Positions 1-64,000 of a stretch of 64,000 nucleotides of DNA are shown here, in pieces (within the stretch, counting starts at the first letter, position 1; every line of letters begins with the position of its first letter). The notes below the pieces were generated by a model. It was not told the origin of the DNA. It was given only the letters and a program-made list of their open reading frames with translations, and ran no database searches. Position numbers and translations under genes: made by a program. The stretch is taken from assembly GCA_028023455.1 (NCBI GenBank), contig JAQFVV010000004.1, positions 18,662,001-18,726,000 on the forward strand, in the 5' to 3' direction. Source of the DNA: Epiperipatus broadwayi. Its lineage: Eukaryota > Animalia > Onychophora.

Positions 1-887
1 TAATGTTCCCGGGCTAGCGATTCTCTATTAATATTGACTTTTTTTTGTTTTGTTTTGTTTACAAATTTTACTTCCTTTCGTTTTCATAAAATGAGAAACA
101 GACTTTAAAAAATATTTAATTGTAAACCTTTGACAACAAATAAATATGATAAATATATAATAATACTTGATTCTTAATAGATTTGTTGATTTGTAGTAAT
201 TACAATTTTTTTGACCTGTTTTAGAAAATGTGTACATTCAAGAATGTAGTACCACATATCAATATTAGGAAGATACTAGCATAAAGAACAAAACTCTTGA
301 GAGTAAACAAGAAAAAGAGAACAATATAAGCAAAATGCTTGTTATGATGTGCTGTTTATACAAAATGGATTGGAATATAAAGAAGGAAGTGTTTAAGCAC
401 AAAAGTGATCAGACACACAATGAATTGAGCAGTTTTCATATATTTTTTCAATAGAGTTTAGATATTTTGTTTTTTCAATTAAAAATTTTCATGATCCCCA
501 ACAATTTTTCTGTGACTCCTTGTGGAGTCTCCCACAGGTTGCATTGCTGAGTTATAGTATAATATTAGCCTGTTATAATGCAGAAGCATCTTAGACATTA
601 GCATGCTGTCTTCAATTATCAGAAGCACTACTAAGAATAACATTGTTTTTCTTATTTTTGTAAATATTATTATATTTACCATTAATTATAAGATTATTGC
701 AGGTTCTACTGCTATCCTAAATGTTTTTTTTTTAAAAAAAAAATGTAATATTTGATCAATAAAATCCTTTGAAACATATTAAATTTAGTTATAGTATAAT
801 TTTTTTTAAATAGAAGATAATATTAAAGTTTCGTTCATCGTTGATGGTAATAAAATTATAAATATAGCATTTTATTTTTTAGAGTTA

Positions 888-1570
888 AAACAGGCAAAAC
901 TCTCCATACAGTATTGCAACCCAGTGCAAACCAGAGTAATCAATGGATGCCAGAAGGCTTGTGCATAAAATCCCCATCTAGTGCCTATTCATCCAATATC
1001 CCCAAACTAGTTACTGGCTTGTGGAGCCTTGGATTTGAGAGCACTGCACCTAGATTTTAGGATCTAATGCAACCCTCCAGCAGCCATCTTTTATCTCTAC
1101 TTAACTACAAAACTATGAATCTTAAATTGAAAACACAATAATATTTTCAATCCAAGCTCATTAGCTTATATAGTCATATAGGTCTGAACTCAGTTCAGTA
1201 CCTATACATTTTGGTGTTTTTGGTTCTTTAATTACCATATCCACCACTATCCTATTAGACAGGATTGGTTTTAAGCCAATAAACATCACATGATTACCAT
1301 TTCTTATGCTTGTTTATAACTATTGTTAAAACAGGCAAAACTCTCCATATAGTATTTCCACTCAGTGGAAGCCAGAGGGCAAACGAAGGCCACAAGCCAG
1401 AAACTAATCTGGGAATATTGGATGAGTAGGCACTAGATAGGGATTTTATGCACGAGCTTTTTAGCATCCATTGATTACTCTGGCTTGCACTGAGTGGCAA
1501 TACGGTATGGAGAATTTTGCCTGTTTTAACAACAGTTATAAGCAGCATAAGAAATGGTGATCATGTGAGG
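888..1570. mobile_element. Hammerhead-carrying ~450-bp repeat (non-autonomous Penelope-like/retrozyme), locus 1: one unit + partial unit + inverted arm
   Basis: 10-bp TSD tttagagtta at 878-887 and 1571-1580; unit period 441 (890->1331); inversion near 1377-1383. Both ribozymes here are broken: core deleted at 991-1034, 5'-truncated at 1383-1423. Confidence 0.88.
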
Positions 1571-2458
1571 TTTAGAGTTAGTGATGCCATATTATATGTA
1601 TATAAAAATGCACTTATAATAATTGTATAAGTGAATTAAAACAGTCTTTTAAATACCCATAGCTCCAAATAAAGAATTCTGAAAATAAATAACATTACTC
1701 ACCAGGCCTGAAAATTGATTAGTGAATATTTGAATATTCATTTCATGCTTGTTTTATCCTATAACTTAGAAAAGCTACATATAAATATGATCATACTGAA
1801 AATAATTATTGCCTTTTTATATTAATAAAGCACTTTTTTTAAGTTTCTGCATTACGAAAATGATTATTTGTGAGCTTCAGATCATGAAACTTTGATTCAT
1901 GAAACAGCTTGTTATTGGATTAAGAATATGTGAAATCACAGACAATTCAAACAATTATTGAAAAAGACTTCAGTTGAAGTGCATTAAGCTTGTATCAAAA
2001 TATTTTATGTAAATATATAAGTAAAATTTTAGGTGTTTATAAATATATAATGAGTAACAAGTTATGTTGTCATTATATCTTTTGAATGAAAAAAGCAAAA
2101 GAAAGATCCAATGTTATAGTTCATTCTACACACATATATAATAAAAGACAAAGCACTCTAAAACCTTACCAATATCCCTCTAGAGAGAATGTGATGCATA
2201 AAATAATACTTATCTGAGTAGATAAATGACAAGTGATAAGGATTTGATGTTTCTTCCCTATGTTATTGTCTAACTAAAAAGGCTAGATATCCTTTTAGCA
2301 ATAAACAGTTGATAGCTGGATAGATGATTGTAGTTAGATAAAAGTAAAAATTCTACGCTTATTCCAAGATGAATAATTTTTGTAATTTCACCTCGATTTA
2401 ATCTCGGGTCATGGACACTATCAACAAATAAATAATCACTATGTCATGAGACCCTTCT

Positions 2459-2461
<3 letters not shown>

Positions 2462-2490
<29 letters not shown>
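2462..2490. repeat. (TA)n microsatellite
   Basis: Uninterrupted TA run. Confidence 0.95.
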
Positions 2491-2493
<3 letters not shown>

Positions 2494-2669
2494 TACACAC
2501 CCACTGGTTATTATATCTATTTAGAATTTATATAAATTATTCATACATGATGGTCGAGATTATATATGACTGGATTGGTATAAATATTTTTTTGATCTGA
2601 TTAAAGCAATTATAAAAATAACTTTTACTTTATACACATATAAAATATACATAAAAAATAGTAACTCAC

Positions 2670-2902
2670 ATCTTTTCTAGATATTTCCATCAATCCATCT
2701 AGTTTTGTGTCTTTGTAGAATGGAGATCCAGAAGCTGCATATCGGACATCAACATAAGGAGGTTTAACTGTTGTATTTCCCAAAACAGTAAATATTAAAA
2801 CCTTTTCTGAACTTGTTCCAGCCAATCGAGCAATTTCTCGCCTCAATTTATTGTATTTACTTTCTCCCTTTTCATCATCAATAAAATCTTCAGCTGTAGT
2901 TC
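2670..2902 (-). CDS. CadN: Cadherin exon, 233 nt, phase 1-0, NC (SEA-like) domain
   Basis: ttaattag|GA ACT ACA ... AAA GAT|gtgagt. Encodes GTTAEDFIDD...VDVRYAASGSPFYKDTKLDG; the GSP motif at 2721-2729 matches the non-chordate cadherin cleavage motif. Confidence 0.93.
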
Positions 2903-5123
2903 CTAATTAACATTTAAATATAATAATTTGTGAAATACACAGTTATAAATGATATAACATTACTAATAATGATTGTTTATATCAACTTTAGCTAACACTG
3001 TAAAAATGATCAATTCAAATATTAGTCACTAACAGACACAGAAATATAATATAGTTACACTCGTATTAATTAGTATATCAGAATATTCAAAATTTTTATA
3101 ATATTAACTATTTTTTACAATTATAATTAATAATATATTTGAAATAATTAAAATATAATGCTTCAAAGTTCTTTAAAAATAACAAAAAAAAAAAAAACCA
3201 CATTAACTTTAATAAAAAAACAATAAAAATCATTAACCAAAAAATATATGTGCAGTCCTCTAATTATATAAATCAACTTACATAAATTCAAAAAAGTGAA
3301 ATATTAAAATAAAAAAACTGATGCATAAGTTAAAATAGCCCTCATTTTTAATTTGTCTCATGTTATAATAAGAACATCTTTTATGATATATTGGAATGTT
3401 AATTTTATTTATTAAAAAATATTTTCATTATTTCTGTAAGATGATTAATGATAAATATGCACTAAAAAAAAAAAAGAAAGACTGATATAAAATTTGGCTA
3501 ACGTAATAAATCAAGAACTTGTCATATGGTAAGTGGTCGTAAATGTGTAATATTTTATCAGATAGTTTAAAACTTGAGGCGCAAAATATCCATTCATAAT
3601 ACTAGTACAAACAACAGTATAATCATCAAATATAAACTGCATAAAAAATATTCTGATGAGATGCAGTAACATTTGAACTTTATTGCTTAGAACTGCATTA
3701 TTTCTTTAATACTTAATCACAAATCTCAGTTTATATTAGGCAAGTATCCAAAATATCATCAAAAGCAAACAAGAGTTCATAGTTTAGTTCAATTCTTTAA
3801 ACAATATCCATAACATATGAAGATAATATTATAATCGCAAGTGCTATCTTAATTTGCTTATCAAACAATATCACAAATTATAGAATTAAAAATTAGCAGC
3901 ATAACAATCAGTTATAGAAATGCTGATACCAACAAACTTTACAGGATCTTCCAGCATATTTTAGTATAGATTTACATAAAATTAAATTTTAAAAAAAAAA
4001 AAAAAATTATCTTGCAATTTCCAACAAAATATAGCAAAATTAAAATAGATAATAATTTGTGTCACTTTGACAAATACAGCCTATAGTCATAGCTTTCATG
4101 ATCTTGTTAAATTATTTTCAACATCCGCAATAATCCATTTTATCATTCTATTATAAAATTGAAATAATCAATAGGCACTAGAGGATAGTACCAACCAAAT
4201 CACTAGAGTAAATTCTGGTTTTTATGAGTAAAAGAGATTTGGGTTTGCATATACAGACATACAGCAATTATGCTGATGTAAACTATTAACCAGAAATTAG
4301 TCTGGGGATTTAATGTAATGTCCACTGATTATTAAGTTTACACTAAATAACTCTGAAATAGATTAAGTAATAAAGTGAATCATTTCCTTTAATGAAAACA
4401 CCACCATCGGAGGACTACAACTACTTTGTCAAGATTTATTACAAATGAAGCCTTACTAATCTTAAAAATATATTTTCAAATATGAGTTTATCACTCTTTC
4501 TTAATAAACTGGCAAGCTTTCTAGAGAATAAAAATTATATCAGTCCTTTCATTACCACATGTGTAACATGCTATCAATTACTTTACCTGAAATTTAAAAT
4601 TCATTACTACTCTTGTCTCAATTCTTTAAATACAACTTTAAAACATATATTATACTATACTATTAAATATTTCTTAATTGAAAACAATTACTAAAGTTTC
4701 AAGGTAAATGAAATAAAAAGAAAAACTTAAAACTTTGACAATTTAAAAATTAAATTAACTCGTGTATTCTAAGTAAAAAAAAAAAAATCAATAAAATTAC
4801 AGATATCAGAGGAGGGGTGTTAAAATTTTTTAGGATGTAATGTTTTTGTTTTTCTTTTTTTCAATGGATTCAAAAATTATCTTATACATATGCACAATCA
4901 TTATTGTTCAGTATCAAAATAACTGTCTAGTAACAAATACTTTGTTACAGCATTTTCTTAAAATGTAACAAAAGCAAAAAAAAAAAAGAGAGAGAGAGCA
5001 GAATAAAATTTAGACAAAAAATAATAAAAGTTTTGAAAAATAATCATAAATATAGTATTAATATATATATATTTAATATTATCACAGAATATAAAATATT
5101 CAAATGTCAAAATATATATGTAC

Positions 5124-5420
5124 CTGTTATTCTCAATGAACCAGAGCTGAATACTGCTTCATCTCTAATTTCTTTGATATACACGTTTACATCCCCTGTG
5201 ACAGTTTTATCATACTTCTTGTCATATACATTCACTTGGAAGCTATATGGTACCCGCTGAATTGGTGTGTTGGCTTTCATAGTCAACATACCAGAATGTT
5301 TGTCCAACAAAAAATATGAGGGTGGAGGTTGAGTCTTCCAAGTGAATTCTTTGTCATCTAAATCGTTGTCATCAGGATCATCAATACTAACCTGACCAAT
5401 TGGAGTTTCTGGCAATTTCC
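5124..5420 (-). CDS. CadN: Cadherin exon, 297 nt, phase 1-1 (last EC repeat)
   Basis: ttaaacag|GG AAA TTG CCA ... ACA G|gtaca. Encodes GKLPETPIGQVSIDDPDDNDLDDKEF...EAVFSSGSLRIT. Confidence 0.95.
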
Positions 5421-6778
5421 CTGTTTAAAAAAATTATAAATATATTAAGCAAATGGAAGTAATTAAACAAATCAAAGTGTATTATTATTCAATTGCTTAA
5501 AAATTTCCACAAGTCAAAAAAAAAAAATTATATGAAACTATTGACAAAATAACTGGATTAAGTCTGAACCTTTCAAATTTAAACAGAGTCATCAAATTCT
5601 TTGTGCCGGGTACAGTGGAGCAGACGTAACCAAAATTATTTAATATTTCAAGATCAATAAATGACTGTATTCACAAAAGACAGAAAAGGAAATTTATTAA
5701 ATTCAACTAAAATTTAATAAAAAACCAAAAACAATGCTTTCTGATGACATTACAAAGGAGTATAGACAAAACCACAACATACAATTATTATATTACTACT
5801 GAAATCAAAACACAACTAAATGCTTCAGTATATATTATATTGTGAGTTTTGCGAAAAAAAATTACAGACAAAATCATCTCCAAGCAACTGATTTTAATAT
5901 GTAAGCTATTATAATAAATTAATGGATACATGATTACTAGAATATTGGCATATGATTGGCAAATTATTGTTTGCACTTTTCCCAATCAGTGAAATAGCTT
6001 AAGTCTATGATTTGAAAAAAAAAAAAAAAACTGCCCATCAAACTGTCTCCAACTATCCACTCAGATAAAAATTGAGTTGAAAAACATGGCATACATAATA
6101 TATATATCCATTATAGTTTTTCCAATCATCTAATTTTAATATTATTGAACCTCTTAATGGACAAATCTTTAGCAATAAATGAGAAATTGACATTCTCTTA
6201 TTACTTCCTCACATAAAAAGATACAGTTTTATTATTATTATTATTGTGCTATATTATATTATAGTTTCTCATGTATTCTATCTAGAATTGAATTATATAA
6301 TTTGAATAGTATTTAAATAAATATTAAGCCATTCTTCATGGAAAAAAGATTCAAGTATTATAAAAGATAACAATGGTAGATATCATTCTCTCATTTGTTA
6401 TTTAATATGAGCCTACAACTTAATATTTAAATTAAATGACTAATAGGATCCTGTTCTTAATCCAATGTTTAACTGCATGGATTGTATAATATTGGAAGTG
6501 GCAATAATATTGAAACAGTCTGCAGCAAGAAATGAATTGGCTCCAAAAACATTCAAATAATAATGTGAAGATATAATGTGTTGTTCCATGCTGAATAAAA
6601 TTAAAAAAACAAGAAAATATGATATAGCTGTCTAAATTATTAAATACCTTTTTATATTTGAAATATTATGGGGAAAGGGGACATAATTTTATTGACTTAA
6701 TATTTTAGTCAAAATAAGGTTTTTCAAAAATTAATTCTCAAGAAAAAATTATTCTCACCCAATTCTAATATATATATA

Positions 6779-7736
6779 TACCTGGGTGTCTTTTTACGCA
6801 GATTTATTTAACGCAATTTTGAAGTTACGCGATCCACGTTTCTCCGGAAGTCGAACTTCGATAATGCGCTATTACTTTAAATAATAAATTCCGCGTATAT
6901 TGATAGTCATAGCACATTATTGGAATTCGACTTTCATCTTAGTAATTTCAATATTTTCAGTGCTTTATAATAGTAAGATTTTATGCAATAATGAAATTAA
7001 AATCATGATTTCCACATTTTATATATACACACATTAAATTTTACAAGATTATAATGTAAATTTGTTCAAACATTGTGCGTGTTAATTTTGCATTTTAAAT
7101 CACATTCTGTTTTTGCTTTTTAAAAAAGAACGTAATCAATTATTAATCATTTAGTGTCCCCAAGTTTATTTTTAAAAGGTGAGTAATAACAGTGGGCACA
7201 ATTAAAATTGAAAATTAAAAAATTAAAGACAAAAATAAGAATTTAATTTTTAGTTGTTAGATTAATTACTAATTACGTTGTCACCAGAAAACCATTAACA
7301 CAACGTGAGTGACATTGGTGCTAGTTGTATTTCCTCTTGTGAAGAATCTGATTTTTTACCAGTTTGCAAACGAACCTGTTTATCGGCAAATAGTGATAAT
7401 AATTATAACGTGTATAAAAAAATGTAAATTACTGTAAATTATGCATAAAAATATATTGTTTTGAATAAAATTAAATATTATAGTTAAAAGAAGTTTGTCT
7501 TGTATCAATTTTTTTCAAATTTGAAATTTTTTATTAGTCACATTTTATTTCCTTATTTTTTTTTTTTGCGCGAATTTTAAAGTAATTTTACATTGGTGCT
7601 TTGCTTTTACGCGATTTTTGAAAAATCACAGTCCGTATCCCCCCTTTTTCAAGGTAAGTTACGTTTATTTTTGCGCGATTTCGTTTGCGCGTGTTTTCTG
7701 AGGAACCTATCTATCGCGTAAAACGAGACCCAGGTG
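6779..7736. mobile_element. MITE, Tc1/mariner (pogo/Tigger-like), copy 1
   Basis: Imperfect TIR cctgggtgtctttttacgc / gcgtaaaacgagacccagg; TA flanks within a (TA)n tract; near-identical copy at 31031-31980. Confidence 0.85.
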
Positions 7737-8885
7737 TATATATATAGCAGCAATAGCCTTATAGTCCTTGCACTAATCTTTTCACCTGTAAGTTCACATA
7801 TTCTATGCAACTTTAATGCTACTATTTAATTTTTGTATGAAATAGAGTTTGCTAATAGATACATTATATTTATAACATTTTTTTCTCAATAAAATAATGT
7901 ACAGGTTCTATAATACATTCTTATATTATGAATAAAAAAATATTCAAATTTAAGTTTAACTATTGATATATTTTGCTTTCATCAGAATTTCAATATTTGG
8001 AGTTAACATAGAACATTTTTAAATTTAACGCAATCAGCTGTAACTCCGTTTTATTTTTACCAATTTCACTGATAAAAATAATTTTTGTAAAGAACAAAAC
8101 TGTCTTACAAAGGAGGAATAATTATAAAATGTTAAAATTACTTATAGACTTGCTCTAGTTTAGTTCTCAAAATTAGACAAATATTTACTTACAGAATCAA
8201 TACTGATTTTTTTTTTTAAGTTTCACTCGATAAATTTGTAGTTTTTTTTTTTTTATCCCCCTCAATTTTTAATAAAAATTATTTTCAGATTACAGTAATG
8301 CTAAACTTCTTGCTTTCTGGTTAACTAAGAAGGAAGTACTACATAAAAGAGTATTTTTATTAAGGTCAATAATCCTTGATTCTTTCCCAGAAACAAATCT
8401 ATTCAATAAGATTTCATCTTTATGTACACATCAAAATAGATGCTACAAGAGTAGATCAATGCAGTTCATTTTGTGTTCAGAATTAATTATTTTAAATATA
8501 CATCAAGCAAACAGTTTCCAAAAATTCAAACTATTATGTATTATATTATAAGCCAAATCCTTTTGCTTACTTCACACTACTTATGTCAAAATCTATGACA
8601 TCAGTGTTTGTATTTTCATATGTCAAGCATTCATGAAAAATATTCTCACTAAAGAGAAATAAATTTGTTTCTCAAAAAAAATTCTATGGCATACAACTCT
8701 CTATAGTCTTTGAAAATGCATATCTGCTACATAGTCACCTCGTTATCTGATAAATACATATTAAATACCTGTAATTTCAATTTATTCTGCTTTTATTTGT
8801 ACCTCGCTTTTTCGTCATGTATATATGAATGTGTGAATGTCCATAAGGAATTTTTCATAAAACAAAAGAAAGAAAAAAATTTTAC

Positions 8886-9095
8886 CTTTATAATTGTAAA
8901 CAAAAATATCTTTTTTTCCATCAAAGGGCTCATTGTCATTAATGTCACCAATTTCAATGGTCAGAATGCTAGTACCATTCATTGATGTCTCCCCACTATC
9001 TTGAATGATTATAGGCATATAGTAAAATTTCTGTTTCTCTCGATCAAATTCACGTAGTGATCGAATTTTGGCACTACCTTCGCCATTAAAACCAG
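8886..9095 (-). CDS. CadN: Cadherin exon, 210 nt, phase 1-1
   Basis: ttttcttag|CT GGT TTT AAT ... AAA G|gtaaa. Encodes SGFNGEGSAKIRSLREFDREKQKFYYMPIIIQDSG...IGDINDNEPFDGKKDIFVYNYK. Confidence 0.95.
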
Positions 9096-9539
9096 CTAAG
9101 AAAAGTACAAAAGAAAAAAAGGATTTTAATTAATATTAAAACTTTAATAAAAATGAAAAAAATAACTTTGTTAACTTGCTTAAAAAATAACTGAATTATT
9201 TTCTGATTATAACATATCAGATGAATTCTTGTAATTGTGAAAATAATTAATGTTATTTTATATATCAATTTTTACTATTAATTATGCTTTTTATTTTTAA
9301 TTTAAACTTAGTGACTAAATAAATTAGCACAAATAAATATATGGGTATAAAATAAATATATATCTAGAAGCAGTTGCAAAACTAATCCTTTGTGAATAAT
9401 ATTCTACAATTTTATATTATATAATACAAAAATATGTACTTTTATATAAAATTTAGAATTTCACAATTACTTGAATATTAACAGTATGCATATCCTTATT
9501 ACCAATGTAAAATCTCAGATACTATCTAGAGCTTCAAAT

Positions 9540-11050
9540 GCGCATATCACCATCATCACTTCCAATTGTTATCATTCAACAGCTTTCTTATCCATCTAAT
9601 ATACAATTTTTTTTCTAGATCATTCACAATCTATTGGGATCCAGTTTAAAGCTTCAAATGTCCATCTATTGTTATCTCTGCTAGCAATATGTCCATACAG
9701 TCTCCTAACTCTTTCAGTAATGTTTAATGACACCTATTTGTTTTCTCATTCATATATTTCATTTTTACTCCCCCCTTGTTACTCCCAAAGAAAATTTCAC
9801 CATATTTTGTTATGTGGCCTGTGTTGTTGTTCTATTAACTGTTCAAATTTTAAATATGTGTATAAAAGTAATAAAACACATCTACTTTAAACTTATGAAA
9901 TATTTCCTTTAAATATTAAGTTATTTCAAGCAAAAATGCTCCATCTAAATTTAATTCTATATTTCCATCTGTTTTAATAATTTAATCAAAGTATTTGTAG
10001 TTGTTAACTACTTCTAATTCATGATTGCCAAACTTTATTTTTTTCTTTTATGAAATATTATATTAGGGATTTTTTTTTTTTTTGTATTACTTATAGTCCT
10101 TTCTTACTTTATGATAACTTCTGCAACCAGTACTGTAAAAATAATCACTTAACAGCAAAATGTAATGACTTAAATAATCTCAATGTACTTTTATTTCCTT
10201 AGCTTCCCATTTTAATCCGAAAAATATTTATAAAACCGCTATAAAAAAGTTTTGGAGATATAGAATCAACCTGTCATATATCCTTATCACTATTGATTTA
10301 CTTAGTATTATCATGTAATCTACTACTGTATTTTGATAAATGTTCTTCAATACTATAGATTTAATATCCTGATGGTCCAAAGCTTTATTCATTGTGGAAA
10401 TGCTTATAGAATCAAATGCCTTTTCATAATCTACAAATACAATGACAATTTATACTCATTGGTCCTTTCTATAATTTCTCTTGAGGAATCAAGCTTATTC
10501 TTTTGAGTGATTTGCATCCAAAGTTCAATATAAATGAATTATAATTGATAGCAGATTGATAGACCTATAAATTTCTAATACCTTTTAAAATATTAATATC
10601 ACTATTGCAGTCTTTCAACTGCATCTGTTAATGCATCTTCATCATTTAGACATTGGATATATAATATTGGCAACAAGTTTTCTATTTTTTTCACCAACAT
10701 TTTTTAAGATATCAATAATTCCATTATTTTCTGGGCTTTTCTTCTCCTCAGATTTGATTCCATGTATCATCTCTTCATTTGAAATGCTTAGCAATTTAGA
10801 TGTTGTAATTGTAGAAGTTGCTTTGGCTTTCTTATTATAATTACTATATAATTCTTTGTAGAACTCTTTCATGTATTTTATGAGGTCAACCTTTTTTTAA
10901 GTATTACTTCCATGTTTCAGAATATTGCTGAAATTATTTTCTTCCAAATATCACGATGTTGTTTTAAATTTTTAAGACTTTTTTTCTTTTATAAATTTTC
11001 TTGCCAATTTACATGTGCTAATTACTATCTTATAAATAAATAAGATTATT
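9540..11050 (-). mobile_element. RTE-like LINE fragment, heavily decayed
   Basis: Minus strand encodes RT motif FVDYEKAFDS (10409-10437), a KSPENNGI pre-RT segment and a post-RT GHIAR-like C-terminus. Boundaries approximate. Confidence 0.75.
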
Positions 11051-11803
11051 TTATTTCTATAATACTAGTTGTTCTCAGGTGTTATAGTTGCAGTAATAAT
11101 AGTTATCTAATTTGATATCAAAAGTTATTCTAGAAATCATTTTAGAAAAAACATTAGACAAAAATGTTATAAATATTGTTTGCTTACATAAAGATATGTT
11201 TTACTTTCTTATCTGAAATTAACCTATATATACCTACATTTAGATATAGTAATCTTAAGACAGATTTCAATATATTAACAATTTATTTTAGATTCAAAGT
11301 CTCTCTTTAATTAATTATGTTTTTGTTCTAAAAGTATCCATTTTTAATAAATTATGATCCAGATAACATCCTAAATAAAAAAGTGCTTAGATATAATTAT
11401 TAAACAAACACAAAAAAATTTAATTGACTTTAATAAATTAGTGTTAAGATTAGTAATAATGTTCTTAGCTGTGATAACGAAAATTGATGTTTTAAAATAA
11501 ATATAAAACAAAAAATGCAGATAGTTATCATTTATGAAAAATGATTTCAGAGATTTAACAAAAACTGAAAACAATTATTGGAAATCTAATTAAATTGAAA
11601 TATATAAACAATATAATTTATCCAAATATATAGTTATAATTACAAAAATCCTGTTAGAAAAACACAACCATTGCAAAACATAACTCTATTGAAAGCTATT
11701 AACACAGGCAAAACTCTCTATACTTATTGCCACTCAGTGCAAGCCAGAGTAATCAATGGATGCCAGAAGGCTTGTGCATAAAATCCCCATCTAGTGCCTA
11801 CTC

Positions 11804-11861
11804 ATGCAATATCCCCAAACTAGTTTCTGGCTTATGGCCTTCATCAGTGAGGAGCCTGGAT
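11804..11861 (-). ncRNA. Minimal type I hammerhead ribozyme (GUU triplet)
   Basis: Minus strand reads UCCUCA CUGAUGA AGGC cauaa GCCA GAAA CUAG UU UGGGGA: intact core, paired helix I, palindromic helix III, A.A mismatch at the base of helix II. Confidence 0.8.
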
Positions 11862-12250
11862 CTGAAGAGCACTGCAGCTAGATCTTAGGATCTAATGCAA
11901 CCCTCCAGCAGCCACCTTTTATCTCTTCTTAACTACTAAACTATGAGACTTAAATTGAAAACACTATAATATTTTCAATCCAAGCTCATCGGCTTATATA
12001 GTCATGTAGGTCTGAACTCAGTTCAGTAACTATACACTTTGGTGTCTTTAATAACCATAGCCACCACTATTCTATTAGGCAGGATTGGTTTTAAGCCAAT
12101 AGACATCATATGATCACTATTTCTTATGCTTGCTCTTAACTGTTATTAAAACAGGCAAAACTCTCTATATGTATTGCCACTCAGTGCAAGCCAGAGTAAT
12201 CAATGGATGCCAGAAGGCTTGTGCATAAAATCTCCATCTAGTGCCTACTC

Positions 12251-12309
12251 ATCCAATATCCTCAGACTAGTTTCAGGCTTGTGGCCTTCGTCAGTGAGGA
12301 GCCTTAGAT
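12251..12309 (-). ncRNA. Minimal type I hammerhead ribozyme, best-formed copy
   Basis: Minus strand reads UCCUCA CUGACGA AGGC cacaa GCCU GAAA CUAG UC UGAGGA. Helix I (6 bp) and helix II (4 bp) are Watson-Crick, with ACUAGU palindrome and GUC site; predicted cut between 12265 and 12264. Confidence 0.92.
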
Positions 12310-13644
12310 CTGAGAGCACTGCACCTAGATCTTAGGATTTAATGCAACCCTCCAGCAGCTACCTTTTATCTCTACTTAACTACAAAACTATGAGACTTAA
12401 ATTGAAAATACCATAATATTTTCAATCCAAGCTCATCAGCTTATATATTCATATAGGTCTGAACTCAGTTCAGTACCTATACATTTTGGTGTGGCTTCCA
12501 CTGTATAGAGAGTTTTGCCTGTTTTAATAACAGTTGAGAACAAGCATAAGAACTAGTGATCATGTGATGACTATTGAAAGCTCTGAATGATTATATTTAA
12601 AATCATTTACACAATTTCTTTGACATTGCTGGAAATTTTTTGATCTCAATTATTTTTTCATACCAAATCCTTCTTACACTTTGCATATATACTTTTTTTA
12701 ATAATTGCTAATGTAAATCTGTATTTTCATAATGACGATGTTCATTAAAAAATAGTTTCTGTGAATCAAATGTAATCAATCAATCTGAATTCTTCTGTCT
12801 CTTAATAAAGAAGAATCACTTTTTATGTTTAAATTTTATTAATGTTTTGACTACTTTCAGGAGGTCATCTTTAAGATAATAAATGTTATATATATTGTGA
12901 CAACATATTCAGTTTGTCAAAAATATATACTGTTGATTAAATTTATATTATATATAAAAAAAAAATCCTCTAATGATTTTAAAATATTTTGGGAGAGTGC
13001 CTAAATTCAACAGGTAACACATTTAAAATTAAAAGCTATTTAAATATTAGTTTAATTTAAAAAAATGCATTTCTGTAATTATTTAGTAATTTAATATTTT
13101 AATATAATATTTAAATTAGTGTATGTGCATATATCCTTAAATGTGATTACATATACACACATTACAAGGGAATGTTCATTTTAAATAATTGTTTGGTATA
13201 TTTTATTTTTGTTTAAGCAATGACATAAAGGATTATATAATAAACATCACAAAGTATTAAGAGACAATTAATTAGAACTGAAGTGTCAGAAAATAGTGAG
13301 AATTTGTTTGTTTAGTTTTTTTTAAATATGTATATTCACTTAGTAAATAATCTTTATATAACAGCATATCTAAAAGTTAACAATATACAAATGAAATTTA
13401 ATAGAGTGTTGAATTTGCCACAAAAGAATATTTTTAAAAAACGATCTCAAAATAACAGGTTACATGTTTTGTCATTTTCTTGAAATCTGTATTAAAATTT
13501 GGTCATTTTATTACTTCAACTGATATGAAACAAAAAAATATATATCAATATTAAATAAATTGACAACTTTCAAAATATAGTTGGAAATATTTTTCTATTA
13601 GTTAGTTACCTGTAAGAGAAAAGAACAAAAGTATTGTAAAATAT

Positions 13645-14400
13645 TACCATCATTTTCAATCATTATCAATCCACTTCAGAATGAAGGTCTCTCCATAACA
13701 CATCACCAAACTTTCTTATTTCATATATCCATCTCACGTCTCCTCCTAGGCTTTTCACAATTTCTTGGGATCCAATTCATAATGTCAATAATTCATCTAT
13801 TCATCTCTTCTAATATGCTTAGACCAGCTCCATTTTAACCTTTTAATTCTTTCAAAGATGTCAGTAAAACTTGTTTGTTCTCCCACCCATATATTTTATC
13901 TTTGACCTCTTCTTCCTACTCCTGACATATATCTCTCCATACTTCATTGAGTGGTCTGAAATCTCTGTACTGCTTTTTTGTTAAATGTCCAAGTCCCAGA
14001 TCAATAAGTAATAACTAATAAAACACATCTATTAATTTTTTTTTTAAATATATAGAAATATTTCCTTTTAATATTAAATTATTTCTACTGAAAGCACTAC
14101 ATCCAAGCTTAAGTCTATGTTGATTTTTGTCATTATCGTTATTATCATCATTATTTATTAATAATGTGACTAAGATATTTGTAGTTCTTAACTTCTAATT
14201 CCTGATTATAAATTTTTATTTTCTTCTAAGAAAATCCATTACTACAGTCATTTTAGTCCTACTCCTTTACTTTAATCTGATAGCTTTTGCAATATTTCCT
14301 GAAGCACTGTTTCCTAAAATAAACACATCATTTACAAAATCTAGATGATTCCATATTCTAAAATATAAGTTCCATTTCATTAAAAACCCTAATGTTATAT
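13645..14400 (-). mobile_element. RTE-like LINE 3' fragment, decayed
   Basis: Shares blocks with the 9.5-10 kb fragment (aataaaacacatcta...aaatatttccttt); RT-like HLDFVNDV; (tgat)-like tail. Boundaries approximate. Confidence 0.7.
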
Positions 14401-17380
14401 TTTATGACTTTTTATATTAATTTATTGAATATTTATTCAGCAAATAGAATATTATTTTAAAATATACTTTAAAAATTTGTTTGCAAATCATCTGCTTATT
14501 CAAAATTACTATTTGATAAAATAAATGATGTGAAAATTGGCTCTTTGTGATGTCTTAAAATTAAAATATTTAACATTTAAATAACATTAAATAGATAACA
14601 GAACTAAATAAATCAACAAAGTCATGTTGAAAAAAGTACTTAAAAATAAATCATGAAATGTACATTCGAAATTTAATTATTAGATATTATATTGATAGTA
14701 TTATTAGTTATTTACTTATATATTCAAAATATTGTAATGGGAATCAATTTAATAACCCCCTTATATTTACAAAACAAATATAGGCTAGTTGTTTATGTAA
14801 CTAGAACCTCATCCACAATACCCAGTTTATATTTCAATCTATGGCAAAAGTGTATTTATCTAACTATGATAACATACGTTAATGATCAAGCCAAACATTT
14901 ATTGGAAAATAATTCTCTTCAAATACCACTATACTTTTCAAATCATCAGTTTATAGGGCATAATCAATTTTTTGCATATTGAATTTGTAGTCTTTTTATA
15001 ATGATAGTTTTTTTTTTTTTTTTTAGTAGCTTAAAATTTATTCATCCAGGTGCCAACTTTAAGGAATTGAAATAGCAAAGAAAAAAAAATTTGACGAATA
15101 AAGTTATAACCTTGTTTAAATAAACTGGATGGACATGTTTGTTTTAATTTGATTGTTTGATGGCCGGCAAAAGATTAATAAAAAAAATGATATAAAATAC
15201 ATAAAAAAATTATCTTATTATCGATTAAGCTTTTTACATTTTCTATTTTATTCATTATCTGTGAACAGAGAAGGGAGAAAAAAATATATACAATATTCTA
15301 GATCACATAAAACATTCTCATTCTCTCTAACTTATAGTCTTACAGGCATATAATAAAATAATTAAAAATAATAATAAACTATTAATATACTTATTATATA
15401 TACACAAATTAAAAAATATAATTTAACTATTTCCAAAAATGAAAAAGTCACAAAAATTTTAAAGCTAAATAAAAATTTTATAAAACTAAGTCAATAACAG
15501 AAAAAAAAAAATGTCTTTAGGTCTAGATCTTTTAAAAGTCCCTTAATTGTACTAAAGTTCTTGATTTTACCATTATACTACATAATTATTCTTTTTGACT
15601 ACTAAATATAGGCATTGGTATTTATAATAACAGCATGTTAGTAAAGACGAAAGAACGATGTTTCACTGTAACCCTGTACTTTCTTTTTTTTTTTTTATAT
15701 CATTTTTCTTGGTTAGCAGTCACAATATATTAATTATTTCCAATTTCATTGTTGTAAGGTGTTTCTTGCTTATATGATTAATTTTCAATTGCTTTACCAG
15801 GTTTCTGATTTACTTTCATGCTTTAGTCACCTATTTGAGATATGATGTTTTGCTAAAAACTAAGTGTATATTATAGGACAATTTTTAAATAGATCACTTC
15901 TCTAAGGAAGTACGACATCTATATTTCTTTTGGACTTGAGACAATCATGGCAACAAAGGGCATTACTTAGTTTGGACACTCAAACATAATATTTTTTCTC
16001 TCAATAAACTAAAATAGAATTATTCATTGATTTATCATCTAATGCTGAAAGTATTTTTTTAAACCAATTTCTTCTCATAATTGTATATCCAGAATCCTTT
16101 AACAAAAGTTGTGCAGCTGATGTCTGCAAGCAACATTATTTCTAAAGAACAAGCTAAACACAGAACCAACTCAAATCTTTATTTTTTTTTTTATCGTTTT
16201 GCCTCAATTTATATATCTTAATTACCTGTTGATACAACAAAGTATGTTATGTTTTTATTAGCATCATGATAATCTATTTTAACCATAGTATATTTCCTTT
16301 TAAAATAGTTTTTACACTCAATTAGCTTAGCATACAATGTCATTTGTCTTTTTTAAACAAAATCGTTATCAAATGATTTTTTAATTGATTTTGTACATGT
16401 TGTTCTCCTTTTGTCTGTTTTACTATTCATTAAAACAAAACCATTTAGATTATTATACAATGCTAACAAAATTCTCTTTAATTAAGCCAATTTTTACATA
16501 TTTAAAAATTAACTGGCTGCAAATAAAATCTTACAAAAGAGAAAAAGAAATTTTTTTAAAATTACTAGCTTGTAAGGCTTTACAAATATTAAAATGTGCC
16601 CATGTACAGGTATTTTACTTTCATTATTGTTACCCCCCCCCCTCCAATCCCTTCTTGCAAGTCTGTACTTTACTTTTGAATCAAATTTTAATGGGATTTG
16701 GGGGGGGGGGGTCATTCTTTCCCCTTTCTCTCATCTACATAAAAACAATTTCTATTTACCCTTCAAATTTAGTTAGTTTCTCATTTTTGGAAATGGTTAA
16801 ATTATATCACCCTTAATCTATATATATATAGTTTTTTCTAACATTTTGTAATTATTATATTTTTGTACTTTTAACTCTTTGCCTCTAATTGAATATATGC
16901 CCTTATCGCTGCACCCATGTATGATGAATGCACAAGTTCCATCATTCACTCGTCTTTTATTCTTTTTTTCATAAAAGATAAGTTTGTTTTTCTATAATAA
17001 AAATTAAGGATTTTATCATGACTTTTCCAATTAAAGCATTTTTTTTTTCTCATTTGCAATATTTTGAGTTTAATATTTACAAAGAAATTTACAGGAACAT
17101 AATTAATTATTCAAGCACATGCTAATTTTCAACAGGAGTTTGGAACGCTACATTTTCTTGTAGTTTATTGCTAATAATTTTTCAGAAGTAGTAGTAGCTA
17201 TGACAAGCTATTTTTGTCCATAAGTGCAGCAATTTGTCTTTACAACATTATTTTTTTCCCCCGGTAATTTTATAATTTTTCTTAATTTCTCTATTTTTTA
17301 TGCATTGACTATAAATTTCATAAAATAGCATTTAATACACTTTTCTTCATTCACTTTTTTATTTACACCTTGATAATATT

Positions 17381-17777
17381 TCGGGGTCCCCAACCCTATG
17401 CCCGCGGGCACCATGGCGCCCGCAGACCATTTTACATGTGCCCGCCGCTATCCGAACACGATAAAAAATTATTTATCTGATACAAATAAATTTAATTTTT
17501 AAAATTTCTTATAAATTATTGTATTATATTGTAATCAAATTGTAGGGCATACTATATTTTTACAGCGTAAAAGTATAAACCTTAATTATATGTTAAAATT
17601 TTATTTTTGAAATAAATATTTTTTTGTACATTATGTGTATTATTAACAATATCCAACTATAAATTTACATTGAAAAAATAAATGGTGCGTGCCCCCTGGT
17701 TGAAAAAATAAATGGTGCCCGCCAACTGGCCGGTATTATAGAATATGCTCTTAAGTGCAAAAAGGTTGGGGACCCTG
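17381..17777 (+). mobile_element. hAT (Charlie-like) MITE, copy 1
   Basis: Termini tcggggtccccaacc ... ggttggggaccctg; reverse complement of 19367-19744; TSD not recognisable. Strand is relative to copy 2. Confidence 0.85.
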
Positions 17778-19366
17778 GTTTAGACTGACTGGCAGTCTTC
17801 ATCAGAGTCTATATGCAATTAAATATGAAATACATAATATTATATAAATCCATATAATAGAATATACATACTACAATTATATTTTAATAAACCCAATATA
17901 CATTTTTTTAACAATTTTATAAATATTAACTTTTTTTTTTTTTATCTAAATTTTTATATAAAATACTGTATATATTTTATAATTTACATTTATGATATAT
18001 CATTTAGGTTTCAAAAAGGACATATTATTTATTAGCCATTTTCTGTAATTAATAAGTCTGTTTTTGATTACATTATATTAATAATAAAAAAAAATAGAAA
18101 AATTGAAACTATCATAATTAAAAAGATTCCATTAAATTTAAATAAAGATTTAAGCTTGAAAACAGTATTTTTATAAAGTTTAATTTCATAAAACTTAAAT
18201 AAATATATAAATTTAGGAAATAAATAATAGTTACAAAGACTACTACCAGAGGGAGTTAGTAAATCAAGTTTAAAAATTTATAAAAAAAATGTAAAAAGTT
18301 ACAAAATTTGGAGAAATTAAAAGAAGATTAAAAATATTAAATTATGTAAGCAATTATAATTCAGTTAACATAAAAATATTTTAATAATAAAAATGTTTAG
18401 AAATTACATTAATATAAAATAGAATGTTCTTTTTATATAAAGATTTAGATGAAAATAAAAAAAAAACAGTAAATATTTATAAAGCTGTTAAAAAAATTTA
18501 TATATTTATTAATATATAATTAATTATATTATGTATCATCTATTATGTAGATATGTAAAATAAATGTTTTACATATTTAATTATATATAGTTATATATTA
18601 AAAACTATTAAGTAGTCATACATTTGAAATGTAAAAAAATATTATCAAGGAATAAATCAAATTTACTGCATTATAATCAATGAAAGTGTATTAAATGGGT
18701 AATTTTACAAAGTCGCCATAAATACTCATCAAAAAAAAAATTGAGATAGAGAATTTACTTTTTCAAACTACATCTTTGCATAAATGCTTTAACAGTGATC
18801 AAAAAAGAATGTGTTATGAATTGCTCCATACATAAATTACAACTGCATTTTTATTCTTTTGCTACATTGTTATAGTAGACCATTATTATTACTAATATTC
18901 TGAATTGCATTAAATCTAAATCTTTTTTTTCCGGTTTAATGCACGTGTATTGAATTTAAATCAATTATAGCCTGAAAAATCTGCCAATTTTTCTTGATTA
19001 TGCATAGACCTTACAAGAAAAAAATACTTATGGGATTTCTAGGAAAAGCAAAACATGCCAATATCTATATTTTGATATTTTAGAAATTTTATAAGGAATG
19101 CAATGAATCTGTTAATAAAAATACAATTTTAAAACTTAGAATTTCTGAAGAAATATAAAAAATATTAATTTTTAAACGTGTTAAACATCTTATTTTGTTA
19201 TATTAACTTGAATGTGTAATGGCAATACTTTTTCCAGTTTTATTACCTTCGTTACTTTTATGATATCATATACTTATTGGATTTTTGCATAGGCCAAACT
19301 AAAGTTATTGTAAAAATTGTGTTTTAAACCAATTCTGCAAAAAACCAATATGGCTACTGACTAGAC

Positions 19367-19744
19367 CAGTGGTCCCCAACCTTTTTGCACTTAAGAGCAC
19401 ATTCTATAATATCGGCCAGGTGGCGGGCACCATTTATTTTTTTCAACCAGATGGTGGGCACCATTTATTTTTTCAATGTAAATTTATAGCTGGATATTGT
19501 TAATAATACACATAATGTACAAAAAAATATTTATTTCATAAATAAAATTTTAACATATAATTAACGTTTTTTACGCTGTAAAAGTATATAGTATGCCCTA
19601 CAATTTGATTACAATATAATACAATAATTTATAACAAATTTTAAAAATTAAATTTATTTGTATCAGATAAATAATTTTTTATTGTGTTCGGATAGCGGCG
19701 GGCACACGTAAAATGGTCTGCGGGCATAGGGTTGGGGACCCCTG
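19367..19744 (-). mobile_element. hAT (Charlie-like) MITE, copy 2
   Basis: TIR cagtggtccccaacc ... ggttggggacccctg; 8-bp TSD gactagac / gactagat. Confidence 0.9.
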
Positions 19745-20502
19745 GACTAGATAGTTAAAGAATGTAATAATCAGATATTTTACGGTAATATCTCCGCACT
19801 AAACTCTAATATATTTATTTCTATACTTAACGCTTTCGAATGTGCATCACAGAATTAGAAACTTCAAGTGATCAAGAGTAGTATTGTATTTTTTTCTCTG
19901 TACTTTTTCTCTCTCTCTTTTCCACCCACAAATGAATAAAAAAGTAATGTAACAAACTTGACAGAAAATAAGATAATTTTTTTACTGTACATATATTTCC
20001 TTATTAATCGTTAGCTTCCATTATTGAGTTTCTTAAAAATTATCAAATTAAACCAAAGACACCCACTCACGTTTTTCAATAAAGATTATATTTGGTGGTA
20101 AAGAATGATCTCGGATAGATATAACTTTGTTTCTTTTTTTTGCTTAAATGTTATTAATAAATGTGATGTTAATTAAACATGTATGAGGGGGAAGTGTTCT
20201 TTTGTGTCACTTCAGTAACATGTATGGTCATATGAGGTTGAAGTATTTATTGCTATCCATAATATTAATATTCTCTGCAAGTTATTAACAAGTAATAGTT
20301 TATGGGAAATTTCAAAAAAACAGATTTGAAGTGTCATTTTAAATCATAATATTTCAAGAAACTGAAGCTAGTGCCTGAAAAAGTAAATTTTAAGCTATTC
20401 AAAGAAAAAAAAAAAAAAGGCTGTCATTATAAAAGATCATAAGTTTAACACATGCTAATAAGTGACTATAAATTTGAAGAAAATTATTCTTCTACACTCC
20501 AC

Positions 20503-20575
20503 GTGATTTAGTACAGTGGTAAAATGTCAAATGGTGAAGTATTAAGATCCTCTGATTAATTCCAGATCTTATGAA
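20503..20575 (+). mobile_element. Possible decayed tRNA-derived SINE head
   Basis: A-box-like tagtacagtggtaa followed about 40 nt later by a degenerate B-box-like ctgattaattcc. Confidence 0.3.
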
Positions 20576-23500
20576 TTCCTTAATAATAAATCATTCGACT
20601 ACTTATTTATTCTTCAATGAATGTCTAGCTTGATCATTAGTATACATAATCATAGTTAGATAAATGCACTTTTAGATAGGTGGAAATGTAAACTAGCTAT
20701 TGCGGATGAGATTCCCATTACATATATTATTATCCTAATTACATAGTAAATCCCAGAAAAAGAGGATTACCTAACAAATTATATCCTGTTGCTCATTAAT
20801 TGTTACAGTATGGGTTTGAATATAAATTATCATCAGAAGTAAATATAAGTAAAAAAACAACCACATAAGATCACTAACAAGTAATCATCAACAGTCACCC
20901 TTTATGACTAGATTTTAAAGTTTCTCTACTAGAAAATTTTAGGTTAATCAAGGAATAGCTTATCATGAAGATATAATATTATATAAATGCAATTGTTAAC
21001 ATTTAAAAAATTATTTTTATTTCTTCGTCAATTCTGCATTTTAATAGAAAAAAAATTAAAATTATATTTTCATTAATAGTTTCCTTACATTTCTTATTAA
21101 AGTTCTTAAAATAATTCATTATTCTAACTAGAAACTTTGATACATTTTATTTTTCCAACCCCCTCTTCCCTCCAATGCAAATATTCTTTCTTTGTGTTTG
21201 TGTATAATCAAATGAAGAGAAACTGGGCAAATACAAAAACTTTTTACTAATTCAATACACAGTGTGGCTAAATAAAAAAAAATAAGTTCAAATTTAATGC
21301 AATGTAAAATATTAATAATTTATTAAAGGATCTTTTTATTATCTGTTGTGGAAAAAATTTCAACATATTAGATAAAATTCACCTAAAATATAAAAACAAG
21401 TGATTACTATAAAATAATTGCTTACCTACAATAAAATGTTATTGTAATCATGTTTAGCAAAAGAATAAGCATATAAATAAAAATGCAGTTATAATTTACC
21501 CATTAGAACTACTAATATGTCTCATCTTTTCTTATCACAGTCAAAGCATCTACAAAAAAAGATGTGGAGTGAAGCTGGCACATCAATCAACATTTCTGAA
21601 GTTTAATGAAGTGGAATATGAAATGGTGCATTGACTACCTCAATTTCAATTGATAAGCAATAAAGAAGACTCAGACAAATCATCATTCCACATAGCCAAA
21701 TAAACTTTTATGCCTTTTTTGCTTTTTTAGGCAGACATTTTCTTTTTGAATATTATAAAACTACTGAGAGCTCAGCTAAAGTACTCAATCACTGGTCAGC
21801 ATTAGAAGTTGTATTTTTATCTGTGTTCAACTTCATATGAGAAACGTCATCTATACAGATTCATCATTTGAATCCTCCCTTTATTAGTTTTGAAGGATTT
21901 TTTATTTCATGCCATTCAAGTCAATAAATTTTTTAATATCTTTATCAACTATTATCTTTCTATGTATATGATATGCAAATCTAAAATTTATATTGCAATA
22001 ATATTATATATATATAACTGATCCTAAGTTTATAACTCTGATCGCAATTCTTATTTTTAATATTAGACCATTTTTATTTCTCATTAAAATGTAGACAAAA
22101 TAATATATGAAAAATTCATAATTTCTGAAAAATAAAAAAATATCTTTGTTTCTTGTTAGAAATCCGGATATCTCTAATCTATACACAGGTGACCTAAATT
22201 TACCCACATATTTTTAATGTTAAAAATACTTTTCTATCAAATAATAATTTGCAAAAAAAAAAATTAATATGAACGTGTGATTGAAAACTCAAGCCTTGGA
22301 AACTTGGCAAAATTACCCGGCAATACCTGTTAAATCAAAAACATTCAATAGTAAAAATTAATTCCAGTTTGATCAGGAAGACAAAGATGGCCTGTTAATT
22401 TTTTTTTTTTTTTTTTTTAAGAATCGTAACTATTAGTATTTCTGAGAAATCATTAGTAGAAAACCAGAAGAAAATAATTTCCAAATATGACAGCTTTGCA
22501 ATGGTGAAATCAGTCAATGCTTGAATCGGTTGAATAATCTTTTATTATCTACTGTAAATTTCTCTAAAAATATAAACATGATTGAGTAATGACAATGATG
22601 GTGCCTGTGCTCAAAAAATAGTTGGAAGTGTTTTGAAGATTGTCATTCATGAGAGCTGTTGCTTAAATATGTACATATCACATAATGACATAAAGTAAAT
22701 AAGCTTAAAATTATTAGTATATGATAAGCCAATCTAAAAGTTAAAAGATGTATTTTTAATAAATCAAATTCAATAAAGACACATGGGTTGCTATCAGGTA
22801 GATAAGATATATATGATATGGAATATCAGTCATTGTCTTAATACTACTAACATTTATATTATATTGATATAGTTCAGATACTCATAAAAAAAAATTAAAT
22901 GAAGTTATTAATAACAAGCAAAGGATATTTACTTTTTTTATTTGTTTGCATTTTTATTTGCTAATTTTTATTCCTGCTATAATATTAAATAATAAATATT
23001 ATTTAATTATTAACTGGCTGTGTTGTAAGATTCTCTTTATTTAGAATGAATATAAGTCTTATTGATATAAATCCTTGTTTAGCTCAATTACTTAGTTCAA
23101 CTCTGCAAAACAAAAAAATGTGCATATGAATTTCATCATGCGGAATGAGAGATTTTAAGATTTTAACATTAGTGAATCGAAAAAATCTCTAATGCAAATA
23201 GGTAAGATTCTTCGATTTCATTTTAAAATTATTTTAAGCATTATTAGATATGTCTAATAGACAGATGCATATTAATTAATGGGCAGGCATATTAAAGTGA
23301 CTTTACAGTCAAGACTATCAAGAGTAAATTTGTATCAGTGACATTCAGCAGAAGTGTAATCATAAAGTCCTTATCTATTTTGGTGAAAGACTAATATTCA
23401 AACAATTAGTACTTTAATATAATTATATAGATACTCCTACACAAAATACAACAAAGATTTTTAAATCAAATATAATTCATAATTTTTTTAAAAAAAAAAA

Positions 23501-24276
23501 CACTTCTTTGATCATTAAACTTAGTTTTTATTCAAGTCTAAATCTACCAGTTATATCAAATGATTTTATTACAAGAATGAAAAATCACCTCATCAGTGAA
23601 AATTGGGTCCTTTTTTAAAATCACTGCATTTAATTATTTTGATGGATATGTTTTGCAAAATCAAAAAAAAACAAATTTAACAATTTAATTCTTGTGTTTA
23701 ATGCCAGGATATCTATTCACTCTTTAATAATATAGACAGACATAAATTATAAATATTCTGAATGTTATAATTAGTATAAACTTATAATCAGACTGCAATA
23801 TATATATATTTAATTTTATCATATATGATGCAAATATCTGCAAATATTTTCTCATTTAGTAATCTTTCACAAATATTTATCAATAATTTTTTAAAATATT
23901 GAATAGCATTTCTAAGGACGATATTTCATTTAGAATAATAAATCCTTTATTTATTTTATTAAATTGTTCTGTTTGTTAGATTCTAGGGCAGTGATGGCTA
24001 ACCTATGACGTGCGTGTCAGCAGTGACGCGCTGAGATGTTTTTGCTCACAAGCATGTCATGGCGCCAAGTTCTGTTTTGATATTCAAAACAAAAATGAAT
24101 GTTTTAGAGTGTTTTTTCCATATTTTTTTTACATATTATAAATTATTTTGATAAAATATGCTGAAAAGATAATCATTTTAGAAAAATAGTTCAGATTTTA
24201 GAAAAAATTCTTTATTTTTACGCGATCGTAAATTGAGAAAAATATCAGCAGCAGCGTTCTCAGTATTTTCTAATAG

Positions 24277-24798
24277 TAAACAAGCAAAAACTCTCCATAT
24301 AGTAGTGCCACTTTGTGCTAACCAGAGTAATCAATGGATGCCAGAAGGCTTGTGCATAAATCCCTATCTAGTGCCTACTCATCCAAAATAGGATAATGGT
24401 GGCTGTGGGTGTTAAAGAGCCAAAGTCACCAAAATGTATGGGTGCTGAATTGAGTTCAAACCCATATGACTATATAAGCTATTGAGCTCAGATTGAAAAT
24501 ATTATTCATTCTCATAATTTTGTAGTGAAGTAGAGATAAAAGGTGGCTGCTGGAGGGTTGCATTAGATCCTAAGATCTAGGTGCAGTGATCTCAGATCCA
24601 AGGCTCCTCACTGATGAAGGCCACAAGCCAGAAACTAGTCTGGGGATATTTGATGAATAGGTACTAGATAGGGAATTTATGCACATGCCTTCTGGCATCC
24701 ATTGATTACTCTGGTTAGCATAAGGTGGCACTACTATATGGAGAGTTTTTGCCTGTTTACTAACAGTTATGTGCTAGCATGAGATGGTGATCATGTGA
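24277..24798. mobile_element. Hammerhead-carrying repeat, locus 3: short inverted arm + ~410-bp sense arm, nested in the hAT element
   Basis: 13-bp TSD tattttctaatag at 24264-24276 and 24799-24811; inversion at about 24386/24387. Confidence 0.92.
24596..24654 (+). ncRNA. Minimal type I hammerhead ribozyme
   Basis: UCCUCA CUGAUGA(24611-24617) AGGC cacaa GCCA GAAA(24631-24634) CUAG UC UGGGGA; predicted cut after 24640. Confidence 0.85.
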
Positions 24799-25315
24799 TA
24801 TTTTCTAATAGGTTATGATCATTTGTTTGACGTTTTCCGCTACAAATTATTTTTATAATTATAAATAGATATTTATTTTTGAAAAAACTTTCATTCACTT
24901 TCATAACCTGACAAATTATTAATTTGTTTTTTATAAATGAAACTAAAACGAATATAATACTAAAAGATGAATATATTTTTACTGCTGATTCTGTAATTGA
25001 ACCAATCAAAAGTTTTAGATCTTTAACTCACTGGGAAAATAGGAAAATCTAACCATGAAAATGTTAATAGGAAAAGAGAACACCCCATCGGAGATGGTTA
25101 ACCCTACCAAGATCTCACTGTGCTACCACTGTACCCCAACAGTTACTGCTCAGCAATTCTGGGAGAAGGGAACACCTCATCCGAGACTTTAGTTTAGATA
25201 CCCCCTAATTGCCTGCAGGGCTAACAGGCTATCAATCTCCTGTCACAGCCCCCCTGATGGAGAGCCCAAAAAATAAAAACCAAGATTAAATAAAGGAAGT
25301 GGTAGTAGCAGCAGC

Positions 25316-27093
25316 CGACCTTTTCAAGAGATATGGACCAAGATGTCATTAATGACAGAAATGGCAGATTATTTTGCATTCTGTGTAATGAAATGGTAGT
25401 AAGCAGAACGTGGAATATAAATAGATATTTTGAAACTAATCAATCCCAGCTCTTGAGAAAAAGTGAGGATGAAAGAAAGGAATGCATTTTAAGACAACTA
25501 CACCTTTATAAGAGTCAATCTAATTCTATCCTTAAATTTTTAAGAGGCTCTATAAATTTAACATCTGCAAGTTTCAGCATTGCTCACTCCATATCAGCAT
25601 GGGAAAGCTCTCAGTGAATTTATTAAAGAAACTCTTCTAAGATGTGCACCAGTTCTATTTCACGATATTCAGAATAATGAAACTGAATACAAACATACAA
25701 CATCAATTAAAGATACTTAAATAATTGTAAATATTTTTCGATCTCTCTTGATGAAACTACTGACGTCACATCAAATACTCAGTTGGCTAATATTGGTCAA
25801 TATTCTGATGATCTCACAATGAGAGAAGAGTTGATAAAGTTAGTATGAGTGCCAACAAATACATCAGGAAGCTAAATATATAAGGTTGTTATACAAACAT
25901 TCCATGACCTAAGCATTGATATCTCTAAAGTTGTATCAGTGACAACAGATGGGGCACCCAACATGGTGGGGGGAAAAATGGGATTTGTAAAATTGTTTAT
26001 GGAAGCTATTGGACATCCGATTGTGCCTTTTCATTCTATTATCCATCAGGAGATGTTATGTGCCAAGGTAGGATTCACAGACTTAAACGACTTAATGTCA
26101 ATTGTTATAGAAATAATGAATTTAATAGCTGCTCGCCCCATTCACAAGTAAGAACTTTCTGCACTTTTACTGGAAGTTGATTCAACCTATAGTGGACTGC
26201 TGATGTTCAATAATGTGAGATGGCTCAGCTGAGGCAAAGTTCTGGAGCGTTTTGTGGAGTGCTTTGCAGAAATTAAGGTATTTCTTGAGGATAAGGATCT
26301 GGGAAACTTTCCTCAACTCAATGATCATAAGTGGGTCAACACACTAATGTTTTTTTACAGATCTCTCTGTTCATATTAATGAACTAAACTTAAAGTTACA
26401 AGGTTTTGGCAAAAGTATTGATGCTATGTTTGGATACATAAAAGCTTTTGAAAGTAAACTTAAAATTTTCAAGCAAGATGTCAAAATTAAAATTTATATG
26501 TATTTTCCTCAAGTAAAAAAGTATTTTGAGAAGGCTTAGCGCAACTGTACAAAATGAAATGGAGCCCTTGCATATAAAGTACCAGCATTACTTGACCAAG
26601 ATTTAATCAATTTAGAAGCCTGAAACAGACAATGAAAACTATCAAGTATCCAGGTGTAATAATCTACAGTAGTTTGGAATTAAATGGTTTCCAATGTATG
26701 CAAATTGATGATTTGGAGATGCAACTTGCAGAATTTCAAGACAGCATCTGGGCTCAGGTGTTTGTCGACTTGAGGTCAAAGCTTGAGAATCTAGAAAGGT
26801 GTCACTTGAAGTCTGAAGAGGAGTGCTACCACGAACAGGAAAATTTGGATTGCTTGCGACCAATTACCAGACAATTTTAGCACTCTGAAAAATATAGCTA
26901 TGGCTTTACTCACAATTTTTCCTTCTACGTACTTTTGTGAGACCTTATTCTCAGCATTAATTAATATCTAAACCAATAAAAAAAAACGACTGACAGATGA
27001 ACTTAGTAGCGCTTGCATGGACTGAAGTGTACGAAATACCAACCTTCAATTGAAGATTTAGCCAATAAAATTCAGCAACAAAAAAGTCACTAA
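25316..27093 (+). pseudogene. hAT transposase (GTF2IRD2-like) pseudogene
   Basis: Across stops and frameshifts: BED-like FCILCNE, SLDETTD, VTTDGAPNMVG, FHSIIHQEMLCAK, VRWLS*GKVLERF, C-terminal FPSTYFCETLFS...RLTDEL. Confidence 0.9.
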
Positions 27094-27959
27094 GCAGGTT
27101 AGGTAAAGAATTATTTATTTTTGGTTTATTAGTACATATATTAAAATTATAACTTTTTGTTATTAGATCTACAAATATCACAAAATTATGGATTTTTCTT
27201 GAAGTGACATAGCACTTGAGTTATGCTGTTTTTTTGGCGAATTTTGACATACCGAGCTCAAAAGATTGGCCATCACTGCTCTAGGGCCATCTATTATAAG
27301 CTTGAATCCGAAGGTTGGGATATACAACTACCATATATTGTCCATTGATTACTTAAGTTTACAATAGATAGATTTGAAGAAGAGTTGCTAGGAATGAATT
27401 ACTGTCGAAATTTAAAAAGTTTATAAATGCCTTATTTACTGTAAGTATATAAAATGTAATTATTTTAATATTTTTTATGATTTATTTCAATAAAGCAAAA
27501 TCAAATTCTTTATAATTTTAACACATCAGAAATGAAAGATGAAATCTCAAATTTTTTGGTAATATATGGAAAGATCTTTAATTTAAATATTATTCTAAAC
27601 CCATTGCTCCTGAAAGGAAATTTTTTAATTTAATGAAATATCAAAAACCTCTTAAAATACAACAAAAAATATTTCAAAAGTAAATGATATTCAGTTCTAA
27701 AAAAGTATCAACACTTTTATATCTAATTTAAGCCCATCCACCTGCCACTGCAAACATAATTTCATTTTTTTATATTTTGTAAGACATACAACATTAAAGT
27801 ATTTACTTAAAAATAAAAAAAAAAGGTAACTCTACATTTAAGTCTAGTAAAAATTACATTATCAAATATATTATAAATATAAAAATTGTTCATTTGATAA
27901 AGCATATTGCATATAAGCATAAACCAGGTTTTAAAAATGCAATAGCAAAATTAACTTAC

Positions 27960-28208
27960 AAGGATCATAATCCATAGTGAAATCATCCTTAGTGGGGTTT
28001 TCATTATCTGGAGGCAGAAAAAACTTAAAGGGTGGACCGTGTCCCATACTAGCATCATCTGGATCTTTTGCACGAATTTCAATGACGAATGCAGGTGGAG
28101 TATGCTCCAGAACTACAGGGTGGTAATCTTCATAAAATGTGGGGAAATTATCGTTGACATCACGAAGATTCACGGTCAACGTTCCAGTGGCTGTCTTGGA
28201 TGGAACAC
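27960..28208 (-). CDS. CadN: Cadherin exon, 249 nt, phase 1-1
   Basis: aattgtag|GT GTT CCA TCC ... CCT T|gtaagt. Encodes GVPSKTATGTLTVNLRDVNDNFPTF...AKDPDD...GPPFKF...DYDP. Confidence 0.95.
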
Positions 28209-28246
28209 CTACAATTATTTTAAATATATATCTATGGTTATATGTA

Positions 28247-28497
28247 TATATAATAAGTAAACATGTTCACACTCACATACAATTCTAATGTTATATGTAA
28301 TAGATTATTACTTTCTCCATATGTATGGAGCAAACATTCAATGACAAATAATAAAAAAAGCTATTATATATTTTTATCATTACTTTATATTTATTTGATC
28401 CAAGTAAATAAACTATAAAATATTACATAAATATTTATAGTATTAGAAGTTATATTATTTGGAGATGTTTACACTTAAAATTTATTACTAAAATAGT
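28247..28497 (+). repeat. ~250-bp intronic segment duplicated at ~32100-32341
   Basis: Collinear direct copies (ttatatgtaatagattattactttctccat...gtttacacttaaaatttattactaaaatag). Confidence 0.85.
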
Positions 28498-28548
28498 CAC
28501 TTCTTCACTTCTATACCGAGGGCGCCACTAGGTCACATCATCACATAG

Positions 28549-29197
28549 ACTTGTATAAAAGATGGGATGATTGTGTTAGGAGGATTGTTGAGAGTTATAG
28601 TGGTAAGGAATGGGATAAAAGAATAGAAGCATTAATAAAAAATAGGGGAGTTGGAGAGATGGAGAACTAGTATGGAGGGTAAGAAGAGTTTGAATATATA
28701 TATAGAAGTAAACGGAATATTGCATGCGAGTTAATTTATGATAATAGTAAGGAAAGTAGTTTATTAATTAAGGCTCGAATGGGATCTTTAGCAACAAGAG
28801 AATATACATGTAAATGGAAAACCATGGATAATTTAATGTGCAAATTGTGTAAGGAAGGCATAGAAAATATTAGGCACCTGTTGATTGAATGTAAATGCTT
28901 GAAAGCAGAAAGGGTACAGATAATGAAGTTATGGGAGAATAGACATGAACAAAGTGACTATACAGAAAGTGAGTTATTAGTTTTTATGTTGAGTTTGCGA
29001 AGAGATAAGGGGGGTTTAGATATAAAGGCCATAGAGTTGACAAAGATTATGTTGTGGAAATGGGATGGAGCAGAATATGGGAAGACTTGAGAGTGGGGAA
29101 TGGAGAATAAAATGGCTAACAGATTTATCTGGGCATAATTGCCGAGATATTCTTGACTTCATTTAAGGAGAAGCCAAAATACATCACATCACATAGA
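28549..29197 (+). mobile_element. 5'-truncated non-LTR retrotransposon, 3' end with (CATCA)n tail
   Basis: C-terminal zinc motif CKLCKEGIENIRHLLIECKC; homologous to 58930-59588; 11-bp direct repeat catcacataga at 28539-28549 and 29187-29197. Confidence 0.88.
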
Positions 29198-31030
29198 AAA
29201 TTTAATTTACGGTGATGAAGAGTTGATGATGACCAATGCTACCAGCTAGATCCCAGGAGAGAAGAGATCTTTAACATTGTTCAGACAATTGAGGAAGAAC
29301 ACATAGACAGACGTTAGCCAGAATTAACTATAAACAAGTTTAAAGTTTATTAAATCTAAAATAAATATTAATCAAATAAAGCATGAAAGTTTAACCTAAA
29401 TTTTCCAGTGGGTTTCTCAGAGTGTACGAGAGTAAGATAACATTAAACACCTTGGCAGATAAGTTCATTTTCTCAGCTAAGAAAGTGATTTATAATGTCT
29501 TCCTGCTAGCGATTTATATAAACAAATTCCAGTTTCCTTTATTAAAAGATTTCAAAACAAAACGGTCTTGTATGGAATACAATGAATCAGCGCAAAGCGA
29601 TCTTTTTCCTATAATCCGGCAAAAACCTCTGGATATTGTAGGAGTGTCATTTGCCACAAACACTCATGAATGGTCACATTTAAAGCCACAAAGGTTGATT
29701 CCGACAAAAGAAAAAGAAAAGATTATGGTATTACGTAAGCTGAATTATAGGAAAACCAAATCTCTACTGACTAAGAAAAATAGAACAATACACTACAAAA
29801 ATCGCTAGCCAAAAGATTTGCGGTCTGCAGGAAATGCAAATCAAGATTGTCTAAATTAATGATAACGCAAAAATAAGGGACAAGTGAGCGAGTTAAAACG
29901 AAAATTATTAATATCTGTCCAAACATTTATCAAAGGTTAGTAATATAAAAAGAGAAAACACTAAGCATATAAAATATAAACTCGCAATACATTCTCGGAT
30001 AAATAAATTTAAAATATGAAATCTTAAAACTAAGACTTCAATACATGTAATAAAAAAAAACACACATAATAAAATAATTAGTGATATTTAAAGGAGTATG
30101 CATAACATATTATAGAGACAGGTTTCTTTTTTACATTATGCTGAGACTTTAATTAAAGATTTAAGCCCTGGTTATAAATTAAAATGTTCATTTACCTAGA
30201 GGCATAATGTTCTGTCTGGCTGATTTCTTCCAGTAGGGTAATACACAGTTTATTTCTATCTAGAGTTCATCATGCAGGTTTTGATTTCTATTTCGTTGGT
30301 CAGGAGTATGAAGGCAATAGTTAGGATCAGTTCTGGATTAGACTTTTAGGTCATGTTCTTGAAGGCACAATTATGGAGCTCTGGGGTTCGTCTTGGGATT
30401 GTTTAGCACTGCATATTTTTAGGAAAGTTTCTCATAGCATGTATTTTTGACATGGTGACAGGAAAATCACTACTAGTATGGCAAATAGTAGTCAGTAATT
30501 TTCCAATTGCAAAAATATAATATCAGCAATTGTGATATAAGATGCGATCAGCAATCTTCAAAATATAGGGCATCTGCCATCCGCGATTAGCAAATCTAAC
30601 AGTTAGCACAACAATCCGAATAAGAATAATAAAAAGCAGAATAATAATCCAATCAAAAACCCGGGGCTATTTATGTGAATTGTTATCCTCCGCCTAATCT
30701 CTATTTCCTTCCCACTTAATCTTAATTAAAAAAAAAAAAATCCAACCAAGGTTCATCTATTTTCAAATATTAATTAAATTTAAGTAATGAGAAAATAAGT
30801 CTCAGCTTTTAAAATAGATTACAATCAACAAAATAAAAAGAAACTTGATCGCATTCCAAACTTTTTTTTTTTAAATTAAAATGCTTTTACAAATGGATTA
30901 ATACTTTGCTTGCTTTTAATTACTATAGTGAAAAAAAAACAAGCGCCAAAAGAAAATTATTTTAAACTAAAATCTATTGAAAAAGTAAAATTACAGAATT
31001 TTAAAATATAAATGAATATGTGTGTTATTA

Positions 31031-31980
31031 GACCCGAGTCTCTTTTTACACGGACTTATTTAACACGATTTTAAAGTAACGCGATTCGTGTTTCACCGGA
31101 AGTCGAACTCTGATAATGTGCTATTACTTTAAATAATAAATTTTGAGCACTTACATTATATTGAAAGTAATTGCACATTATTGGAATTCGACTTTCATCT
31201 TAGTAATTTCAATATTTTCAGTGCTTTATAATAGTAAGATTTTATGCAATAATGAAATTAAAATCATGATTTCCACATTTTATGTATACACACATTAAAT
31301 TTTACAAGATTATAATGTAAATTTGTTCAAACATTGTGCGAGTTAATTTTGCATTTTAAATCACATTCTGTTTTTGCTTTTTAAAAAAGAACATAGTCAA
31401 TTATTAATCATTTAGTGTCAGCAAGTTTATTTTTAAAAAGTGAGTAATAGCAGTGGGCACAATTAAAATTGAAAATTAAAGACAAAAATAAGAATTTAAT
31501 TTTTAGTTGTTAGATTAATTACTAATTACGTTGTCACCAGAAAAACATTAACACAACATGAGAGTGACGTTGGCGCTAGTTGTATTTTCTCTTGTGAAGA
31601 ATCTGTTTTTTTATCAGTTTGCAAACGAACCTGTTTAACGGCAAATAGCGATAATAATTAAAATGTGTATAAAAAAATGTAAATTACTGTAAATTATGCA
31701 TAAAAATATATTGTTTTGAATAAAATTAAATATTATAATTAAAAAAAGTTAGTCTTGTATCAATTTTTTTCAAATTTGAAATTTTTTATTAGTCATATTT
31801 TATTTCCTTATTTTTTTTTTTTTTGGCGCGAATTTTAAAGTAATTTTACGTTGGTGCTTTGCTTTTACGCGAATTTTGAAAAATCACAGACCGGATCCCC
31901 CCCTTTTCAATGTAAGATAAGTCTATTTTTGCGCGTGTTTTCTGAGGAACCTACCTATCGCGTAAAACGAGACCCAGGTG
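31031..31980. mobile_element. MITE, Tc1/mariner (pogo/Tigger-like), copy 2
   Basis: ta|gacccgagtctctttttacac ... cgcgtaaaacgagacccaggtg|ta; collinear with 6779-7736 in the same orientation. Confidence 0.85.
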
Positions 31981-32099
31981 TATATAAAAAAAATAACATA
32001 CAAAACTTTTAAATAAAGTTTCTTTTAAAAACTTTATAAATATAAATGTTAGTTTTAATTTCACGGTAGTTGTCTTTGAAATGGATAAAGCATTTGGTT

Positions 32100-32341
32100 C
32101 AATAATAAATAAACGTGTTCACACACACACAATTCCATGTTATATGTAATAGATTATTACTTTCTCCATATATGGAGCAAACATTCAATGACAAATAATA
32201 AAAAAAGCTATTACAATTTTAATCATTACTTTATATTTATATGATCGAAGTAAACAAACTAAAATATTATATAAATATTTATAGTATTAGAAGTTATATT
32301 ATTTAGAGATGTTTACACTTAAAATTTATTACTAAAATAGT
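32100..32341 (+). repeat. Second copy of the 28247-28497 segment
   Basis: Direct alignment by eye; scattered substitutions and small indels. Confidence 0.85.
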
Positions 32342-35333
32342 TCGTAGCATATTTAATTAAAGCAATTAAATTGATATAACATTAAAAGAATTTATAGTGT
32401 ATATTTTTATAAAACTAATAATAATAAAAAAGGACAACAATAATATAAAAATATTATGCATCAAACTAATTACAAAAAAAAATTTTTTTTTCCATTACAT
32501 GAAATCTATGTCATTAGTTAAAATTAAACACATACCCAAAAAGAATGTTTTAAAATGTTATTTAGTGGTCATAACTATACTAAAAGCTATTTTATTTTTC
32601 CTGTTTGGGAAAAGTGGCACCAATTCTGTAAATTTTACCAAAAAAAAAACAAGATCTAACTATCTGAAGTCAAAAAAATACGCTTTTCAATAAAATTTGA
32701 TATAGTCAGCAAAAGTCAAATTAATCATGAAAATGTTTACAATTTTATTTGCTTAAGAACAACATAAACATAATGGTTTCACTAAAAAGTTCCTTATTCC
32801 AATCAGATGTAAAAAAAAAATTTAAAAAAAAACACACACACATTTATAATCAAAAAAAAAAAATTGATGACAAATAATTTAATATATATGCAGTAAATTT
32901 ATCCTTGTGATTATTTTTAAATAGAATAAAACATTAAAAAATCATTTTACATTTCAGGTAATTAAAATATATCATATTTTTCAATACTGAAACTCAACCG
33001 AAAATACTTCATTCATTAGCAACAAAATATGTTGATTACAAAATTATTACTTTCTGAGCATCCATTATAAAAATATTCTCTATTAATACAGAAACATTCT
33101 ACAAATACAATCACTAAAATATCATAAGATGATTTATAATCTTTTGATTTACACAAAACATCAAGCTATGCAGAAATATGTGAATGGATTACTTACACAA
33201 ATAGAAAACCATCTATATAAATAAATTTAAAAACTTAAAATAGAGATTCTGTAAACATGTATCTTTTAGTAAAAAAGTGTATAAAATTTTGCACAAAATG
33301 GATCACATTTCAGATTAAAATAAATAGTGAGAACATATTCTCTTTTATATTATAGACATTTATTTGTTAAATGATGGTTTATGTTAGTAAATTAACTTTA
33401 TTCTCTTCTTTAACCAAGCCTTCATTAACGACACCTATAACACATTGATTGTCTTAAATTTTCATTAATCATCTATTGTAAAAATAAAAATACTATAAAT
33501 TTTATATTTATGAAAAATTTAACATCAATTTTCTTGTGAATTGAATTTAAAAATGTCAATTTTTAGATTTTTTGTACTTGGTCTAATTATAACTATTTCA
33601 AACAATAAGTTACTGGATAATACTATCAACATATTTGTTTTTCATTTTTGGTTTATAAAATGAATGACAAATTTCTTAATGACTCTAGATTCTATGCTTT
33701 TTTTTTTTTCAATATGTTTGTATTTCAGCCTTGCAAAAAAATACATTTTAAAATTAATTCTTATTTTTGTTTTATGTATTACTACTTATTCAATTGTATC
33801 ATAAATTTCAGTTTTATTTCTGAATATTCTTAAAAAATATTTATCCAACATACATTTCATAGCATTCCCTACATTTATATAACACCATAAAAATAAATAA
33901 GAGTCTAATGTTAAAAAAATACATTTTTATAATTCATTTACTTATTTGTAATATATTATAAATCATTGTATTCACTATCTTAAACATATGAAAGTAGATA
34001 TTGTAAAAAAAAAAAAATGTTGGTGGCTTCTAGTATACATATCCATGATTCAAGTTTCATCAATTGGGTCAGACACACATTTTGTATTTATTGATGTTTA
34101 TCACATAAATTTACTTTATTGGTTCTCTTATTTTAGCTTAAATCTATTTATATCAATCACCATCTTTCAATAAATACTTGATTGAGTATTCATCATTTTT
34201 TATTTATTTCTGCATAAAAACATTTTATAAACTATATGTAATAATCAGTTTATCATTGTGAATAACAAATAATAACTGTTATTGATATTCCGCTAATATA
34301 ATTATTAATTATGCACTTCTATTTTTATAATATAATAAACCATGCAATCATCTAAAATTCAGTGTATACATTATACTTGTATTCAAATTTGATTATTTAT
34401 AACTTTTATGCAGTGGATTGGGTGTGGTATTGTATATGGTGCAGTCAACAATAAATTTTGGTAATGTAAATAAATGTCACTTCAAGTAATTTGAAGTTTA
34501 TAGATAACTAATAAAAAACGTTTTGGATATTCTTATCAGAATTATTGCTTACTATATGGATTAGCTACAGCTTAAAATGAAGTCACCATAAACCAAGATA
34601 TAAATACATTATAAAATATTTTTTTAGATTCATATTGAAAAATAGTGATTTGCTAATAAAATCTTCATTATCTGAGAGGGAGAGATAATTAATAAATAAG
34701 ATAAAACAATTAAATGTTAATAATTTTCATGTTTTATACATTTCTAGTTATCTTTGGTGATAATTTTATATGCTATAAATATATACCTAATTATCATGTT
34801 CTTTTGTTTGAGGGGGGGGGGCTATTTAAATTATAAGCCAATCCTCCATTCAGAAGCTGATGAGCCAGGGAAATAATGATTTCTTTGTTCCTCTATGAAG
34901 GCTGCTAGTCTTTGCTTTGCAATAGTTATTTAAAAGTTGATTTTACCTATACAAATTGTGTAGCAACTTTTACCTTTAGTCTGATCCAAATTTCAGATGA
35001 ATTTGAAAAATTTATCAATTTTAAAAAATTTTCATTGAAATACACCTAGCCTATTTTGCAATACTTTTGAGACTGTCAAAGTGCAAAATGTATATATATT
35101 TTCAGTTCATAGTTTATTCAATTCATAGTTAACAAAGAAAATAAATTATGGGTAAACCATTTTTCACTATCTTCATAATTTCTTTAACAATAATATCCAT
35201 ATATTTGACATTAAGTTTCTCCTTGCAAACTTGATAGAAACTATTTTTGTAGTTCTATCAATTGTTCCCAAATATACTTTCAGATTCTTGAAGACATAAC
35301 TTTAATGAAGTTGATGATAGAGGTTATGCTAAA

Positions 35334-38300
35334 TTTCTATTCCCTGGTGTTAGCTGCGGGATGGCGTTGATGCTAATCAAAAACATATACATATAACGAT
35401 TCCGGGCCGGACCTGTGATTGATTTTATATAAAAAGATCTGATTGAGATTTCTAATAAAATATTATAGTAACTAATACTATATGATGTTAGTCTTTCATT
35501 TTTGTAAATGTTTATTAATCTTTTTTTAGTTTGTGTGTGTGTCTTTAAAGTTACGGTGTTTTTCTAAATTTTTTTTACTTTATGTGTGTCTTTTTAAAGT
35601 TACGGTATTTTTTTCAAGAGTAAATAAATAATTTTATTAAAAAGCAATACGTAATTATAAATCTATAAAAACTAATGTAATTTATACAATATTTACTATT
35701 ATTATTTTGTGTGTGTTTTAATTATTCACATACATCACTACAAATGGAAAATAATTCGCGGCAAGAACTAAAAAAGAAAATAAACCCTCCCAAATATTTA
35801 AATGATTCTAGTTAAGTTCAAAGACTAACAAATAATTTTCGAACTTAGGGGAAGTATTGTTATGTAGGTGTATAATTAAAATACACACAAAATAATAATA
35901 GTAAATGTTGTAAATGGGGATCTTAATATTTAATCGTATATACGTGTATAATTTGTCGAATATACTGAAGCTATACATATATACACATGGAATATATATA
36001 TATGTTTGCTTCACCATTCACTGTGGTTTAACTAAAGACCCTGAGTTCAACCACAATGAATGTAGACTAAATTTAAAGTAGGAAAAAATTTACGGAATGT
36101 TCTTTTAATTTTAGAAAATAAAATGAAAAGATTTTATTTTAGATAAAGAAATAAAAATTTCTAGAACTCATTAGAGAAAAAGATTAATTAGATAAAAAAA
36201 AACAATTGATTTAAAAACACTGTAATTAAAATTAAGATAGAGAACAATGGAGATTGGAATGCAAGATGGCCAACAAGTTGTGTAGATAGAGAGAGAATAG
36301 TTTAGTTTCTGCACGGCTTTGCCTGAGTCAGTTCAACCGCTAGGACGGAAAAATAGCACAAGATATTTTAGTGAAGAAGAAATATATTTAACTGGTGGGT
36401 AAAGGCTCACACAAATAAGAGATATTAGATCCCTGCTGTGGAGTTTAGAACCACAAACAGTCAAAGAAACTTAAAAGAATTTTTCGGGTGTTATAATGGA
36501 AATGGCCGAGTAGATTCTTCTCTCTCTCTCTCTCTCTCTCGTCGGTTTTCCTGTTTTTTTTGCTGGAGCTGAAAAAGTATAATATCAGAATGTAGAGTTG
36601 GTGATAGAACATTTCTTGCATAACCGAATGCCTGCTGCCATTCATGGATAGTGAAGGACTAAAATCAAAATAAGCCGTTACTTGTGTAGTGCACTGAAAT
36701 CTCCATAAGACTATCTCATTAAAAGACATACGCATTTCAAAAATTACCAGTAATATAAATCTTTGTATTAGTGTTTGTTTTACTTTAAATATTTTCATTA
36801 ACAAAACGTATACGTACACGTAGTTCTTTTATATATGTGTGTGTGATTTTATTGGTTTTAAAACGTTTTATTAAAGGTTACTATTAAAACTGTTGATTTC
36901 TTTTCTGACACCAGAGTTTGATCGCTTTTGTGTGAATCTCCAAAACGGAATAATAAAATATTCTGTCATTTCTTTCTTTCTTTTTTAAAATATATACAGT
37001 AATTTACCTCAGCAGAAGCGCAAAGGTCATTCTCGATTAGATTAATGGTTTTTTTTTATTGAAAGGAAATCAATAGATCATTCTTATTTCGGTTTACTTA
37101 AAGAAAAAGCAAAATAATTAAAACTAAACTCAGCTTATAGTTTGTTTTTTTTTGTTTCTCGTTTTTGCTTTTTCGATCCGAATTAGAATTGCAGGGGCGC
37201 ATATATGTAGTCATTTCAATTAGAGTGGAGTGATTTGAAATAACCCGTACCTTTTAAATGGGAGAGAGAGTGTTTTTATGTAATCTAGTAATGCTAAAGA
37301 AGTTTTATTGATAAAGGTGAGTAGAGTTGGTTAAATAGAGTTCTAGTATCCTTTTATTAACCCACTAGTAAAGATATATATATATCTAAACGATTATGTA
37401 AAGATCAATAATATAAAGGGATTCCCTTTTTTTTAATCTAATTTTTACCTCAGTTTTTGTGAAAGCTTTGTGGCATGAGAATTTAGATATTCGTATTTAA
37501 TTTCAGGCTTGATTTTTTTTAAAATGGATTATTATTCCGTCTCAATCTTTCGTTTGTTACTTAGGGAGTCGGAAATATCATTATAAATTGTGTCTTATTT
37601 CAATCTCCATATTGGTGGGCTCATCTCACGGACGTCGCCGGATAATTCCGGAAATCGTTATATGTCAACCTATTAGTGACTGGACATAAGCGTTATGCTC
37701 CGTTTTTGAACTCAGATCACCCTCTGCGAACGAGTTCCTTCCCACCCTACTATGTTTTAGGGCCGGAGCGCTATCTAGCCTCATTTCGTTATACACTCCT
37801 CGTAGAGAGAAATATCTCTGGAAAACTGCTTGCCAAGAAAAGGGAGAAAGCCACCGTATCTCTAATACATTTAGTTAATACATTTGTTTTATTAAGCCTG
37901 ACTATTTTCTATGCTCAAAGCACTACGCAGAAACTGGTAAAAGGAGGGTTCAAATTTAAGTTACAGGCTATGTTTTTGTTATAGCTCCAAGAACATCTAT
38001 TTAATGAGTAATTTGTTGTTTTTTATTTATTTTTCTTTCTTTCTCTGCCACCTCTGAATGGTCCCTTTTACTCTCTCTTCCCAAAAATCATTCATCCCAT
38101 ACTAAGTAAATTTAACACAATTTTGTGAACTAAACCGATGTTTACTGCCTATATGTACTTATTGTCAGTCCATTGATGCTTTCAGGTAGACTGAGAAGTC
38201 AATGACCGCCTCATTAGATAGTGATCTTGTATCTTTCTTTGTGTATATAATAAACTTTAATTCTTTTGTAAACAATAAATCTTCTGCTTTATTTTAATAC

Positions 38301-39972
38301 ATTCACATACCACTTATTCTTATTTGTAAATTCCTCCTTCGAGTCTTATCTCTCCCAGACCACCGGGCATATATTGAGAAAAAATTCTAGTGAGATTATG
38401 GAGAGTAAGTCGCTTAGTGGCAATCTGGAGGACTAGGTGAGGCTCGAACCCCCTCAACCTGCATCTCTAGATTGGGTTAAAGCAGCTCTACTTTTCATAC
38501 CGTTATAATACATAAGCAAGTTATATATATATACGTGAAGATAAAAATACTTCGTTAATTTAAAATCATCTTAGATTTTAATAGCTGTATTATTTTGTAA
38601 AACAGCAAAAAAACAAATCCTTTTAGATAGGAAGGTTAATTAACGAAGGAACTTTGCAGATAAACAAAATGAATAATTAAAAAAGTAATCAGGCTGCAAA
38701 CGGGTAATCAATCAAAGTAAAACGTAAGTCTAAATCTGCTTCTGCAAGTAAACTGGGAGGGATTGGTCCGACCAGGACGGACAGACAAGATTTGACCAAT
38801 CAAATCCAGAAAAATCAGAACTGGTGAAATGAGTGAAAGTGTAAAGCATCGGGCACTTACAAACTGGGAGTTCTACAGATGCAGATGAACTGTGAAAGGT
38901 GCTGAACATCGCTTATTTAGCACGGTAGCCCCAGAGCGGACTGCTGGCCTCCTAACTTCCAAGAGTCAGCATATAGGGACGATAACATATAGGGACAATA
39001 AAGTAGGTCGCATAGATCTTTATTCTTATTTTGGTATACCTTCAGGTTTGTTGATATAAATGTATAATGATTGTTTTTAATGTATTCATGTAAATATGTA
39101 TATATTAGTGTATTGTAATTAAATCTGCTTTTCTTATTCTACCGGCGTTAGTCTCAGGGATTATGATTATTGTATGCATATATAGGCAGGGCAAGGTTGG
39201 CTTACTGCATAGATTGTTCGCCAGCGAGTATTATAACTGGTGGACATAACAGATCTTTATGAGTATGAATTCGCATTTCCTCACCACAAAGACACTTTTT
39301 CTGTTTCAACTGGATATTTTATTTTGCAAATACGCCACAGCGCTGGCTTCAGTTGATGGCAATTCCCATAGCTTGAAATACTCCGAGTTAGAGGTGGCGG
39401 CCATCTTACTTGTTACTGAGCGAATTCTCACACTCGAACATTATTTGTCGCGTGATTGTCAAATAAATGCTGTTGTGTACCCTTTCCAATAACTTTTTGA
39501 GGGTTACACATTCGTCATGGAAGCTTCACATCATTATTAATAAACTTACAACACTAAGGTAAGTTACAACACATTAAAAAAAAATATGTCTAATCAAATT
39601 TTAAAAAACTACGACTGGCTCAAATACACACACACTCACACGAAACTACAGAGAAAATAGATATTCTACTATTACGATAAAATGAAGAACAAAATCAACT
39701 ACGGCAGCCAATAAAGGCATTTCTCTTTGCTTTTAGCATAGAAAAAAAAAAGCCATAACCGGCAGCCGTCTGGAACTCTTTCTGTGTTTTATTATAGAAA
39801 GAAGTCTCTTTGTGTTGGCTTCTGTCATCGTCCAACATAACATGAGGACTCTTTTTTGCGTTTTAACGTAGAAAATTTCGTCTTTTGTTGGGTGAATGCC
39901 GGTGAAACGGTATATTTCTAGGAATTGACCTAGAAATAGCGACATCTCGAGGTCAACACCAGGGAATAGAAA
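35334..39972. mobile_element. Unclassified TIR-bounded element, ~4.6 kb, no transposase recognised
   Basis: Perfect 18-bp inverted repeat tttctattccctggtgtt (35334-35351) / aacaccagggaatagaaa (39955-39972) with further degenerate subterminal similarity; interior is CpG-richer than the flanks. Confidence 0.6.
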
Positions 39973-41791
39973 ATTACTGAGGTTATTGCTACTATTAACA
40001 TTTAATTTTTAATCTGTCAAAAACTTTGAAACCATCACTTTTAGAAGATAATACCACAGTTATTTAAATTTCACATTATTTTAGATATTATTGAATTTAT
40101 AATTTTCTTTTTCTTTATCTTAATCAATATTAATTAATTTTAAGACACAATCTCACATCAGTTTTATGGATACTATTCTTTCAATAATATTTTATAAAAA
40201 TTTAAAAGGATTAAGACTTTTTTGCTTTTTTTTATTGAATTAGACATACAATTGATAGAAAAATGAATAATAATAGAAAAATTGCCATAAGGTTACATAC
40301 ATTATTGTTTAAAATAAGGTTATATTGTTAATATGTTACAGTTTTATTAATGTCACCTTTCAGGCTAATTATTTTTAACTGTATAAAACAAATAACTTGA
40401 ATTTACTGGCTGACTAACAAGGGTCTATTTGCAATGAACCACAAACTATGCTTCATCAATATAAACTATTTCAATTATTCACAATCCAAAAAAAAAAAAA
40501 GGTAAATAAACAACCAAGCAAAAATAAAGCGTTAATTAAAATTTGTAATTGTAATAAATTTTGCGATAAAGCAGCAGGTATTCTTTCCTCTGAAAGTACT
40601 GTGTACGATCATATTTATTAATGTTATTTTGGATTTTGTTGAAAGTAAATACATTTTATTGTTTATTTCATTATCTTTTCCAAATTGGATGTATTATTTC
40701 ACAATATAAAATATTTTCCAATTGTAAAATTAAAAGTTACACAAAATTTATGACAATTCATAAAATACCTTTCTTCAGTAATAAAATGAAAATTATTGAT
40801 TTAAATGGCAGAAAAAAGGAATTATAAAATGTTCTTGTATAATATCAGGATTAAATTTTGAAGAAATAATTGACAATATAAAATGGATAATGACAAATGG
40901 GAATGAATGTCCAGATTTTGAAGTTAATATGAACTTGAAAACAACTAATCATCATATGCTTTCGTAGAAAAAAAAAATTACTAAAGAAAAAGCATATCAT
41001 CCAGAACATATGTAATTGCAAGGAAAGTCAGATAATTCACTATTCATTTTATTTTTTGAATGAATGTGAATAAGTTAAGATATACATAGTAAACATATAT
41101 GTGAATGTAATCATATTAATATTTTTATTTTTTTAATTTTATATTATAATATATGCAAATTATATAAATATAAAAGCATTTGTATTATATATGTGTGTGT
41201 GTTGAAAGATACTGCACACCTCTAATTAAAGTTAAACAAATATTAACAAAACATGAGCTATTACATGTGATGTACACACAAAAGAATAGATTCTATTATT
41301 AATTTCTCATTAAAAATTGTAAATATAAAATAATATGATTTAAATTTCCAAATATACTGTATTCATTAAGAATCAAAATTCATAAAATGATCTAAGTAAT
41401 TTAAATTTATATTAATCTATTACAATTTTCTCTATTACAATTACAAATACAATATTCAATTTTTGGAAAATTCAAATAGTATTCATGCACAAGATAATAA
41501 GAAATTAATTTTAAAATATTTCTTGCAAAATAATATTTAAAAAGCAAATGATATTAGAAAATTAATCCTAATAAAATATTAAGTTAGTTTAATAATTGTA
41601 ATACATTTATCATATAGTTAAATATCTAAATTTTAAACCATTAAGCATCACATTATCACTATCTTATACTAGCATATAATTGTTTATAAACAAAGCAAAA
41701 CTCTCCATACAGTATTGCCACCCTGTGCCAAACAGAGTAATCAATGAATGCCAGAAGGCTTGTGCATAAAATCCCTATCTAATGCCTACTC

Positions 41792-41850
41792 ATCTAATAT
41801 CCCCAGACTAGTTTCTGGCTTGTGGCTATCATCAGTGAGGAGCTTTGGAT
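41792..41850 (-). ncRNA. Minimal type I hammerhead ribozyme
   Basis: Minus strand reads AUCCAAAGC UCCUCA CUGAUGA UAGC cacaa GCCA GAAA CUAG UC UGGGGA; intact core, one mismatch in helix II. Confidence 0.82.
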
Positions 41851-42416
41851 CTGAGAGCACTGCACCTAGATCTTAGGATCTAATGCAACCCTCCAGCACT
41901 CGCCTTTTATCTCTACTTAACTACAAAACTATGAGAATGAAATTGGAAAACCCAAAAATATTTTCAATCTAAGCTCAATCGCTTATATAGTCATATGGGT
42001 CTGAACTCAGTTCAGCACCCATACATTTTGGTGTCTTTGGCTCTTTAACAACCATAGCCACCACTATCCTATTAGGCAGTATTGGTGTTAAGGGTGGCAA
42101 TACTGTACGGAGAGTTTTGTTTTGTTTATAAACAATTGTGCTAGTATAAGATAGTGATCATGTGATGCTTAATGGTTTAAAACCAATCCTGCCTAATAGG
42201 ATAGTGGTGGCTATGGTTGTTAAAGAGCCAAAGACACCAAAATGTATGGGTGCTGAATTGAGTTCAGATCCATATGACTATATAAACTATTGAGCTTAGA
42301 TTGAAAATATTTTTGTGTTTTCAATTTCATTCTCATCGTTTTGTAGTTAAGTAGAGATAAAAGGTGGATGCTGGAGAGTTGCATTAGATCCTAAGATCTA
42401 GGTGCAGTGCTCTCAG

Positions 42417-42475
42417 ATCCAAAGCTCCTCACTGATGATGGCCACAAACCAGAAACTAGTCTGGGGATATTGGAT
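42417..42475 (+). ncRNA. Minimal type I hammerhead ribozyme
   Basis: AUCCAA agc UCCUCA CUGAUGA UGGC cacaa ACCA GAAA CUAG UC UGGGGA ua UUGGAU; helix I is extended by AUCCAA/UUGGAU across a 3x2 internal loop. Confidence 0.85.
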
Positions 42476-42610
42476 GAGTAGGCATTAGATACGGATTTTA
42501 TGCACAAGCCTTCTGGCATTCATTGATTACTCTGTTTGGCACAGGGTGGCAATACTGTATGGAGAGATTTGCTTTGTTTATATCTAAATTTTAATAGAAA
42601 AAATTATTAC

Positions 42611-42747
42611 CATCATCAATAGCAAGAACCATTACTTCATGTCTTCTCTGTGCTTCCCTGTCCAAAGATTGCTGTATCGTCACCACTCCTGATAATTTGT
42701 CAACAGCAAACTGACGTTTGGGATCCGATTTGGAATAGATACGATAG
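42611..42747 (-). CDS. CadN: Cadherin exon, 137 nt, phase 2-1
   Basis: ttatttag-type acceptor (ttttag|C TAT CGT) and GAT G|gtaata donor. Encodes (F)YRIYSKSDPKRQFAVDKLSGVVTIQQSLDREAQRRHEVMVLAIDD(G). Confidence 0.95.
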
Positions 42748-44981
42748 CTAAAATAAAATTTTTGAAATATAAAGCACAAATATATACAAATATGCTGACA
42801 TACACATGAATGTAAGTTTACCTTTCACTCTTTTCTTAAAGATAAATTTCTTGATGATGACTTATTGCACATTAGATCATTTTTTTAATATAACTTTGAA
42901 GTTTCCATATTACTCACGTTCAAGTTCAATAACCTTGTATATTTTTTTAATTTCTGAATTCATTTTTGTTATTATATTCTTTCAATTTCTATTATTTCAA
43001 AATAAACACCCTCACCTCTGCCCAGATAAAATATATTTGTTGCAAATTTTTTGTAATGTGATAAAAATGAAACTTTTTTTTTTTTAAAAAAAAAAAATCT
43101 AATGTTACATAAATAACATTCAAAACTACATTCAAAATATATATAAAATTTGAAGGCTTTCTTTTTATTCAGATGTTTTCTATTTGTATTATTTTGTATA
43201 GATTACATTTTTCTTCTGATCTTTAATAATTACATTTTATTTTATTAATTTTTAGTTGTTTTTTTTTTTACTAGAATCAATTCTTGCATAAAAAAGTTCG
43301 AATTTTCTACCACTAAGTGCCTTTGATAATATTAACTATTTCTGATAACAAACTACCCTTGGAAAAAATATTAATGAAATTTTTAGACTTCTATTTATTC
43401 TATAAAAAATTATGTGCTTTAAATTGTACTGTTCCTAACTAAAATTAAATTTTATAATTATTAACTTTTTTGCACAATAAGATTAAATGTAGTCACAATT
43501 GGATACTCTCTTGTGAATTCTTTGAGATGATTACAGAAAGAATATTTTTTTAAATTAAAGCATATTTTATTTATTTTTATAAAAATAAAATCATAAATCT
43601 TAAACCTCTACGAATTTGCAATTTTTGTGTGTGTATGTAGGCAGTGGGAGCGGAGGGGGGTATTTTCTTACTAAATATGTATAAATTTCTCTGCCAAAGC
43701 TTCTCCAGCATAATATTAATTACATTTAAAAAATTCTTAGCAGACAGAAAAATTCAAAAGTCTTAACAGACATATTAATAACAGTACAAAGACTTTTCAT
43801 AAAATGAACTCATGACGAGTATTATCCAAACATCCTTCTATCAATGTTAAAATATATTTTTCAGAAATAATGGTTGTGTAGATAATTTAATACCAATAAT
43901 TGTTCTGGAGGAAAATTAAAAACTGGTGACTTAATGCAAATCTGAATTTAGGTAACTACAAAATTCTTTTTTACAATTCATTATTATTAGTTGAGTAACT
44001 CTATAATATATAGAATATTAATTTAAAATGGTTGTCAGATAATTTCTAACCATCAAAATACACTTGCAATTTATTTTTATATCCAAATTTGTGTTTAGAT
44101 TTGAACTCAAAGGTAATATCTAAATTTGAGTTTTTGAAAGCAGAGTTTTATAACATGAGATCTTTTATAAAAGTATTGTTGATTACTGATCTTCAACAAT
44201 AAAATCTAATCAGACTAAATCTCAATTATCACATGTACTAAAACAAAATCCTAACACATAAATTACATTTTTATTGTGATCAATTTCAGGCTTGACATTT
44301 ATTTAAGATATTTAAAAAAATCTCTAAAATAATATTTCAGTAATTAAATTTGAGCATAGATTACTCCAATATATTCTAATTTGTTTTATTTTCTTACTAT
44401 TCGATCATGGTATCATTATACTTATCAAGAGATATTGAATTTCTTAAAATATATTTTAAGTCTATTATTTTATGTTCTCACACTTCAAATATGCATCAGA
44501 AAAAGAACAAATGATTTTAAAGTTATTTTTCTGACTAAATCAGCACTCTTCAGTTGGCCCAAATAACAAACTTTCAATATTTATTTATTATACACTCATT
44601 ATTCAGTTTACAAGTGCTACAGTTATTAGCACTCAATGATGATATACTTATCTAAAGACAATGACCATTTTTGAGTTAGCACTTATAATTGGAATGTAAT
44701 AAAATTTTAAGTAACTTAATATTTTTTCCAATATTTATTAATTTATTTTAATTTAGTTTTTGACACCAAATTAACATGTTCTGCTAATTTATATATATAT
44801 CTATTTTTTTTAAAAAAAAAATATTTACTGGAAAAAATAATATTCTCCAGTCTATATTATTCCACACACTCATTTTTGAATTTATATTTTAGTTATTATC
44901 ATTGATTATTAATTTATTCCTTCAACTTTTTTGTAATTTTCTCCCTTTAAACTGCTTTCTGAAATTAAAAAAATTACTTAC

Positions 44982-45232
44982 AACACTTTGGACTCTCCGC
45001 GATTATCTGGATCTTTTGCTTTAAATTGTTGTAATGTGGTGCCCACTACTGCATTCTCAAGGATTGACACGGTCAGATGTGCCTGGTCAAAGACAGGTGA
45101 ATTGTCGTTGATGTCCATCAGAGTCACCAGTACCGTGGCATAGTCCTTGGGTCCATTGTCAGCCAATCTATCCGTCACAGAAATATTCAATTTGAAACCA
45201 TTCCTTTGTTTAGGATCCTCGAAATCGAGAGG
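44982..45232 (-). CDS. CadN: Cadherin exon, 251 nt, phase 0-2
   Basis: aattacag|CCT CTC GAT TTC GAG ... GTG TT|gtaagt. Encodes PLDFEDPKQRNGF...MDINDNSPVF...AKDPDNRGESKV. The upstream intron is 100 bp. Confidence 0.95.
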
Positions 45233-45332
45233 CTGTAATTTAAAACATTTAGATAAATATAGCAAAGGAGAAACATAAAAAAATTTCTAAATATAAACAA
45301 ATAAACTATAGTTTACATATTAAAATATTTAC

Positions 45333-45592
45333 CTTGGCAATCTTCAGTGAACCAGTGCCATCGGGATTTGTAGACATGGCAAAAAAATCACTGCCAAAAT
45401 TGCCTTGAACAACGCTATAAACAAAGGTATTAACAGAAAAGGTGTCATTGTCATAAACGGAGACAGTAAGAATGGGAGATTCAACAATGTTTTCTCCCTC
45501 AGTTTCATCTACACTAATTTGATAAGTGGGTTTAGTGAACTTTGGTGGAGAATCATTTTCATCCATAATATGAATTGTGGCAGTTCCAGTAC
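45333..45592 (-). CDS. CadN: Cadherin exon, 260 nt, phase 1-0
   Basis: acttacag|GT ACT GGA ... GCC AAG|gtaaat. Encodes GTGTATIHIMDENDSPPKF...NPDGTGSLKIAK, in frame with both neighbours. Confidence 0.95.
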
Positions 45593-47607
45593 CTGTAAGT
45601 AATTTGTAAAAGAAAAAATAAAATACATAAAAAAATATTTTTTTAAAAACTTATAAAGACACAAAATCCTCATTGATTCTTGATAAACTAGTCGCAGAGA
45701 AAGAGCATGAAGAATTATAGGATCAAATTTTTGTTAAATGAATAGTATACTTATTTTTATACAATGACCTAAAAATAAAAACATCTCTAGAATATATATA
45801 CATATATGAGTGTAGCGGGATGTGTCAAGGGCAGAGATTTTTCTGACTACTCCACAGACAAGATTAAAAACTCATAGAAATTTGTGTGCCTAACTACTAA
45901 TCAATCAAAATGATTCCCACTTTGCTTGAAATCTCAATAACTTTTATAGAAAATACATTTAGACAACACTAACTATATGAAAATAAAATTTTACTTATTG
46001 AAGATATAACCAAAACTTCAGTGAATTTAATTGGACCACTTTAATACTGCCAAAGTAGAATCACTCACGAAATGTTTATTTTAATAACAGTGATTCTTAT
46101 CTAACTTGGAATATTAAATTAACATTACATTTACAATCTACAATTAGCAAAATTTCATTCTCAACATTAATATTGTCAAAATTTGTCTCTTAAATAAAGC
46201 TATTGGGGCTTAACCAAAGTGAAATTCATTTTGGTTGATTGACAGTTAGACATCAGAATTTCTACAATATTTTTAAATATTGTTTGTTATGTAACACAGT
46301 TACATAACACTTCACACCATGTATGTTCTCATATTACATATATGTATGAAAAATAGAAATGAGATATCTATGTGAATAGAAATAACCTTTAATCTTTGGT
46401 TCTCCTCATTTCTATTTTTTATTATAACAATCCATGGAATTATTTAATTCAATATAAGACAATTCTCTGGAGAAGTTTAAAGTAATATATGCAGAATGTC
46501 AAGAAAGATACCAGTCTTCCACATTCTCACACCTATAAAAAATAGTTTACTAAGTTTAAATCCATATAAGAACTTGGGTTTGGAGTAAAAGAGGATCCCT
46601 TTTACTTCAACAAAACAACTATTATAGGTTAATAAAAAACTTGTTTAGTTTCAGGGGTTGTCAGTTAATAGTAATTGATAATTTTTTGGAAACACCAAAG
46701 GTTAATGATTATCTTTATTTACATGGATATTACCTTCTCATTTCTATTCTATATTATAATAATAATCACGGATGTAATTTATATATACACCCACGCATAC
46801 ATTTTTACATAAGTTTTTAATATAACCATTTCTTTTCTTTTGGTTTTGTAGAAATGCATACAGCATTCACTGATCTATTAAAAATAAGTTTAACAAGTTT
46901 TCCAGTTTACAATTAAAAATAAAAACATTAATTAAAGATTTTAGTAGGATATAAAAATTAAAACATCAATTGATATTTAAATAACAATTAGCTAAAATTA
47001 ATGTATTTCTCATTTTCACTGATGAAAAAAAGATAACTTTGTTTCAAATTTTTACCCTCATAAATGATTTATAACTCATAATATTAAATATACTTTGTTA
47101 AAAATAAATATAATTTTATTTAATATTTATAGATTATTAATATTGCTAGTGATCATATTTTATTTAATAATAAGAACAATAAATTTTAAATCTTAAATGT
47201 ACGCATCTTAATAATATTAATGGTCATTCAAATATATTATGACCTCTAAAATTGAGAAGCTGTGGCAAAACTACTGTTGATAATAATCAATTGCTGTAAG
47301 TTATACTATCTATTTTCTGGGGGGGGGGGGGGGACGACTTTATACAGATATATATATTTTTAATCAATTCATGTGACTTTTTTTTGCAAATTTGCCCATT
47401 GTGAAATAAATAAAATTTAGTGAACTTTTATGAAATTAAAATTCTTTAACTACTTGATCATAATCCTACATATTTGTTATGAAAATGAATCAATGAAAAT
47501 CTCTTGTGTAACAAAATGATAAATACAACATATAAAATGTTCCACATGGAGGGTGTTGATATGATTTTGAATATATTTTTTAAAACTAAAATGACAAAAT
47601 TTAATAC

Positions 47608-47841
47608 CTTTTCTTTTTCCACCATCAGCAGCACTCACAACTATTTGGTAAATGTCGAGCTTTTCGCGATCCAGGCAGCAGATGGCCGTCCTGATGATGC
47701 CCGTATCAGGCTCAATTTTGAACACCTCCTTCCCGTTTGTTTCATTGATCGCGTTTCTCTCGATCTTGTATGTTAGCTTAGCATTTGTGCCTTCACTAGG
47801 GTCATCATAATCTAAGGCAGTCATCGTCATTACAGACCGAC
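47608..47841 (-). CDS. CadN: Type III classical cadherin (DN-cadherin-like), first exon seen in window, 234 nt, phase 1-1
   Basis: ttttaccag|GT CGG TCT GTA ATG ... AAA G|gtatt. Encodes (G)RSVMTMTALDYDDPSEGTNAKLTYKIERN...IEPDTGIIRTAICCLDREK...AADGGKRK. The CCLDRE repeat is collinear with Drosophila CadN as recalled from memory, so the symbol means CadN-like; orthology is untested. Confidence 0.93.
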
Positions 47842-50800
47842 CTGGTAAAACAAGTAATGACGATATTAATAATACATATTATAAATATTTATTATTATTA
47901 TATATACTTTTTAAAAAAAACCTTTTTTTTAACATATTATTAAATAAAATATATAACCTTGATAATTTTATCAAAACTGTTATAGTATATATAACATTTC
48001 TGTATATCTTACATCCCTTAATATTATATATAACACTTTAGTAATACTATATTGGTTTTATGTTATTTTTCTTGAATTAAATATTAATTAATCTCTTGTA
48101 AAGTAAAAAATTTGCAATGTTTATTTTTTATATTTCTTATTTAGTTTAAACATAATTTAGGTAATTTTAACATTAAATACAGTTATTTTCCTCATTGATT
48201 CCAAAAGCCTCAAAAGCACTTTTATTTTCAAAAAAATAAAAAAAAATTTTTATCATTTATAATTGAACTTTCCCTACATTTATTAGTAACACATTCTTAT
48301 GCTGTTAACTTACTTTCAAACTATTAATTTCATACTTTCTTTTCTTATCATTCATGAAACTTAATCTGAAATTAGTCATATTCTTTCATAAGTTCTATGT
48401 TAAGTAAAAATCACTGAATAAATAAATTCAATAAGTTTAAAAGATTAACAAGAAGAAAAAAAAAGAATACATTTAAAAATTACATTTCTATTATAATAAC
48501 TTTCAATTCTCCCAAAAGTGGTCTGATTTAAAAAAGCAACAAACACACTCTAAATTTCAACTAAAATATAGTTGTTTGATTTTATTGCTAACATAAATGT
48601 TCTTATAAAAAATAATTTTCTTTTTCCAGTAGATTTAGTATGCATTTAGAGACAATAGCTATAATCATTATTAATAAATAATTCCCAAAGCATGATAAGT
48701 TCATTTTTTTTTCTTTTTTCTTTTTTTTGTTATAAAAAAAATAAAATTAGTTAATTCAATTTATCCAATAAGTATCACTTAAATCTAAGTCATTTAAATG
48801 TTGGCGTCAAACATGAAATGACATAATTAAAACCATCAAGACCCATACAATGGATCAGAATGCTAATTTCTGTTAAAAATTTTTTTGTCAAAATTGATAT
48901 GATTTAAGTTAGCTCTATGAAAGAATGAAAACTATTTTTCAATAGTCCTTAAAATCCAAGCAAGTTATATATTGAATAGCCTTATCTTTTTAATGTTTAG
49001 CGAAATACAATCCGCCATTTTTGAACTGTAAAATGAAAAATCTGATTGATTCAAAATCTCCCAAGACATTTGATACCATTCATGCTGCCAAAATGTTCAT
49101 TAAGACATTTTATATTATAGATTATTACACTATAGCAATGGTCCAAATAACTGAAATGATATATATCAGTAGCTCTTTATACAAGAATTTAATTTTGAAA
49201 CTGCCCCCCCCCCTCCATATAATTTTATATTTTTTTAACATAGTTAATTCTGCTGACAATATAACCATCGAAAAAAATCTGCAATAATGGCATTTCTCTT
49301 ACTAAAATAATTAGTTTTTAGATTCTAATTCATTTCTTAGAGAAAAAAAAAATTATCCTTTATAATATATAACTGACTGAATTCCAATTAATTCAACTAT
49401 TTTTACAAGATCTGTATTCACCACTAAGCTGATATTAAAATTGTTCTTAGATCTGAATAAGCACTATATCTAATGAGCTTGACTCTAATTTTCATTAGTG
49501 ATTGTATTTAAGTATTTATCTTTAAAAAAAATTTTCTCCTTTGTAAAATCTTTTCAATTATTTTCTGATAATTACTCCAGAAGTCGTAGCTCTTCCATAA
49601 ATTATTTATTAGGAGCATATAAACATTATAATTTCAGAATATTCTTTTGTCAGAAATAACATGTTACTGCTATAACCAAATACAGCCTTTTTAAAAAAAA
49701 CTAAATGGGGAAGGGACTAAATAAAAGATAACTTCAGTAGATATTTGTGCCAATTTCATTGAAATATATAAATTAAAAAGATTATAAATGAATAAACATT
49801 TAATTCAAATTGACATGTATGTTTTTGATTTCGAAACTTATTTGAAAATATCAAATAATTTGTTTCAATATTGAAAAAATTGTCATTTATAAAATATTGA
49901 TATAAAACTAAACATATGCTGAAGATATAATTAAATCTGAAAACAATTATGCTACTGTAAAAACATCAAAATATCTTAATTACAAAATTTACTCTAATCA
50001 ACTTTACATCACTGTTATTCTGTGTGATCATTTTTTTTGTTACATGTGTTGCCTATAATTAATACCAAAAGTGTCATTCAATGGGAAATTTTTTGAAAAA
50101 ATATTTGGATCATCATTTCTATATATTAATTACTTTAATAGTTATTACACAATTTGTGATGCCTGACTAGAATAAAATATATAATTTTTAATCATTTTGT
50201 GAATTATCACATGGTATAAAGCCCACATTCATTATTGGATAATTCTCCACATTAAATTAATATGATAGTTTTAACCTTCAAAACTTTAACTCACTCATAT
50301 ATTTTTAAATATCATCAAAAATGGAAATTAAGAGGTTATTATGCTGTTCTTTCATACAAATTATAATAAATAATAGAAAAAATAATTAAAATCATATACA
50401 ACAGCTATATAAATATATTAATAATAATTACATATAAAAAGCCTTTTTCAGCAGGTGTTTTTGTACTATTTTAAATGTTAAGCAACTATTTTAACATTAA
50501 CCAATTATTGCAAAATAGAAATTATCTAGTGTTACATAATGGAAATAAAATAACGACAATAACAAAATAAAACATCAATAAAAAAGAATAAAATTATCAT
50601 ACTGAGATTTAATATAACTTTAAAAAATTGACTATATAACAACATAACAATATACACAATAAATAATACTTTGTTTAATTAGTTGGGTTTTTTTTTTTTA
50701 GAATAGCCATACAATTTGTGTTTTAGTACATATTTCTCTGTTTACATTAAAATATATGTATATAAATAGACAATTATGTACACCCATTTAAAAATTAAAA

Positions 50801-51176
50801 TTAAAGAAATCTAGTTCAACAAATAAATACCAAATTGTAGTTAACTTGCTTGTTTTAATTTTTCTATTTTGATAATATCTCTATTTAATTCACAATCCAT
50901 GCTATAAGTCATTTCGATTGAAATTATTAACAAATATATAAAATTTCTTTGATATTATAACAAAACAAAAGCTATAACCCCCTCAGGAAATGCAAATTGT
51001 CTACCTTTAACTAAATAAGATAATGTTCATTTAAATTTTCATTAGAGTTTGAATGCATATTACAGCAGGTTTATAATAAATATCTAGCACTAAAAAATTA
51101 AGATTTAAATTTACTTTTTTTTACTAGCTTCTTGGATAAATAAAAATGGAAATCACAAATATAAGAGAAGGATTGT

Positions 51177-51487
51177 TACATTTTCATTTACCACTGTCAA
51201 ACTCCCTCCACTCACAACTTTGACGCCATCCATTTCAGATAAATACACCAATGATTATTACTAATCATTTTCGAAACTAGAGATTATCTCTAGCACAGAT
51301 ATAAACTTTAAACCTCTAGATAAATATTTTGCATATAATAAAGATATATATGAGAGATAGTGACCTGGGCCAACTGATGAGTGCTGGTTCAGCACGAAAT
51401 GCATCTTGGGGGTCATTTGCTTTTATTATATCTTTATTTATATGAATTTGAAAAGAATGGGGAAGTGTGGAAGTGTTTGTTATATCA
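51177..51487. mobile_element. Short insertion containing the family-2 hammerhead (Penelope-like pLTR remnant?)
   Basis: Flanked by direct repeats ataagagaagga(t/c)tgt at 51161-51176 and 51488-51503 (15/16 identical), a candidate TSD. Confidence 0.5.
51361..51415 (+). ncRNA. Minimal type I hammerhead ribozyme, second unrelated family
   Basis: UGACCU ggg CCAA CUGAUGA GUGCUG guu CAGCAC GAAA UGCA UC UUGG GGGUCA: perfect 6-bp helix II with canonical G10.1-C11.1, palindromic AUGCAU helix III, bulged helix I; predicted cut after 51405. Confidence 0.9.
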
Positions 51488-51764
51488 ATAAGAGAAGGAC
51501 TGTAGTTGTTTTTTCACATTATTCATCTACTTAGCTTCATATAAATAACATTATTTCCTGGATCCATTCTTCCTTAAGTGTTATTTTATCATATTGATCA
51601 TTAACAAATCACAATGCATTATTTTTCCACAAAATCCAGTTTTTGATTGATTAGTCAAATAGATTTGTTAGAAAAAATAATTTTATTTCTTTATCTTTTA
51701 AAATATCTACATTTAATGTATTTAATGTCTAAATCATGAAAAAAGTTAGTAATAAAATGAATAA

Positions 51765-52304
51765 TTAGAAAAAGGATATTATAAGAATAGCATTGATAAA
51801 GGAGACATTTATTAAGAGAAAGAAAATATTTTGTGTTCAAGAGAGAATTGAGGAAAAGAGTAATTGAATGCTATGTGTAGAGAGTACCATTGTATGGTTT
51901 TGAAACATGGACAATAAGTAATAAAATTAGGACCAGTTTGGAAACCTTTGAAATATGAACATGGGGAAGAATGGAAAAAATCAGATGAATGGACAAAATA
52001 ACAAATGATGAAGTTTTGATAAGAGTAAATGAAAAAAGATTGATTGAGGAAATTAGAAATAGAAACTGGATTGGATATATATTAAAAAAAAATTATAGTT
52101 TAATGAAAGATGTATTGGAGGAAATGGTGAGTGGAAACAAAAAGGACAAATGATTGATATTGTTGGAAGATATAAGAGATATCAGAGATATGTGGAATTG
52201 AAGGGCTGGCTGGGCAATGAGGAGAATGGAATGGAAAAATTGATAAATTGTAATGTTACTACTCTCTGGTCATGTCCATGGGACAGAATTCTACTGATGA
52301 TGAT
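51765..52304 (+). mobile_element. RTE-clade LINE 3' fragment
   Basis: Degenerate frame ELRKRVIECYV.RVPLYGFETWT...ETFEI...DKITNDEVL...NWIGYIL; ends in a ctactgatgatgat tail. Confidence 0.8.
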
Positions 52305-52970
52305 ATTATACTAAATAATTGAAATCAAATAATATTTTTAAAAAAGCCTCATGTTCCTTGTTTATGTAGAAAATTTTAATTCAACTTTATATGTTCAATA
52401 TGGTGTATGTCATAAAAGTATATTTGATAAGGCTTCTGCAATCTTTTTGCAATTAATGAAAAAAATGAAGGAAATATTTTTGATTCAATATTATAAATCT
52501 GAATCTATTAATTTGATAAAAACATCTTTTAGCTTTATAGGTAGTTGGAATATTGCTATGAAATGTGAATAAGATAGAATGATTGCTTTAAATTATGGGT
52601 AATATGTTATGATTATTTAAATGTCATGTTTTTATTTATTTTATTTTCAATTTTGTTTGATTTAACGTTTGTATGTGATATCAAAACTAATTTGAATTTG
52701 ATAGTCCAATAATTACAAATTTGTCTAGAAGTTCTAATTAAAATAGTTGATTTTGTTATTTAAGTAATTACAATGACATCAAAATTATATAGACACATGC
52801 ATTTTGAAGATTTTCATTATGAATATATTTTCATTATAAAATATAAATTTTATTTAATACATTAGTGAATAATCATTGAATTGCTCATAACTATAATTTT
52901 TAACAGATTCTGGAAAATATTTATATTCTCCATCCTTTGAAAATTGATAAAGATTGTTTTTGACTACGAG

Positions 52971-53030
52971 TGTATAAATTTGTATTACTAACTCTTTATT
53001 TGTATAAATTTGTATTACTAACTCTTTATT
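52971..53030 (+). repeat. Perfect 30-bp tandem duplication
   Basis: (tgtataaatttgtattactaactctttatt)x2. Confidence 0.95.
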
Positions 53031-55978
53031 TTTCTATTGCAGAAAAGACAATAAACTTAAATCCAGTATACATAAAAATATCTATTAAATATTCTTTAAA
53101 AAATACATACACACAAGTTATGGATTGATTCAGGGCCAAATGCATGCAAAGTTTTTTTTTTTGTATAAATTTTATCATTTCTAAACATTATGTAAGAATG
53201 CTATTAAAATATGGTAATAGAAAAAATGACAAAATTCATATGAAAACACTGGCGATGTAATTAACCTTCACTAACAAAAGCAAGAGAGACAGAAGAACAA
53301 AAATAAGGACAGAATTCATTTAACAGCATGTTTATGCATTTCTGCTGCTAATAAATAATATCAAATATTTAAAATTGTAATTATTTAAAATTAAATTTAA
53401 AAACATACTATTACTATAACTTATTAATAGAAGGTGAAAATATTAACAGAATTGATAAAATTTCAAAATACAAAAAACATGTATAGAAATTTATTTATTT
53501 TTTCTTAAATAAGAAAACTGAAATAATCATATTCTTAAAAGCAAAAAAATAATGAAGAATATTTGGAATAAACTGAAAGAAAAAATATATATTTTAATAT
53601 GAACTGAGCAAAATATAATAAGACTTGGAAGAAAACAAATTTGGTTTGATTTATAGAATCTGTCTTAGTTGATGACTAATAATAACATAAAATAACCAAA
53701 TAAATTATCACATCTATAATAATAAAATATGAAATATACAGCAATGTGTATTAAGATATTAGTAACAAAATTTCCTTCTTATAAAAATCTGACAAAAAAC
53801 ATTTTAATAAATTTTAATTTAACTTTCTTTAACTCATAACACAGCAAATGATAACATTTATTATTATTCCAAGTATTTATGAACAAAAACTGTTTTCATA
53901 AATGTGTGTATGTTTTACATGTCCACTCTCATTCCAAAACTTTTTAAATAATGATACATCATAAAACATTTAAAATATTTATAAAATAAAATGATGACAA
54001 CTGATAAAACATTAGTATCACTTTATAATTAAAATAAAATCAGTCTGAATTTTGCATTTTACCAATACTATGATAATATTAGTTATTTACAAATAATTTA
54101 TATTATTCATAAAGGACAAGTAACATGTTTTTCTAAATTTAAACTATAAAAATAATAATAACTAGAATCTAAATTTTTTGGAAATATTAGCAAGTTATAA
54201 AGTATTAGTTTTCAAAGGGTTCAAAATACTTATAGGCATCTTCCCATATTAAAAAAATTTTGAATTGTATAAAAAATTAAATGTATAAATATATTAAGCT
54301 ATGCTAAAAATGTTCTATATTTTCTTCAAATAAATGACTATAAAATATTTAAGATAATACAATGTTCATTTTTCACAATTACCAGTGAAACATCAATAAA
54401 AAGTGTCTCACAAACCAAACTATCACTTGTATCAACACATACTCTTCATATTAGGAGTAAAATTATTCTTAATGTGTTCATTAATCAGAAATAAAAGTAC
54501 CAATTTAAATTAGTATATAATAAAATATATAGTGATAAATATTTTTTCAGGAAATATCTGATTGAACTATTATTTAAGTTAGCATTATTTCTCACTAACT
54601 CAACATACTTACTAATACACATTATTAAATATTATTCATAAAAAAAAGGTATAAAAAAAAACTTTCAAAAATATTTCATCTATTAGGAGATGTCTGTAGA
54701 AAATAAACCAATTTTAATACAGTGAATTCTTGATCTATAGTTTACACACATCATTTTTCTCTGCATTCATAATCTACTGGCTATGATCAGAAATTACTGT
54801 CATAGAAATATGTTTATATAGAGAGAGTTACATCATTTTCCACATCCATCATAACAAATCATAGTCCTGAAGTAATATTTTTCCATATGGAGTTTTTTTT
54901 AAAAAAAAATATGCAAAAATTATTACTGTGTGTGTAGATATATATATTTAAAAATAATCAATTTTATTTTATAAATTGATTATTTTTAAATTTTAAAATT
55001 TGCCGAAAACAGCTTTTATATGTTATTTTTATTTATGATGATTATATGACTATATTACAGCTATTGTTATATATCATTTTGTTGTTAGTAAAGATATTTT
55101 ATTATATCTATGATTTATTTTTTAAATTTTATATATATAAATGGCAACATTATGAACAAATGTTAAAATTGAAATTTGATCATTTAAAGTATATATATAC
55201 AAATATTATATAATTAAATTTTCATCAATTCTACAATATACATAAACTAATCTTATAATTTTCCTGCAACATTTTTATGTTTTCATTACTAATAAAATTA
55301 ATTTTTCTTCTAAAATTTTAATAACTTGTAGTCACAAATTGCCTATCAGTTCACTATATCCCCAAATCAATAACGCTTTAAATAATATTAAATCCCTCTA
55401 GACTGAATCATCTATAAGCAGATTAACCTGTAAGAGTTCCAATGTTTTATAGTAACTAAATGCTACAAGTGGTATCTCATTATGCTGCTAAAAAGTTTTT
55501 GTTTTATATATATATATTTCAAATTTGATTTTTTATTGTTATTATAAGCATTATTTACAACAGATATTAAAATATTTGTATAAAAAACTTAAAAAAATTT
55601 AACAATAAAATCGCAAAAATGAAGAATTAAAATTACTTTTGTCTAACAGGATTCAGTCTATTGCTTTCCATTATAATAAAATAAATTTTCTTGTTATTAT
55701 TGCAAGCATTTGTTTAATAAGTGTTACAATATTTGTCTTAAAAAGTAGGAAAAAAAATAGCAATCATTTGCAAAAGAATAAAATTTACAGGTTTTAAAAC
55801 TACAAGCAATATGAAATATCACTAAACCTGAAAAGGGGGGCATAAAATTTATACTATGCAAACTAAATTTCAAATTAATTTAATTTTTGCAAAATAGATA
55901 TACTTAACTCTTGTTCAATTAAATTAATCATATAAAATTAAGACATTTGAAAATTTATACTAGTCTATTGCGTAGAAA

Positions 55979-56695
55979 AAAACAGGCAAAACTCACTATA
56001 TATATATTGCTACACATGCCAGAAGGCTTGTGCATATAAACCCCATCTAGTGCCTACTCATCCAATATCCCCTGACTAGTTTCTGGCTTATGGCTTTTGT
56101 CAGTGAAGAGCCTGGATCTGAGAGCACAGCATCTAGATCTTAGGATCCAATGCAACCCTCCAGCAACCACCTTTTATCTCCATTTAACTACAAAACTACG
56201 AGTCTTAAACTGAAAACACCTTAATGTTTTCAATCCAAGCCCATTAGCTTATATAGTCATATGGGTCTGAACCCAGTTCAGTACCGATACATTTTGGTAT
56301 CTTTGGTTCTTTAATAACCATAGCCACCACTATCCTATTAGGCAGGATTGGTTTTAAGCCAATAAACATCACATGACCACCTCCTCTTATGCTTGTGTAT
56401 AACTGTTGTTAAAACAAGCAAAACTCACTATATATATTGCCACACACAGCAAGCTAGAGTAATCAATGGATACCAGAAGGCTTGTGCATAAAATCCCCAT
56501 CTAGTGCCTACTCATCCAATATCCCCAGACTAGTTTCTGGCTTATGGCCTTTGTCAATGAGGAGCCTTGAATCTGAGAGCACTGCATCTAGATCTTAAGA
56601 TCCAATGCAACCCTCCAGCAACCACCTTTTATCTCTATTTAACTACAAAACTATGAGTCTTAAACTGAAAACACCTTAATGTTTTCAATCCAAGC
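55979..56695 (-). mobile_element. Hammerhead-carrying repeat, locus 5: ~1.6 tandem units, no inversion
   Basis: Period 432 (55982->56414; unit 1 has a deletion); same left terminus (aaacaggcaaaactc) as the other loci; only an imperfect TSD candidate (attgcgtaga / attgtaga). Boundaries approximate. Confidence 0.88.
56514..56572 (-). ncRNA. Hammerhead variant with U3-A8 core
   Basis: Minus strand reads UCCUCA UUGACAA AGGC cauaa GCCA GAAA CUAG UC UGGGGA. The neighbouring copy (56060-56117) has CUGACAA, a C3.A8 mismatch that is probably inactivating. Confidence 0.65.
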
Positions 56696-58627
56696 ATTGT
56701 AGACATTTCAGGTTATTGCAAAATAAACATAAAAGTCTTTTAACTTTCAATTAAAAGACCTTTAATTAAAATAAAATGTTTCTTAGGAGAAAAAGCACTG
56801 TATTCATATTTAATTAATCAGTAGAATATTAATTTATTTTTTTTATATAAATATAAGTTATTACAGTGAGAATAAAATTGTATATAAATATTTATACTAT
56901 GAATGATCAAATTTCAATGTTAAGATTTGTCTTTTAATGTTGCCTTTTATGTATAAAATTTAAAATAATTTAAAACAAAATTGAAACAGACAACTCACTA
57001 TAAATTAAAAAAATTATTTAATACATCAACCCAGCTTTCATTCTTTAGTGGAACCTTATGAAGATGGTTTTTTTACAAAATTACATGGCCAGCAATTCTA
57101 CTGCAATTCCATCCAAACAAATATTTAAACATAGGTAAAGATCAAGCACACCTTTGGGGGGGGGGGGCATTGTTAGATTATTGAAAGCTTTACTTATAAT
57201 TTAAAATATTTTTAGATTGTTTTGTAAATATATATTGTAACTCTCACTTCTGAGTTTACAGGTGTTGCTTTAATATTAATATTTTTCGTTATTATATATA
57301 ACAAAATATAAAGTCATGTATAAAGAATAAATTTTAAAATGTTAAAAAAAAACAAGTGTAAAGATAAAATGAATTATTACTTTATTATTTTAAAAATATT
57401 ACGATTTTAAATAAAAAAAAACATTGCTCTAGAAACTAGTTGCAAATGACTGCGGAAAAATAAAAACATTGCTGCGGGAACCAGCAGAAGCTTTCTAAAG
57501 TCACCTGCTTTCCAAGAAATTGTGGGAAGAATTAGAGAGCACACTTTGTCGACTTGTCTTGTACTAGATAAAAGTCAATAAAATTTTGTAAAGATTTTAA
57601 GTTTATATCATGTATTTTATGGAGTAGAGAATCATCCAGAATGCTTTCTTTGATCTTTCCAGGATTGTAGCTGAATATAGAGCTAAAGGCAAAAATATGC
57701 CTTAAAAATTAACCCAGAATCTGCCGATTTATTCATCATTATTGAATATTGAAGAAATATTTGACAAATACTTGCTATAAAAGGAAAACTAGTCATCTAA
57801 AGTGTTTATCTCATAGACTGTTTTTCTATAAAGTAATCTGTGAATCTATCTATTTTAAATGCTCAGAAGAAAAATTGCAATGAAAACTTTCTTAGGAAAA
57901 ATGCCATGGAGTGAACCAAAAGAAACTAAAATATTATATTGCCAGCAAACATTAAAATTTAATGATTAATGGCCTGTTCCCACATTTATAGAAACAAAAT
58001 ATAGATATGAGCTCACAAAGATATTAACGTTGATCAACTGAACTTTCTATAGCTATCTTCAAAAATATTGTATGATAAAGATTTTTTCCCTCTCACACAT
58101 GATCGTTAGATAATTTTCTTAATTGTAAATATATAAATACATTTTTTTATTACCATTAATATCAAATAATTCTATTCTTTAATTAAAGATATTTGTTATT
58201 AATAATTTTATTGTTTGTCCTTTTTCATCCAAACCAAGCTGATTATTTTAATGTAATAAATTAGGTGGAGTAAAAATCAGGAAATATAATTGAATGTGTA
58301 TGGAAATTTGTTTTTATTCATATTCAATTTGATCGTTACTTGTGAATAGTATCCACTTATCAATTAGAAATAGTTTGGATATTGTTACTCCATGCACATG
58401 GTCACCCTTTAGTTATCTTTAAATTCCCCTAGATGAAAATTAATTTGCAGATATTGTTTTGTTTTTTTTCTAATTTTACTGTTAATTGGATTTATTACCA
58501 ATTGTTAAAAGGGCACTTACCTTTACAATATATATATTTTTTAAAAAGAGATTGTAATACGTTTAATCATTTTTGTGTATATATATGTATTTTACTAATT
58601 ATATTTATTGTAATATAAATAATATCC

Positions 58628-59588
58628 ATTAGGTGGAGTTGCAGTAAAATAGCTAATTAGATTATTTAGAAAAAGCTCAAAGGGAAGTAGGAAGACATGC
58701 ATTGGATGCAGAAGTATGGACAGCAAGGGAGGCAATTCAAGGAGAAATGGGATGGTCAAGTTTTCATATGAGAGATGCAAAAAGTAAAATGAAAATGTTT
58801 GGTAGATTGCAGTTTATGGATAATAAAAGAATAACTAAAATAGTATTTAATTGGGTTATGAGTAAAGGGCAGGTAACAAGATGGGTGAGAAAGGTAATGC
58901 GCTATGCAAAAGATTTGGATAAAGAATTTATATCAGTATATTTGTACAAAAGATGGGATGATTGTGTTAAGAGGATTATTGAGTGTTATAGTAGTAAGGA
59001 ATGGGATAAAAGAATAAATTTATTAATAAAGACTAGGAAGTTAGAGAGATGGAGAAATAGTATGGAGAGTAAAAAGAGTTTAAATATATATAGAAATAAA
59101 CAGAATATTAGGTGTGAGTTAATATATGATAATAGTAAGGAAAGTAGTTTATTGTTTAAGGCTCGAACGGGATCTTTAGCTACAAAAGAATATACATGTA
59201 AATGGAAAAATATGGGTGATTTATTTTGTAAATTATGTAAGGAAGGAATTGAAAATATTAGGCATTTGTTAATTGAATGTAAATGTTTGAAAACAGAAAG
59301 GGTACATATAATGAAGTTGTGGAAAAATAAATATGAAAAGAGTGATTATACAGAAAGTGAATTATTGGTTTTATGCTGGGTTTGGGAAAAGATAAGGGGG
59401 ATTTAGATATAAAGGTTATAGAGTTGACAAAAATTATGTTGTGGGAATGGGATAGAGCAGATTATGGGTAAATTTAGAGTGGGGAATGTAAAAGAAAGTG
59501 GCTAACAGGTTTATCTGGGCATAATTGCTGAGATATTCTTGACTTCGTTTAAGGAGAAGCCATAATACATCACATCACATCACATAGT
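58628..59588 (+). mobile_element. 5'-truncated non-LTR retrotransposon (same family), post-RT region and 3' UTR
   Basis: ORF 58702-59406 (234 aa): LEKAQREVGRHAL..EAIQGEMGWSSF..R, CKLC..ENIRHLLIEC; ends in catcacatcacatcacatag. Confidence 0.88.
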
Positions 59589-62180
59589 CATGTGGTTTTG
59601 TAAAAAAACACCTTGATATAGTTCCAGTAAGGAATGAAAGATGGGTTAATGTATTAAATAACTTTTTTTATTTATAGTAAGTTGTCTGATTCAAGTTTCT
59701 TTTAAATTGATTGTTTTAACCTTTATAATGTATATATACACTTTTTCCCAAATAATAAATAAGTGTAAAATAATTTGAACTGTAAAATCTGGGTTGCACT
59801 GTACTTGCATTTTAGTGATTAATCATTAATTGTTAGAACAGAATCCTTTTAAAAATTATGAATAAGAACATTTATTTTTTCAGGTTCTTTGAGAAATAAT
59901 GAATCAACAGTTCAATGCAGTTACTAACAAAATATAATGTATATTTTTAAAAAAAAAAAAATTATGTATATATTATTTATTTTAATGAGTGCAAAAATAA
60001 TTTAATGGATTCATCAAACATATAATACTAAGAATATAAACCTATTTATTGGACTAAGTTCAAATACATTAATAAGATGTCAGATTTTATAGAACGATTT
60101 CAATGTTAGGTATATAAATTTAGAACATTTAAGGCAGAAATGGTAGACATATTTTTATGAATTTTAGCTTTTATTAATGCTAAGCATACTTTCAATACAT
60201 AGAGTATCTTAATCATAGTTCTTTTAAATTTATTATGGATTGTTTCAAATATCTTTTAACTTACAAAACAGATTGGCATTGATGTAGCAAAAGATGGGCT
60301 ATTTACAGGTTTATTTTTAAGTGATTGTATAAGAAACTGGTTTGTAAAATTGCCTTAATAAAGTATTTAGATGTGTTTGTTCCATGTAATAGGTTTATAT
60401 CATACATATGTATGCAGAAAGTTTAATAATTTATAGCATAAAATTTTAACTTTAAATAGCTTTTATATTCATTTTCATACATATTAATAAAATGTGTTAA
60501 ATTTCTCTCAGTTTGTATCCAAACAATGTTGACATTATTGAGCAATTGATAAGTATATTTCACCTAAAATATATATCAATATTGCTGCAAATTTTGTTCC
60601 AATAGTTTGCCATAATTCATTAATATCTGATAGCTTTATCTCATAAGCTTTGTCTTTTAAGTACACTATTTGGTATGAATGTAGCCCCAACATTACCCAC
60701 AACATAAAATCACATACCAATGACTAAAAATAAACTAATTGATAAAAAAAATGTACATATTTATGTGGCATGAAAATAATATAGTAAAGAAATAAAATTC
60801 ATTTTAATAAATATAATTAAAAAAAACAAGAACATAATAATACAGAATGAATACACTTTATTTCACATTTTGCATAATAAACAAAACCATATTTTTACTT
60901 ATTACACTTATTGCCAAGCATTTTATTTCTTGGCTAAGCAAATCATTCACATATATTTACATTTTACTTCTTAGTTTACCTTTGAACATTAGTATATAGC
61001 TCCATATAGTGAATAGACCTCATACTCAACTACCAAACAATTTTATTATTAAACATCATCCTGTGCAGATTTCTATAAATACCACTAGTAAAATTCAAAC
61101 ACTTGTTCAGGGCCCACTAATCTTAGAACGCAGTTCTGTCATTTTACACACTTTCAAATTTCTTATTTAAAAATCTAAAATGTGTAGATATTTTTCCCAG
61201 ACTCACTTTCTATATACAGTATATATATTTACTACCTTTTTTTTTTTTTACAAATTATATTTATTATTAATTGGAGTGAAATTATCATGCATGTACATAA
61301 AATTCAAATATTTTTAAAAAATGCAAAACACATATATATATATATATATGTCTTAAACTATATATACATTAACAGACAACAAATAAACTTTCAGACAAAC
61401 TACTAATATTACATTACCTATAATACTGTTACTACATGTGGTTCTCTACTTTCAAACATTCTACTTATGTAAAATTCACTATTTCGTATACATTTCGTAT
61501 TTTCGATTTTTATCGATGTACATAAAATGTGCATACTTTCATGTAATGATTATCCCTTTCTCATGTCGTCGTTGTCGTCCCCCATCTCTCTGACATTAAT
61601 CATGTTCATTTTCAGCATGACAGGTTATCTTGAGCAGGGACATTTTGAGTTAGCGCATGTGTTAATAAGCTGTGTCTTGTCAGTTTACGTTAGAATGTCT
61701 CCTATAAACTTTATGTACATTTCTGTTTTGGTGAAAAAAATTGCCCTTATTAATTCATAAACATGAGTGAAAAACGAAAAAACAGTAGTATTGATATGGG
61801 GAAAAAAAATCAAGGTCTCAATATCCATATGATCGAGACGAAGATGGCAAATCTTTTTGCTTCAATCAATTGTTCATATAATTTAAGCCAATTGAAAATA
61901 TGTTCTATTGTGAAAAACAAGAACAAAATTAAGGAATATTTCCAAATTCATACACTGTAATTATCACGCTTTTAAACTTTTTTTAATATTATTTGTCTGG
62001 ATCTTATACATATATGATTGTGTCACGTGTCTATATATTATATTTAGCCTCATTTTTTTCTCAAAATAAAATTTTAGGTAAAAAATATTTTCAAAATATG
62101 AAAATTTGTTATATATTAAGAATTATTTGAACTTTTTTTTATAAAAGTAGAAACATAATACTTAGCAGAAATATATATAT

Positions 62181-64000
62181 TGTAACGGGATATATATATA
62201 TGCGTTACATTTAAATTCTAATACGTAATGTTTTTGTAAATATCTAATGCTGAATTAAAAGCACAAACGTCCAAAATGCACAAATAATGAATTACTAATT
62301 TATTAATATGTTTGATTTAAATATTAAAATAAAATAAGCTTTAAAAAAATTATAGAAACGAAACAAAGATTCTATAATTTAAATAAAATATAATAAAAAA
62401 CCTTTTGATTTTAAAAATAACGAGTTTTTTTTTTTTTTTCATGTGTCATAGCATCGGCCGAACGAGAGTTTTAATCTTAAAAATAAAAATTACAAACAGA
62501 TCCTTAGGGCAAAATGACCATTGAAAAGATGATTACGAAATAGATAAGAGTTCCCGCCCAAAGATATAGACACAGACCTCAGTGGAAAAATCCAAGTAGC
62601 CACAAACTCGAAATTTACTTAGCCACAAACCCAAAATCTACTACAAACTCAATGAACCAATGAAATAAAGATATGGAATATGTTTGATGAATCCTGCATT
62701 CCAGAGATAAGGTGCCTGAGGACTATAAAAGGAAAATCAAAAATAATAATTAGAGAGAATTAGAATTTTGAATTCATTTTGTTGTTGCTGAAAAGTTAAA
62801 ATAAATATTGTCGCTGTTACCAAAAATGTAATCTGTATAATCGCACTTCCCTCGGACCGGCCGGCCGAAGGTAGCTTTCCTATTCACGGATCCCAGGATC
62901 GAACCACTGGTGCCGCATGCAGAAATCTTTGTCAAGCTTCATAAATCGTCATCGTCCACAAGAAAAGGGCCCTTGCGTAAATTAGATCTTCGTCGTGAAG
63001 GAATAAGCACAGGACAAAGGAAGGTATAAATTTCTAAATGATAAAATTAAATATAAACTCTTTTAAACTTAAAACTTCGATATTTGTCTTTAAAATGAAC
63101 TATAGACTTTCTCTCTGGAGCAAATCTGAACTTTTATCTTTCTATAAACTTTGCGATTTTAAACTCTTATTTAAAGTCTTAAACGTAATCTCTTAAAAAA
63201 AAGATGTATTGTATTTTATTTTTATTTATTCATGCTAAAAAGATCTGTTTGTAATAGGGCAAGGGTTTGCTATCGCAAACGAATTTAAAGATAGAAAACA
63301 TCGTTATTTGTGCATTATTGAATTTAAAAGAAAAGGAAATTAGTTCAAATAATATTTGTAGTAAAAAAATAAGTTAAAATATAAATGTTATCTTAAAATG
63401 ATTTTTAAAACCTTAAGCTAAAGATTTTTTTTTTTTTAGAATTAAATTAATAAAATGATCTAAATGTTAATTGAGTGTAGATGGCTGATAGACTCGTTTA
63501 AATTAGTTTAAAAGAGGTTTTGATTTCGGACTATTTGTTTCGTAGTTGTGTCAATGCTGATGGAAAGATATATGGACATTTATATCAATGTAATGTGAAG
63601 TGTGTTAGCACCTAGGGCGACGAGTCCGACTGAATGCATGACCCCAAAGAGATAGTCATATCATTGAAATGGACGCAGACGTATTTCCTGTGCCATTGAC
63701 CCATTCCAGCTCTATGGATTGAGAAGATAAGTCGGCAAGATAGGACCGCTCTCCCATCCATACGTAGCGTTTCTCTTTATATTACATGCATGATTCCTTC
63801 GCCAGATAGAAGTACCTTCCTATGCTGTTTGAAGCTCATGTTTTCTCCAATAATATCTTGCTGTTCAGATACACATTCCTGTCGGTGTGATTCTATGCTA
63901 ACATGTTCACATTGCATTGGTTGTTGATATATATCTGAAAGCGAGCATTGGTATGGCTGCGGACTTTTGGCTTGGAATCAAATGTTTGAAAGTCTTTTAA
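62181..64000 (+). mobile_element. Probable LTR retrotransposon 5' end (LTR ~62181-62906, PBS-like 62908-62915)
   Basis: Starts TGTAACG; TATAAAA at 62724; AATAAA at 62800; ...gaacCA c TGGTGCCG resembles an LTR end plus a tRNA-His-type PBS start. No second LTR or gag ORF visible. Confidence 0.45.

Follow-up and report, generated by a model that had tools for sequence, protein, structure and literature searches.

How did five copies of one ~450-bp non-coding sequence carrying a hammerhead ribozyme (HHR) motif come to lie within a single 64,000-nucleotide stretch of Epiperipatus broadwayi DNA (hereafter the window), and does the ribozyme play any part in their movement? The original prediction held that they belong to a recently mobile, ORF-less retroelement moved in trans by a Penelope-type reverse transcriptase (RT). 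The 447-bp HHR repeat is real and young, and it has been copied thousands of times in this genome; it is probably a non-autonomous retroelement family of the Penelope-like or non-LTR-retrozyme kind. Elements of this kind are already published, as non-LTR retrozymes and as non-autonomous Penelope-like elements (PLEs), and the family is not a new kind; what is new here is the anatomy of its insertions.

Repeat finding and BLAST recovered all five loci where they had been placed, as copies of one unit of ~447 nt, and the loci are mostly pairs of inverted arms, not simple units, some of them holding more than one unit (Table 1). Target site duplications (TSDs), claimed to be clean at four loci, are exact there and 10-15 bp long, the fifth being imperfect; the claimed tally of five intact HHRs, one U3-A8 variant and three broken copies likewise stands. 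The HHRs of insertion 2 share their strand with the cadherin exons, and this insertion is the only site in the window that, to judge from its sequence, could release unit-length RNA. Insertion 3 is the window locus nearest to the majority of sampled copies (2-5% divergence), which were themselves fetched with insertion 3 as query. The two arms of insertion 4 are 95% complementary across 273 nt, and the hairpin at their junction produced a spurious, sub-threshold match to MIR8643 at 42054-42214. Insertion 5 has an internal deletion near its 3' end. The window also holds LINE-type RT remnants, with a zf-RVT ORF at 58702-59406.

Table 1. HHR-repeat insertions of the window, with their arms, hammerhead motifs and TSDs; "unit" denotes a position in the ~447-nt repeat unit.
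Feature	Position	Strand	Description
Insertion 1	888-1570	-	main arm 885-1377 (-), from unit 69 through HHR to ~119; short end
Insertion 1, inverted arm	1385-1574	+	stops at unit ~165; tailed end
Insertion 1, HHRs	1000-1029; 1380-1415	-; +	both broken
Insertion 1, TSD	878-887; 1571-1580		TTTAGAGTTA, exact
Insertion 2	11698-12570	-	~1.8 units, from unit 220 across two HHRs to the short end at ~121
Insertion 2, inverted arm	12504-12576	+	73 nt; stops at unit ~168; tail
Insertion 2, HHRs	12259-12300; 11812-11853	-; -	intact, the second with GUU replacing GUC; 447 nt apart
Insertion 2, TSD	11686-11697; 12571-12582		CTATTGAAAGCT, exact
Insertion 3	24277-24798	+	sense arm 24387-24799 (+), modal intact HHR; tail at unit ~160
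Insertion 3, inverted arm	24274-24389	-	short end at unit ~121
Modal HHR of family	24605-24646	+	UCCUCA-CUGAUGA-A-GGC-CACAA-GCC-A-GAAA-CUAG-UC/UGGGGA (slash, predicted cleavage site)
Insertion 3, TSD	24264-24276; 24799-24811		TATTTTCTAATAG, exact
Insertion 4	41637-42579	.	two nearly equal head-to-head arms
Insertion 4, arm	41631-42092	-	tailed end at unit ~176
Insertion 4, arm	42094-42580	+	short end at unit ~118
Insertion 4, HHRs	41800-41841; 42426-42467	-; +	intact
Insertion 4, TSD	41622-41636; 42580-42594		ATATCTAAATTTTAA, exact
Insertion 5	55977-56695	-	single arm, from unit 280 across two HHR sites to ~121
Insertion 5, HHR	56522-56563	-	U3-A8 core, UUGACAA
Insertion 5, HHR	56070-56110	-	broken (CUGACAA)
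Insertion 5, TSD	55967-55976; 56696-56703		imperfect, ATTGCGTAGA vs ATTGTAGA

Five window copies have the conserved core of a type I hammerhead (C3 U4 G5 A6 N7 G8 A9 / G12 A13 A14 / A15.1-U16.1 / H17), as does the family's modal sequence, which recurs unchanged in 21 of the 71 HHRs sampled. In this modal sequence, helix I forms all six of its pairs and resumes beyond a small internal loop through pairing of AUCCAA with UUGGAU, helix II is a 3-bp stem with an A.A mismatch closing it, and helix III, with 2 bp and a 2-nt loop, amounts to the palindrome ACUAGU; cleavage is predicted after GUC. Because helix III is only a palindrome, efficient cleavage would need two paired ribozymes, in tandem units or in two molecules. 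The U3-A8 pair seen in insertion 5 is a known covariant form of the core. Chance is excluded as the source of the window motifs: a full descriptor (core, at least 5/6 pairs in helix I, at least 3 bp in helix II, palindromic helix III) finds five matches against a mean of 0.02 over 200 first-order Markov simulations, and a looser pattern finds six against 1.43 expected. Helix II varies between 3 and 4 bp, with a compensatory G-C to A-U change in an older subfamily (L012, L066), and the sampled DNA contains four further HHR families (B-E) that have this architecture but different helix sequences. At the helix II base, a position that matters for activity, natural hammerheads usually carry a G10.1-C11.1 pair; that pair is absent here, its place being taken by A.A in the modal sequence, A-U at 12259-12300 and U-A in two copies.

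The genome-wide copy-number search that had been called for returned at least 4670 first-look candidates in the 5.6 Gb genome. Among the best 57 of these, identity to window locus 3 is mostly 89-95%, with one match at 84% and short pieces at 89-98%, and several lie in tandem arrays spaced at ~453 nt; tandem arms reach ~4.5 units (L005). The family was indeed recently mobile, since L003 and L015 have arms and tandem units at 99-100% identity and the minor-allele frequency among sampled copies is 0.035 per site, or ~3.5% off the family majority. Units measure 447-454 nt with a GC content of 39-41%, compared with 27% in the window, and the description of the family as ORF-less is borne out by a longest stop-free stretch of 61-67 aa and no ORF above 67 aa. 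PLE-like coding sequence was found in neither the unit, the window nor 29 family loci, so the family is non-autonomous at most.

Insertion anatomy was read from 75 arms in 39 insertions. The arms are 5'-truncated, with breakpoints scattered over the whole unit, and continue past the HHR as far as a fixed 3' end, which falls within unit 94-197 in 70 of the 75 and clusters in two sharp modes at 108-122 and 160-181. Some insertions are one-armed; 27 of the 39 are two-armed, all 27 head-to-head and none tail-to-tail. A short end (~108-122) is paired with a tailed end (~160-181, bearing a ~55-nt tail) in 20 of 21 classifiable two-armed insertions (binomial P ~1e-5 under independent ends), and the tail, which is the start of the next unit, occurs at one outer end only. 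The junction between arms is different in nearly every insertion, and arm lengths span 49-1967 nt. Exact TSDs of 10-15 bp flank 13 of 36 insertions tested, and TSDs of at least 9 bp flank 16 of 36, while flank controls never exceeded 9 bp. Fixed 3' ends, variable 5' truncation and TSDs of 9-15 bp establish that RNA of hammerhead polarity was the template copied into DNA; together with the differing junctions, they uphold the claim of a retroelement as opposed to a DNA transposon. Integration follows the Penelope pattern, with arms often longer than one unit, an inverted, 5'-truncated head-to-head arm, and a short end accompanied by a ~55-nt tail. These are the published hallmarks of PLE integration: PLE insertions show partial tandems together with a neighbouring 5'-truncated copy in inverted orientation, and a tail on just one side (PMC8557442).

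Candidate sources of the enzyme are plentiful. A first look for GIY-YIG domains gave 10242 candidates, and all of the 150 scored passed the Pfam cut-off; intact PLEs, with ORFs of 800-901 aa, are abundant in the genome, where tandem and inverted PLE copies also occur. Three PLE lineages (43-48% aa identity) carry a U3-A8 minimal HHR ~300 nt after the stop codon, with covariation in helix II, and in the L064-type PLE, the only lineage with a mapped end, the HHR lies ~100 nt from the 3' end. The PLEs here have a ~66-nt tail of their own, in the same geometry as that of the HHR family. A search for a partner covered 37 fetched loci of more than 10000 candidates, namely 33 GIY-YIG/PLE loci and three window-adjoining loci (L031-L033), with C6351 counted twice (L037, L046). 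Within these 37, BLASTN and TBLASTN found no similarity of the family to an autonomous PLE, and none of the autonomous PLEs had the family's HHR or 3' end: whereas the family's HHR combines the canonical C3-G8 core with a helix I of 6 bp, the sampled autonomous PLEs have U3-A8, a long helix II and ACGU as helix III. The proposal of Penelope-type mobilisation is thus supported by the PLE-like architecture and by the abundance of intact, HHR-bearing PLEs, but no PLE sharing the family's hammerhead was found among the 37 loci.

Could another machinery have left the same scars? LINEs and SINEs, too, have fixed 3' ends, 5' truncation and TSDs of varying length, and LINE-type RT remnants occur in the window, as would suit a SINE-like element moved by a LINE, non-Penelope RT with its inverted arms arising from twin priming. 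We consider this very unlikely. The repeat ends in neither poly(A) nor a microsatellite; the element's 3' end is present on both arms, whereas in twin priming it is the 5' part of a single RNA that becomes inverted; partial tandems, a one-sided ~55-nt tail and an HHR are Penelope hallmarks; and the autonomous PLEs in this genome share the tail and the HHR-to-3'-end geometry. It is scarcely credible that the family is a foldback or MITE-type DNA transposon with a hammerhead-like motif present by chance in long terminal inverted repeats. The outer ends of most insertions are, it is true, inverted copies of one sequence flanked by TSDs, but cut-and-paste of a fixed element does not fit junctions and arm lengths that change from insertion to insertion, TSDs that vary in length, tandem units inside arms, two ends that are systematically unequal, or insertions with a single arm.

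A separate matter is whether the hammerhead still works. It might be an inactive or barely active relic in a Penelope-type parasite that owes its mobility to RT recognition of a 3' module and makes no unit-length or circular RNA, a reading that is on balance doubtful yet deserves serious weight. The original prediction had named three findings that would speak against it, and one of these, a covariance-model search without a hit, was obtained: Rfam hammerhead models (RF00163 and others) gave no match for the family at the gathering score or even at E<=10, including with stretches of 111 nt and 551 nt. Family B (51368-51411) reached only 16.4 bits with Hammerhead_1 against a gathering score of 34, so the Rfam model is weak for this class of HHR. 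Loss of function would also accord with the A.A mismatch at the helix II base, with the low in vitro activity of minimal PLE hammerheads (PMC4209133), and with the lack of excess conservation of the HHR among genomic copies, where HHR positions have changed as often as the rest of the unit (0.036 against 0.035). Moreover, arm 5' ends cluster 4-13 nt upstream of the predicted cleavage site and at unit ~85, ~95 and ~142, and the sampled arms show no pile-up exactly at that site, so no sign of in vivo cleavage can be read from the copies. Against a relic stand the retention of every core nucleotide and all three helices in the majority sequence of thousands of copies, the compensatory change in helix II, and the unrelated family E (L006), which has the same architecture, including a mismatch at the helix II base (U.U), built from different helices. 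Only the majority sequence and that one compensatory change show selection on the HHR. RNA folding bears on the question in both directions. That the MFE structure of the isolated 49-nt motif is not the hammerhead counts against a working ribozyme; the full unit folds at -145 kcal/mol (z = -5.0), and it counts against a relic that MFE folds of full units contain HHR helix I in 11 of 11 genomic monomers and helix II in 10 of 11. RNA of hammerhead polarity is predicted to form a long self-paired rod, the end of which forms helix I of the type I hammerhead.

For a young, non-autonomous element of the Penelope-like or retrozyme kind, which we favour, a Penelope-type RT/GIY-YIG enzyme acting in trans would nick both target strands 9-15 bp apart. 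Each target 3'-OH would then prime reverse transcription on a longer-than-unit RNA, whether multimeric, terminally redundant or circular, and the two cDNAs would be joined at variable points. The hammerhead would cut multimeric transcripts to unit-length RNA, which may be circularised as in animal retrozymes, and genomic copies would decay neutrally, with the ribozyme kept by source copies only.

Animal non-LTR retrozymes (Cervera & de la Pena 2020, PMC7229834) occur in tandem as non-coding, low-GC units of 150-450 bp, each with a single type I HHR, and are expressed as unit-length linear and circular RNA. The family resembles them in its low-GC, few-hundred-nt non-coding unit and type I HHR, in a helix I of 6 bp, a helix II of ~4 bp and a very short, palindromic helix III, and in its tandem copies, TSDs of more than 4 bp and highly self-paired unit RNA. 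Unlike them, its copies are mostly 0.1-2 units in inverted arms, not long arrays, its helix II base is A.A, and it is known here from DNA alone. With PLEs it shares a hammerhead that sits close to the 3' end and probably works as a dimer (Cervera & de la Pena 2014, PMC4209133), 5' truncation, partial tandems (pLTR), an inverted truncated copy and a one-end tail (Craig et al. 2021, PMC8557442), and the lack of poly(A); it differs from them in having no RT/GIY-YIG ORF and in a tail of ~55 nt as against 30-40 bp (PMC8557442). Non-autonomous PLEs such as the Chlamys element MRC1 have pLTRs and head-to-tail multicopy insertions (PMC8557442), and HHR repeats have been proposed as PLE-derived non-autonomous elements co-occurring with PLEs (Li, Clavereau & Pollet 2026, bioRxiv 10.64898/2026.07.22.740005). 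In both of these sources the PLE link is similarity to PLE termini; for the HHR family it is the integration footprint. Plant LTR retrozymes are, in outline, likewise non-autonomous, HHR-bearing and thought to spread via self-cleaved RNA (Cervera et al. 2016, PMC4918200), but the features summarised for them, namely type III HHRs in true LTRs, PBS/PPT, 4-bp TSDs, GC above 55% and Gypsy-type mobilisation (PMC4918200 via PMC7229834), do not apply to the family.

The family accordingly ties a retrozyme-like repeat to Penelope-type integration by its scars (TSDs, head-to-head arms and a one-sided tail), where the earlier published link between PLEs and retrozymes was argued from sequence similarity instead. 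Its young, numerous and short copies supply junctions and ends that form a clean natural data set on integration by Penelope RTs, the mechanism of which is called undefined in the literature, and its HHR variant with a mismatched helix II base merits attention. More speculatively, and with little expectation that it is correct, the nearly invariable pairing of a short with a tailed end in head-to-head arms might record a concerted reaction: both staggered target nicks would prime reverse transcription, at unit ~118 and ~175, on a pair of hammerhead RNAs, terminally redundant or dimerised, that the palindromic helix III may hold together. If true, this would offer a concrete, testable model of Penelope integration, and the ribozyme would serve to pair templates and not only to cleave. 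A small hairpin lies beside each of the two proposed priming sites.

Five places in the window carry the 447-nt hammerhead family, and the repeat search recovered a single ~450-bp family at all of them, as the original prediction had claimed for a window that has a GC content of 26.7% and belongs to a 5.6-Gb assembly. Aligned by BLAST to a reference unit of 447 nt (11818-12264, minus strand; position 1 is the first base past the predicted cleavage and 447 is H17), all five loci split into arms, i.e. 5'-truncated copies that run through the hammerhead to the 3' end. The predicted four loci with clean target-site duplications (TSDs) also held, these being exact at 10, 12, 13 and 15 bp with an imperfect TSD at the fifth locus, as did the tally of five intact hammerhead cores, one U3-A8 core and three broken ones. 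A full structural descriptor of the hammerhead matched five times in the window vs a mean of 0.02 over 200 first-order Markov simulations. The sole place in the window with two intact hammerheads in tandem is insertion 2 (11698-12570), and since these lie on the strand of the cadherin exons, host transcription could feed them. At insertion 4 (41637-42579), the arms at 41685-41957 and 42310-42582 are 95% complementary across 273 nt and separated by 352 nt; were they transcribed in a host intron, the result would be a long RNA hairpin that might serve as a source of small RNAs. A MIR8643 match at 42054-42214 (37 bits vs a gathering score of 135) was discarded as nothing more than the arm-junction hairpin of this insertion.

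The anatomy of the insertions was defined from 75 arms in 39 insertions, drawn from the window, 28 further family loci and the L062 locus (L008 was excluded as it overlaps L002), with breakpoints estimated by BLAST to within about ±5 nt; the reference unit failed to detect five short inverted arms. Seventy of the 75 arms end at unit positions 94-197, in two sharp modes at 108-122 (short) and 160-181 (tailed), the tail consisting of the following ~55 nt of the unit. The 5' breakpoints are scattered over the full length of the unit and concentrate near 85, 95, 142 and 434-444 (85-86, 95-96 and 142 account for five arms apiece, 434-443 for seven); these recurrent breakpoints could represent RNA 5' ends or sites prone to template switching. 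Arms range from 49 to 1967 nt, at most ~4.5 units. Two arms are present in 27 of the 39 insertions, in all cases with their 3' ends outward, and among the 21 classifiable pairs, which come from copies selected by likeness to one query, 20 combine a short with a tailed arm, one is tailed/tailed and none is short/short (binomial P ~1e-5). Direct TSDs of 9-15 bp flank the entire two-armed structure, which therefore reflects a single integration event. Insertions of Penelope-like elements (PLEs) have been described as frequently 5' truncated, with partial tandems, a short extension at a single end and a neighbouring copy that is inverted and 5' truncated (PMC8557442), and the 447-nt family agrees with this description on every point.

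The analysis establishes that the copied template is RNA of hammerhead polarity and exceeds one unit, that copying begins at either of two fixed sites and halts at variable points, and that integration duplicates 9-15 bp of target. An inverted arm might also arise by snap-back of a self-primed hairpin, an explanation that we reject because the short-ended arm is often the longer (e.g. 807 vs 73 nt); the longer arm may be either one of the pair. Nor do the arm 5' ends record cleavage in vivo, as the apparent starts at unit position 1 proved to lie 4-13 nt upstream of the cleavage site, and the remaining ones are ambiguous owing to microhomology. In the mechanism we propose, the predicted dimeric hammerhead would cut multimeric transcripts to unit length, the unit-length RNA may then be circularised, as for animal retrozymes (PMC7229834), and a PLE reverse transcriptase/GIY-YIG enzyme would act in trans, with cDNA synthesis probably primed by both staggered nicks. 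The majority of private variants are not common to the units within one insertion, a pattern that fits copies made off a near-invariant source that then decay neutrally. Variants common to the units of one insertion are in excess (17% vs 3.6%), a signal too weak to separate a rolling-circle from an array template.

A 414-nt query returned at least 4670 first-look candidates across the genome. Of the best 57, which were scored, most are 89-95% identical to the query (one is at 84%, and short pieces range over 89-98%), and tandem arrays at ~453-nt spacing are among them. Family copies were picked by similarity to a single query, and the statistics thus describe one young subfamily, with a mean minor-allele frequency of 0.035 over 71 aligned hammerhead-bearing arms; family majority states served for counting only. 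The arms and units of two family loci, L003 and L015, are 99-100% identical and have TSDs of 9 and 13 bp, so that family activity is recent, in keeping with the mobility originally proposed. The unit (GC 39-41%) is likewise confirmed as ORF-less, its longest stop-free stretch being 61-67 aa. In four public runs, none recorded as RNA, thousands of short contigs (2760-12229 per run) from at least three organisms match the unit, which attests to presence only.

The modal hammerhead motif, UCCUCA-CUGAUGA-A-GGC-CACAA-GCC-A-GAAA-CUAG-UC/UGGGGA, is canonical at every core nucleotide. Helix I has six pairs and resumes past a small internal loop, with AUCCAA paired to UUGGAU, to form an imperfect rod of ~75 bp; in helix II three G-C pairs are closed by A.A, replaced by an A-U pair in the copy at 12259-12300; and helix III has 2 bp and a 2-nt loop, forming the palindrome ACUAGU. 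By analogy with other metazoan type I hammerheads, for which dimer action is described (PMC4209133), so short a palindromic helix III would imply dimeric action. In an older subfamily (L012, L066) helix II reads AGC/GCU in place of GGC/GCC, and this compensatory change, together with the architecture kept in four other families, suggests that the fold matters. The modelled fold of the unit RNA (-145 kcal/mol, z = -5.0) contains both helix I and helix II and leaves the core unpaired, and genomic monomers fold with helix I in 11 of 11 cases and helix II in 10 of 11, which also argues that the fold matters. The isolated 49-nt motif did not yield the hammerhead fold by MFE or cofold, and no purifying selection on the hammerhead was seen among genomic copies, in which the motif decays at the pace of the rest of the unit. 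The original prediction had looked to Rfam for a hammerhead match; whatever the setting, the family gave none, including when 111 nt were scanned at E<=10. The motif lacks the quasi-conserved G10.1-C11.1 pair. Used as a literature search string, the family hammerhead sequence gave no match.

The genome is rich in PLEs: 150 of 10242 first-look GIY-YIG candidates were scored and all of these exceeded the Pfam cut-off, with candidate open frames of up to 901 aa. The dominant autonomous clade is very AT-rich, with ORFs of 800-901 aa and a hammerhead in the 3' UTR, and a second clade was also located. The very AT-biased ORFs gave no Pfam match, and their nature was taken from translation (YVDD, GIY-YIG) and Atlas clusters. 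One PLE locus, L064, contains two intact 901-aa ORFs in a 3.1-kb tandem, as well as an inverted truncated copy. Three PLE lineages with 43-48% amino acid identity have in common a minimal U3-A8 hammerhead ~300 nt past the stop codon (UUGAAAA, one unpaired base, a 6-bp helix II and helix III ACGU), whose helix II covaries (GACUAU/AUAGUC vs GAUUGU/ACAAUC) and which a simple descriptor had missed because of the unpaired base 5' of helix II. In the L064-type PLE, the sole lineage with a mapped end, the hammerhead lies ~100 nt before the 3' end, and the last tandem copy bears a ~66-nt tail. The autonomous elements thus match the layout of the 447-nt family, in which the hammerhead is followed by ~100-120 nt, the short end and then the tail.

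The autonomous PLEs sampled here and the 447-nt family have no sequence in common. The autonomous PLE with the ACUAGU hammerhead that had been envisaged was absent from the 37 loci examined, and BLASTN of the unit against L031-L063 (30 GIY-YIG loci and three stretches beside the window) and four intact PLEs revealed no partner, the only matches being unrelated small family insertions nearby (L062, L039, L066). TBLASTN searches of the window and the family loci with four PLE proteins were negative, and a 13-nt match (ACTAGTTTGAGGA) directly 3' of the L064-type stop codon is too short to count. This kind of element is already published, both as animal non-LTR retrozymes (PMC7229834) and through PLE hammerheads (PMC4209133), and retrozymes have been presented as non-autonomous PLE derivatives (bioRxiv 10.64898/2026.07.22.740005); the present analysis adds a quantified footprint of integration and a parallel with the PLEs resident in the genome.

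Coordinates of exons, hammerheads and example breakpoints; L-handles denote other loci of the same genome
Feature	Locus	Position	Strand	Details
Cadherin-domain exon	window	44978-45265	minus	
Cadherin-domain exon	window	47477-47830	minus	
Further likely cadherin exon	window	5107-5415	minus	
Recurrent 5' breakpoint, example	window	42094		
Recurrent 5' breakpoint, example	L018	1398		
Recurrent 5' breakpoint, example	L015	1454		
PLE U3-A8 hammerhead	L064	6297-6346, also 3162 and 9430		
PLE U3-A8 hammerhead	L065	4151-4198		
PLE U3-A8 hammerhead	L066	4434-4482		
PLE U3-A8 hammerhead, further loci	L034, L036, L037, L039, L046, L047, L053, L054, L058-L060, L063			
Family B hammerhead	window	51368-51411, within ~51161-51503	+	helix II 6 bp GUGCUG/CAGCAC; palindromic helix III AUGCAU
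Family C hammerhead	L031, L024			helix III AUACGUAU
Family C in L031	L031	4427-4472, 4909-4954, plus one	third on minus	three hammerheads; ORF-less insertion, tandem-plus-inverted
Family D hammerhead	L033	4854-4898	+	A3-U8 core (AUGAUUA); helix III AGUACU
Family E hammerheads	L006	320-363 and 721-764	+	helix I CCUUCA/UGAAGG; helix III AUCAUGAU

Four other families (B-E) in the sampled DNA have the same hammerhead architecture with other helix sequences. Family B, unrelated to the 447-nt family, gave a sub-threshold match to Rfam Hammerhead_1 (16.4 bits, E 0.11 on 101 nt). Two of the loci with families C and D, L031 and L033, lie upstream of the window, and in L033 a remnant of a GIY-YIG-like ORF (3287-3595) precedes the hammerhead by ~1.3 kb. 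Family E is retrozyme-like, its two hammerheads lying 401 nt apart, and its helix II has the mismatch-closed 3-bp design of the 447-nt family with U.U replacing A.A.

The window also contains inverted repeats of ~290 nt (17418-17708 vs 19438-19725; 94-98% complementary, ~1.7-2.0 kb apart), in which no hammerhead was found. They may represent a young element bounded by terminal inverted repeats, or else a further insertion of the two-armed type. Two more dispersed repeat families, at 84-96% identity, pair 6777-7677 with 31029-31935 and 28370-29194 with 58937-59580. The latter overlaps an ORF at 58702-59406 that, from its zf-RVT match, which at E 3.5e-5 misses the Pfam cut-off, is a putative remnant of a LINE-type reverse transcriptase.
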